Shown here: in pieces, positions 1 through 64,000 of the stretch | Layout: every line of letters begins with the position of its first letter | Position numbering within the stretch: the first letter of the stretch is position 1 | Source: Amoebophrya sp. A120 | Taxonomy: Eukaryota; Protista; Dinoflagellata | Direction of reading: 5' to 3' | Assembly (NCBI GenBank): GCA_905178155.1 | Contig: CAJINV010000001.1 | Span: 6,889,794-6,953,793 of the forward strand | DNA length: 64,000 nucleotides | The notes under the pieces: model-generated | What the model saw: the letters and a program-made list of their open reading frames with translations, nothing else | What the model was told of the DNA's origin: nothing | Databases searched by the model: none | Program-made: the position numbers and the translations under genes

Positions 1-247
1 CTCCCCATTGCACCGGCTCTTGCGCCCGAGCAGCAGCAATTTCTGTCGCTTCTTCTTCATTCAAACGCCCGTTCTGGAGAAAGAATCTAAATTTACTGTC
101 AGTCCTGCGCTCCTCCATTTGCTTTGAACCCGCAGCGGCTGCAGCTCTCACCGGCTGGGCACCAAAGCAGCAAAGGGACGTGAGGCCAACCGTGGTAAAA
201 AGAGCCGCCGAATAGCAGCACAGCCCTGCATTCTTGCTTCCCATCAT
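1..247 (-). CDS. 5' part of a second copy of the hypothetical gene at 1030-2349 (truncated by window edge)
   Basis: Same sequence as 2103-2349, including the upstream region. Confidence 0.6.
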   Translation of the reverse strand, partial: MMGSKNAGLCCYSAALFTTVGLTSLCCFGAQPVRAAAAAGSKQMEERRTDSKFRFFLQNGRLNEEEATEIAAARAQEPVQWG

Positions 248-1019
248 GTCTTCCAAATAATGCTAAATAGCTGCTGCTGCTATTTCGTATACTATAAACC
301 AAAAATGTAAAGTTCTTGCGCAATACAACGCAAAAATGCAACAATTTTCCACAAAAAGCGTTCGCGATTTGTGACTAGTCACGTAGAGACGAGCAGTGTG
401 CGTTCGGAAGAGATCGCTGCGAGACGTTGGATAAAGGAACTGTTGAAACTCTCACGATTTTTTTTTGTTCCGCTTACTTAGTGCTCTGCTGCTCACAGCT
501 TCATCAACCTCACTGCGAGTAAATCGGCTCAATTCGATCTTCTGCGGTCCATCGCAGAGGCGCACTGTGCTTTTCTGTTCCGTGATTGTTTCGTTTCTTC
601 GCACGCGATCACTTGAGCGAAAATGCCTACGGTCCCTTTCGCAAAAATAAGTAGAGCGTTTTGCAAAAATAGAGAAGACAGTGCATATGAACATGTGTCT
701 CGTCATTGGTGACATCAAGTGCGAACCAGTTCCCAAACGAAGGACTAATGTGAGCGTTCGGATTAAACTTCCAGCTGAGTTGATTCGTTTCTGGAACTTT
801 TCCAGAAGAGATCGTAAGGTTGTTGCGCCAAAGAGCGGCTTGTTCTCGTTGCTGCAAAAAACTTCTCGGAAACCATCAAAGTGTAAGATGTCCTTTTCTC
901 CGTCTCGTGCCACGCTTTCTTTCTCCTTTGCAGGATCAGTTCCAAATTCCGTGTCGAGAACCAGTGGCCTTTCGAGATTTTGCACAGCACTCACCACAGA
1001 CAGCATGTCACGCACAATC
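1..1019. repeat. Direct repeat, copy of 2103-3121 (offset 2102 bp); runs off the window's left edge
   Basis: 1-1019 aligns base for base with 2103-3121; apparently identical up to ~880, with scattered substitutions from ~880 to 1019. Confidence 0.95.
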
Positions 1020-1033
1020 GAGGGCTGCGTCAT
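452..1033 (-). pseudogene. Duplicated 3' fragment of the TTL-family gene, lacking the catalytic core
   Basis: From IVRDML onward the ORF matches the C-terminus of 2554-4329; its ATG overlaps the upstream gene's stop (ATGA). Confidence 0.65.
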
Positions 1034-2349
1034 TTTCTCTTTCCAAGATGGAGACGATTTTGAATGAAAGGGGAGCGGTCGTCTGTTTCCATGTCTATGC
1101 CGTTGAGCTCAAGCTCCCGCTTCCAACCTTTGCTGCGCCACATTTCGTCAAGCCACTGCTGCCAACCTGCCGTGAGCCCGACTGCAAACATATGACTATC
1201 TTCGTTACGAAAAAGAAGAGCCTCTTGTTTTCCCCGCCAATGCTCGCCGAGCTGCCACAAGGCCTGATGTAGCTCGGCGCTTGAGTTCCATGGCAACACG
1301 TCCTGGCGTGGTCCTTCGCCTCCAGAGGCCATCACGTTTTCTTGGGGTCGGCGCGGCAAAGAAAAGGTGGAGGATGCTGGTGGCCCCGGGGGTTCGACAG
1401 AACTTTTCAAAGCGAGATAGGCCGCTATTCCCTCAAACAGGAGCTGCGTCCCGTAGATCCGTTGCCGAAACCCAAAGTCTCTAACGCGCCTCCTTCCCGT
1501 GGTGGAGAGGACGGACGGAGGGTGTAAGTGCTGTTTCCACCTCTCCGCGGAGTCCCAAGAATCTGGTCGATCAGGATCTCCTGGAGACAGCGCCGCTTGC
1601 ACAAACTGATCCACACGATTGGCCGCCAATGCGGCCCCGAAAACTTCAATTTTGGTCACGGCGGGCAGCTTCTGGTCCCCCGCATCCATGGCAGTGTCCC
1701 GTTCGCGTGGGGTGAGTGTTTCGTCCGCGTGCCTGAGAACGTCATACTTCCTCACGCTGGTTTCTAGCTGGTTCTTCAGATACCGTGCAAGCGCTTCGGT
1801 GCCACCATTCCAGGCGTGCTCTAAAGCAGGCACCCACTCATCCTGAAGGAAGGTGTACTCTGGCCCATGGATCCGCACCAATTGCAACGAGTAAGGGCGG
1901 CGGTGGTCCCCCGTGCCGGCAACTGCCTCGCCGAGTGTGTGGAAGTGGGCCACGGGCTTTGTAGCGCCGCGCGGCAGAAACTTCACGTTTCCCGGCGGAA
2001 TCCGAAGGTGGCGGGCTAGGTCTGCCACGTGCCAGCTAGGCCAGTTCTCGTGTTCCTCCACGGCAAAAGGCTCACTGGCTGACAACGTACTGACCATCAG
2101 CTCTCCCCATTGCACCGGCTCTTGCGCCCGAGCAGCAGCAATTTCTGTCGCTTCTTCTTCATTCAAACGCCCGTTCTGGAGAAAGAATCTAAATTTACTG
2201 TCAGTCCTGCGCTCCTCCATTTGCTTTGAACCCGCAGCGGCTGCAGCTCTCACCGGCTGGGCACCAAAGCAGCAAAGGGACGTGAGGCCAACCGTGGTAA
2301 AAAGAGCCGCCGAATAGCAGCACAGCCCTGCATTCTTGCTTCCCATCAT
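1030..2349 (-). CDS. Hypothetical protein (~440 aa) with hydrophobic N-terminal signal-like segment
   Basis: Long uninterrupted ORF (ORF track starts at TTG 2358; first ATG 2349); no family recognised. Confidence 0.65.
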   Translation of the reverse strand: MMGSKNAGLCCYSAALFTTVGLTSLCCFGAQPVRAAAAAGSKQMEERRTDSKFRFFLQNGRLNEEEATEIAAARAQEPVQWGELMVSTLSASEPFAVEEHENWPSWHVADLARHLRIPPGNVKFLPRGATKPVAHFHTLGEAVAGTGDHRRPYSLQLVRIHGPEYTFLQDEWVPALEHAWNGGTEALARYLKNQLETSVRKYDVLRHADETLTPRERDTAMDAGDQKLPAVTKIEVFGAALAANRVDQFVQAALSPGDPDRPDSWDSAERWKQHLHPPSVLSTTGRRRVRDFGFRQRIYGTQLLFEGIAAYLALKSSVEPPGPPASSTFSLPRRPQENVMASGGEGPRQDVLPWNSSAELHQALWQLGEHWRGKQEALLFRNEDSHMFAVGLTAGWQQWLDEMWRSKGWKRELELNGIDMETDDRSPFIQNRLHLGKRK

Positions 2350-3121
2350 GTCTTCCAAATAATGCTAAATAGCTGCTGCTGCTATTTCGTATACTATAAA
2401 CCAAAAATGTAAAGTTCTTGCGCAATACAACGCAAAAATGCAACAATTTTCCACAAAAAGCGTTCGCGATTTGTGACTAGTCACGTAGAGACGAGCAGTG
2501 TGCGTTCGGAAGAGATCGCTGCGAGACGTTGGATAAAGGAACTGTTGAAACTCTCACGATTTTTTTTTGTTCCGCTTACTTAGTGCTCTGCTGCTCACAG
2601 CTTCATCAACCTCACTGCGAGTAAATCGGCTCAATTCGATCTTCTGCGGTCCATCGCAGAGGCGCACTGTGCTTTTCTGTTCCGTGATTGTTTCGTTTCT
2701 TCGCACGCGATCACTTGAGCGAAAATGCCTACGGTCCCTTTCGCAAAAATAAGTAGAGCGTTTTGCAAAAATAGAGAAGACAGTGCATATGAACATGTGT
2801 CTCGTCATTGGTGACATCAAGTGCGAACCAGTTCCCAAACGAAGGACTAATGTGAGCGTTCGGATTAAACTTCCAGCTGAGTTGATTCGTTTCTGGAACT
2901 TTTCCAGAAGAGATCGTAAGGTTGTTGCGCCAAAGAGCGGCTTGTTCTCGTTGCTGCAAAAAACTTCTCGGAAACCATCAAATTGTAAAATGCCCTTTTC
3001 TCCATCACGTGCCATACTTTCTTTCTCCTTTGCAGAATCAGTTCCAAATTCCGTGTCGAGGACGAGTGGCCTTTCGAGATTTTGCACAGCACTCACCACA
3101 GACAACATGTCTCGCACAATC
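2103..3121. repeat. Direct repeat, partner of 1-1019
   Basis: Direct alignment at offset 2102. Confidence 0.95.
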
Positions 3122-4329
3122 CCATCTGCCACCTTCTGCTCATACATGGCAAACGACGGCCCGCTGTTTGCTTCCAACACTTTCACTTCTCCGGAATCCT
3201 GCACCAGGAAATCAAAGCCATACAGCTCCACGCAGTGCGGAAGGGGACAGAAAAACAGCGGCTTCTTCTCGTACAGCGCAAAGACGTCGCGAAGACACGC
3301 TTTGATTTGTGCGACCACGTTGAAGCCGTTTTTTTTCAGAAGCAGTGCTCGGTCTTCCTCGTCAGCCAGGTCTATGAGTGGGACGGAATGCTCCTGTGAT
3401 ACACAACAGTTCGTTAAGTGGGCGGCACTGTGATGGCTCGTCGGCATTTCGTCTTCTTGCAATTGCTCTTCATGCGCTTCTGGGTCGTGATCCTCCTGCT
3501 CCTCGTGCTCCTGTAGGTGCATGCTCTGCTGCCCATCGTCCTCTCCCAGCGGTCTGTATTGCTCCTTCGCGAAGAGACACGCGATAGAGGGGACGTGGAG
3601 AAAAACGTGCCAACCTCCCGTTTTCGGATTTCCCGCGACCAGAACCAGTGCGCGCAAGTGGAATTTGCGGTTCTCGTAGGACTCAAGCAGCAACGGCGGA
3701 ACGTACTCCTGAATCAGGTACTCATCATTGGTTTTAGTGCCTGACTCGCAGACAAGGGCAGCTTTTGTTTTCGGCGTGTTCTCATCAGCCTCCTCCCGCG
3801 CATCGACAAAGGAGTCGTCACCGGCATCCGGCTCAGCATCACAACTGCTCCTTTTACGGACGCGATTCAGGAACGCTTCCACATCTTTTGCACTTTCGCA
3901 AAACCCGATGTTCTCCCCGCGATTGGCTCTCGACGCTTTCACAACAAAACCGGCACAGGAGGATACGGACGCTTCATCCTCTTCGTGCCTTCTCAACTTC
4001 GCTAGAACTAATTTCTCGTCCTCTTCGTCTTCGATCGTCCACGTACTTGGTAGCCACTGCGTCTTCCGCAGTACGGTGCAGAACACGCTCTTCTGCAGGA
4101 GACCCGTCCGCACGTATATCCCTGCGGCGCGCTTTTCCCCTTTCAAAACCGCATCCCAGTCTGTCTGGGAAAACGGGAGAAACCAGTCCGGGGCATTTGC
4201 GTTTTCCAAGGCTTTGTGGAAGATTGGGTTCGTCACGAGCCAGGTTGTGTGCCTCCTCGTTTTCTGCTCCGGATTCGAAGAAGCGTCTTCTGGTGGCACG
4301 CGATCATGATTGTCGTCTACTTCAGGCAT
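2554..4329 (-). CDS. Tubulin-tyrosine ligase (TTL/TTLL) family ATP-grasp protein
   Basis: Motifs FVVKASRANRGENI, LIQEYVPPLLL, RKFHLRALVLV, HLTN, ELYGFDFLV, LEANSGPSF. Confidence 0.85.
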   Translation of the reverse strand: MPEVDDNHDRVPPEDASSNPEQKTRRHTTWLVTNPIFHKALENANAPDWFLPFSQTDWDAVLKGEKRAAGIYVRTGLLQKSVFCTVLRKTQWLPSTWTIEDEEDEKLVLAKLRRHEEDEASVSSCAGFVVKASRANRGENIGFCESAKDVEAFLNRVRKRSSCDAEPDAGDDSFVDAREEADENTPKTKAALVCESGTKTNDEYLIQEYVPPLLLESYENRKFHLRALVLVAGNPKTGGWHVFLHVPSIACLFAKEQYRPLGEDDGQQSMHLQEHEEQEDHDPEAHEEQLQEDEMPTSHHSAAHLTNCCVSQEHSVPLIDLADEEDRALLLKKNGFNVVAQIKACLRDVFALYEKKPLFFCPLPHCVELYGFDFLVQDSGEVKVLEANSGPSFAMYEQKVADGIVRDMLSVVSAVQNLERPLVLDTEFGTDSAKEKESMARDGEKGILQFDGFREVFCSNENKPLFGATTLRSLLEKFQKRINSAGSLIRTLTLVLRLGTGSHLMSPMTRHMFICTVFSIFAKRSTYFCERDRRHFRSSDRVRRNETITEQKSTVRLCDGPQKIELSRFTRSEVDEAVSSRALSKRNKKKS

Positions 4330-4818
4330 CTCTTAAACGAGTCTACAGGAGGTGTGTCCAATGACTTATCCACAAAACAGCTACTACCGGAATCCCCAAC
4401 GTACAGTTTTCATGTCGACGACAAGAGAAAGAGACACGACTGAAACAACAAAACGCAATAGCGGTTCGCTTTGCCTATTTGATCAATCACTTCGGACGGA
4501 AAAACACACACAGGCACGTAGCAGCAATCCACAAAAACAAAAACATCATCATCTTCTTCAAAAGCCACACTGAATTCCACCGTGAAGTCGCAACCTTCGA
4601 CGAAGTGGCTGAAAAGTCGGATTTTTCTGTCGCAGTCGCAGAAAAAGTGGTTTATGAATGAGCTGGAGGTTTGCTCATTATCATTATCTCATGTCGTTCT
4701 CGTTGTCGCAAAAGGTCGATATTTTTTTCGAGCATCTGAAGGGGGATAAGTCGTTCTCGGTTGAAAAAGTCGTTTCTTGATCACCTTCCGCAAAGATCCC
4801 GCCAAAAATCTCTTCGCC

Positions 4819-7800
4819 TCAAGACGCGAATGGGTTCGAGCGCTTCACAATCTCCTGGGCGGCGTTCGGGTCAAAGCCCATGTACAGCGGTCCTTGATTT
4901 TGATGCTCTGCCTCTTCGTCCTCCCCGAAATCCAGCTCCTCCTCCATGAAGTCGTCTTTCTCGGGGGAGCATTCCTGCGGCGGCACGGGCGGATCGTCCA
5001 GTTGCGGCGCCACCGGGTCGTCCTCTTCAAAAATGGGCATGTCGTCGTCCACATCTTCCACTTGCAGATCCTCTTCTTTTTTCACGCTCTCCTCAGCTGC
5101 GGCAGCAGCGGCCTCCTGCTTCGGAGTTTGCTCAGACTGTAATTGGACCATCTCCGCAGCGGCGCGCAGATCCTCGGAGCCCTCAAAAATCTCCTCAGGT
5201 CCGTCCATTTCAACTACCGGGTCCTTCTCGATCTTTGGGGAGGGCTGTTTTTGTCGAAGGCTTGGAAAGCTTTTGGAGTGAGAATCGCGAGATCATCGGA
5301 GCAAAAACAGTACGTACCACAACCACGATACAGAGATCAAGTACAATCAGGAGGAACTACATAAAAAAGCAATACCGTTTTTGGGATTGGCGCCACTCGC
5401 GTCCAGGCGGTACTACGTTCCGGCTCTTTTTCCTTTTTCGCTTCCTTCACGGTCTTGTCTTTCGTGTCAGTCACCTCTTTCTTCTTGTCCGTCTCCACCT
5501 TCGGCGCGGACTTCTTTTTTGTACCTGTGGTTGTGACAATTGAGTTCATACACTTTCAGTTTGAAATCTTTTCATTTCGCATCTTCATATTCAACCCAGA
5601 GCGAGACATGCATTCGAATTTTCACACAACAAGTGAGTAACGAAGTACCCTCTTCCTCCGAGTCCACCGCCAGTTGCTCGAAATTTTTATTAGTGCCTGG
5701 CTTCACCCCCTTGGCCGGGGCAGACTCCTCTGCCTTCGTTTTCTTCTCATCATTTGCCGGTTTCGTGGCTGTCGCTGAGTCTGTGGTCGAAGTGGTTTTC
5801 AAATTCCTCCTCTTGTCCTCAACATTCTTGACTGCCGAGCTGGACGCCGCACTAGAGGTTCCCGCAGCTGTTGGCGGGGGTACCGCTGCTGTGGTGACGA
5901 TTTCGGTTCCCCAACCCCGCACCAACCCTTTTCTCTTACGCTCCAAAGACCGATCGCGGCTTCGCTCCCGGACGCGGTGCCGCGTCCGACTGCGATTTCT
6001 GGTCGTGCGCGAGCGGCTGTCGTTGTACCGACGGTCACGCTCACGGCCACCGCGTCGATGGTCTGCTCTGCCGCTTCTTTCAGCCTCGGCCCGACTTTGC
6101 AGCACAATCGGCGACCTCCCTCTACGAGCCTCTTCCCGACCCTTCAGGACGATGGGTTCTTTTTTATCCTCCTTCTGCTCGCGCCTTTCCTTTTCGCGCT
6201 GCCTATCCTTCTCACGCTCTTTTTCCCGCTGCCGCTCCTTCTCTCGCTGCTCCTGCTTTTCTTTTTCCCTGGCGGCCTGCCGCTCTTTTTCTTTTCGTTC
6301 GGCACGTTCTTTTTCCCTTTGCAGCTCCTTTCGCTCCTTTTCGAGACGCTCTTTTTCCTTTTGCGCAGCGCGGTCTTTTTCCTTTTTTTCTTGCCGTTCC
6401 CGCTCCTTTTGTGCGGCGCGGTCTTTCTCTTTTTGCTCCTGCTTTTCCTTTTCTTTCCGTTCTTGCCGCTCCTTTTCCTTCTGCGCCAAGCGTTCCTGCT
6501 CCTTTTTCTCTTGTCGTTCCTTCTCCTTCTGCGCAGCATGCTCTTTCTCCTTTTTCTCTTGTCGCTCTCTTTCTTTTTGGGCCTGCCGTTCCTTTTCCAG
6601 CTGCTCCTGCCGCTCTTTCTCACGCTGCTCTCTCCGTTTCAGGCGCTCTGCCTCTTCCTTTTCCTTCTCACGTCGTGCTTTCTCCTCTTTTTCCTTTTGC
6701 TCACGCCTTGCTTTTTCTTCCTTTTCACGCTTCAATTGCTTCTGCTTCTCTTCCTCCTCTACTTGCTTTTTCCGGCGCAGACGTTCCGCTTCCTCGGCCT
6801 GCTTCTTTCGAGCCGCCTCAGCCTGCTGCTCTTTCCGCCTCGCCTCTTGTTCACGCTGCTGTTGGTACTCGCGTTTCAAAGCATCCTCTTCCCGCTTAGA
6901 AAACTTTCCGTAGTCGGTGTTTTGCTTGTTGCTTTCCGGCTCGCGTTCACGCTTACCGGGTCTGTTACCTTTCTGCGCGCCGGCATCCTGCGAACCAGCT
7001 CGATCTCTCGCGCTGGGAGGCAATGGACGCAAGGGGTTGTTATCCGTACTAGTGCCTGGTGCACCACCGCGCACACTCCCACTTGTGTGTAGCGCAGGCT
7101 GCCCAGTAACGGCCTTTTGCTGATGTTGAACGCTTCCGCCCGTGTGTAGGTTATGCGATGAGCGGGCAGTAGCCCCCTGCTGGTGTTCTGCGGCCTTCTT
7201 GGAATTATGAGCTTTGCTGCTACTCCCAGCGGGCTCCGGAACCACCAAGGTTTTCAACCCTCCGACTTTGGTACTATTCCCGCCTGTCTGCACATTAGAC
7301 TGTTTCGGGGCCACTTCGTTTTTCGCTGCTTGTTGCTTTTTTTCTTTTTTCTCCTTCTCCTTCTGCTCCCGCCGTTTGCGTAGAAGCTCCTCGGCGATTG
7401 CTTTTTCCTTCAGCGCTGCGCGCTCCCGTTCCTTCGCCGCTTCAGCGAGCTTTTTCTCCAGATCAGCGTCTTCTTTTTTCTGCTTTTTAGACTGTTGCTG
7501 CTGCTCAATGGCAGACCTGGGCGGCAAAACTTTTCTCAGCGGTGCGCTGTTCGCCCCGGTGGCTGCTGAAGAGGAAGCCGGAGCGGTGTTGTTCATCGCA
7601 GTAGACTTTTTATTTGCATTCGGATTCCCACTCCTTCCGTGGTCATTGTTCTTGCTCGAGAGCGGCTGCAGCTTACCGCCCACGGCAGCGTTTTGATGTG
7701 CCGTACTAGCGCTGCCGCTGCGCGCAGACGGTGGGAGAGGCTGCAGCGGCTTTTTCGCATCTCCTCCTCCGCCCGGCCCAATGTACGAAGTTGGTGCGGT

Positions 7801-8154
7801 GGTGCCCCGGGAGGCTGCAGTAGTGGTGCCACTACCATGTGCGACGTTTCCTGCTTTGCTGGTATTACGATTCGTGTCATGTTTATTATCATCCTTTCTG
7901 CTTTTCAGCTGCTCGTACTCGCGATCAATCTGCTTTTTCACTTCCTCCTTGGACCGCTGTCTCTGGTCCTCGGAGTGGTGGCCGCGAGGGGGAGCAGAGG
8001 GGGCAGCCAGCCGGTTTTTGATATTCTGCTTGTAATCTTCCTTGTCGTTCCCTTTTTTCACTGGTAGAGAAGCCTCGGGCGTCCGGGACCGTCGCCGCTG
8101 ATGCTCGCGGCGACGCGATTCGTCGCGGCGGTGCCTCTTGTGCTTTTTCGTCAT
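4819..8154 (-). CDS. Large low-complexity K/E/R-rich coiled-coil protein, probably multi-exon (ORFs 5572-8154, 5337-5549, 4819-5208)
   Basis: 860-aa ORF plus compositionally similar downstream ORFs; exon junctions not resolved. Confidence 0.55.
6200..6800 (-). repeat. Degenerate coding tandem repeats (KEKERQEKKEK...AAQ, roughly 17 aa per unit)
   Basis: Recurring AQKEKERQEKKE-type units in the translation. Confidence 0.7.
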
Positions 8155-8590
8155 AATTTTGATGTTATTCTCGGTATTTTCATCCCAATAGAAGTCACAC
8201 TGTGCTTATTTTTCCCGGGGATGTTGTATACGTGTGTCCGGTTAGATTTCTAAGTCTTCAATCGAGAACCCCGGAAGACGTCGCAGAAGAGAATGTCTAA
8301 AAAGCGGTGGGAGAGGGCGCAAAAGTCGAGGTGGACGCAAGCGCAACAGGCAAAAAAAACAAGTATTTCGTCGATCGAGTATGTGTGAACGCCAGGTCGT
8401 GTTTCAATAGATACCTTTCTGTCTTTCCTGTCTTCGCAAAAGAAAAACGCAATGAGTTGATGTCAGGAGCTTCGTTCTTCAGGAGAAATTTCAATTTGAG
8501 TTTCGATCCGTTAGAATTATTTTCAGCTGAGCAGGGCTTATTTCATTTCCACAAAATGAACTGCTATCCACGCATGAACCGTCGTTGATT

Positions 8591-10093
8591 CTATTTGAAC
8601 AAGATTTCCAGTCTTTTATGGATCCGAGCAATCTCGACAACCTCAAAATCCTCGAGGACCAAGAGCGACAGCAAATCGAGCTGAATACAGAGCATCTTCT
8701 TCTTCTTTTTCTTTTCCTTTTCTTGGTGGAATAGGACATCCGAGGATTTCGTCGACGTCGGGAAGAATTTCAAAAACTCCAGATTTGCTATCCTGTCAAC
8801 CTTAGCCTTTTTCAGACTATGTTCTCTTGGAGATTCAATAGTCATAGACTACAAATCGAAAAATCTCTTTCAGGGCAAAAAAATTGAAACCAGCACGCCC
8901 CTACCAATCATTCACCTCCCAGCCAACAGCAAATCCCTCAAAGCTGCCATATCCTCTGGCGATTGCAGCAGTTTTATTGCGCCGGGTGCGGACCCGAGCA
9001 GCGATTTCAGGTCTAGCTTCATTTTTCTTGGCTTCCAAACTAGTTCCTGCAACAATTCCGCCACCGTGCCGTCCTGCTTGCTCGCCACCAGCTGCCGAAG
9101 CCTTTCCGGGGCGGAGTACCGGAATCTGGCGTATTCGTCGCAGCAGACGTCAAGCACCTGATTGAAGTCTTCGTCGGTTTTTTCGTCCAGAGGACACTTC
9201 CCGACGATTTCCTCCAGCTCATCTTCCTTCATCACGTGCAAGCTACACTCCGCCAGAGCCGCTATCAGCTTCAGCGTCGCTTGTCGGTAGGACTCAGTGC
9301 GGCGCTGGACTTGCAACTCCAAGTCGCTGACCAGCTTTTTACCGCTGTCTTCAAGGCGTTCCTTCGCGCGCTGGGAGTGCGAGACCTGGCGAGGTGATTT
9401 GTTTTCGTGTTGCGGGTCTGGTGCATATCGCACGCAAAGAGGGGAAGCTGCTTCCTAACAGTAGAACAATGTAATCTACACTCAAAAAACGTATATCAAA
9501 GCGGGAGTGTAGTACTACCTGTGTCTGGAGATTTTCTATCTCCTTCTGCTGCTTTGCTATTGTCGCTTCCCGATCCTCGAGGGCGTCGCGCAGCTTCGTG
9601 TTTTCTTCTCGAAGCGCCAGCGTTCGCTCGTCTCGTCTCTTCTGCTCGTGTTCGCCTGGAGCAGGTTGTAAAAGAAAAATGATTTTCTCAATTTCTACAA
9701 ACTGGTCAAACGCTAACGCATTCAACGCTTCAACAGTGTATGATGAGAAAAAATTAACATTGGGTTCACAATCAAACGCAAGACAGCAATACAGAATTCC
9801 GCCTTTTCCTGGTCTAATCGTTTCACGAGCCGCAGCTTCTCTCTTTGAAATTCGTTCGCATCCGCTTCCAAATCTTCTATCCTCGTCGCCAGCTCCCAAC
9901 ATTTCAAAATTGCCTCTTCAAATGCGTTCTGCTGCAGCGACAGGCGCTGCGCCCAGTCCTCCTTTTCCCGACTGAAGTCCTCCTGGGCGACCAGAAACTT
10001 TTCTCGTTCGCCCTTCAAACGCTTGACGTACCGCGTCACCTGCGGTCCGAACTTCAGCCACTGCTCGCCGAGCAGAGCACACTCACCCGACAT
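8591..10093 (-). CDS. Hypothetical multi-exon coiled-coil protein
   Basis: Successive helical ORF segments 9722-10093, ~9510-9660, 8912-9433 and 8591-8790; GAAAATG start; some junctions uncertain. Confidence 0.45.
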
Positions 10094-10685
10094 TTTCGAA
10101 GGTGGAGCTCTGAGGGGTTAGCAGCTTTGGAAGTACTTACAACTGAAACCCGGGATCCTCAGTGGTAGTAGGTGTGGCTATTCGGATTTTTGATTCTACC
10201 AAGCTGCAGTACTTTATTAAACCTTCAGTGATAGAAACATTATCAACAGCAACCAACGAAGCTTGTCGAAAATCGACAGAGAACCATCAACTTTGCAAGA
10301 AATCTCTCGTCTCGGACTCAAACGACAACGCGAAGGAACATATCTCAGGTGTCTGTAGGTTTGGATGCAGCTGATCGAATACGATTAGCATTAGGACACC
10401 AGACGCATACGCACTTGTCCTATTTCAAGCTTGCACAGATGCCTTGGGTTAAGTCGACAAACTTCCTTTATTCTCGCGTTGAGTTTTCTGCGTTGTGACT
10501 CATTGAATACTGTTCTTGCGTCCTGGTGGCAACATATTCTCTAATTGTCGTATATGCTTATGCACGTAGAGTCGTCGCTTTTCGAAATTGCGAATGTCAG
10601 AGGGTGTACTAAGCCTTTCCTCCAGGATCCTGAACATGAGTCTCTGTTCGTGTTCATCTGGCATCCTGATAAGACATTGATATTC

Positions 10686-11270
10686 CTAACAGCAACCGCA
10701 AGAGGGCTTCAAGTTCAAGGTCAAGAAATGGGCGGACGTCGGCTCGATTTTCTGGTAGTAGTTCGGGACCGTTTTTTGGATCTCGAATCCGTGCTTTTGG
10801 TAAAATTTCAGTGCGACGTCATTGGAGGTTTGCACGTGCAACGCAATCTGGCGGAGGTTTTCGTCCTTCTTCGCAGCTTCGATCAGAAACTCGAGCAACG
10901 CGCTCGCAATGCCCCGCTTGCGGTACGCCGGGAGAAGAGACAAAGTCATCAAATACAGGATATCCTCCTTCGATTTCCCGTTCAGAACCGGTTTCTGTGT
11001 GTCGTCGCTCGCCTGCTCCGGGCAGTTTTCCTTGTTGCACTTCTCCTCGTCCTGTACGCGCGCACAGATACTCCCAACCACGACATCTGCGACAAAGGCA
11101 TAGCGGCAGAATTTGTCGTGTGTGAGCACGTCCTGGTAGAAACCCTCGCCGTAGGTGATCGGAAAGGTTTTCTGCAACAGCACCTTCAGCACGCCCAGAT
11201 TCCTCTCGTTGATCTCGCCGATCTCGTGCTTCAGCGGCGGCCGCTTCGCATCTGCTGGGATGGCGGACAT
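10686..11270 (-). CDS. NAA50: N-alpha-acetyltransferase 50 (NatE, GNAT fold)
   Basis: FPITY..FY, YLMTLSLLPAYRKRGIAS, LHVQTSN..A..FY.KHGF, NYYQKIEP. Confidence 0.88.
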   Translation of the reverse strand: MSAIPADAKRPPLKHEIGEINERNLGVLKVLLQKTFPITYGEGFYQDVLTHDKFCRYAFVADVVVGSICARVQDEEKCNKENCPEQASDDTQKPVLNGKSKEDILYLMTLSLLPAYRKRGIASALLEFLIEAAKKDENLRQIALHVQTSNDVALKFYQKHGFEIQKTVPNYYQKIEPTSAHFLTLNLKPSCGCC

Positions 11271-12051
11271 TTTGTGCTGCGTGAAATTGTACTTGATGTG
11301 TTGGCTGTCGTTGTAAGTGCTTCAGCTACGTGAGATGAATACGAGCTATGGCTTGTCGCGGCGAGTCGTACAGATAACTATGAAGGGCTGTGAAACTACG
11401 CTAAAATCCTTAAACGTGCAATGTCGCGTGCTACAAAGAACGAAAAGTCAGACCAAGGTACTACATCAGTTCTTATGTCCTGCCGTGGTTTTTCAAAAAA
11501 AGAATCGGAAGGCAAAAAGAAAAAACGCGATCAGCACAAAGTTGATCGCGCAAGAGCTTCAAATTAATCCACGATCCATCGCGTCAAGCGAAAACTCGCT
11601 ACGTGATCCGGGCTCAAATATGATCTCGATCTTCGACCACCTGTCGCAACTTTGCTTTCAAACACGTCCACAAAAAGTAGGCACGCCAAATGCCAGTACC
11701 AGCATGGCCTGTCCAGAGTTTGATGAAAACGACCTGACATGAAGAAGATCCTTCATCTTGTCTTACACCAAATGTTGTCATTTTTGCCTCGCTTGAAGAT
11801 CTGCACAAACCGCCGAGGGTCTATTTTATTTGCGATATTTTCTTTTTTCTTTTTCCCTATTTCCAAAAATTGTGAAAGTTTACGTAAAGAACTGATATCT
11901 ATGCAGGATGAAGAACCTAAACAATAGATCTGGAAATGCTGATCACGCTGTTTCTTTATGTCACAAATCTACGGAGTCAAAAATCCACGTTTCGCTTTTG
12001 TCCATTTAGTTTGATATCTTCCACAATGCGTAAAGTAAAAGTGCAACACCT

Positions 12052-13752
12052 TCATTGCGTTTTATTCTTCAACCCGCTATCCTCCCCTGCGGCCTCCGCG
12101 CCAGCAGTATCTGCGGTTTTATTTTCCCCCGCACCATTCTTCTTCCCACTCTCTATCCTCTGCACTTCTGATACGAACCAGGTCCACACCGTACTACTTT
12201 TCCCGTACGCCCCGTTGCTGAGCCAGTTTTCCACCTCTAGATTGTTCCTCGGGTCGGGATCGTGTTCAATTCCGTTGCCGAGCGGGTACATGGACAGGTA
12301 GTGGTGTTCCACGTGATGCACTCCGTAATCCACGACGGAAAAAGACCAAGGCAAAACCCCGGGTACGTACTGGTGCCCGACAATGTCGCGGATAATCGTC
12401 TTCGTCCACCGGAAGCAGGCAAAGGGCGGGCAACAGAAGGAGTCGAAGTGCCCGAAGAAGTGGCGGACCATGCCCTCCAGCGGCCCGTTGTCCGCCACCG
12501 CGATAAATCCGACGGGCAGGCAGTCGTGGTGGGGTCCGTGCATGTAGGAGAAGCCGATTTTCGAGAAATGCCCCAGCCAGTGATCCCGGATGTACCAATC
12601 ATTCAAGTCGTTCTGCTCGAACATCTGAAGCAGCCTCTGCTCGATGATAAGAAACCGCAAAAGCCAGCTGAGCACGGCGGTTAATACGAGTCCGGGGTGG
12701 GGAAGGAGCTGGTCACTGCTCGTTGAAGATGTTCCACTCGCTTCATTGCCAGTACTACTTCCTGTCGGAGCTGCAGGAGAACACAGAGCCGTCCAGTACG
12801 CGCAAAGCACGAGGTAGTAGGGTATCACGGTGACCACGTGGGTCCAGACTCCGGTGACGAATGCGTGGAGCAAACCCACGAAGTGGTCGCAGACGTCCGG
12901 TAGGTTCAATTTCTCCGGTAAGAACCGCAGGGTTTTCCTCCAGCCAGTTTGCTGCAAAAACTTGAACACGTGGTTGTGCTGGTAGAGGTGGTCGAGGAGG
13001 GACACTGTCCGGAGAACCGTGGCGACGGCAAAGCTGAGATAGAACAAACCAAAGGTGAGACCGTAGAAAGCGTAGTAGGACCACGGGGTTGAGAACAAGC
13101 TGGAGAACATTTCATCATCATCTCCCTCCGAGGGATAACTTTTCGTGAAAACGTAAGTTCGCAAAACCCGCAACAAGACAATGTCGCCCGCAAACACGGC
13201 GATCTGGTAGCAGTAGCTCGGTCGCATGTTTTCCGTCTTGTACATGGCCCAGTGGAGCCAGACCCGCGGCGAAAAGATCGCCGGCCTTTGCTTCAGCCAG
13301 TCCAACAACCCGCAGGTGCCGTGCCGCGTGGCGAAAACGAAGAGGAGGAACCACGAGCTGTGGAACACGATTTTGGTGAGAACGTGCTGAACTCCATAAA
13401 CTGCGACGCAGGATCCGATGGAGAGAGCCAACATGATCACGTAGTCGTAAAAATCGCGCTTGTCGTACACCATCTTCGGCTTGGCCTTCTCCGAATCCTG
13501 TAGAGAGAAGAGCCACTGCCTCTTGTCCTCGGTGAAATAAAGTTCCTTCTTCTCTTTCGGTGTTTTCCCCGCAGCCGCAGCGGTTTTCTTTCCCGTACTG
13601 GACAACTGCTGCACAACGGCGGACACGAGCATTGCGACGGAAAGGACCGCCCATAAGAGCGTGCGTGGCTGCCCATCCGCTGGGAAAAGGTGCTCGTCCC
13701 GCAGGGAGCCTAGAAGATCTGCTACGGATGCCGTTGACATCACGGCGTCCAT
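12052..13752 (-). CDS. Intronless multi-pass membrane protein of the fatty-acid hydroxylase/sterol desaturase (His-box di-iron) type
   Basis: Several hydrophobic helices and His boxes HWLGH, HGPHH, H..HHVEHH. Confidence 0.65.
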   Translation of the reverse strand: MDAVMSTASVADLLGSLRDEHLFPADGQPRTLLWAVLSVAMLVSAVVQQLSSTGKKTAAAAGKTPKEKKELYFTEDKRQWLFSLQDSEKAKPKMVYDKRDFYDYVIMLALSIGSCVAVYGVQHVLTKIVFHSSWFLLFVFATRHGTCGLLDWLKQRPAIFSPRVWLHWAMYKTENMRPSYCYQIAVFAGDIVLLRVLRTYVFTKSYPSEGDDDEMFSSLFSTPWSYYAFYGLTFGLFYLSFAVATVLRTVSLLDHLYQHNHVFKFLQQTGWRKTLRFLPEKLNLPDVCDHFVGLLHAFVTGVWTHVVTVIPYYLVLCAYWTALCSPAAPTGSSTGNEASGTSSTSSDQLLPHPGLVLTAVLSWLLRFLIIEQRLLQMFEQNDLNDWYIRDHWLGHFSKIGFSYMHGPHHDCLPVGFIAVADNGPLEGMVRHFFGHFDSFCCPPFACFRWTKTIIRDIVGHQYVPGVLPWSFSVVDYGVHHVEHHYLSMYPLGNGIEHDPDPRNNLEVENWLSNGAYGKSSTVWTWFVSEVQRIESGKKNGAGENKTADTAGAEAAGEDSGLKNKTQ

Positions 13753-14376
13753 TCTTTTTTCTCTGTTCAATATGCTGCCATTTTGAAGTTACTTCATTGG
13801 GACTACCACGTGGCTCATGCTAAGAGGATATAGAGGAGAAGTAGTACTCATATTAAGAGTAAGGGACTACACAGCGGGGCTACCGCCAGTACGTAGCGAG
13901 GGTAGTGCATAAATATTCGGGTAGGCTGAAGTTTCGAGATTTAGTACGGTCTCAGAGGAATTGCATCGATATCAACCAAACAAGAAACGCATGAAAAAGA
14001 CCGACTTCTACTACATGAGGAGAGAACTCAGCTACATTGATCTTTCGAAAAAACATCTCTCGCCAGACCAAGTGACCCAATACTCACTCGTTAGCTAGTG
14101 GTGCACAAACCTAAACCTCTTGCGCTTGCCAACATTCTACTAAAGCCCTCGCTATCAAGAACACTTGCAGCTGACACTGAAGAAGCTAGTGATGCATCGG
14201 TCATCCTTCCGTCCTGCATTTCGTCACACTATCTTTCCTTCGTTTCTCTTTCTTCACCTGGAAACAAACGGAGACGAAGACCACCAGGGCCTAAGTGTAA
14301 TGTAAGAAAGGTCGCGTTGTCGTGTCGTCATGATCATGTCGTGAAAATAGACTTGTGTCGTCAAAAGATCAAAAGT

Positions 14377-17300
14377 TTAGTGTCGCTGTTTTTTCTTTTT
14401 CTTCTTCGAGGTTTGTTGTGGTGATGGGGAGCGTGACCTTGAGGCGTTGCTATCGCTGTCGCTGGCTGCCCGTCTTTTTCTGCCATCTTCTTTTCGCTTT
14501 TTCTTCCTTCCTCTTTCGTGGTCGCTCTTGCTCGTCCTTTCACTCACACTATTCCCGTTGCTCTTTGCCGCTTTTCGTCTTGACCGGGAGGTTCCCCGGC
14601 CGTTCGACGAGCTGTCTTGATCCAGCATGGCCATCACAGACGAGGCGGCTCTCTGCCTTTGCAGCGCTTCGAGGATGAGTTCTCGTCTTCGCGCGTCTAC
14701 TTTTTGCTCGATGTGCGTTTCTTCCTTGTCTTCCAAATCTTCTCTGTAGGTCTGCACCTCGAGCTCCACTTCGCGCCGGGCCTTGTGGTCCAACTTCGCG
14801 CTCATCATGCTGACCTCGTGGGCGTTCTGCGCGGCGTGACCTTGGTGGTGGATGGCGCGGGAGCTGCTCTCGTTCTCGGAATCCGAATCTTCGTCCCACT
14901 TGTCGCGCTCGCCGTCCGCCATCGGCGCGCCGTCCAAAAACTCCGCGAGCGCGTTTGACTGTTTTTAGGAAAATATAGGAAAAAATTGGGGCGGTTGGCA
15001 TCTTCTTCAAAAATCAGAGCGAAAAGAAACAGTATGGATGAAAAGCATAAAAGTAGGGTACTACCACGAAAGTAGTTGCAAAGAAATCCAGTAAGTACCT
15101 CTCCAAGATCTTCGTCGAAGGTTGCCAGTGCGCGCTCCAGCTGCGCGTCCTGGCTTCTCTGGTTGCTTAGTCTTTGGAGCATGGATTGCTGCACGCCGCC
15201 ATCGGCGGAGACCTCCTGCCAGCCCTGCGTGCTCTCTTCGCTGTTGTAGCCCGAGGCAGTGGTGCTAGCGCCAGAATGATGCCTGTCCCGCTTGTTACTT
15301 CTTGAAGAAGTGAGGACATGTGCACCATCGCGGGAGAAGGACTCCATTTGGTGTCCTCCGAAGCCGTCCTGCGCGTTGACTTCCCTTATTGTCATCTCGA
15401 TCCAGTTCCAGTCATCCAGATCCTGCCAGCTCGGCAGGTCAAACAGGTCATCCAGAGGTCGGCCGTCGAGCTCCGGGTCCCAGTTTTCACGATCGATCTT
15501 TTCGCCCTCCGGAGACATGGCATTTGCGCGGCTGCTAACGTCATCGACACTGCCGCCGTTCTTCGCCCAGTACAGCTCGTAGTTTACCTGAAGTCATACA
15601 TATACATGGCAAAGTCCAGTACGAGATGAAAATGAGCGTGAAGCATCGCATGTATGCCGTTGCAGTCTAGCCATCAAAAAAATACACTATCGGATGTCCC
15701 ATAAGAGTTTCAACGCCAACCACACTTAGTAGAAAAGCACTTCTTACCAGCCTATCAAGCAACCAGGCCTGTCTAGTTCTTTCCAGTCCCTCTCCGGGAT
15801 AGGCCTCAGTCAGCCCGCTTGTTATCCATGGGAGCCCTTTCGATCGGCACACTTTCTCCAGCGTGCTGAAGTGCTGACTCTCCCAGTCACGGAGCCTCTG
15901 CTGGAGCCAGGTTGGAAACCTATATGTGGACGGGTTGGTGAGTTGATGAATGTATAAGATTGATTCATTCCTAAGGACTGTTGCTGAATTTGTGTATCTG
16001 CATATTTGCTGGGGTGTTGAGTTAATAGCAATAGCAAAGCAAAAACGCAAAATCTCACCCCATCCCGTCGTAACACGAGTCGTGCGCGCGCTCCTTGTAG
16101 GGTCTGACCCTATTTGTGAACACCGAGCATTCCAGGCCGCGCATGTAGCCGCGGCCGAAGATGGGCTCCCAGGCGTTCAACAAGACCGTCACCTTCGCTC
16201 TCGGCTTGTCGCGGGCGGAGTTGAGCGGCACCTCCGTCATGTCGAAGGGATCATCGGTTTTGTCGTTTGAAGTCCCGTGTTCCGCAATGTGATCCAGCTC
16301 GTCCAGGCAGGTGCCCAGGTGCTCGAAGATCGAGGGGAGAACCTTTTCCAGTTCTCGGCGAAACATCCAGCTGGACTTCAGGACCTGGGAGCTGCTGTTG
16401 TGAAGCAAGTCGTTCACCAGGTAGAGTCTCGCCAGCTTGTTCCCCCAGGTGGTCTCCCTTATGGTAAGCGCCTCGACAAGACAATCGACAACCTCGTTGG
16501 ACACCGCCTCGTTGGCATTCTGCGTGAGCAAATCCAGGCAGTAGGTCATGCCCTCCAGGATAGACCTGCGGGTCGTCGTCAGCTTGCGAATGACGTTTTC
16601 GAGCGATTTCCGCTCGTTCTCGGACAAGAGGCCGGTGCGCTTAGCCAGCGCAATACCCGAGGCCTGCCGGTCCTGAAGAGGTTTGTTGTCTAGCAATTCA
16701 AACTTCAGCGACGAAATACGAATGCGATGAATCCAAATTCAAATTACGAGCGGACAATCAAGAGCAAACAAAAAAAAAAAAGCGAATCCAACAAATTCCT
16801 GCATTTTTTACTCGTTCCTCTTGCTCGTCTTTTGCTCGCTCAAGCGCGCGCTGCTCTTCTTTTTTTCGCCTCTTCTCCACCCACTCACAGGGCGGTGGGG
16901 TCCAGAGTCGCCCGCCTACGTAGATCTGAAACGCCTCCGTTCGCCATTCGCGGACCGTATCCCCCTGGGACAGGGAATAGACACGCCACCGGTAGTAACG
17001 ATTAATCTCCGAATCATGGTCGAAGAGAAATTCGAAACTTTTTTGAGTTTTTTGATTGGAAAATGTGGGTGTGGCAATCGAATTCGAATGTAACTAAAGT
17101 GACATGACAAAAGTCACGACCTGATAAAACTGACATGAAAAACAAACTGAATAGAGAAAATCCAGTCATCCATCGATCAACGTGTCGCCAGAAACACCGA
17201 ACTTAGGCAGAACCGAATCTTCGACCTACCGAGGATCTGTGCGGCCGATGTTCAAGCGACAGCGTACACGACACTGATCACGATCTGATTTCCTCCGCCA

Positions 17301-18805
17301 GGGTCACGAAGCACGATCGATAGAAGATGAGTTGAAACATGTTTCTTCCCCACAACTATACTGACTTAAACTTCTTCTGGAAGCCTCCTAAGTTGGTAGC
17401 AGTACTTACATCAAAAAGCGAAAGAACTGAAGTACTCGTGCGGAAATGCTGGCGGTTGCTGCGACGTAATGCCGGGGTTTTCTGCGAGCCACTCCTGCTG
17501 CCTTTTTGTCTGGAATTCCTGTCTTTCTGGCAGCACCTTTTCCATCACGGCCTGCTCGAACCAGTGGCCCTCGGTCGCGACCATTCGCGACAAGCGATCT
17601 ATCCGGGATTTGACACGTCGGTCCCTTGGGATGCACACTGTGATGCGCTCCAGTCGGTCCTGCACGGCCTGTGGGAGTGCGTCCTCCTGGCGCAGCAGTT
17701 GTTCGACCTGGGCTCGGGGGATGGCTTTCCCCCAGCCAATCCGCAAGGTGACGCCCTCCCACATCGTGCCATCCATCTCGCGCTGGGCGTTTTCCGCTTC
17801 CTCACGCGTGCAGAAGGCAACAAAGCCGGATAGTGTGGTTCGCGACGTATCTACCACATGCCGTGGGTACATGACCTTGTTTGGGGGAGAGGAATTGATT
17901 GTCGTAACGGGAATTGGTTATGATTTTGATTACAGCAGGCACGATGAATGGAAGTAGTGCCGGCAGCTTTCACGACACAGTATATAGAGTCTCATATCGA
18001 TGCCCCTTTTGCGATCGATTGCGCTTGCCTATAGCCTCCTAAAAGTGCAGAAAAAAATACTGCAAGGAGCTCTTAAATATCAGAGTTATTATACCTTGAC
18101 GGACGCTATTTTCCCGAAGCGCTTGAATTGCGCACAGACCTGTTCTTCCGTCGCACCGCCGGGGAGGGACTGCAGAAACAGATTTGTCGTTGGCTGCAGC
18201 AGGTCGGGATTTGGTGGGTCAAAGTTCACGCCCCGACCCAGACCACCCGGAGCAACGGGTCCACCCCCACCGCGGCTTTTCTGTGACTCCAGGGCGGAGA
18301 AGAGCATGTCTCGGTCCTGCAATTCTTTCTGCAGTCTTTCTCTCTCTTCCGGACTGGACGCCTGCTGTATTTCCTTTTTAATCTGTTTGCGCTCGTCGTC
18401 GACCTCGCGGCGCTTTTTCATCTCTTCGAGTAAGCTGTCCATCTCTTTCTTTGGCCCACTTTTGTGTGAATTACTTTTGGACACCGTGCTAAACTTGGAA
18501 TTGGAGTTTGTAGAAGATGTTGCCGCCATGGTCTGCTGCTGATTTTGCTGCTGGTTCGCTCCTGTGGTCGTCGTGGTACTGCTGCTGTTCGGGGGGAAAG
18601 TGCTGGTGCTGGACATGCTGGGGTGCATGTGCGCGAGCATTTGTTGCTGATGTTGGTGAAGCTGCTGCTGCTGCTGGTACTGCATCTGCTGTGGCGGGAC
18701 CTGCATCTGCATCTGCACGCCGGGGAGCTGCTGTTGGTACATGGTCGTGGTGCTGTACACCCCCATGTTCGGGTTCATCGCGTTCATCGTCTGCGCGCCC
18801 CACAT
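14377..18805 (-). CDS. U2SURP: U2 snRNP-associated SURP motif protein (SR140/RRC1): Q-rich N-terminus, RRM, SURP, CID, SAP-like, cwf21; multi-exon
   Basis: RRM TNLFLQSLP...FGKIASVKVMYPR...GFVAF...IGWGKA; exon ~16810-17038 FEFLFD...YYRWRVYSLSQGD...WTPPP; CID KLARLYLVNDLLHNSS; DGRPL/DGAPM; cwf21 RREVELEVQTYREDLE. GT-AG intron 17876-18094. Confidence 0.88.
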
Positions 18806-19986
18806 CCTCGCTGTTTTAAGTAGCTTTGCGCGGACGAGACAAGGGACTTCAGAAAGACCTAGTTTTTCTGGGCCGCGAAGTAGTTGTTCACCGAGAAAGA
18901 TGTTGCCGCCAGGGTCGTGTTGTTTCAGTCGTTCTTGTTAAAGTCCTTTGTGTGCTGGTGGTAGAACTTGAAGAAGTATCGTCTGCTTGTCTTCAGAGAG
19001 GTAGCTGAGAAATCGGCTACAACTCTTCCCACAAGTTGTGTGGGTCGTGAGGTTAAAGACTTGATGCTCCTAAAAAGGTCGTCGTGTCTAGCTTAAGTGG
19101 AAAAAATTTCTTGATGTTTCAAAAATGAAAATGAAATTTGGAAAAAGGCCGCAATCGGCACAATCTCTTTCATCCCGCGGTCCATTTTGTTTCGTTTTTT
19201 CTGCTGAGGGGTCCGATTCGTCCCGTAAATAGAATACAATGACTGTCAACTGCGCTTAGGATTAGTGAAAGGAGGTATTAGCGATGATTGTGGTCCACAG
19301 CAATGCGTAGGTGTAGCGCTTTCGACAACGAAACATTTTTAGATTTACAACGACGAATTAGAAGCATATGATCTACCAAGAGCGTCTAAAACTTCCATTC
19401 ACTGCGATCTGGAGATTTATCAGGCCTCACGACGACGTGCGTTCCTTCTAGAGTCTTCATTTTCATACACAGCTGCATCTCAAAGCAATATTAAAGTGGT
19501 GTGGTGCGGGTGTATACATAGTCTTCGAAGCGTCGAGGTACTACAGAAGGTCTGTGGTCTCGACGCAACTGTAGTGATCACTGTGTGAGATAGGGATTGG
19601 AAATAGAAATGTAGTTGTAATCAAGTCACGCTTTCATGAAAGATGCTAGTTTCCGTTGCTACGAGCTGGTGCTATACGAATTGCCTTAGCGTCAGATGAT
19701 ATCTCACGTGTACGTTCCACACGAAAAGACCGATTTTTTTCCATTCTGCGAGCAATCAGACGTATTTTCCTTCGGTGCGATGTCGTGCAGAGTGACGACA
19801 CCAGTAAAACTTGCAAACCATCAGTCACTCTACCGCAACTTTTTTCATATCGACGACTTACTACGTTCGCTTGCGTTCGGTGTGTCGTGCAAAAAAACGA
19901 TATGAGGACTTGTAGTTGTAGCTTGTAGTTCCGTCGAGCAATTATAGTGATAATCGTAATCCCGGACGGAATCCGTACTCGACGTC

Positions 19987-22640
19987 CTAGAAGCCACCGT
20001 CGTCGACGTAGGTAAATCGCAACGACGCTCGATAAAACTGTCCAGGATCGCGCTCGACTTCAGCGTAGCAATTCCAAAGGTGGGAACCGTTCGGGTGCGT
20101 ATGCTCGTCGCCAGCTGTGACCCACCAGCAGGAAATGAGAATGTTTCGAAGCAGGCCCGCACTCACAACGCCAGATAGCGACACGAAACCGCAGCAAAGG
20201 TCGTTAGGGATTGCGATCGGAATCGGTAGGTGGATACAACAATCGGATAAAAATAAATACTTAAACCAAAAAAAATCATAAAGTGGGTTGCGCTGCTGCA
20301 GAAGCACACACGGCCAGTGTTGAAAAGAGTCGCTTGCAGCCGTCACTGTGCTTCCATGCGCGCTTCAAGACGGTCTGGTATGCATAGACCTTCTTCTTCC
20401 TCCGAGCCTTTGATACAAAAGAGTAAGAAACTACTTTTTACTGAATGGGCTCCCGGACACTTAGCATCTCTAACAAAAATCAAATCGTGGGCTACAGTTT
20501 TTTTGTTGGAAATTCCATTTTTTGCTGAGGAAAAAACTGCAGGTGCTAAGATCACGTATGAGAAAAAAATGTCTTCTTATTCTTTTCCCCCGAGATACAA
20601 AATTTGCTCGAGAGCGTTTCGATTGCATACATAGTGCGACGTGGGTCAACATCTTTGTTCTTACACATACAAACGAGGAGTAGTGCTGCGTATTTCTACA
20701 TACCTATTCTGCGTTTTTGGTGGTGCTATACATAGTAATTCGAGTTCCTGTACAATCTTCTCACAAATTCACCTGTGTGCCTGTTTTTCAGTCGAAGTGC
20801 GATAAGTACATGCGTCGAAGTTTTCCACTGAACACTCAGCATTTGCTCGTCCCATACAAAGCCTTTGTTTCTATCCTAGTGAACCGCACTGGAAGTAGTA
20901 GCATCCACATCGAGTCAGTGCTGCGCTGTCTGCATGCAAGTTGAACCAGACAGCGTTGAGGTGTAAAGGCTTACACCAATACCACAGAGAGAAGAAAAAC
21001 ACTCAGGTGCAGCGCTTCCTTGCTCCAAAGTCGTACTAGTGAAAGCTATGCACTCAATAACATCGACCCGACGTCTCACCACGACATTTTCACTACCACC
21101 GAAGCGGCCGCGGAAAACGAAGTAGCAAAACGGAAGCAACTAGTACAAAAAAAACCGACTCTTGTCTGGCGTTTGGCGCAGAAGGATTTCTAGCGTTCGT
21201 CTTATTCTCTATTTATACCTGGCAATTGTCGTTTGTAGTGCCATTGATTTCATTTATTTCGGCAAAGGTTTTCCTCGATTGAACGAGCTAATTATGCCGA
21301 GCATGCATAATAAATTTTCTGGGATGGATTTGATGACAAGGAAGTACTTCTTACATAGCTAGAAGAAGTACGCTACTTTCATATCGCGCACTTTGGTCGT
21401 GCTCGTGCCGTTGCCTTGCATGAATTTTCATCGTAATAAACAAAATCTCGCAGATGATCGGTGGCATGCAGCTGCAACATTTCTTGCCTGTGATCAGGAT
21501 CATTCTAGCGTTCATTCGTGCTCGACATATAAGCAAAGAAAAAATAGCATCGACCTAAAATGCGGATCAGTCATTCAAAATCGGTAAAATTGATGGTGCT
21601 ACGAAAGAACAAATGATCCTAACCAATGACGGGTCTAGGTCTACAAGGGGGTTGATAAATCTAGGGCTCTTTTTATTCAGTAGGTAGCTCTACTTGTTTT
21701 TCAGCACCACGGTCGTCTATGTGCCTGATTCAGCAGAGCTCAACGCAAGCGTATCCTGATCACTGTGGCAAGGGGAAACAAAAAATTTGCGAAGTGGTTA
21801 CACAACCAACGAAAGAAACGGATCGTCTTTGCGTTCACGAACGAAAAAAACACGCACGCGTCCAGCGGTTGCGGACAAAAAACGAAACTACGTGTGTCCT
21901 TCTTGATAAATATCTTCTGATTCGTTGCATGCCAAAAAAAAATGTAACCGACACTAGTTCATACATCTCTTCTTCAGCCGACGATTTTTCATCTGCAGGG
22001 TTTTGCAGAGCAAACGAAATTGAACGACCGTGATTGGCTTCCGAGTTTTTCTGTCTTCACGAGTTCGTGTTTGATTTATCTTTTGTATTTAGAACGAGGC
22101 CGCGCTTTTGCTATGCTCTTATGCCATAACATATGTTTATCGTGACCGCATGATCTGATGCACAACTTGTGACGACCGACAGGTCAAAGAACCGACGAGT
22201 AGTTGCCTTTGCACTTTTGTCTAGAACGATTGCGGGACAGACAGAACATGTCCTTTTGCGTGGTGTACGATTCAGATTTCATCAGCAGGGCACGCGATAA
22301 GCAGCTAATGTGCACGTCATGCCTTTCGGAAATTTTCCGTGTTCGCGCTTCTTGTCGTCATGAAAATTCAAATTGCGTTTGCGTCTTCCAAATAGTAAGC
22401 GTTCATTATGAAAAGCAGGGGTGCTGTCAGTTCATTTCTGGGAGTGCTAGCACCGAGTAGGTACTTACTTCTCCAGGAAACCTGCTCTCATCGAACAACA
22501 GGAGCAGGTGGAAAATGTTGTATTTCAATTTTCATCAAAACATCATGGTGGTGCCTTTATTCATCCCGACGTCAAGGTCAGTGGTAGTCGCTTTTGTCGC
22601 TATGTCCATGTACACACTGTTGCTCTTGTGCACTTCAAGC
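19987..22640 (-). CDS. Possible fragmented multi-exon hypothetical gene
   Basis: Short protein-like minus-strand segments (19987-20220, ~22470-22640 with a GTAAGT donor); no coherent model built. Confidence 0.2.
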
Positions 22641-22833
22641 ATCGCCCGGTCGCTAATCAAACAATTCATTTGGGGTAGTTTATTTTGCAAAAACAGTTTC
22701 CTGTGTGCGGGGCGAGCAGACCTGGAAAGTGTCCATGATCTTGCGCGGTGTCCGATGAAAAACGGCTCCAAAAAGACAACCAGCACTCGAGTAGTTTGGA
22801 CCGCCGAAGATGAGCGAATAACGACAGTTTTCC

Positions 22834-23718
22834 TCACTCGGCTTTGGAGGTGCTGATGGAGCTGACGCCTTTCTTTAGCGCGCCGGAGACAGAGTCAAAC
22901 ATCTCGTCTACGTTTGGCTCGACTTTCTCCAGCCATATGGCCAATTTGTCATAAACCGTATTGGCGCCGCGAAATCGCTCGGCGAGCAGCCAGTACGTTG
23001 CCGCCAGCTTCAGGAGGTAGTACCTGTGTGTGTGACGAGTGGTGGGAAAAAACTACTGTTGAAGGAGAATATTTTGAAGCTCACCAGATGCAAATCCAAA
23101 TCATCAGTTCTTCCGAAACAGCGATAAAAACAAGCTGCCAAGGAACAAAGTACTCTGATGTCATCATCGACTTGTAAACTACATTCATAAAAATCTAGAT
23201 TATACATTGGTATCCAGAAAAGCAGGAAATCGGCGAAGAGCTCCACTAGCGACACTGTGATGAAGATGACCCAGTACTTGAGCAAAAGTGACATTTTCTC
23301 CATGTCCTTGCTCTTCAGTGCCTTGAAACTGAAATATCCCGGGCACACGCCACCCGCAATGTAGCAGAGTGTATCGCCGCCGATGCCTGATTGATAAATG
23401 ATATAGACATTTCGTTTTCGACGACGAGTAGAAGTGTGCTACTGAGACACAATCTGAAACTCTTTTTCTTGCGACTACTGGATAAAATTGAAAAAAATCA
23501 AAAATTACACAAAAGAAAGCTCTAGCGGCCGCGAAAAAAAAGCGTCTTTTACCAAACAAAGCAAACGGCAGCAGCACGGAGATCCCGACCATCAACAGCA
23601 GTGCTGGTTTTACTCCAAATTGTGTCGCCATCTTTTGCAGCACCGGAATCTGCTCGCAGTACTTGTTTACTCCGGCGAGAAGCTCCTCCGCCTGCGAAGG
23701 AGGGGTAGAGCCCGCCAT
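22834..23718 (-). CDS. REEP/DP1/Yop1 (TB2/DP1/HVA22) ER-shaping protein, 3 exons
   Basis: PGYFSFKAL...LLKYWVIF...FWIPM|YYLLKL...YWLL...GANTVYD; canonical GT-AG intron before the last exon. Confidence 0.85.
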
Positions 23719-24361
23719 TTTCGCTTCTTTTCTCCTGAACTAGATCACTAGATGTGCCGACTTCGGCAGTACTAAATGTGTGTTGTGTGTGTGAATGTCG
23801 TAGGGGGGTGAAAAGGAAAAGCTTTATCTTTATGCGGGATTGAGTTCTGTCCCACGAACACGGACACAAGGAGGTCGCTAGGAAATATGTTTCCAGTTCT
23901 TGAAGGCGTCCCTGTGTACACAGGAAAAGGTCCTGGTAGTGTATATGTATTGCAGCTGTAGTTGCTCTTGCTTTCGAATGCACCAAAATCATTTCTTGCA
24001 ACTGTGAAGTTCCGTCATCGTAGGATGTTCAGCTCGAGGCGTGACCAATGAAAAACTACCAACACTTGAGTTCTCAAAATCAAATTCTGCATAGAGATTC
24101 CTCATCTTCAATGGTACGAGAAAAGTTCCGCTGGACATTAGTGTTCTTCCACAGAGAAAATGCTGTCGCGCAGCACCAAACCATCAAAGCAATCAATTTA
24201 ATCATGGTCGTGGCAACAATGCTGGCCAGAACTCAGCTTCAGTCATGTTCAAGGTATGAGGTAAGTGAGTATCGTATGTAAACAAAATTTTCGGTAGATG
24301 TCAACACTGCTGTCGCAGCCCTAAACGTCTCTGTTGCTCAGCATTATAATGGTCAAACATC

Positions 24362-25575
24362 TCAGCCCCCGTGTATGCATTTGTACCAGAGAATGACCAG
24401 CAGACAGAATGCCGTCGTGCCCAACAACACGAAGCTCTCGAACCGTTGTCGAGTTATCAAATGTAAAAATGTCTGGGTCTGGAAGATCATTTCAACATGT
24501 CATGCTAAATCTGAAGCATGCAAAGAAAAATTTGTGTTAAATGATTACCAAAAGTCGTCCAGTTTTGACCAAGTCGGGAGGGAGTTTCTCATGCAGGATA
24601 AGCATGAGAGAGATCGCACAGAATCTGTCATGCTAGGTCCTGCATTCCAGACCTCATGGGTCATAGAAAAGCAGCATGACAAATCGCGCATTCTTCCAGA
24701 TCCAGACATTTTTACATTTGATACGAGTGCCGATCTTGCCAATGAGGGAATCCATGTTCGGAAACATGCTGTTTATTCTCGTCATTTTCTGTCGCATGTC
24801 CCGAAATATCTCATTGTGCTTCCCTATCTGCTCGCGGTTTGCGTTCGCATTACTCAGCGCCTCGTCGATCAGCAAGTGGCTCTGCTCGAGCGTACCGCGT
24901 TCCCGTAGGAGACCTGAGCAATTTAACAGACTTGAATCAACACCGCGTCAGAAGAAATTGCTCTTGCAACGAATCTCGAGTTCGCGCAGGAACTCTTGCG
25001 TGAGACAAACCAAAACCTCCTACTGGTACCTTCCTCTTCATTTTTCGCGTACACGTCGCGCTCTCGGACTGGTAGAAGGTTACTTTTCCCTATCTGCGCG
25101 GGTAGGTCGCGTGTCAGCGACTTAAAATCCTGGACAAGGTCTCGGTACTGCTCGCGAAACCTTCAGATGTTTATTTTACACCTCTTTGTTTGTTACGTGA
25201 TGTTGTGGATTTCATTGTCATCGACACAACCACACGTTGACGTTGGCACCTGATACTGTTTCGAAATACAAGACGTAGCTGCACATTAAAGAAACACCTC
25301 CTCAGCTTCATCTGCGTCGTCGTCCTACTATCGCCCGCCCACAGCGCAGATAGCCGCTCGAGGTGCCTCTCAAAGTCGCGCAAACAGGATTCCGTTGCAC
25401 CCTGATAAGACCGCATTTCCGGCGTGGAGGCCTGCGGTTGGTTTCCGCCGCGGGCAAACATTCGCCGGAGCTCTTCCATGCGCCCTTCGAGATGTCGGTG
25501 CAGGGTTGTGATCTCCCGCACCACGTCCTGGTCGGACGAGCTGGACGAGCCGCCGCCAGCGGATACCATCGACAT
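24362..25575 (-). CDS. Golgi Qb-SNARE of GOS1/GOSR1 type; two GT-AG introns plus one TIR element
   Basis: Spliced ...RFREQYRDLVQDF...GLLRERGTLEQSHLLIDEAL...FPNMDSLIGKIGTRQRFESFVLLGTTAFCLLVILWY (SNARE motif plus C-terminal TM); the TM is reached only after removing 24455-24723 and one TSD. Confidence 0.75.
24455..24723. mobile_element. TIR element / introner E1 (269 bp), TSD CGAGT
   Basis: TATCAAATGTAAAAATGTCTGGGTCTGGAAGA...TCTTCCAGATCCAGACATTTTTACATTTGATA; CGAGT at 24450-24454 and 24724-24728. Confidence 0.95.
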
Positions 25576-26089
25576 CTCTTGGATTTATTTGCTAGAAAAG
25601 CAGAAGAACCAACAACCGATGGGCGCTTTCGTGTCATGACCCGAGCTGTAAGACAGTCATTTTATTGCACCGTAGAAAGACGTACTAAACTTATACTTAT
25701 ATATTTTCTAGTATTTTGTTGCAGGTAGGTGAGCTCCTTGAACTGCGCTGCTACAACGGGCACTGATCCAACACGCAACATTCCCAGCAAGGAATGACCG
25801 ATCCGCTTGGCAGGGACGCTTTGCGTTTCAATCTATCATTCGACGGCGTCACTTGCCTTACAACGCGAACAGTTCTTGTCCGCTATCTTGTGCGCCACAC
25901 TTCTAGAGGCGCTTGCCTTCATGTGAGCAGTGAGGCTGCTTTTTTTGTTTCCGCCACAAGCGCTGTCATCTACATCTACAGCTATCTGAAGCAGGCTTAT
26001 ATTGAATTTGACAGGCGGTGAAGTTGAAGAGCATTACGATCACGATTGTTTTTTTCACTTGTCTATATCTACTCGTCTTTCAGTTCCAG

Positions 26090-27670
26090 TCACTCGCCCC
26101 GAAACGGGATAAAGAGATCTGCCGCTGCTTCTTCTGGTGGATCGTCTTCGTCCAAAACGTCATTTTGTAAATCGGGAAAGTAGTATCTAGGAATCGTAGA
26201 ACCCAAAATTTTCTCGGCATTGGTACCGTCATCAAATGAAACCCCATCGGCAGGCTGTAATGGCCCATTCTGGTAAGAATGGGCGCAATAAAACATGGTG
26301 TGGCGATCTACTGGATCCCGTAGGCGCCACCCCTGCAGGTTCTGGTTGAAGGAACTCGCGTGGCTGAACATCCAAGCAAAGCTTTTCACGTTCGTGACGT
26401 TCCAGCTAGCAAGAGGTTGGTTAAACGCATAGGCAAACCCGAACATACCGGTCATATCCTGGACGTTTATTACGTTCCACTTCCCAATGGACTTGTTGAA
26501 AGACCACGCAGACTCGAACATACCTCGCAAGGATGTCACCTTCGCGACGTCCCAGTGGCCAATCCGCCCGTTGAAGGCCGGAGCGCTCTGAAAAGCCCCT
26601 CTTAAGCTGACAACGTTGGCAGTGCTCCACTTGTCCAGGTGTTGGTTGAAACTCCTTGCTGATCCAAAAATTCGAGTCATGTCGACAACGCTGCCAGTAT
26701 CCCAGCTATCGAGTGGCTGGTTAAAAGCGTGTGCCTGTTCAAACATCCGCCGCATTGTCTTCACCTTCCCGACGTCCCAAAATTCTCCAATTGGTTGATC
26801 AAAAGAGAAATTCCAAGAGAACATCTCTGCCATTGTAGTAGCACCGGCTACATCCCAACCACGGATGTCTCGATTGAAGGTGGAGCTCTGAAACAATCTG
26901 CTAAAATTTCTTACACCCGACACGTCCCACAGCACGATCGGACCGTACACGGCTTCGACTTCTTCCTCTGTGCCGAATTTCTTTGGAAAGGTGTCGAATC
27001 TCCGAGCGTCGGTCCTTACAGAAACTACCTGTTCCCACCTGTAGTTCCCGCCTCCCGGGTCGGACTTATAGAAAGGCCGCAGCGCAACGTCCAGTTCTCT
27101 CCGCGATTCAATGGCTTTGTAGGTGCGCACGTAGTATCGGACGGAAAAAGTAGGTACCTCGTCGCAGTCATGTTCTCCTGTGGCCGCAGAGCCGCATTTG
27201 GAAACGCGGCGCTTCTTACTCTCCGGAAAACTCGATGCTGAGTCCGTGTCCGTGTCTGCTTTGCACGACGCCCCTGCCAACAAGCTCGCGCTAGCTACTT
27301 TTCCCGTTTCAATCGCTTGTGGCCCTCCAACGTTTTCCTTCTCCGCCTTCTCCTGCTGCTGCACAAACTTCACGAAATTTGCATCGTCCACCGCAAGGCC
27401 CCGGAAACTCATCAAATCCGCCTGGTCCAGGTTCGCGTCGTCGTCCTCATCCTTCCCCGGAAGTAGAGCGATCCGCCCCCAGAAAATACGCGACTTTTTC
27501 TGCACGTTCGCGTCCGAAAGCACGTAGGCAAGGGCAATTGCTTCCTTGACTTGCCTCACCGTAGTGGTCGCGGCGTCCCACGTGTGCGGGTCCAGCGGCA
27601 GCGGCTCTCCGGAGGCGAGGCCGAACACGCTTAGCCTGAACGTTGTCGTTGCTTCGGAAGTGAAAGTCAT
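26090..27670 (-). CDS. DUF285 / BspA-like 25-26-residue surface-repeat protein
   Basis: About nine repeats of FNQPL.SW[DN]V..V..M..MF. Confidence 0.85.
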   Translation of the reverse strand: MTFTSEATTTFRLSVFGLASGEPLPLDPHTWDAATTTVRQVKEAIALAYVLSDANVQKKSRIFWGRIALLPGKDEDDDANLDQADLMSFRGLAVDDANFVKFVQQQEKAEKENVGGPQAIETGKVASASLLAGASCKADTDTDSASSFPESKKRRVSKCGSAATGEHDCDEVPTFSVRYYVRTYKAIESRRELDVALRPFYKSDPGGGNYRWEQVVSVRTDARRFDTFPKKFGTEEEVEAVYGPIVLWDVSGVRNFSRLFQSSTFNRDIRGWDVAGATTMAEMFSWNFSFDQPIGEFWDVGKVKTMRRMFEQAHAFNQPLDSWDTGSVVDMTRIFGSARSFNQHLDKWSTANVVSLRGAFQSAPAFNGRIGHWDVAKVTSLRGMFESAWSFNKSIGKWNVINVQDMTGMFGFAYAFNQPLASWNVTNVKSFAWMFSHASSFNQNLQGWRLRDPVDRHTMFYCAHSYQNGPLQPADGVSFDDGTNAEKILGSTIPRYYFPDLQNDVLDEDDPPEEAAADLFIPFRGE

Positions 27671-28602
27671 TTTCCTGAAGATGCTACAGTTTCAATGCCT
27701 TTGGATCACTGTCCGTGAGTCGGTACTATGGTTGATTCTTTTTTTTCTGCGTTTGAATTCTTTTGTGTCGTTGGTCGCTACTTGAAATGCACTTGCCCGT
27801 ACTATACTATAGTCATAAAGCTTTTCCCCGAAATCCAAACAAATGTATCAAGAAGAGTGAAGCTGCACGAGTGCCGATGCTTCCGGAAGCTGTTTTCCTG
27901 AATTTCCTTTTTCATGTCCGGTTTGACAGTAAAATCGCTTTTGAGACTACTCTCTCTCTCTTTACCGTGCATCTCATCACACGATACATCTCCTCTCGGC
28001 GTCGACTCTTCAATCACGAAAAAACGACAGTACGCAACCCGAGGCACGAGGCTTGGACAAAGCTACAACGAAAAAAAGTCGAACTTCTGCTGTTTGTCCA
28101 CGGGACCGTTGCAACACTCGCAGTCATGTGCTATGAAATCTGAGCGCAAACAAAGATGGATGAATGTCTTGATATATTTATGGTGTCAATGATTCGCTTT
28201 TGTCACTTGCCAGCATACGCGAACAATCTGCTATCCCGCGCCACGCTTCTACTAGTGACGCAACAGGATTTCTACGAAGGTGCATCGTGGCGTTTTCGTG
28301 AAGGTACGCCTGTGCTTTTCCGCCTTTGACTATTGTTCGCGACCGATAGGCTCTACCGAGTCTGGAGCTGGAATAATTTTCACGTCGATCTTCTAATTCT
28401 ATATTCTCATTGTGTAAAAATAGCCGTTTGGAACTTTCTACTTGCCAAAGAAAAGAAAACATTTTACAGAAAAATTTGACAAACACGGAAGACTGTAAAA
28501 AAGAATACGAGAAATGAAAGATGAAACATTGCGCAAAAACAGTGCCTCTTCCACGCGCAGACCTAGACTAACACGGTTGAAAAGAAATGACAGTGATAGT
28601 AG

Positions 28603-30188
28603 TCAGTAGAATCCTCCCGCGTCGAAACCCCAGCCGTTTTCCGCGCTATTGCCCCAGGAGTTTTTGTTTTCTGCACGGTTGCCCCAGTTTTCCGCGCCGT
28701 TGCCCCAGTTTTGCGCGCTGTCTCCCCAGCTTTCCGAACTGTTGCCCCAGTTTTCCGCGTCGCTACCCCAGTTTTCCGAATCGTCACTTCCGGATCCGGC
28801 CGCGAGCTCCGGGGTGATCAGCTCCGCTACCCATTTCCCATGCTGGTAGGTCACATTGCCCAGTTGATACGTCCACGACGTGCTGCGCATGTTGGGGTAA
28901 TAGACCTCGATTGCGGCTCCTTTGTCGGCTCCGTTGAGCAGGCCAGTGGTGCCGACATCATTCGCAGCCTGCTCCATCTTGGCCGCGAAGTCCTCGAAAT
29001 GAAATGCGGTTTCGAAGGTGATGCGGATACAACTCCAGTCCGCACCTCCTGGGACGATGTTCTTGGAGTGGAAAGGAATCTCGTAGTACGGACGGGGCCA
29101 CCACGCCATGTTCTGCAGCTTGTCTGCGTGCACGAACGTGACCACGTTTTCGATGCCGTACTTGTTCATGCCGACGGCAATGGCGTCCTGGCTCCCATAG
29201 GGCACGATGACCCAGTGGTCGTCGGTCCAGCCCACTACCAAAACCGCTTCTGTGTCCCGACCGCCGGGGCGTTGGAAGGACAGGCTGACCACCGGTCCGC
29301 TCTTCATCACCTCCGCCTTGATGAAATCCGCACTGGGTGTTTGCACGACGGTAATCTGCCCATACATATCGCGCAAGCGAAAGAGCTGCGAGCGGTTCAG
29401 GGCCTGCCCGGCGACAATTTGTGCTCTCATCTCGATGCTGTTCAATGCTGGGAAGTTGGAAAAGATCGGACCCGAACAAAAACGGCCACTGGCTGAAACT
29501 GTCGAAGGCCGCAGGAAACTTTGACGTCCCGCCCGACTGCTTAGCCGTAGTACGGGGTTTCTTCCGCGGCGGCTGGTCGCCGGCCTCCAGGGCTGCTTTG
29601 TAAAACGGCGCAAGCTGCTGAAACAACTGCGTCGCTTTCTTTCGAGTAGCCGGCGGATTCTTGTCCGGATGCATATGGATTGCAAAAGTGTCTGGGTCTG
29701 GAAGATTGCAACTTGTCATGGTAAATCTGAACCTTCGCTACCCGCCATACTGCTAAAGGGACGCGGACATGCAAAAATCTGCGTTGCATGAATGCCAAAA
29801 GCTGTCCACTATTGACCAAGTTGGAACGGAGTTTCTCATTCAGAATAGGCATGGCAGAGACCTCGCACAGTCTGTCATGCTAAGTCCCGCATTCCAGACC
29901 TCATGGGTCATGGAAAATCTGCATGACAAGTCTACAATCTTCCAGACCCAGACATTTTTGCAATCCATAATGCAGACGCAGCTGCATTTTCTTGTACGTG
30001 GGTTTGAGCACCGCCTCATCGCCGACCATCTCCTTCTTGAAGGATGGGTCATTGAGCTGCAAAAGTGCGGTGAGTGAGTTGTGGTCGGGGGCCTCCTGCA
30101 GCGCCGCCTCTGCACTGCGGAAAAAGTCCTCGTTTTCACTTGAGCTACCGCCACCGCCCGCAGCGCTACCCGCGCCAACACTAGCCAT
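28603..30188 (-). CDS. J-domain-like + degenerate cathepsin-B-like protein with WG-repeat tail; interrupted by E2 and an apparent 1-nt frameshift near 29480
   Basis: YKKMQLRLH|PDKN after excision; FPAAFDSFSQWP, IKAEVMKSGPV, EAVLVVGW, YGIENVV; paralog at 30577-31926. Confidence 0.65.
28625..28785 (-). repeat. 21-bp coding tandem repeat (ENWGxxA-type), ~7 copies
   Basis: Repeated GTTGCCCCAGTTTTCCGC-like units; SENWGSDAENWGNSSESWGDSAQNWGNGAENWG... Confidence 0.85.
29674..29969. mobile_element. TIR element / introner E2 (296 bp), TSD ATGCA
   Basis: TATGGATTGCAAAAGTGTCTGGGTCTGGAAGATTG...CAATCTTCCAGACCCAGACATTTTTGCAATCCATA; ATGCA at 29669-29673 and 29970-29974. Confidence 0.95.
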
Positions 30189-30576
30189 TTTGTCTTTTAT
30201 CTGCGAAGAAACTTACTGTCTTTTCTGGTTGAAACCTGCCACAGAGGAAAAAACCAAGAAAACTAAGTGTCGTTTTCAACGTAGAAAGAAAAAGTTACTT
30301 ACTATCGACTTGAAATTCCGTGAAAAACAGTCAATAGGACTCGAGTAAAACTAACACGAAAGAGCCGCAAGCGCCACGAGCAAAACAAACGCGACGGACA
30401 GGCATGCATGAACGCGCGAGCAAAAAGCGCACTGACGACGACGACAACGACGATGGACACACAATCCCAATTCTGCCTCGCGAGGACAGAATACGTGTTT
30501 ACATGAAATTTACGATGCGAGCGCTCTCTCGGAAAATTGACTTCTCCTGAGGTTTATTTACTTTTCTCTTCACGAA

Positions 30577-31926
30577 TTATTTTTTCTTCTGTTGGACGAA
30601 AGCGAACTTGACTTCCCACGTTGGAACTTGCAAGGCGCTAGATTGCGGCGCATCAACGAGGGCTAGGTCCTGCAGACAGACCGTCCACGAATCGCTCCGC
30701 CGCCCGGGGACGTAGTACTCGATCGGCGCCTTGACCCGCGCCGCCTCGATGATCCCGCCCGCGTTGTCACACTTCGACGAGGGCGGCAGGCATTTCAGTG
30801 CCTGCTGTGCGAGACTCATCACTTCCCGCAGCTGCTGTTGCGTGGTCACGGACACGGTAAACCCGTTTCCGTCCGTCTGCTCGATGTAAAACTTGCCCTC
30901 CGCGAGGTAGGGTCGTGGCACCAGCCACGGGATATCCACGATCGCGGTTTGCGGCACGAAGGAAATCAGCCTCTGGATATCGAACTGGTGGAAAACCACC
31001 GGCATCACGGTCTTCCACAGAAAAACGTGCGGGGGCGCTAGGGAAAGGAAAATCGAAACGGTCCACGCCTCGCCAAAGCTCTGGTTTGTCCACCCCGTAA
31101 TCAAAACGGGCATCGGGCGCCCGATGCAACTGCGCAGGTGCCGCGCGCTCAGGTGGGACACGCACGGATTTTGACACTTGGCAATCAAACTTTCCGCGAA
31201 TTGCTGCGTGCAGATGAAGGACTTACTCACCACCGGGCCTTCCATGATCAGAGTCGTCTTGATTGCACTCACGCTCGGGTCGTGCAAGTTTGTGATGTTC
31301 GCCGATGCGATCGGCCGATCCGCGGAGTACAGTGCGGACGCGGGGAGCGGTCGGGTGTGGGCGATTTGCGCTCGAATGTTGGCACAGTTCACCGCGCAGG
31401 CCAAATCTGCGTCTTCGACCAGCGAGTCGGTGTTGATGTACTTCCAGCTGTCAAAAACGTCGAACAAAGGTGGGAAATTCCGCCCGGAGTCCGCATCTCC
31501 GCCGGCTTCCTCCGTGAAACTCGTGCTCGTGCTGCTACTGCTGTTTCCATTTCGAGGCCTTTTCGCCGGTGGCTCGCCGAGCTCGTCCCCGAAGGAAGAT
31601 GAATTTTCCATAGCCGCGCGGTGAAAGCCATCCAGTTTTTGAAACAGTTTCGTCGCCACGTCCTCGTCGCCCTGCACAACGTGCTTGTCCGGATGAAGAC
31701 GCAGTTTCAACGTTTTCATTGCTTTCCCCAGACTGTCCGCATCGCTGCAACCTTCCTGCGTAAAATCCGGATTCGCGAGCTTGAGTAGAGAAGTTAAGGT
31801 TTGCAGACGGGGTTTTTGCTTCATCACGGCCTCCACGTTTTGCAAAAACAGCTGCCGATACGGATCGCTGGGAGCGGTTGCAGAGCCCACTTTATTTTCC
31901 GCTCCTGCCGTGGTGCTTGTCGTCAT
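30577..31926 (-). CDS. J-domain-like + degenerate cathepsin-B-like protein (intact, intronless paralog)
   Basis: KTLKLRLHPDKH; FPPLFDVFDSW, IKTTLIMEGPV, PVLITGWT, FDIQRLI; GAAAATG start at 31926. Confidence 0.75.
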   Translation of the reverse strand: MTTSTTAGAENKVGSATAPSDPYRQLFLQNVEAVMKQKPRLQTLTSLLKLANPDFTQEGCSDADSLGKAMKTLKLRLHPDKHVVQGDEDVATKLFQKLDGFHRAAMENSSSFGDELGEPPAKRPRNGNSSSSTSTSFTEEAGGDADSGRNFPPLFDVFDSWKYINTDSLVEDADLACAVNCANIRAQIAHTRPLPASALYSADRPIASANITNLHDPSVSAIKTTLIMEGPVVSKSFICTQQFAESLIAKCQNPCVSHLSARHLRSCIGRPMPVLITGWTNQSFGEAWTVSIFLSLAPPHVFLWKTVMPVVFHQFDIQRLISFVPQTAIVDIPWLVPRPYLAEGKFYIEQTDGNGFTVSVTTQQQLREVMSLAQQALKCLPPSSKCDNAGGIIEAARVKAPIEYYVPGRRSDSWTVCLQDLALVDAPQSSALQVPTWEVKFAFVQQKKK

Positions 31927-33900
31927 TTTCAGTGTGCTGTTGAACAATACTATTTGCTACAATAGAGTACTGCGAAGTTGACCAAGAAGATAATTTCAAA
32001 AAAAGCCGGAATTGCGGCTTAATATAATATCCAATTTACTCGACAGCTCTATCTACAAGAAAACGAGACGACCATGTTTTCGTCTTGTGCCCTGCATCTT
32101 CACAATTTTTCTGTACTTGTTACCCCAACTTTGTAATAACGAAACCCTGTGCGACGGAAGACGAAACAGCACTTCGACACTTGATTTTGCTTCGATTCCC
32201 AAAAATCATCTGCGCAAGCATTTGCAAGGACGATGAATCTATGACAAGAGCAGCACAGCTCTATAGAATGTCAGCACATCATTTTTGCAAATCAGAACCC
32301 AAAGCAGCACGTTTCCTGTGCAGTGCCCGTCGAAAACGTCAACGGTTTATGTATTGAACAGAGCAAAATCTATTTCCTTCTAACCGTCAGGGATCGCGTA
32401 AGTAACAGGACTCTTCATAAGGCTATGAGTACAGTTTTCATAATCTCCAACAGTCCAACACAGCTCCTGGTTTCTCCGACGGACCTTCTCCACAGTGTCC
32501 GACCTGCATTTTATTCATATATGTCCCTGTCGTTCTTTTCTGCCGACCAGCCACCTCGGCTTGGTAAATAGTCAGGCGTAGCGCTAGTGTGGTGCTATTT
32601 TTCTTTTTGAAGTTATCCGAGCATTAAAATCGTTCGAAGGCAAGACGGAGCACCAGCACGATGTATCGATTCATTACAGGCATGAATCGAGGAATCGCAG
32701 ATGCAACTTCGCTGTTTCCGTGGTAGAGCTTCACTTCGAAACCGCTACCGCAGACACGGTTTCATATTAGCGGTAGGCTGTTTCTTTCTTGGGTAGGATG
32801 CGTTGATGTCTAGTGATCGATAGTTGTGAAAAACAGCCCCTGGCTGCTGCGCAAGATGTTGGCAAGACGCTTGCAACAATCAGGTCGGCTGCGGTGAAGA
32901 TTTTCAAAGAATGTGATTGCATAGTTGTTTCAAATGCACGATACAAACTAAGCATAGTTTTTCGGTTTGTAGTTTTTCCGTTCTCATCACTCTTGAATAC
33001 TGGTTTGATGAAAAGATTTTTGATACTGGCTTTAACGAGTTCGACTAGCAAATAGGATAGCTCCAAAGTTTGTAGAAGTAATTTTTCCGAAAGCCCGCTC
33101 AAGTCATAACTTTAAAAACGGCAAATGTTTGTAAAGCTACTGTAAATTGTTCATCAATATCCAATCGTGCAGAAAAGGGAATAAAAACTGTGATCCGGGA
33201 AGATTTTTATCTACGTTTTGGTTCCGCTTTTTTTGTCTGGGATTTATTTTCGCCCGAGGTCGCGAGCAGTTGTCCTAATGCTAGATGTGCGAGCAACATC
33301 GTTGCTGAGCGTTTTTGCGTAGTAAATTTTGGCCTGAAACGGCGGCAAATAGGTCTCAAGAAGGGGAATTTACAGTGGTGCTAAAACCAATAAAAACAAA
33401 GTTAGCTGACCGAACAGCTTAACAAACGTAGTATCAAAGAATTTTGATTGTTTGGAGTGCTGAAATTTGATACAATATTTTCTTCGAGTAGAGAAGCAAA
33501 AGCTCTTGTAGAATTATTTACGTGTTTTTGGTTCCGTACAAGATGAATACAAACTACATTTTTGGTACTGTTTGAAAAGAACTAGCAAAAAGATATTGGG
33601 GTTTTGTAAACTCAATACATGTTCACCGGGAACTTTACGGAAGTCCCAATCAGCATGCATTGACTCATTCAGATAAGTCGACCTATTCGGTGGTCTCTTA
33701 ACAAATTAGAAACAGAATTTTGCGACATGAGCTTCTCGAATCCGGGCGGCTGTGACCCAACGCCCTGATCGTGGATAGTATCACCACACGTACGCCAGCA
33801 CCTCAGATTTACAACTACCTCTACCACTCAAATCAATGATCATGACCAAGCAGGTGGAACTTTATTTGACTCCCACCCGCGCTCCACGTTCATTCGTGTC

Positions 33901-36900
33901 CTATTTCCCCTCCTTGGGCTCGAAGTCTATGTTTTTCAGCTTTGCGTGCAAAATGTTTGTCGAGCGGTAGGACCAGTTAGGCGTGAACCCGTTTCCCCAG
34001 ATCACCACCCCGGGGCCGAAGCAACGCACGTAGTTGTCAAACTGCGCCTCCAGTCGGTGTACAATTTGCGGGAGCGCAATCCCAGGCGCCACACACTCCG
34101 CCTTACTGTCAAACCAGGACACCCCCACGACTTTGGACGACGAGAACGCGGCACCAGTAGAGCTTGTTGGGGTAGAAGTACAACTGGAGGAAGCTGCACA
34201 ACTGTCTGTCGCGGAATTCTTTGTCGTAGCATCATCTTCGGCCGCGTGTGCGAAGAATTGCAGCGGTTCGAGAAAAAGAAAATCCGGGGTCGGCAGCACC
34301 ACGCGCCCGAAAATGAGCGCCTGGACCTCCAGAAGCTCCGGCTGTGTGACAAAGTTCTTTGTGGTTTTCTTGTAGTCCAGCGCGTATCGGTATGCATTGC
34401 AAATATGTCTGGGTCCGGAAACTTGTGATGCTAAAATGTGGATGATGGAAACACTTTCGAATGCAGCCCAGCATGACAACTTTCCAGAACGCTTTCTCAT
34501 AGGCAATCCGCATGAGAAACTGCGTTTTTGCATGTACAAAAGAGGCCGCGACTTTTATTGGTTATGCAATACAGATTTCCTAGGTATGGAAAGCTAGCAT
34601 TACAAGTTCCAACTTTCCAGACCCAGACATATTTGCATTTGATAATCGGAAGGCCTGCTCGCACTCCTCCTCCGCCTTCGCTCCCTATCAAATGCAAAAA
34701 TGTCTGGGTCTGGAATATTGCCGGGTTTGTCATGCATATTTTCCATGACCCCTGAGGTCTGGTATGTAGCACAGAGCATGACAGATTCCGTGAGAGTTCT
34801 ATCATGCCTATCCTGCATCCGAAACTGCCTCTCGACTAGGTCAAAAGTGGACAGCTTGTGGTAATCATGCAGCACAGATTTTTACATGATTCAGATTTAG
34901 CATGACAAGTTACATTCTTCCAGACCCAGACATTTTTACAATCCATACTCCCTTCTCCATCGCGACACGGTCCATGTCGCGCTGCACCTGCAAAATCTCG
35001 TGCGCCTTCGGGTTGCCCTTCAGCACCAGCCCGGCTTTTTGCAATACCTGGATGGAAGAAGATTAAGCTTGAGTCATGCTTTCAGGATCATCGTGTTCGA
35101 TTTTCTTCAGCCGGCGTCAACTTCTATCTATGACATGGAAAACTTAAACTACCAATATGTTCACGAAAAAATTACGAATTATTGGTACCTGCACACAGCG
35201 AAACGCTTGCATTCCAAGCGTGGTTTCGCACCAAGATTCGAACTTCGCTACCGGCTCGTCTTCCAAGCAATCGACCGCCTGCCGCATCAAGCTGCGATCC
35301 CGCTTCAAAAAACTCTGATTTTGCACCTCCAAGTGCACGCGCAGGTCGTTGTTGATGCACTTCAGCGGTGCGTCCGTCCACTGTGGCACGGTGCAATTGT
35401 GTCGCGCCAATAGCTCACCCGCACGGAAGAGTGGCGCCGCCCACGAAAGCAGCCGATGCATCACCTGATCCTCAATGGCCGGCTTGAAGTCGAGGATTGC
35501 TTCGAGACGCGGCCCAAGCAACACCTGTTTTCGACGTGGTGTTTGGAACATTGATTTCCATTTCACAATTCCAATTTTCGTAAAGTGCTCACTTACTCCT
35601 TCTGCGAAAGGAACACATTGATTATGCATTTTTTGTGTACAAACATACTTAACTCACAAAAAAAAAGTACCGTTTCTGCATTGTCGACATGAAACATAGA
35701 CCGTGCCACGTCGAGGTACAGACGCAATTGCTCGGCAAAGGGCAACTCACAATTGCGATCTTGTGTGGCCTTCTTGGTGAACTTGTCTCCACGGATATCG
35801 GGAACCAAACCCTGGACGCAATGAACATCAGGCACGTTTTTCACCTGTTGAGAGCGACAAGTTTTTCATCTGTCTTATGCGTGACATGCAGATATGATAA
35901 TGTCGAAATTGGGAAGCTGGTGGTCGCGGTGCAGACAGATTTTTGAACACTTTGCACGGATTGATGTGACACGCGTAGTACGTGATCAATGACGAACAAC
36001 ATAAACATAATGATCGCACAATATACTTCTGGCAGGACGCAGTCCTCCAAAATCTGACCGCGCTCTAACTGATCCCAGGCGGAAACCTCCGCGTCTTTCT
36101 CCTCGCTGGAGTTTTCTTGTGTAGCGACGCCGCCATTCGAAGCCTCCTGCTTGTCTCCTGCTGGGGCAACGGACTCAGAACTGGATCCGTTTTGTTCTTC
36201 CTTGATCACTCTCACGTCCGGTTTCTCCAGTTTGTGGGCTTTCTTTTCTTGCGGCTCAGACCCTACTTCCTTTGCTGCCAAATTTACCAAAGGAGTGGCG
36301 GCTTCATCGACGACCACGGGTGCTTTCTTCTCGTCCCCTTGTTGTACTTCTTCAACAGGGTGCTGCCCATCATCTGCATGTGGACCTAGTACTTCTGCTG
36401 CAGCATCTGTTTTCTGATCGTCATCCTTTCCGTCTTTACGGACCACCGGTGAAGCGACACACAACGACCCGTCTGCGACTTTCGGAGTGGCTTCTCTGCT
36501 CAAGGTGATGTCGGTTCCACCGGCGCACCTGTTGGAGCAGCCCGTCTGCCCCTCCGTCCGTTCCGAGTCATCGAACTCGAAATACTCATCGGAAAGAGGA
36601 GGACTATTGGACACGGGAGTCGCAAACCCAGACTGGTCCCCCCGCAGCAAACTTTCCACACGATCCCGATTGATCAAACTGTCGAGGGAAACTTCTTCGG
36701 CGCGATTCTCAACATCTAGCGCCGCTGATGCGCTGGCGCCTCGTTCACCATTTATTTTTCTGGCCGGTGTTGTAGAGGTCGCTGCATCCTTGTCCTCTTT
36801 TTCATCCAGTTGTGCCTTCGCATCGACCACACTTCCTTCTTTTTTTTCCTTCAAGTCCGAGAGCAGAAGCGGCGTCTGTACTGCAGTGCTTGCGCTCGTG

Positions 36901-39900
36901 CTATTGCTCGCACGCAACGCGGTCGGAGACAATCTCGTTCCATTGTCGACGGAGGCCAGAAATTTTTCAACTTCGACTACCTTCGCTGAATTATGCTCTT
37001 TGCTCTTTGCGCCGCTTTCAACCTTTTCATCTTCCGTTGGCGAGTCTTTCTTCTCTCCTTCCTCGCTGTGCTTCGTCTCGGAGGGACTCCTATCAAATGC
37101 AAAAATGTCTGGGTCTGAGAGATTGCCAGGTTTGTCCTGCATATCTTGCATGACCAATGACGCCTGTAATGCATGCCCTAGCATTCCAGATTTTTGGAAG
37201 GCTTCCTGATGCTTATTCCGCATGAGAAATGCCCTCCCTGTGTAGCACAAACTGGACTCCTTTTGCTAGTCATGCAATGCAGGTTTTTTTGGAAAAAAAA
37301 GACAGCATCACAAGTTACCACCTTCCAGACCCAGACATTTTTGCGCTTGATAACTCCTGCTGCTGCAGAGCTCGTCCCAGCAGCTTCCCACCGGCACTTT
37401 CCGCAGGTCTTCGATTCCAGTTGGCCCAGCTGGTTTTTTGATGTTGCCTTCCTTCCCATCATCTCCCGACAACATCTCATCGCCTTTATTCTCCCCCAGT
37501 GCTGAGCTCGTCGTCCCGGCGGTGAAGTCCGGGTAGAGCGAGAAATCAAACACCACTTCCTCCTCCGACGAAGGTGTAAGTTGGTCGTCGTGCTCCTGGT
37601 AGAAGACGAAGGGTGCGGCGGTCCGAGATCCCAGACTCCCGCGGCGCACGCTGGAGTTCTTACTTTGATGCGAAGAAAACATGGACGATGCCGTAGTGGT
37701 GGAAAAGGGTACGGGCGGGACGCCGCCATACTTGGAACCAAACGCGGGCGCCCCTGCTCCGCGTGTACTACTACGAAAGGTGCTGTGACTTGTCGCATTA
37801 GTTGTTCTAGCAACATTGCTGAAGGATCCGTTTTTGCTGGCGTAGTTGTTACCGGACGCTTTATTCTTTCCCAGCATCCCCGAAGCACACTCGCCTTCGG
37901 AAACCGAGCTACCCTTGCCGCTGGCCACAGCTGCGCGAGAAGTTGTGTTCGTCCCTTGTCTCGTCGAAAGGCCGCTCCCTGATGTCCCAGCGTTACAACT
38001 GAAACTAGCCTTGCTTTTGCCTTCCTTCTTCTTCCCGCTGGAAACATTGTCGAGCGGCTCGAGGACGCTGCAATCCAGTGCGGAAGACGCCCGTTTTTTG
38101 TTCATCTCGCAAGTAGCAATAGTCGGTGGCAGTTCGACACTCTTCCGCCCTGTAGCGTCGCTGGCGACTGGGGTCAGAGACGCGGGTGTGCTAGTCTTCG
38201 ATCCACCTTTGCCTTTCTTCTTACTGCGCTTGGAGCGGACCTCCGCCCACCCGTCCTCCTCCTCGGTGGTAGGTTTCTTGTGCGGCGAGGCCTTGTTTTT
38301 CATCTTCCCCGGAGACGTAGTCGCTGCAGAGCCGCATACTTCAACAGTAGTTTTCTCCTGCTTTATTTCGCCACTTCCTTTAGCAATTACGGAAATGGAA
38401 TTTTCCTCGCTCGCCGCCGTGGTCCCCTCGTCTGTCGACGCAGACGAGAGGGTAGACGACGAAGTGGCCTCCGCGCCCGTTAGCGGATCATCGGTCAAAA
38501 TCTTTTCTGCTTCATCTTTTATGTCCACGGGAACGAACTGATTTTTGGCTCTTGCAGCTTTAGAACTACAAGTCTTCTGTTGGTTCGTCTCTTCGCTTTC
38601 ACCACCCTCCGTCTTTGGCGACGCTTCGTCAGTTTTGTCTTCTCCCTTTTGGAGACTGGAAGGCGCTTCGTCGCTGCTTGCCTCACCCATATGATCTGAC
38701 ACGGACGCGTCAGATATTAGTATTACCTCTTGCGCCTTTTTCACCTCTGCTGTTTTCTTTTCTTTGCCCGAACTCGTAGAGGTCGACGTTGTTGCTTTAT
38801 TCTTTGCAGCATCCGAACCCCCGGCTTCGTCCTTTGCTTTTTTCGACACAGGAGCAGCAACCCCACCTTTAGAAGTACTGGTCGCCCCAGCAGCTTCTTT
38901 CGAGTTTGTTTTCTTGCTTCCTGACTCGTGCGGAGAGGTGGTCGATGATGTATCTGATTTTTTCGATTTCTCCTCGCCCTTCTTCTCGATCGACGTACTA
39001 TCCTCCACCTCGCCAGGCGCGATTTCCGCACTGTTGGCCGCCGCATTCGCGTTTGTCGACGTTGACGTGGAAGCTTCTTCTTCGTCAACAACCTCGATGA
39101 TCGGATTATCCTCCTCTGCGGTGTCGCCACTGAATTGCTGGCAATTGTGAATAAACTGCAGCAAAGCCACGTCGTTCGCCGTCAAACGCTGCAGGGCTGG
39201 CGGTAGACCCTTGGTCCCCGGCCGCACCGGGAGCTGCACCGGGGCGTTGCTGTTTTTGTAGTAAGGCCGCTGCTGGTGTTGCGGATGCTGCTGCTGCTGC
39301 TGGGATTGATCGAGCAAAGCCTGATGATAACCGTTGTTCATGCTGCCGTACGTTTTCGCGTTCAAGCTGCCACCGTTCATCATGGTGCTTGACTTTCCCC
39401 AAGAGTTGTAGCCCTGCTTACCGGCGTGCAGCTCTCCTTTCGCAGCTGCACCTTCTCCCTTGTGCGCTGACATTATGTTGGAAGTACAACTACCCTTGCT
39501 CGACTTCTGCAAGAGCGCCTGCTTCGACTGCCAGTAGTAGTCTTTTCCCGTGCTGTCTTTACCAGCATGGTACACCCATGATTGTTGTTGCGAACCAGCA
39601 GCAGCATCCTTGTCAACACCGGTGACGTCGTGATTTCTTTTTCCGGCCCCGTAAACTACTGCCCCGCTGTCCTTGCCGTGCTCGGAAGCCGCGACCGCTT
39701 TATTTGCAGATGCGGCGGACGCAGCACCGTTGTGACTTTCGTATTCGTAGTCGTCGTCAGGCGAAGACGCATTGCTGTGATGTTGTTTCGAGGACCCTGC
39801 GTATGCGTGCCACTGCTCCGAAGAAGACCGCTCTCCTGAGGCCTTGCTACCTTTTCCGTAATCTTGCCAAGTAGAAGACTCGTGCCACTTTTCTCTGCTT

Positions 39901-42900
39901 GTTGTGCCTTTTGATGTTGTTCCTTGCACGAGTTGTCCGTGATTATTATACTGTTCGTAGCCATGATAAGATGTGGCTGCAGATCCTTTATTTATCGCCC
40001 CTGCCATCATGGCTCCTCTAGAAGTTGTGCCTGGCGTGGTTGCTGCTACGCCGTCTTTCGACGCATTGTGGTGGTGATTGTACTGACTTCCTTTCGTTTC
40101 CGCTGCACTAGGAGCTCCTGTGTTGTACGCACTACTTCCAGCACCGCCTCCTTTACCTCCTTTACCGCTCCAACAATTGCTCAATCCGTGCTTCCCTGCG
40201 CCGTGACCGCTATACGCAGCTTTATTCGTGCCGTGCATGTAGTAGTAATCACCATTATTTTTCCCACCGCCAGACGCAGTTCCAGAGCTCGTTGCGGAAG
40301 AGGAAGTGGAATAACTCCACTCCTCTTGCTCTCCAGACGAGGAAACCGGTGAACTTTTCAAGTGCTGCATCTTGCTATGCTGCACTACTGCTGCACCTCC
40401 TGCGCCTTCTCCCTTGCTCGACTCGACAGCATAAGCGGCGGAGCCCTTGCCACCACCTTTTGCTTTGACCTGCTCATAACCCGCATTATACGCGTGACCG
40501 CCACTTGTGCTGCTTGCGCCGTCGGAAGAAGCAGCATTCACTTGTTTTCCGTTCTTCCCATCCTTACCCGTACCTTTCTGCGCAGCTGCCCAAGCTGCGC
40601 CTGCCTTTGACAAACTCCCGCCCTTGGCGGAAGCAGCACTCGCGGCAGCCGAGGAACTTGCTCCACCTGCTCCTGCACCGTACGACGAAGTACTAGAGTT
40701 GTGCATAAATTGCAGTTCGCTGTTGTAGTAACTAGAATTTCCGCCTTTTGCGGAGCCGTTCTTGTCGCGCGGAAGCCGTTGCGACGACGCGCCATACTGC
40801 TCCGAAGTTGAAGTCGATCCGTAAGTATTCATCTCGTGCTTTCCGCCTTTTCCGATCGTTGTACATGATCCCGCACCAGCATACTTCCCGTAGTGGTTGT
40901 GCTTCCCCTGCTGCGCTCCTTTCATGGTCGACGTCCCCTTGTTGTATTCTTTCTCGTGACCGCCACCACCTCCATGCTGCCCGGCCGTGACCGGAGCAGG
41001 AGGTAAATTCCAACCGCCGGCTTTCAGCATCAGTTCCTCCTTTTTCCTTTCTGCACTAGTATACCTTTTCGCGGCCGAGCTGTCTTTGCCATCGCTCATC
41101 ACGACCCACTTTTCGGTCGGACCAAAGGAAACGTGCCGGCCGCGGGGGCCAGATTTCGTCCGGGGTGTCGTTGTGTCCTTCATGATCCCACCCCGCGGTG
41201 TGGTAGTGGAGCACGCGATCTTCAACTTGCCTCCGATTTTACTGTTTGCACCAATCGTCCCGTTGCCGTACCGACCGGAGTCGCGATTGACATTCATTTT
41301 TCCGTTGCTTCCGCCATAAAGATTTTCCTGTAAATAATCCAATTCCTCCTCCGTATCGCTTCCAGTGATGTCCTCTTCCTGTTCTTCGGTACTGTCCGGT
41401 TCGCAGCAATCTTCGTTGTAGTTTACGTTCTCGTCAAAGTTGATATCTTCAAAGTCGGGCGGCGGGGGCGGGGAAACAGACTGGTCGTCAGTTTCCTGAA
41501 GAGCACTAGTGCCTTGCTGCTCTAGCACCGCGGTCGGCAGCTGCGAAGCCGCAACGACCGCGACGTGGCTGGGGGCAGCGCCCGCTGAAGCGCTAGAAGT
41601 ACAACCCGCGCTAGCTGCTGCACCACTAGCCGCAAGTAACCCCGCCGCGGCCGCGGCACTAGTGTTGTAAATATCGTGGTGCTGCTGCACGGCAGAAAGC
41701 GGCACGGCAATGGGCACGCCGGTAGTTGTCGCGTCGTGCTGCTGGGCGGTTACTGCGTGCTGCAGGGCTTGCTGGAGCTGGTAGGCGTTACTATCGTACG
41801 TCGTGTAGTACCCCGCACCTCCCGTCGTGTACGCGGACGCGTCGTAAAGCTCGGACTCCGCCGAAACCGGGTACATCATCATCGTGTTCGGGTCGTAAAG
41901 CATGCACTGGTGGTGCGTAGTCGGAGCAGGTACCTGCTAGTAGTGTGCTTCGGTGTCTCTTTTCTGTAGTCTCATCGACGTAAGCAACATCCTTCGAGGG
42001 ATATAAACGTCATTCATCTTGTTCCTAGTATACTTTCATCGATTGAGTATTAACAAGTACACTTTTGCAAATCTGTCAAAAGGAAAACAGTATTTGGTAC
42101 CACCGTGGTTGCAGCTGGATAAGAGACCAACAGAGGATAAGACACATCCCCCGGGGGATACACGTAATGCAGCTGCGTGGCATGATCCACCGTCATCCAT
42201 TTGTCGTCCTCTGTCGCATCGAACGCGGTTATGGCCTGCGGCGGCGACACCGCGGTGGCCATGTCAATGTCGCCATAGTGATAGGCTTGGCTCCCGTTTG
42301 GCTGCCACACCGGAAAACTGTAGTTCGTGTGCGTGGATCCGGTTGCAGCCGTCGCAGTGGCGGCTTTTTTCTGCCGCGTCTGGGCGGCGCGCTGCTGCAG
42401 GTACGTGGGAACGGCCGGGGGGCCCTGTATTTTCGTTTTTGATTTAGACCAAAAAGAAGCAGCATGTCAACGAAGAACCAAAGCACTAGTATCCTGAACA
42501 ACTGCATTCGCATTTGCATTTTCTGTTCTTCGTTCCTCTGAAAAGAACAAAAGGCGAAAAATGCAGTACCGACAAATCGGGCGCTTTTGCGGGCTTGCTC
42601 GGAGTGGCAATCGCAGCGGCTGGACCTACGTCCACGGTTGGCTTGTTATTTTCCCCCGGCGGTGGGACAAACTTTTTCACTTTCGTGGATTTCAAACTCG
42701 CGGCAGAGGAAGACGACCCTCCGCCACTCGCCGCGGCACCAGCGGACACTGCGTGCTTACTCATCGTACCCATCTTCGCGGCAAACCGGCTCGCTCCGGA
42801 GGTTGTTTTGGGGTGGACTAGTTTCGTCTTCGAGGTGGCTATCGGGGTCTTGTGCAGGAGGTCAAGTTTCGAAGAAGTTCTCGTTTTAGTATTCACGCCA

Positions 42901-43088
42901 GATGATCTTGGAGGTGGTATTTCGGGCAAAGGTTTGAGGTCTTCTTTCCTGCGGGTAGAAGTTGTAGTTCGATTCGAAACATCGTCATCGTGGTTTAGCA
43001 AGGCCGCCGCACAGATCTGTTCGGCAACTTGACTCCCGAGTAACGCACACGCGTCGTCGTCTTCACCCAAAACCTCAACTACCTCCAT
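33901..43088 (-). CDS. Very large multi-exon protein: long low-complexity N-terminus plus C-terminal CDIN1/C15orf41-like (TPD, PD-(D/E)XK-type) domain; contains E3, E4 and E5
   Basis: Exons join in frame through GT-AG introns (~42425-42570, 41934-42100, 35845-36025, 35048-35188) and precise element excision; one junction near 35600-35670 is ambiguous. C-terminus PTPDFLFLEP...WFDSKA...QFDNYVRCFGPGVVIW..GF. Start codon uncertain. Confidence 0.65.
34391..34644. mobile_element. TIR element / introner E3 (254 bp), TSD ATCGG
   Basis: TATGCATTGCAAATATGTCTGGGTCCGGAAA...TTTCCAGACCCAGACATATTTGCATTTGATA; ATCGG at 34386-34390 and 34645-34649. Confidence 0.95.
34686..34947. mobile_element. TIR element / introner E4 (262 bp), TSD CTCCC
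   Basis: TATCAAATGCAAAAATGTCTGGGTCTGGAA...TTCCAGACCCAGACATTTTTACAATCCATA; CTCCC at 34681-34685 and 34948-34952. Confidence 0.95.
37091..37352. mobile_element. TIR element / introner E5 (262 bp), TSD ACTCC
   Basis: TATCAAATGCAAAAATGTCTGGGTCTGAGA...TTCCAGACCCAGACATTTTTGCGCTTGATA; ACTCC at 37086-37090 and 37353-37357; excision fuses ORFs 37308-41903 and 35841-37250 (CSSRS|PSETK). Confidence 0.95.
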
Positions 43089-44330
43089 CGAAGAGACGTT
43101 GGTGACTCCTGCTCTATCAGATGCCAGCTGCTGCCACGCCTTGTGGTACAAGTGGAAGATTAGTTTACCTTTCGCTTCTCGCTACTTCAATTTCTGCCTA
43201 TGGAATCGTTTCATTGTTTTTGCTCCGTGTGGTATTGTATCTATGCTGGTGTCGTGTTCCAAATGTCGCTCGTCTACAACGAAACCCATTCTTTCGTCCG
43301 TGATTTCATCGCTCCCTCGGCGTGCCGTGCTCGAGAGTGGTTCTTCTTTTGCAGTATTTTTGCAGGCGTTTGTCGACATCTCCGAAAAGCCGCCGCGTGC
43401 TCGATTTTTAATATTCCGGAAGGAAGGATAGTAAGTGTGCTCGCCGCCTCGACGGAACGAAGTCGGCGCTGTTCCGCGGGGTTGTTATTGGGAGTAGTCG
43501 CGCAGTTCGAAAAAGAGAGCGTAGTCAAGAGGAAGCCTTCCGATCTCGTGTTCCAGATGGAGATACGTCAAACCCAGGCCCGGTGTCAGGCGATAACGCC
43601 TTTGCCATTCATGGGTATTCAGGTGTGGAAGATAGATGTCTTGTTTCAATTTAGATGTACTTACTTTCGTTATGGTATGAAAACCACTCAAAGTGTAGAC
43701 TTTTGTTTCTGAAAATTTTCGGTATTGAAGACAGCAAAGCACATCTTCAAAGAAGATGTGCGTCAACTAAAACCTAAAACAAAATTCGTACACGAAATTC
43801 AAATTTCAAGTGTGTTTCATCAACAAATCATCATTCTAATTGCGGCATGCTCAGGCTACTACTCAATACTTGTCAGATTCTTCTTTCATACTTTTACTCG
43901 TTGTCTACTTATGTTGGCTGCCGAGACGAGTCGTGCAAGAAACAAAATAGGTCGGATCATTCATCGTCAGTTTCGGTAATCAGAATCAGTGTCGACATGG
44001 AAATTGTTGATTCGCGCACGCAGAACATGAAATCCATCCTCATCTACGTCTTCGAAATGATACAGCCAAAAAAACAACGGAACATCGTTTCGAAAGCACT
44101 GGATGAGTGATATCTGTGCAGGTAGTGCTGTCACCTTCTTCTCGACGCCATCGAAGGCACTATCGCTGTCAAGTTTGCAAATGCAAGTTCTCAGAATGGG
44201 GCCACCGTCCAAGTAGGAGGTACAGCCCTACAACAAGGGTCCAGCAGGCAAAAGGACATTAGCACTGAATTTTCTCTCGGGTCACAGAACGCAGATGTTG
44301 ATGTGAAGAAGTTTCATCGCGACTTTCTGT

Positions 44331-47300
44331 CTACGCCACCAAGCCATCTGCACCCCCAGAAACAAGATCGTTTCGTGCCGTAATTGGCGTTTTTACGGCT
44401 TCCGAAATTCGCGCCAGCCGCTCCTCGATTCGAGACACGTACTCGTCCACCCTCCGCAAGTCGTTTGTGCCCAGGTCCGCCAGCTTGCTGTTTGGCGAGG
44501 AGGAGGACGGCACCCGCGGCGTCTCGTAGTCAGGAACTGGCGAGAAGGGGACGGAAGCTGTGTCGTACCGGTTTTGGTCTTCCTCTAGCTGTTCAAGTTC
44601 GTCCATGTAGTCGCGGTGGCTCAACTGCGCGTGCAGCGGACGATTACCACTAGTACGCATGTTGATTTTCGGTGAATCTGGGAGGTCAAACTGCAACCTT
44701 TTCGCATTACTATTCGCGAGCGGAGGTGGTATCAGTCCGAGTTCTTGTTGGCTTTGGTGCAAACTTCTCAAGTCGTAGTCGGATAGATTTTGCATGTCGC
44801 TGAGAGAAGAGTGGACCCGGGGAGGTGGCGGTGGGGCGTAATTTGACTTTGCACTGTAGTTCCGCGGTGCTTGCAGCTTTGACGGGGGAAACGCAGCTCC
44901 TGTAGGTGCTGCATTCTGGCGGTTTGCGTTGTTTCGCTCCTGCCAACCAGGCGGCGGTTGCATTTTCGACGGGGACAAAAAACTTACTGCCGCACTGTTA
45001 TTATTCCTAGTGTTCATGATGCCCTGCTGCCGGAGTAGCCGCGCAGCTAACGTGGTCGACTGCTCGCCGGTGTTGATTGCGGTGAGCGGATTCATTTTTG
45101 TGTTGTTTTTCGGAAGAGAGTCGTACACGCTGTTGTTGTACCCCTGGCCGACATACGACGCTAAAATGCTCGAGCTCCCGACCACTTGGCGCTGTGGCGG
45201 GTACATCGACTTCGCGTTGCTTATGGGCAACATCGTAACGTCTCCTCGATCGGCTCTGCTTGTCCCCCGCGCTCGTGGGTTGATGCGTATCGGAGAGTCC
45301 TCCGACGGAACAATCTCCGTTGGGTTTTTCAGCTGCGCGAGGGTTTGCGGGGAGTTGTTTGGAGGTATCCGCCTTCTCTCGAGAATCTCCGCAACCAGAT
45401 GGGAAACCGGCTTGGTTGAAAGCGATTTGGAATCCGGGGACGCAACGAGCTCCTGGTTTATTTCCTCTTTCGGAAGCGGCAGCTGCATGCGCAAAACGTC
45501 GTTGCTGACACAAGATCCGTTGACTTTCACTTCTGCTTCCACAAGATCTGACATCCTGGTCGTCGACCGCAGCGGCAAATCCTCTAGCGCACTGTCGTCC
45601 ACCAGAACGCGATCTTTTTCCAGCGTGTCCTCCTTCTTTACCTCGCTCGACTGTCGCGGGGCGGAAAGCGTGTCGCCAGGATTTAGTTGCAACCCGTGGA
45701 AGAAACTGCTTCTCTGGCTGCTCACACTCCCTTCCGGGATGTTGATTGGGGCACCGCGACGTCTAGAGCCGGTGTCCTCGTTCGCATGATTTACTCGCTC
45801 GACGTTGACACCATTTATTTTCCCGTCCAGTTGTGTCGGCGATGGCTCTACCAAAGGAGGGCCGATGTTTTTGTTGAAAGTAGGGAAATTTTGATTTTCC
45901 TCCAAAAACGCCGGCGTTTCGTCGTCAATCAGCGGCGCGGGAGGCAGTACAGGAGGTCCATGCATGTCCACGACTTCTGGCGACGCCAATGGTAGGTCTA
46001 CTTCTCCCAATATCCTCGTGGAGTTTAGGTTCTTCTCACTTTCCTCCGGGACCGCGGTGCCATTTGCCTCGGTGTCAGTGTTGGCAACGACCCCAACTTC
46101 GGGCGTCTTCAAGCCATCTTCTGGGGGTTGAACCTTCATACTTTCTTGCACTTTCCTGTGCTTCTCGACCACCGCGCTACCGCCCGACAACTTTCTTCCG
46201 CGGTGCGAGGAGTAGCTCGGCCGCTTTTTCTTTCCCTCCGGCGTCTCTGCGTTCGAGCTCTTCCGTCCTGGCATCTTCTTGCGCAAACTCGGCACCGGAG
46301 GCCGCGACGCCGCAGAGGGCGTTTTCTCCTCGCTGGGTCCACCCGCTCGCAGCTCCCTGTTCGCAGCTGGTGCGCCCCCATTCGCGACACCAACCGCCGC
46401 TCGACTCGCCGCCCGCGCCCTGCTCGCGTAAGAATTGCTTTCCTTGCTTTGCGTGCGCGAGGACTGCCGCGAGGAGTTCGACGTCGCGCTTTGCGGTTTC
46501 GAGCCGCGACTTCTTCCGGGACGCGAGTAGGCATCGCCGCTTCTCTTCGGGATCGGTGCCGCTTTCGGTGGACAGCTGCCCGAAGATGCCGCAGCTACTT
46601 CATCTGGCAGTGGCGGGGGCCCCGGCACTGGCCGCTGCTGTAGTGCGTCGTTCACCGGAGCACCACCTTCGTTTTCCTTGCCTCTCGCACTGACCCCAGA
46701 TACTAACCTGCTCGAGGTCGCCCCCGAAGAACTATTGGAACTCGCGTTCCTCGCTCTCCTTTCCGTTTCAATCCGCTCGTGTTCCGCGCGGATTCGCCGG
46801 ACAACCTCCTCGTAGGGCTCTTCGTTAACTACTGCGTCTACTTTCTTCGCCGGGCTACCTGCAAACCCTCCGCCGAGATGAAACTGCTCTTCCGTGACCG
46901 AATGCACCGACTTCACCAGATTGGTACCCTTCGAACTCGTGCCGCTGCTGGTGATCAAGGGCGGGAAAACGCTGTCGGAGACGACTGGAGTGGCGTGAGG
47001 AGGATCTCGCGGCTCACGACTGTGCACGCCGACGAACATGTGGTTGACCACGGAGGGATTGTTGTTTAGATTATTCATGGCAGCCCCCCTGGCGCTGTTA
47101 ATCACACTCCCGGGTTGCGAGCTTGCGGAGTGGCTCAGCATAGTGCCCCGCGGTGGAAGTGCACCCGGAGCAGCAGCCACAGGCAACGGCCCGACTGGCA
47201 CCTCCGCGACCACCTGCTCTTCCAGATTGCGCGCGGCGTTGGACAGCATCTCACTCATCATATAGAACATGTTCGCCTGCAGCATATTCACGACTCTTCG

Positions 47301-48776
47301 TTGCTCCCCCACAGGCGCAATTGCGCCGTCGGTCCCGGTTCCTGTCAGGTGGGACAAGTAGCTACTGCGGCTGTTCGACGCGGATTGCAGCTGGTGCTGG
47401 TTAGTGTGCACCGCATGCTGGGAATTGGACGAGGAGCTACTATTCCTGGTGGGAGACACCACGTTCTTCCTTGGGCGATTTTCGATGTGCAGTGCCCGCG
47501 TCGCGTAGCTCAAGCTGTGGATGGACTCCTCCGCGAAGACGGGGGAGATGCAGGTGATGAACAAACAGTAGCTGTTCCCGCCGAAAGCGTCGGACAGCAG
47601 CTCGGTCAATTTGCTGTTCCGGTACGGAATGTGACCAGACCGCGTTTCCTTTCCCGAAAGCGCGAGGATGACCTGTTTTGATTCGGCATCGACGATCATG
47701 AAGAAGAAAATCTGAGTGATACAGTACTTCACACACTTTTTCAGCTCAAACTGCATGCTTTCATCACAGGCCCATAGCTAGGGAAAGGAATAGGGTATAA
47801 AATCTTCGCGCTTCGTCTCCAAAAGAAGTACCTGTGCCAGCGTAAACAGCGATTTGTTGATCGACTGCGCCTCCTGCAGTTGTCCTCCTTGCGCCTTTGA
47901 CGTTTTCACGCGCTCCGACCCAGCGAGGTCCACGAACTGAAATTTCGCTAACTTCCCGCTCGCGCTTTCCACGTACAAAGTGAAAATGGAATGCGATCGA
48001 GAGCTCCGTTCGTTCAGTTCCGTCTTACTCGTTCGCCGGTACTTCGCACCCTCCTGCAAGACGCAAATCGCGTCTTCCACCGTGTCACACTCCACACAGG
48101 TGAGGTCTGACACAAACGGAACTTGTTCGTTGCTGTAGCGGATTTGCAAGGAGGTCTTTTGAACCGGCTCTAGCAAATCCGTAATCACCTCGTTCACCTG
48201 ACCGCTGGTGTTCGCGATTTCGAGGAAGGACGCACGAATTTTCACTGGAACAGAGTTCGTATTCTCCGCATTCAGCAACCTTTTTTCGTACAGCGTTTGA
48301 ATACACCGGGGTAAGAGGCCGTCCAGCTGGTGCGTCTTTTCGCCAAGGAGGGTGTGCGTCTTCCCGGACCCCGTCTGCCCGTAGGCGATCAAAGTAGCGT
48401 GGTAGCCTCGAAGAACAACGTCGACGAGGGAACTGCAATGGGGTATCAATTGTTTGAATTCGAGATCTACTGTTGTGCGGCAGCAATTATTGAACTCTTC
48501 ACTGAATAAAGCCAAAGCGTTTCGAGAAGATAAATCACGAACTACTAGTGCCATCAATCAAGTATACTCGATCTCCATCCTCTTCGCAGTGTCGGCCTGG
48601 TCTGCTTCTGGGCCGATGATTTGCGGGAGACCCACGAATTCCCGACCGTCTCCCGTCATGGGGTCCTCGACGAGCACCGTGTTTTTCTGTATGTGCACGC
48701 ATTCCGTTCGATCCTGCTCCCGCAGCAGCCGCGGGCGGACGCGAACCGCGCAACGAAACGTGTTCTGGTTCATCAT
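44331..48776 (-). CDS. Kinesin (N-terminal motor) with long disordered tail; multi-exon
   Basis: AVRVRP, AYGQTGSGKTHT, NERSSRSHSIF, FVDLAGSER, INKSLFTL, HIPYRNSKLTELL. Confidence 0.92.
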
Positions 48777-49873
48777 CCTTTCTTTTCGTGTAGGTGTATC
48801 AACTTGTAAAAAAACCGCGCACAAAGAACTGGGTTGTTGCACGGACCGATTTGTTGCCTCTACTTTGCTCCTCAAACAGCTTCGCTCCTTGTTCAACTAA
48901 GCGACAAGAAAAAGAGACGCACACCTCTCTGCAGCGGTCTGTGTCTGTCTCTCCTGCGCAGCTTGCACTCAAACGATGAAACCCGAAAATGAAGAGGAAC
49001 GACTCAGACACGACAAGGGTACTCACGCATTTTTGATGGTGTCTCGCCTCGAGCAGGACACTCCAACGATTTCCTTGGAAGGAGACGTACGAAGAAAAAA
49101 ATTCTATTTCATCGACCAATTGCGACGCGGCGGACTTACGCTGCCTGTAGAACGATCTTCATGATCATTGAAATCACTGAATAAACTGGAATCTGTTTTC
49201 TGCAATGTTAGTGTCACAGCTTTTTCATACTCTTTTCGCATTATTCTCACAGTTCTCAACACATCGGCAAAAGCATTTCCGATCGCACGATTTGCGAGTA
49301 GCCACTCACATTTTCATTTCCAACATGCAGGGTACATTTATTGAATACCTACCATGGAACTAGCAAAACTGGACTCTGCGTTTGTAGTCAGTAGATTTAG
49401 CGGCATACTTAAATAATCGTCAGACTCAGAAGGAAGTAATCCAAGCGAACCACCTCCGAGTCTCACCTCCTCTTCACTAGATTTGTTCGCTTGGAAATTT
49501 TTTTTCCGTAAATGCAAAAGGTCTCTTCATCACGTCGAGGCCCCAAAACTGATTCATATCGTATTGACATGGCCTAAACATTCTTTTCGCAATAATTCTA
49601 CTCGTCAGCACCCCAGAACGCCTCACTTCCCAAAGGAGGTCCAACCCCTGGTCGCGCGCTGAAGGACTGCAGAAGCGTGCCATTCATGCCGTAACTTGGC
49701 GTCCTTGGCGAATTCAACTGAGATTGAGTCTCCTCTTTAATCGGCGAGTGCAGCATTTTCGCTTCACGAGCCTGCATTTCGTTCGTGTTTTCGGTTTTCT
49801 CGTTGCGTATAAAAAAATCATGAAATGAAAATCTATTTCGTTTGAATTTAGTTGTTAAATCAAATCGAGCAAT

Positions 49874-52800
49874 CTAAACACAAGAATAGTTTACCTCGAG
49901 ATCCCGCGCTGAGCTTCCTCGCGGCGTTGCCGGTGGACTTGCTGCATCGCCGAGTTCCAGCATCCAGGTCCTGGGCATGCTATCAGGCAGGAGAGGCGAC
50001 GGCGCGGACGACGAGCACGCAGCAGGCGACCACACACTGGTAGGTGTTCTAGTTGATACCGTCGACGCCGGGCTGCGCAGTCTCTTCTGGGTTTCCCTGA
50101 AAGAACTGCTGCTTTGCTCCCCCTCCTCGGTCGTCGTCCTGTTCAAACCGTACATGCCACCCAATAGCGCTGAAAAATTTCCGAATTCTCCAGAAGAGGA
50201 ATGCGGCAACCCGGGACTGCTTATCTGTGGCGGCCTCTTGGAGGTACCACTTTCACCGCGTAGAGAAGGCTTCTCGCCTGCAGTTTCTGTTGTACCTGGC
50301 TCATTTGTGGTCCCTGCGACCAAAGCAGCGCCGCGCCGCGCTGCCTCTTCGAGTTCCTTGCGCTTTTGCGGTGGCAAGTATCTTCCTTTCGATGGAGACT
50401 GGAGCTGTGGTGCCGTCGGGGTTGCTTTCCCTTCTATCTGGTCCAGTCGCTGGTGCTGAACAACTCGCCACGGCATGAGGCCAAAGTCAGTGCCGTCGTC
50501 GACGGAATCCGCCGCGGTCGGTCCGGTCTCTACGGCGCCGGGGGAATAAGATCCCGCAACAGCCACGGAAAGAGGATTCTCTTCAGCGCTTTCGCTGTCC
50601 TGTTTGCTCCGCTCTGCCGTCATGTTCTCGTGCGCTTCGAGCAAGACGGGTGAGACACCCGAAAAAGCCGCGCTTGGGGCGGTGAGAAACCCACTTGTTG
50701 TTCCCTTTCGTTTCAGCTTTCTTCCCGCTCCTCGTGAGATTCCAGGTTTCGCCAGCGGCCTCCCAAACAGCAGGACACGATCTGGGTGGTCAAGCGCTAG
50801 CTTTGTCGTGGCGTCAACGTGCATCTGGAGCCACTCCGATTCGAAGTCCTCCTTTTCTGTTCGTGTAACTTGCGTTTCAAAAAACTGATGCGGCTCCAAA
50901 GGTTGGCAGAGACTGCAGGACGAGCTAGTCTTCTGTACTATTCGCTCTGCTGCTCCTGGTAAAACGCTTTTGGGAGAAACATCCCGGACGGTGAGGATAT
51001 CTGACCCCTCGAAGCTAGACTGCCGACTGAAAGCGAAACTACCGGCTGTCGGGGCGGACGGCAGCGCTGTAGAAGACTCCACTTCCAACCGGCCCGTGGA
51101 GCTACCAGCGGAACTGAAAGAACGTCCGCTTCCGCGGCGCCGTGGTACCACCACACCAGCGGAACAGTCCTCATTCAAATTTTCCTGTTCCTTCTTTACA
51201 GGCGAAAAAGCAACGACATCCCGTTTCAAAAAGACGGGAAGCGTGATTCCACCAGAGCTGGCTGCTTTGTTGTGCTCCTTCAGCAGTGGACTTCGTAACT
51301 GCAGCAGTGCTTGTTCCGCCGGAATTTCTGGCTTCATGTCCATGAAACGCTCCTCGCTACTGTCCGCACGACAGGCGTGTCGTCCTGCGGCAGATGGCTC
51401 AGGTGCGGGACAAAAGCTGACTTGAAAGTCTGAATTTTTCCGCGATCTCGACGGCTCCGACGCTCCTTCCGTGCACGACGCAGCCTGCTCGAGACCATCC
51501 TGCTCTTCGGGAAAGAACCAGGTTTCGCTCACGTTCCGCGACGGATAGCCCGCGCTTGTTGTTCCGGCAGCGCACGATGGGCAGTTCCGCGGCGCATGGT
51601 CCCGTTGCTTCTCCCGCATCACGTAGCGCTGAAACGAATTTCGCAAATTCGGAACGTGCTCGTTGGACAAGAATGGAACTGACCGCCAGTCGATACCCAA
51701 AATCACTTTCCCAACTCGTATGTTGCCGTCGCGATCGCTATCGCTGCTGTCCCCCGTGGGGGGCGGCCGCTCGACCAAACCAATGTAGGGAAAGTATTTT
51801 GCGTATTTTGTGAAATCGATTGAGCCAGCACGACTTGGTGTCGTACGGAGGTCACTGACAGATTGATCTGCACCTACTTCTGCAGCTTCCGCACTGCTTC
51901 TCGCAAATTCCTCGAAGGTCGGCAAGCTCTGCTGCGCACGCTGGGCATTCAACTCGTCAAAGATGGTTTTGATGTCTCTTTCCTGAATTGCTTTTTCCAG
52001 CCTTTTCACCAAAAGCGCTCCGGAAGCAACCGACGCCGCCACCAAAGCTACTTCGTCCCAAATGAGCTGAAGTCCGCTAATCAGAAACCTGGGGAAGAAC
52101 AAGCCGTGGTGTTTCACGTGCCTGGCTGGACTGGTTTTCAGGACCGAAACCGCTCGGTTGAAAAGATCCTCCTGTTTGGGGTTCGCCTGCTTGGTGCGCC
52201 GCAGAAACTCGTAAAACTTGCCGTACACGTGGGGTAGCACCGATGTGACCCACTTGCGGTTTTTGTGGAGGTGGGACAAAGGCTTCTTGTCGTACAAAAT
52301 ACCTCCGATCACGTCGCCCGTGGCTGCGTCGTGCACAATCAACTCCGGGCTCTTCGTGTTCTCCCACTCATCGCGTTTTCCCAGCGTCCGCCCGGTTTCC
52401 GCGATCTCCCTCTTCAAACTCTTTTCCATCGGCTGTCCCGAAGACCGCTTGTGCTTCTGTGAGGACCAATTGCTGTGAAAACCACTTCCGCTCGTCCCTT
52501 TGGGGGAAGACGGTCCGTCGCCGGCAAGCTCTTCAAATTCCGCGTTCGTTCTTGCTGCCGCCGCTGTTTGGGAGTTCTCACCATGGCCCTCCTCCTCGTC
52601 GGTGCTCTCTCGTGGAGAGAGCGGCAAAGCCCAGCGACGGTGCAGCGCATGGTCGGGATCTTCCTCGTCGTGGACGAAAAACTCTTCCGACGACACGTTT
52701 TCCGCCAATTTCACCCAAAGCCACTCCCACTGCGCACTCTTCGAACCCAAGTCCGACAGTGTCTTCGTGACCCAGGGCGGGGAATCATCGGTAGACACCG

Positions 52801-52990
52801 AAGGTCGAATAGGACGGGGCGTCTTTGGTTGAACTCCTATCGTCTTTTCAGGGGACTGGGCGCCGGGTCGTAGCTGTGGATCTTGTATCTTCAAAGAAAC
52901 AGGCTTTTCTGCCTGCGCGCGCCGCCGCGCGATCGTGCCGGACGACAGCAGCGCCAGGTTGTAAAAGAGAAAATTGTAGAGACGTGACAT
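49874..52990 (-). CDS. Hypothetical ~1040-aa protein with signal-peptide-like N-terminus
   Basis: Single long ORF (to 53017; AAAATG-context start at 52990); no family recognised. Confidence 0.65.
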   Translation of the reverse strand: MSRLYNFLFYNLALLSSGTIARRRAQAEKPVSLKIQDPQLRPGAQSPEKTIGVQPKTPRPIRPSVSTDDSPPWVTKTLSDLGSKSAQWEWLWVKLAENVSSEEFFVHDEEDPDHALHRRWALPLSPRESTDEEEGHGENSQTAAAARTNAEFEELAGDGPSSPKGTSGSGFHSNWSSQKHKRSSGQPMEKSLKREIAETGRTLGKRDEWENTKSPELIVHDAATGDVIGGILYDKKPLSHLHKNRKWVTSVLPHVYGKFYEFLRRTKQANPKQEDLFNRAVSVLKTSPARHVKHHGLFFPRFLISGLQLIWDEVALVAASVASGALLVKRLEKAIQERDIKTIFDELNAQRAQQSLPTFEEFARSSAEAAEVGADQSVSDLRTTPSRAGSIDFTKYAKYFPYIGLVERPPPTGDSSDSDRDGNIRVGKVILGIDWRSVPFLSNEHVPNLRNSFQRYVMREKQRDHAPRNCPSCAAGTTSAGYPSRNVSETWFFPEEQDGLEQAASCTEGASEPSRSRKNSDFQVSFCPAPEPSAAGRHACRADSSEERFMDMKPEIPAEQALLQLRSPLLKEHNKAASSGGITLPVFLKRDVVAFSPVKKEQENLNEDCSAGVVVPRRRGSGRSFSSAGSSTGRLEVESSTALPSAPTAGSFAFSRQSSFEGSDILTVRDVSPKSVLPGAAERIVQKTSSSCSLCQPLEPHQFFETQVTRTEKEDFESEWLQMHVDATTKLALDHPDRVLLFGRPLAKPGISRGAGRKLKRKGTTSGFLTAPSAAFSGVSPVLLEAHENMTAERSKQDSESAEENPLSVAVAGSYSPGAVETGPTAADSVDDGTDFGLMPWRVVQHQRLDQIEGKATPTAPQLQSPSKGRYLPPQKRKELEEAARRGAALVAGTTNEPGTTETAGEKPSLRGESGTSKRPPQISSPGLPHSSSGEFGNFSALLGGMYGLNRTTTEEGEQSSSSFRETQKRLRSPASTVSTRTPTSVWSPAACSSSAPSPLLPDSMPRTWMLELGDAASPPATPRGSSARDLEVNYSCV

Positions 52991-53945
52991 TTTCGTCCAT
53001 GTTCTTGATTTCATCATGCCCGGGTCGCCATAAACTGTTCTGACAAGGCAAGTAGCTGTTGGCTTTCGTCAAAGCAGAAATACGCCGGTGGGCCCCGCAT
53101 CATGATCATGTTATCTTTGATCTTTAATAATGCAATTGTCAAAAAGAGTCAACCTCCTTATTTTGCTTCACTTTTCCAAACCAGATAAGTATGGTGCCTC
53201 GAACGTATCTATCCCGAGAACTACTTTTTAACGTCTATCTAACCAAAACTACTTTTCACGATGAGACTTCATCATCCTATACACATTTGTCATGCTTTTC
53301 TCGCAGTTTTCAATCGATGACATCTGCTGCAAAAAGAATATTGATATCGGGATTGTAACTTTCAGTGCATTTAATTCTTAGTTTGCAAAATCAAAATCTG
53401 GAAACTACACACAAAAAATTTCTAGCTAATGCTAATGTCGTCCGCACGCTGAAATTGTCCGTGAATTCGCGGTGCGCGAGCGCAGCGGTGCGGTTTGTAT
53501 CAAAAAGGAAGGCGATGATCCCAAAAACAAACTTTTCAAAGCACATATGAAAGAAACTTTGATCCAATGTTGTAGACTTGCTTCTTATGAACATCAGTTT
53601 GCATCTTTGTTGAGCCATGAAGTACACCACGGCTGGTCCTGGTCGTCGAGCCAGAAACCTTAAAAATAGGTAGTGAGTTTCGACTTGTTCTTCTCTTCAC
53701 ATTTGGCCAAAGTCGTCATTTTGGATGCGATTTGCAAGAGCAGCTCCCTGTAGTACACAGTAGCACAAAAAACTTGTACCGCTGAGCTGCATCACAAATC
53801 TCAAAACTCCATAGTTCTAGTTGAATCATAACTTTATAAATTTGTTGCGGCTCCTTTCATCAGATCGACAAGGCTCTTCACTGCAGAGCGCGATCGCGCG
53901 GGCACAAAATAAGTAAGTAGACGTAGCTCGCTCACACACCGTAGC

Positions 53946-54614
53946 TTACGTCGGCGGTGGAAACCGTCCCCCGCCCGCGGTAAAGTAGAAACTCCAGATT
54001 CCGCCGTCGAGCACGGTGCAGTGTGCGGCGAACATGATACTCCCTACCAGACCGAGGTTCCGCACCAGATCACTGGCCTTCGGGTTTGGGTGCGGGATCT
54101 TGAACAGACACACGGCCACGAAGATACTGGCGAGTGCGGATACCTTCAGCTGCCAGAAAATCACCCACCAGAGTGCGGAGGTTGGGTTCCCGATGTACAC
54201 CGCACACAACGGCATCCACATGTGCTCGGTGATCATGAACACCAGCATGGACCCGCAGAGGCGGTAGTAGAGGTCCCGCGGCATGGTTCGGTGTACCCGG
54301 AAGACGTAGTTGATGTTGAGCAAGTACCCGACCGTTGCGACCACGAAGCCGCAGTAGTAGACAGCCAGCAAGCCTTTGTTATCGTCGTCGTAGATGGCTC
54401 CCCAAAGATTGAACGCGCCCGTTTGCTTCGGATTCACGATGTTCCCGAGCGGGTAGGTTTTGTTGAGGTACACACCGACTGTGACGTAATTGACCAAAAT
54501 CAAGGCGCCGAGAATAACGTAGGAGACTAGGAAAGGCAAAGAACTGTTTTCCTCCTTGATGTCCTCATCGGAACGCGGGCCCGCGTTCTGCGAAAGGAGG
54601 GGCTCGTTCGACAT
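53946..54614 (-). CDS. Hypothetical 5-TM membrane protein
   Basis: 222-aa ORF, GC3-rich codons, five hydrophobic segments. Confidence 0.75.
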   Translation of the reverse strand: MSNEPLLSQNAGPRSDEDIKEENSSLPFLVSYVILGALILVNYVTVGVYLNKTYPLGNIVNPKQTGAFNLWGAIYDDDNKGLLAVYYCGFVVATVGYLLNINYVFRVHRTMPRDLYYRLCGSMLVFMITEHMWMPLCAVYIGNPTSALWWVIFWQLKVSALASIFVAVCLFKIPHPNPKASDLVRNLGLVGSIMFAAHCTVLDGGIWSFYFTAGGGRFPPPT

Positions 54615-55576
54615 GATGATGATGGTATTCCTATATGTTACAAATTGTTTTGTTTGACACTGGTAAAAGAAAGTTCCAGTTGAAACTGTTATATCTGTCT
54701 TGCGCTAGCAGAACTTCACTTCTGGAACGTGTGACCAGACAGAAATGAAACCGAAAAGTCGAGCGTTGAGTCGTTTTGCTTTCGACTTCTTCAAAAAAAA
54801 CACTACCACTTCGATCCTACAGTACTTTCTGAAAATCGGATACTTATAAACAAATCGTGTGCGACAAAGAACTACACGTGCTAGAACTCTACCTTTAAGA
54901 ATAAACGTATGTCAGGGGGACACGAAAATTCCAGTCGATAATGCGCGAGGATCCCCTGCGATTTTCATTTTTAGAGCATTCTCATAATATGCCCTTCTTC
55001 ACTGAAGTTCCATGTGCACACGTTTTTTTAAATTCGAAAAAAGGACTCTCGGGGACGAGGCGACGTCTTACTCAATCGAATCTCGTTTTTGGTGCGTACC
55101 GATCCATCTTTTTACGTCGAGGTTGTACAGGTTGTAGACAGTAGTGCTAGAAAACCGACAAGAAAAATGCCTTGCTCAGGCAGCGACTGCTAGTGCACTC
55201 TTGTTGCGTGAACTATGGAATCTTCACGAGCTCGATTGACCTTTACGGATATTCCTCTTTGCGCTTTGGTTCTTACCAGGTTATGTACATCAAAGAACTT
55301 GTGAAGCATACAAACGCGCGACATAGTTACTTTGCTGTTGTTTGCTCCTCCATGGTACGTTTTTTCCTGCATTGAAAGGAATGCTTTGGTTTGTTTTTTT
55401 TTTCGACGCACTAGAAAAAGTAGATTCTTGTGCGGGAAAAGAAAAAAGTAGACAGACGATCTCACCTCGATAACGCCAAGAAATCCCTTCCGCGAGGAAA
55501 GGGAAATTACTCACTGAGGAAGTCCGCAAGCAGCGTCGAATGGAGGATGGAGGTGCGCGTCCGTCTCCCGTGCTGC

Positions 55577-57939
55577 TTACTCCTCTTCCAACCCGACGAG
55601 CTGTGGAAAAATCCAGTCTACATCTTCGTTGTGGGCCCAATAATTTGGTAGAAGAATGGACAGCGGTACGTCAAACAGCATGCCAGCCATGACGCCCCAT
55701 GCTACACCGCCGAACGGGATAAACACACCCTGGAAGCCAAGGATGTTGGCCATGGCGTCTGGGCGGGCGAGGAATTGCCTGCAAGATTTGAAAACAATGT
55801 GAATGTCTGCTTTTTCCGTAGAGCAGAGGTCTTCATTTTGCATGAACACGGCGGTGCGTGGGACATTCACCAAGCAGAAAAAATTATACTTACCCTAGTG
55901 CTCCGCCGTAAATAGAGAATGTGTCCACACGATTCGCCCACTTGGACGCTGCTATCGCCTTTGCGCGCTCCTGCCTAGCTGCTGCGTCTGACTTCGCGCA
56001 TATTGACAGTCCGTATGCTGGGCCCAGAAGAAGGCCGCCAACCGCCCCATAATCTCGCATGCGCGTGGTAACATCATGAAAAAATAATTCTTTGTTGAGA
56101 AGCTTCCCGCGGCGAAAACCTTTTTTCGAATATTAACCGTGTGAAAGTCAGTGACTTTCATGTGACTTTTGAAATCTTCTGGAGTGTGCTTCCTCTTGCA
56201 ATAATTTGTGACTCAACAAAAAATACTCAGGACGGCGCCAGCAAGCATTCCAGCGGAGAGTCCGATTTGCAGGCCCTTAGTCGCAGCGTGTGCGGTAATG
56301 AGCAGACCCGGCATCCGCAGATCCGGGTCATCCCCTGGCTCACTTGTCAGGTAGCCTAACCAATACCACGCCATTGCTTCGCGTCAGTCTATCGCGGGCT
56401 TGGAATCGGCGATAAAGAGCTCCGAAAGCCGCTACCGGTGAGGGGGAGATGTGCGGCCGGCGCGTCCGCGCATTTTCTTCTTCTAAAGATTAAGAATTTG
56501 TGAACCTGCTAACCGTTTCGAAGATCTTCAACAGTACTTGCTATGCATCGCCGCTCAATCAAGGCGTCCCGCAAGTTTCGGCCTTCAGCTGTACCGATTT
56601 CAATATCGGGTACGGGTCCTCAAAAAACGCGCTCCTCCTCTCTTTTTCCTTGGAGCACATTGAACAATGAACGTAAACTGCTTTCCCCAAGGAGCGATTT
56701 TTCGCTGTGAACTCCCATATTGTTGCGCTGTACGTACTTGAACTCAAACTCTACAAGAAAGGGGCGGGGGGAGTACAAAAGGCGGTTTGTTTTTTCTTCA
56801 CGGCGGAGCTCCACGCCATGGTTACGGAAAATTAATGCTGGTGCGCAGACAAGCAGCATAGCTTAGTCTTTGTTTGTGACGTGCTTCACAATCACATCCA
56901 CATCCTCCGACTGCGACACATACACCGGCCAGAAGATACCTGGAGTGAGGTTTCCGTTTTTTCTACAAAAGGTTTGGACTCGGGTTTCCGAAAGGAATCG
57001 TGGATCACACACTTAGATCATTGAAGAAGATGAAAACAACAAGGCAACTCATCAAACCCAAGTACAGAGGGGCAGGTCAAAGCAGACTCCGGCAAAAGCA
57101 CCCCATACGGTGCCGGCGTGCGGAACCACTTGTCTCTTGCTCATGCCGAGAAGGTTCGTCCATATCCTTGGCTCGTTGAAGAAAATTCTGTGGTGGTTTG
57201 ACAGGAAATATAAATGTGGAGCCAGTCAAGACTGTCGAACCCAGGTGGAAAGGCAGTGGCAGGAGCACTGACATACTTACTCCGTGAGCAGTGAACAAAG
57301 AATAATTTTACCTTCCCCCGATGGCGCCAGCTATCATAATCGCGTCCAGGCGATTATGCCATGTTGATTTTTCGACATCGAAGGCCCGCTCTTTCAAAAC
57401 GTCAAGATTTACTTGCGCCTGTGATTACATAATGCCAAAATATTTTTTGGCACCAATCAACATGCTCGAGTCGATGTCTGTGAAGAAACTTCGGCCCCCG
57501 CTAGTTTCCCTACTTAGTGACCACATCCAATCACATACGCAAGAAGTAGAGAACGCAAAACTACAAAGATCGATATACATTGTCCGTGATGTTGCGCACA
57601 GCTGCGTAGGGAAGACCGAGCTTTGCACCGAACTTGAGATATCGTGTGATGTCGTGCATCACGCTTTGGTAAGTGCACCCACGCTTGCTCATACCTGAAA
57701 ATGGTCATAGTAATTACGACCGAAACAGGCTCCTGAAAGAGTAAAGCTCGAGTCCTATGCAAAGGCAGCAAATAAACTATACATACGCACTGACTCATTA
57801 TACCAACAAGCAGCCCACCCGCGAAGCCCCCTATCATACCCAGCTGTGTCCCCTTCAGAAACCAATGCATGTTCATAATTGAAATCGGCCACAGCACCTC
57901 CTCCGCGGAGGGATCTCGCCACCAGTAGTACAGCACCAT
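55577..57939 (-). CDS. Small Gly-rich membrane protein, multi-exon (possibly DUF1757-like); paralog B
   Basis: MVLYY...KGTQLGMIGG; ERAFDVEKSTWHNRLD (~57350); last exon AGMLFDVP...YWAHNEDVD; matches 58639-60025. Confidence 0.55.
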
Positions 57940-58638
57940 CTTGCTCCCACTCTGTAAATCGCTCCCAAGACTACACGGTAGAACAGCCGGTATGTTTTCC
58001 GTGAAACAAGTAGCTTTCCGCGGTGCCGAAGCTCCTGCTGCGCTGCTGCTCCGTTACCGTTACCGCGCCACCATACCAGCACCTACGCGTCCAGCACGGC
58101 TTTCCTGTGAGAAGACGAAGACCCGGCGCCTCAACAAACTTGTCGCCGATGCCCGGACGATTCAATCGCCCACCCGACTCGCCGAGTCACCATCAAACAA
58201 CTGAAAAATGAGATTCCAAATGCGATGTTCGGTAGAAAGCGATAAAAAAAACTTTCAAGAAATCAAACCCACACACTCCTTTTGGAAATCCCCTCACAGT
58301 GCCGCTCATTCGTCGTCGCGGTTTCTTTCCGTCGCCTCACTCGAAAAAAGGTTGGTACAAAATCGCACAACACGAAACAGTGGAGAACAGAATCCCCGAA
58401 AGATGAAAATATCGGTGCTCATACATGAGGCGGTACTGCGCAGCTATTTACGTAAAGAACTTTAAAATTTCTGTACAACGCCAGCGCGAGTAAACATTCA
58501 TCACGTGTCAGTGCGACTCTCGTCGACCATGTATCAAAGTAATCAGATTCGTTTGTAATTCCTGTGTTGTTCACACATTTTCGTTGTTGGCGAGAGGACT
58601 TCCAAAGCCACGACTAAGCGCATTGCGGCCCCTCATTT

Positions 58639-60025
58639 TCATTCATCATCGTCCCCGCCAACCATGGATACGTCGATGTCGTCTACATGCGCGTAATACA
58701 GGACCCCTGTTTATCAAATGTAAAAATGTCTGGGTCTGGAAACTTGTGATGCTGTGCGGCGTATCATGAGGAGGCCACAATTGCTGGCTCAGCATGACAA
58801 GTTTCTGAGCTTCTAGGTGTTGCCTATTCTGCATGAGAAACTACGTTTCTGCATGACAGAAAAGTGGGGCTCTTTGGTAATGTGCATGACAGATTTAAGA
58901 GTCATGCCAGACAAGCATGACAAACTTGCATTCTTCCAGGCCCAGACATTTTTACATTTGATACTGTTAGAACTGCTGGGAAGTCGAAGCAAAGCCCGCC
59001 GAAACCACACCATAGGATGCAACCTGGGAATCACAGTTCAGGATCATGTCGCACATAAGTTAGTAAGTACTTGAGTTAGGCGGGAAAAAATCGATACAAA
59101 TTTGACAAGAACGCACGTCGCACGTGAACAATACGCAAAAACCTCACCTGCTCTCCCCAGTGCCTCGGCCCCCATGAACTCCAGGAACCCCGTCCTATCA
59201 AGAGGAAATATCCCCCCTCCCCATATCAAAACGAAACTTCTGATGCTGGATTTGTGTACACAAATACGCTTTGTATTGCAGGAAGGCATCGCCGCCAGAT
59301 CCTCAGCCTAGCTAGGGGCGTTTGGGTCTAGTTGTTCAGCATTGCAAACGGCTTCCCTTTAGGCCCACTAGCATGACAAAGCGCTTCCATAATGGGACGG
59401 AGGCTACTGCTCTTGTCTTCTTGCAAGACAGATGTGGTTTGTGACCACAAATCAGCAACACAAATTTTCGGAAACATACCGTTTCAATATGGGGAGGGGG
59501 GATTTTTCCTCTCAATACGTCCAGACGGTTGTTGGCGCTACTGCGAATCCGGCGGCAAGACCGCCCAAGGTGAATAGGTCGAGCCTATTGTGCCAGCAGC
59601 TTTTTTGAATCTTAAACGCGGCCTTCTGCTTCCCCTCCCTCTCCAAATGGCTGTAGGCATATGCGCTGTAGGGAAACCTAGTTAGTAGCATTTGCAGGGA
59701 GGATGAAATAAAAGCGTCTGTTTATTGTCAAACGAACTCCACACTGTGCTCCCGTTGCTCATCCTCCATCAACGAAGAACACTTGTTCTTATCCTTACCC
59801 TGAAGCGAGCCCCGCACCAGCCGTAACGCCCATACACCTTGTTGTGTCTATTAACATCGTGCCTCGCGAGAAGCCGGGTCGAAGAAACCCAAGCAGTGCG
59901 CCCAGACCGCATCCAACCATCATACCGCCCTGCAGATTCTTAAACGTGTGGTGCAAGCCTAGAAACAACCCGGGAAACCGTACATCTGCTGGCTCCTTGG
60001 TGGCGCCCAAATAATAGAGCACCAT
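58639..60025 (-). CDS. Small Gly-rich membrane protein, multi-exon; paralog A; contains E6
   Basis: MVLYY...KNLQGGMMVG; AAFKIQKSCWHNRLD (~59590); last exon after E6 excision GGLCFDFPAVLT|GVLYYAHVDDIDV. Confidence 0.55.
58712..58963. mobile_element. TIR element / introner E6 (252 bp), TSD CTGTT
   Basis: TATCAAATGTAAAAATGTCTGGGTCTGGAA...TTCCAGGCCCAGACATTTTTACATTTGATA; CTGTT at 58707-58711 and 58964-58968. Confidence 0.95.
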
Positions 60026-61946
60026 GGTGGTACTCGTGTGCTGTTTTTGTGCGATGCGCAGCGGTGCAACTGTGGTTTCACACCGACTACAGCACGAAAC
60101 ATAATGTTTGCGGCCCCATTGTGAAGTAGGTCTGGATACTAGTCATCGAAATCGAAGCTGCCACCAAAATACAGAATCCCGTGTATTCAAAGTATCATGG
60201 ATCCTCAAGTGTCGCTCGTTCAGCCGTGCGGCCAGCCTCGGCAGTATAATCTCCCGGGAGAGGACCCTCTCTCTGCTTTTGCATTTGTGACAATGCGAAC
60301 TACATCAAGATCTACTTTCACGAACTAAGCACTCACTTTCACCTTTTCTAGCAGGAACACGCTTTCGCCCTTAACATAACAAGCGACGCGGCGCCGTCAG
60401 TCGTCCTCCTGGTCTGTTTCTGTATTCCCATACTCAACGCAGCAACTGTTGTCAGACACAAACTTGAATTCCAAGGGGTTTTGTGCGAGGTCAGTAAGCT
60501 AGGCAGGGTCCTCTCAACACTGATTTGCAACGCACAATCTGTAACGCAATGCGATCCGTTCCATCGTATCGTCGTGGTAGCAGCTTTTTGGGAGTTGTTA
60601 CGTCTCGTCGTGCCTTCCTGCTCTGCAACCTGAAACAATGTGTATAATACTTTGCATTTCATGTTCGTACTCGTGCGAATCTCTGTTTGCGACAGCGATC
60701 ATATAGAGAATCTTCATGCGTAGTAAAAACAAGATTCGAAATTAATACCATTCTCGCATCACAAGAAGCCCGTTCGTTCCTGACTGTGTCGTTATCGTTA
60801 ACCACTCGTGAATCACAAAACGTCAAAATCGTCTGTAGCTCCTGACAGCTGGTGCGGTCGAGAGAGAGAACTTTTGAAAAACTTCTGTTCCTTGACCTCA
60901 GGGTAATGGTCGAGAATGGTTTCTTGCTTCAGCATCACCTTTTTTCCGGTCTGCAGGATTCCACTGCGAACGGATCGCATTGCGTGTCTGGGACCAAAAT
61001 ATTGAAAGCCGGAGAGACTACGGCAGAAACACTTTGTGGCACATCATCTTAGCTTCTCCCTATCTGTCGAGGTAGAGTAGACGAGGCTCATAGAGTTAAT
61101 AGAGTCGTAGACCATATAGGGAAAAGCCACTTTTCGACATTGGAGCGCTTTTTTTCGCTCCGTTTCACGCTTGAAACACAACGTAAAACGAGTAGTAGGT
61201 TCCTAGAGTAAACTCGGGCTACCGAAACTTTTCCTGTGTCAGACCATACCAAGTTTAGCGAAAGCCTGGGCAATAGTCATCAAGAAAAACGAAAAGTCAG
61301 CCAACAAGCGAAACGAAAAAGCAACGGCTCTCCAAGCGCAAGCACTATACGGTAAACCGAAAAAAATGAAATTTCTTTAAACTTCCCCATGTTCATAAAG
61401 GTAAAGCAGACAACAGATAGAAAGCTAGCAATCGCCGCCGGAGAGCAAAAGGTCCTCGTGCCTACAGACTGTCCTGCCTCGGATTGATTGATGAGGACTC
61501 AATTTAGGTAGCTCCATTGAGATTTTCTCATTTTTTTCAGGGCGGGGAAGCTCAAGTTCTAGGAGTTCATCGTGACAGACCGATGACACGTTCATCGAAA
61601 AGGATCTCTGCCTGTTCATAAATTTGGGTCTGACATACAGAGTTGCTGAGTGTTAGTGTTTTTCTGAGACTAGAGCATGATAATGCTTTAACACGTGCAA
61701 AAATCCCTTCAAAAGAAAGTGAAGAAATCTTACACCCGTCGAGCACCATCACCCGTATAGAAGTTCGAGAGTTCTTCTTCACATTCTACCATTCCATTCC
61801 TGGGAGTAGAACAGGTCGCTTTAGAGTTTGTTAGTGTTAGACTTAAAACGAGTTACATTTGCATTGATAAAAGTTGGTGTTGTGCGATAAAGAAATAAAG
61901 CACTGGTGGCTCTTTATTTCCCAACGTCCTAGTAGTTCACACACGA

Positions 61947-62816
<870 letters not shown>

Positions 62817-64000
62817 TTTGAAGGAGGTTTATTTGATGTTCGGGTGAAGACAAAAACTTTGTCTTCGCTACAACGTCGCAGTCGACCGCTCGACCACTAG
62901 TACCCAGCTGGTCTGAAGGTCCGCAACCGCGATTCGTCGAGAAAACCGCCACCGATCGCGAAGTGATTTGTTTTTTTTCAAACAGAAACTGAATTCCGTA
63001 TACTACAAAACTGAGTCACTACCTGCGTCCGCAGCGCAAAAGAGATGATCTACTCTGTCTGTAACTAGCCAACGATGTTGCAAATCTAGTCACAGAAAAA
63101 AGTACTATACTCTCCTAGTTTTTCGAACTAAGTGGCCTGCTCTATTTTGTGCGCGAAATTTTTACTTTTGGAATTTTTGCAAAAGAAGTTCGTTCGAAAT
63201 CAAAATCAAAATATCAGAAACAGCATGCAATTTTCTTCTTTACTACACAAAAACTGCTTTCTCTAGTGAATGTACGCGCTTCTTTTATCGTTCTGAGCGG
63301 TATCTGGATCTTTGTAGAGGATCTTGATTGCAGGTAACTTTGAGTCGCTGTACAACTAGAGACGACTTCTAATAAACGGTTTAAGTGTACTGTCAACAAA
63401 TTTTTCGAGCGAGTTTCACTTTCTTCGTGTGGGAAAGGGTTTGCACTGTGCACAGCCTAAGAAGGGGGAAGGCGCAACCAAGACAAACCTGATATTTGTT
63501 GAAGTTCGAACTCGATTTTTGTCGCGAGCAGACTGCTATTCGATCGAGCTGCATGCTCAATGTCTCTCGATTGGATTTGGAACACCAAGAAAAATTTCAG
63601 CTCTATCTTGCTCAAGCGCGTATGCACGATTGCTGTCCCAGTCATTTTGAATGTGCGTATTCTCGAATTTCTCGTGAATCAATTAGTCGGCAAAAAAGAT
63701 CAAAACGCATGCGACTCTGAATAACCACGACGCAAGCCTCATCTCATTTTGCCGCTGAATCGACTGTATTCTCTTTTGTGACAACAACCTCCGCACTCAT
63801 TCTGCTATTATTTACCGTTTTACATCGCGAAGGACTCACTCCGCCAAAAAAGATGAAAGAAGTTCATTTCTAAATCGTCGGTGACGAAAGTGGCTCGACC
63901 ACTTCTTCAACAACTCCAATGCGCATAATGTCCAAGTCTTTGCTGTACTTCTTTTATTTACACCGTCTAAACTATCACATCAATACAGAGAACCGCCAGA

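Follow-up and report, generated by a model that had tools for sequence, protein, structure and literature searches.

How are transposon-like elements that interrupt coding exons removed from transcripts, and what places the cuts? This question is raised by a stretch of 64,000 nucleotides from the genome of a marine parasite, Amoebophrya sp. A120 (hereafter the window), in which a 236-aa exon is 100% identical to an Amoebophrya sp. A120 protein, its only match. The preliminary description of the window had listed six elements, each with TIRs of ~30 bp and a perfect 5-bp duplication (TSD) of its own, and all six were recovered with the same starts and duplications (Table 1). Its count was incomplete: a seventh element, E7, which is of another TIR family and likely lies in the same gene as E6, had been overlooked. 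A search for TAT..ATA pairs with at least 17/25 complementarity and a duplication of at least 5 bp returns seven in the window and none in 20 shuffles (2-base blocks), and a 5-bp direct repeat stands at the boundaries of 7/7 elements. The family is a repeated one, with 18,732 X1 contigs on the window and their depth heaped on the elements; an Rfam scan of the window gave 0 matches.

Table 1. Elements of the window and the neighbouring gene used as splicing control.
Feature	Positions	Strand	Description
E1	24455..24723	host gene minus	269 bp, main family, TSD CGAGT (24450-24454 / 24724-24728)
E2	29674..29969	host gene minus	296 bp, main family, TSD ATGCA; host P0001
E3	34391..34644	host gene minus	254 bp, main family, TSD ATCGG; gene with TPD motif
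E4	34686..34947	host gene minus	262 bp, main family, TSD CTCCC; same gene as E3
E5	37091..37352	host frame minus	262 bp, main family, TSD ACTCC; open frame >1900 codons
E6	58712..58963	host gene minus	252 bp, main family, TSD CTGTT; near a C-terminus
E7	59196..59517	minus frame open after removal	sister family, C-rich TIR, TSD CGTCC, TAT..ATA ends
REEP-like neighbour gene	23021..23551	minus	two GT-AG introns, 182 + 166 nt, canonical in X3

Coding context

The elements had been said to lie all in coding exons and never in non-coding DNA; the location in coding sequence holds for 7/7, and is weak evidence alone, with about half of the window scoring as coding. As had been stated, retention disrupts the frame at each element, with an in-frame stop within 3-24 codons, while removal of the element plus one repeat leaves the minus-strand frame open at all seven, that of E5 for 1526 + 416 codons. 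The proteins restored in this way are sensible ones, as anticipated: V-SNARE_C (Pfam, bits slightly below the cut-off) is found directly upstream of E1, which sits immediately ahead of the TM anchor in the V-SNARE gene, TPD (Pfam) is found downstream of E3, and DnaJ (Pfam, E 2e-4, below the cut-off) spans the E2 junction in P0001, where E2 lies inside the HPD motif of the J-domain. P0001, an annotated A120 protein, is itself the translation obtained after precise removal of E2.

Relatives, ~330 in number, were taken from one public assembly (JACKZZ01), in 139 loci picked around TIR matches, and include the TIR family of E7; copy number and exon share rest on the reads and on these 139 loci. 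The loci share no non-element DNA with the window, and for two of their exons no A120-identical protein was found (best matches 71% and 62%, the latter from A25). Enrichment in coding sequence is also seen in this larger set (228/316 vs 777/2000), a comparison that is partly circular, the cleaned loci themselves having served to train the coding model. Precise removal leaves the flanks in frame in 83 of 90 same-strand pairs from the public loci, and the lengths removed are spread evenly modulo 3 (101/92/101 of 294). Since an element leaves together with one copy of its repeat, the protein is restored in any phase. A bias in codon phase (48/51/90) was considered as a clue to splicing and set aside, as four positions of the target site predict that bias (p 0.18).

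Removal from transcripts and retention in DNA

RNA support is provided by the contigs of one run (X3), with E1, E6 and E7 lacking it; the host genes are not covered by the raw reads of X9 and X10, two RNA runs uninformative on splicing. The GT-AG introns of the REEP-like gene are spliced in X3, which thus represents spliced RNA and carries its own internal control. The neighbouring introns had been called canonical, which the RNA contigs confirm for REEP, those of UBC4 and SNARE having been read by eye only. Junctions that keep a single TSD are seen directly for E2, where position 29668 is followed directly by 29970 in contig 11 of X3, a skip of 301 nt (E2 + 5). For E3 and E4 the agreement is one of length: contig 12 breaks at 34385 (E3), where precise removal fits by arithmetic on the middle of the contig, and its length of 646 equals precise removal of E4, whereas use of GT..AG would give 649 (also by arithmetic). 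The same contig breaks at 37085 (E5), with one side among the matches listed; for E1, both ends are filled in DNA-like contigs and the RNA junction is not among the matches listed. The summed RNA/DNA depth, a rough measure, is 0.002-0.004 on the elements vs ~1 on the flanking exons. The data support the view that the elements are non-autonomous TIR transposons, precisely removed from transcripts without GT-AG.

Such joins could also be produced by a reverse transcriptase switching templates across the hairpin, in which case the mRNA would keep the elements and translation would need ribosome hopping. Direct repeats combined with structure are known to mark non-canonical junctions that are false (PMC4176328), there is no record of how the X3 library was made, and for hopping it may be said that the 5-nt repeat always contains one repeated codon. 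However, the assembled contig is the joined form and not a minor variant, element sequence is ~250-450-fold depleted in RNA relative to exons, each retained element ends translation within 24 codons, and tens of thousands of such introns are reported in A120 (PMC7789003), all of which makes template switching very improbable.

The DNA, for its part, keeps the elements. DNA-like contigs of flat ~30x depth cross from flanking DNA over the repeat and into the TIR without a break at no fewer than 8 of the 10 ends of E1-E5, a test bounded by the loss of rare variants from contigs and by the possibility that X1 is the window's own source. This disfavours DNA excision, which the preliminary description had put forward as an alternative to splicing. 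It also weighs on excision in a developmental stage, in the manner of ciliate IESs, with transcripts made from empty alleles: the elements are TA-bounded, transposon-derived and precisely removed, and the RNA and DNA runs are different samples, but in view of the unbroken contigs we regard this reading as extremely remote. Another way of leaving the DNA intact would be for RNA polymerase II to skip the element, extruded as a hairpin, by re-annealing at the second repeat, so that no excised RNA is formed. Orientation independence and the one kept repeat would be accounted for, but skipping needs matching repeats, and in the larger set 49 elements with one repeat mismatch and 13 with two persist, 31 of the 49 in a confidently coding frame; X9 also has reads of a transcribed related element end, and we consider polymerase skipping highly unlikely.

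Placement of the cuts and candidate catalysts

Precise removal from RNA has no precise register that is GT-AG, GC-AG or AT-AC (0/7), and E3 has neither GT nor AG in any register, both as first described; the U12-type AT-AC pair is thus found in 0/7, and minor snRNAs are reported absent in A120 (PMC7789003). E4 and E5 have seven equivalent registers each, those of E5 including TT-AG. In both E4 and E7 an alternative GT..AG register keeps the frame and takes out 3 nt less than precise removal (324 against 327 nt for E7); by the contig-length arithmetic that of E4 is unused. Among 189 elements of the public assembly a GT-AG register occurs in 8 and GC-AG in 2, with no enrichment over the control, and 50 have neither GT nor AG. 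The composition of the TSD in coding orientation equals that of the control (G..G 17/189 vs 63/647), and a purine bias after the repeat was looked for in these elements and not found. Splice dinucleotides GT or AG are not selected for. Of 94 main-family copies, 72 could be oriented relative to transcription, and these divide 39:33. Given the lack of GT/AG selection, the equal orientations and the bypassing of GT-AG in E4, it is likely that pairing of the RNA ends, and not GT-AG signals, sets the position of the cuts. Of the 'structure-guided' removal proposed earlier, precise removal without GT-AG is borne out, and guidance by structure is what we still infer.

TIR stems are predicted in 7/7 elements (z of -6 to -13), and positions 8-22 are paired in them with a probability close to 1. 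At TIR positions 4, 5 and 7, 40-60% of the 172 copies lack pairing, which is the chance level, so that pairing beside the cut appears loose. No branch-point consensus common to the families or to both orientations was found.

These properties can be arranged into a four-step model. A putative dimeric cut-and-paste transposase would bind the TAT..ATA ends and internal GCAT(G/T)AC repeats, and would cut the target with a 5-bp stagger, preferring a palindromic site. The element is then kept in the DNA and is missing, with one repeat, from the transcripts (directly for E2, by length for E3/E4). In the RNA, the ~30-bp TIR stem would bring the boundaries together and the cuts would be measured from it, so that the signal would be equal in either orientation. 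Insertion, removal from the transcript and stem-measured cuts are, taken jointly, highly probable. For the fourth step, three ortholog comparisons, one of them weak and another dependent on an assumed residue, tentatively hint at a 5' cut 1-2 nt before TAT, with the 3' cut perhaps 3-4 nt beyond ATA; if the 5' cut fell 1 nt ahead of TAT, the start would be N-UAU, resembling the spliceosomal GUAU.

The predicted catalyst is a rewired U2-type spliceosome, to which we give about an even chance. In its favour we count that A120 keeps 83/89 spliceosomal proteins and U2/U4/U5/U6, U1 being not detected (PMC7789003), that the listed non-canonical classes of A25 all start with TT, and that MITE-derived non-canonical introns of a tunicate are spliced by the U2 spliceosome, according to a title cited in PMC11282704. 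E4 bypasses an adjacent AG on which a normal spliceosome should act. The whole of our best explanation, in which exonic miniature DNA transposons have their cuts placed by paired ends and leave by such a rewired spliceosome, is likewise evenly balanced between being right and wrong. A serious contender, if somewhat short of an even chance, is that the hairpin is measured and removed by a structure-specific endonuclease and an RNA ligase, giving circles and not lariats, as suspected in Euglena. The lack of influence of junction bases and orientation, the lack of a branch point in common and the bypassed GT..AG option of E4 all agree with it; in Euglena, TIR-bounded introns are taken out once normal introns have gone, and appear as circles with no lariats (PMC11282704), and the 3' spacer exceeds the 5' one by 2-3 nt (PMC12501133), a geometry similar to our tentative register. 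Against it, no candidate enzyme is known, the CAG/CTG signature of Euglena is missing, and a U at +2, should it be real in both A120 and A25, would be typical of spliceosomal introns. A bolder reading, possible though doubtful, would be a second, general non-spliceosomal splicing route, taking any TAT..ATA hairpin with fixed cuts 1 nt before TAT and 4 nt after ATA, blind to GT, AG and orientation, and reaching the Euglena geometry independently; if true, it would make one whole transposon lineage harmless in exons. Sequence-blind, hairpin-measured splicing, should it exist, would offer a new tool for RNA work and account for the low-cost flooding of exons by transposons.

Some published and apparent clues to the cut position do not serve. 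The published excess of NT donors and AN acceptors is reproduced by symmetric aligner choice (0.62-0.75 vs 0.69/0.68), and the 5-bp register ambiguity alone suffices to generate the range of end dinucleotides that has been published. Repeat mismatches that seemed one-sided in 14 copies were not so in 49, and Pfam on 29 exons flanking informative mismatches gave no match for 25. Perfect repeats hide the cut, but in the 49 elements with a one-base repeat difference the true cut should be readable from ordinary RNA-seq. The question of excision concerns introns that number in the tens of thousands in a single genome.

Transposon lineage and known systems

The 139 loci and the window hold 172 paired main-family copies, of which, anchored on their cores, 143 have a perfect 5-bp repeat and 14 a repeat with one mismatch. 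Among 383 short TAT..ATA pairs, the duplication is 5 bp in 272 and 6 bp in 0, and in a search not requiring TAT this triplet is found at 334-338 of 344 ends per position. The target site carries a palindromic signature 11-13 bases outside the duplication (T -12, G -10, C +16, A +18, the duplication being 1-5), with T at -12 in 332/656 half-sites against a background of 0.21. The elements are short, TIR-bounded and of many copies, with a TSD of fixed length and no coding capacity, as MITEs are. Longer copies with a transposase ORF, suggested as a check, were sought in the JACKZZ01 loci: copies over 380 bp do exist, five of which show by eye no transposase-like frame, and no autonomous transposase element was found in ~0.6 Mb of these loci. 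A TIR-bounded stretch of 4.2 kb (L058) with an 871-aa frame, considered as an autonomous element, turned out to be two ordinary copies around a host exon, with a repeat shared by chance. A TIR search of viral contigs gave no match, and one of prokaryote genomes gave one 20-mer match (~1 expected by chance) with no partner end. hAT5 has a 5-bp TSD and is a possible lead for the transposase. Farhat et al. report no transposase in A120 and doubt mobilisation by a transposase in general (PMC7789003); contrary to this doubt, the 5-bp duplication, the target palindrome and the shared internal repeats argue for one transposase lineage, and they indicate what transposase to search for.

The class of elements is already known, as the A120 introner elements published in 2021 (Farhat 2021, PMC7789003). 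The IR/DR-flanked context given in the preliminary description fits: the elements come from the same genome, have IR and DR boundaries, and the published IR, TAT + 7 + AAA, is matched by TAT-N7-AAA at 14/14 ends of E1-E7. The mean length of ~240 nt, the non-canonical ends, the RNA-supported removal and the lack of an internal transposase are also alike, whereas the paper describes variable splice sites, with 8-20 nt for the IRs and 3-5 nt for the DRs, against a TIR of ~30 bp and a duplication of 5 bp here; it leaves the excision mechanism open. Gozashti et al. 2025 (PMC12130899) list A120 DNA families that measure 252-262 bp and are bounded by TIRs of ~30 bp (fam12, 331 copies; fam100) and a family, fam38, with '5-bp TSD, TA/TA Termini' and integrase-like ORFs, but the TSDs called automatically there vary between 2 and 11 bp and the families are classed as co-opting splice sites. 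The TIR strings of the window are in neither the Farhat supplement text nor 12/14 Gozashti files, these parts giving no element sequences. In the literature covered, which leaves out most subscription journals and figure panels, we found neither a resolution of the Amoebophrya excision mechanism nor a report of the target palindrome of these elements; the 5-bp duplication, the orientation balance and the lack of GT/AG selection were likewise not found in print.

The MITE introners of Micromonas and Aureococcus (per PMC7789003) are similar as non-autonomous TIR elements with TSDs that create introns. They use canonical splice motifs, whereas the present elements neither carry GT/GC and AG nor co-opt them from the TSD, a GT-AG register being as rare as 8/189 and that of E4 unused. 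Euglenid nonconventional introns (PMC12501133, PMC11282704) are alike in that a TIR stem joins the ends, TSD-like repeats are present and GT-AG is absent; they coexist with normal introns, and a MITE origin has been proposed for them. A terminal RNA stem is shared by the window elements, as predicted stems only. The Euglena introns depend on CAG/CTG placed at set spacings and on an exon that opens with a purine; the present elements end in TAT..ATA, no bias in junction bases was found, and the euglenid signature N3CDG ... CH'G N5-6 followed by R at the exon start is absent. Excised circles have been shown in Euglena (PMC11282704), while the Amoebophrya likeness rests on sequence and predicted stem. 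As for the transposase, IS3EU/GingerRoot, an integrase-like DDE family with TA..TA termini (PMC10045372), has a TSD that is usually 6 bp and differs in this from the 5 bp found here; it is a plausible source of the missing enzyme.

Elements of the window and their host frames

A motif scan and a repeat search bore out the six elements E1-E6 of the preliminary description with their coordinates: they are 252-296 bp long, have terminal inverted repeats (TIRs) of about 30 bp and are flanked by perfect, element-specific 5-bp duplications. A general TAT..ATA scan revealed a seventh, overlooked element with a different TIR; none of 20 window shuffles yielded any such TAT..ATA element. All seven lie in minus-strand host frames, with E1 and E2 oriented opposite to E3-E6. 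As had been proposed, retention breaks the frame (a stop arises within 3-24 codons in 7/7 cases), and removal of the element plus one repeat, hereafter precise removal, opens it at 7/7. The precise-removal registers of the window elements include no GT-AG or AT-AC, as previously described for E1-E6, and also no GC-AG. At E4 and E7 there is also an in-frame GT..AG choice, with which three extra bases would stay behind; E7 provides a natural test of which removal route serves. P0001, the annotated A120 J-domain protein that hosts E2, equals the translation after precise removal of E2, and the exon that follows E2 matches P0001 at 100% identity.

The elements are spread very unevenly: no TAT..ATA element occurs at 1-24400 and 37400-58700, and some public loci hold at least 15 in 10-12 kb. 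The exact repeat that opens the window is either a recent duplication or an assembly artefact.

Elements and other sequence features of the window
Feature	Position	Description
E1	24455-24723	main family
E2	29674-29969	main family
E3	34391-34644	main family
E4	34686-34947	main family
E5	37091-37352	main family
E6	58712-58963	main family
E7	59196-59517	second TIR family, differing from the E1-E6 TIR
Exact repeat	1-880, 2103-2982	880 bp
Coding repeats	6167-7488	low complexity, 24-bp period, charged coiled-coil type
Overlapping frame	28606-29667	354 codons, minus strand, other frame over P0001 C-terminal half; no Pfam hit
Tandem repeat	28647-28799	21 bp

RNA and DNA reads across E1-E5

Four of 11 sequencing runs were compared with positions 20001-40000 (E1-E5), using part of the joint and piece tables. 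Run X3 behaves as RNA, in that two canonical introns are skipped and depth is zero in two intergenic bins. The preliminary description had proposed looking for a transcript joint carrying a single target-site duplication (TSD), and X3 contig 11 has one at E2: 29668 is joined to 29970 with zero extra letters, and the 301 nt gone are E2 plus one repeat. Among the joints listed, X3 contig 12 is interrupted at the E3 and E5 repeats, and its middle comprises 644 letters plus two shared with a donor, or 646. By length arithmetic rather than from a listed joint, exons of 174, 336, 100 and 36 nt add up to 646 solely when both E3 and E4 are precisely removed; use of GT..AG at E4 would lead to 649.

Run X1 behaves as DNA, with a flat depth of 27-36x. 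Genomic empty sites had been suggested as a way of separating DNA excision from splicing; the DNA contigs keep the elements, continuing from flank into TIR at 8/10 ends of E1-E5 among the matches listed. Summed depths, a crude measure, imply thousands of copies in X1 and place element sequence in X3 at 0.002-0.004 of DNA depth, with flanking exons at about 1.

In runs X9 and X10 the host genes are without coverage. At 90% identity no host gene is covered by X9, but near 34861-34940 about 100 of its reads belong to one transcript that bears the end of a related element in a different flank; another strain may possess and transcribe the family. P0001 seems to be out of frame in its tail, and contig 11 of X3 extends from 28167 to 32004 over three frames with no intron there; mis-annotation, read-through or a frameshift could each account for the overlap with the 354-codon frame.

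Related copies in public loci and their target site

Metagenome contigs searched with the TIR gave at least 139 loci, which share a single assembly; when just the TIR core served as anchor, at least 172 copies could be paired, window included. Among the matches listed, these 172 carry perfect 5-bp repeats in 143 cases, one mismatch in 14 and more in 15, and each base of TAT is present at 334-338 of the 344 ends. The 383 short TAT..ATA pairs among the matches listed have a 5-bp duplication in 272 cases, none in 97, and a 4-bp or 6-bp one in 0. A set of 332 listed elements, chosen by a perfect 5-bp repeat (seven from the window, perhaps a few being chance pairings), comprises dozens of TIR types that share internal GCAT(G/T)AC repeats (GCATGA in 156/156 main-family and 155/176 other elements).

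Among the matches listed, 294 elements had their flanks scored, and 106 are confidently coding on both sides (16 strand-discordant); same-strand pairs are in frame after precise removal in 83/90, and removed length modulo 3 is flat. The suggested exon enrichment is seen in coding scores among the same matches, at 228/316 junctions versus 777/2000 random sites, a figure that is partly circular because the coding model was trained on these loci; 21/316 junctions are clearly non-coding. With 1, 2 or 5 extra bases kept, coding junctions fall from 228 to 87-104 by this model. Neighbouring elements in these loci often leave exons of just 21-100 nt.

The insertion preference is palindromic and sits far outside the repeat. 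Counting the duplication as positions 1-5, 332/656 listed half-sites carry either T at -12 or the complementary A at +18, against a background of 0.21, and both family groups show this. Either G at -10 or the complementary C at +16 is found in 173/308 listed main-family half-sites (background 0.28) and, not significantly, in 113/348 of other families. These four positions explain the codon-phase bias of insertions. A fixed stagger together with a symmetric target is the footprint of a dimeric DDE transposase, and all TIR families therefore read as a single MITE lineage whose transposase is lost or unassembled. The absence of a transposase noted in the window extends to the public element loci, longer copies included, among the matches listed.

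Signals for removal and relation to published introners

Perfect repeats hide the cut position and mismatched ones reveal it. Among the matches listed, 49 elements carry one mismatch (16, 8, 5, 8 and 12 at positions 1-5, the outer ones being commoner), and in 19 mismatched elements the protein is altered. Clues to the register were sought in orthologs, on the assumption that the ancestral residue is preserved by the copy that stays in the exon. For an SNF2 gene (L009), Phe is the residue of two orthologs; the upstream copy also gives Phe and the downstream copy Ser, with a one-residue gap three positions on. In a CAP gene (L074) spacing across the joint is that of a solved homolog, and the upstream copy gives Gly, which we take to be conserved there. 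At L066, orthologs have Thr and Val, the downstream copy Ser and the upstream copy Trp. Together, these three data points hint, as a lead only, that the exon may keep three or four bases of the upstream repeat. The published end-dinucleotide spread says nothing on cut position, because register ambiguity alone reproduces it.

In 189 listed elements oriented by coding strand, repeat composition equals the control, a GT-AG register is possible in only 8/189, neither GT nor AG is present in 50/189, and main-family copies face both ways (39:33). Selection therefore favours neither splice dinucleotides nor a strand-specific internal signal, which leaves the symmetric ends. Their predicted stem has a pair probability near 1 at positions 8-22, and mostly to about 28, in 7/7 window elements; TIR positions 4, 5 and 7 are unpaired at chance frequency in the 172 copies among the matches listed. 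Removal very probably takes place at the RNA level, placed by the hairpin, with template switching, polymerase skipping and DNA excision jointly sharing the little probability that remains. For the catalyst, a rewired spliceosome has an even chance; a nuclease-ligase route, such as that suspected for nonconventional introns of Euglena (PMC12501133, PMC11282704), is a somewhat less favoured possibility. The excision mechanism becomes easier to address with mismatched repeats as a test and with the target signature.

IS3EU/GingerRoot elements have similar TA..TA ends but usually make 6-bp repeats, versus 5 bp here (PMC10045372). Gozashti et al. (2025; PMC12130899) distinguish 58 A120 families; TIR families of 252-262 bp are among them, as is a family with a 5-bp TSD and TA/TA termini. 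Farhat et al. (2021; PMC7789003) report 66,565 RNA-supported A120 introns, over 60% non-canonical, with U1 undetected and the mechanism left open. The window TIR strings have no match in the searched supplement text of either paper, and no numbered family was matched. Farhat et al. (2021; PMC7789003) further characterise the A120 introners as having both direct and inverted repeats, the latter beginning with TAT, seven variable bases and at least three A, and this start fits 14/14 window ends. The preliminary description was right in what it observed and sensible in what it concluded. Its question whether the family is catalogued can be answered at the level of the class, which is not new: the window elements belong to the A120 introners already published, here in the very genome for which they were described.
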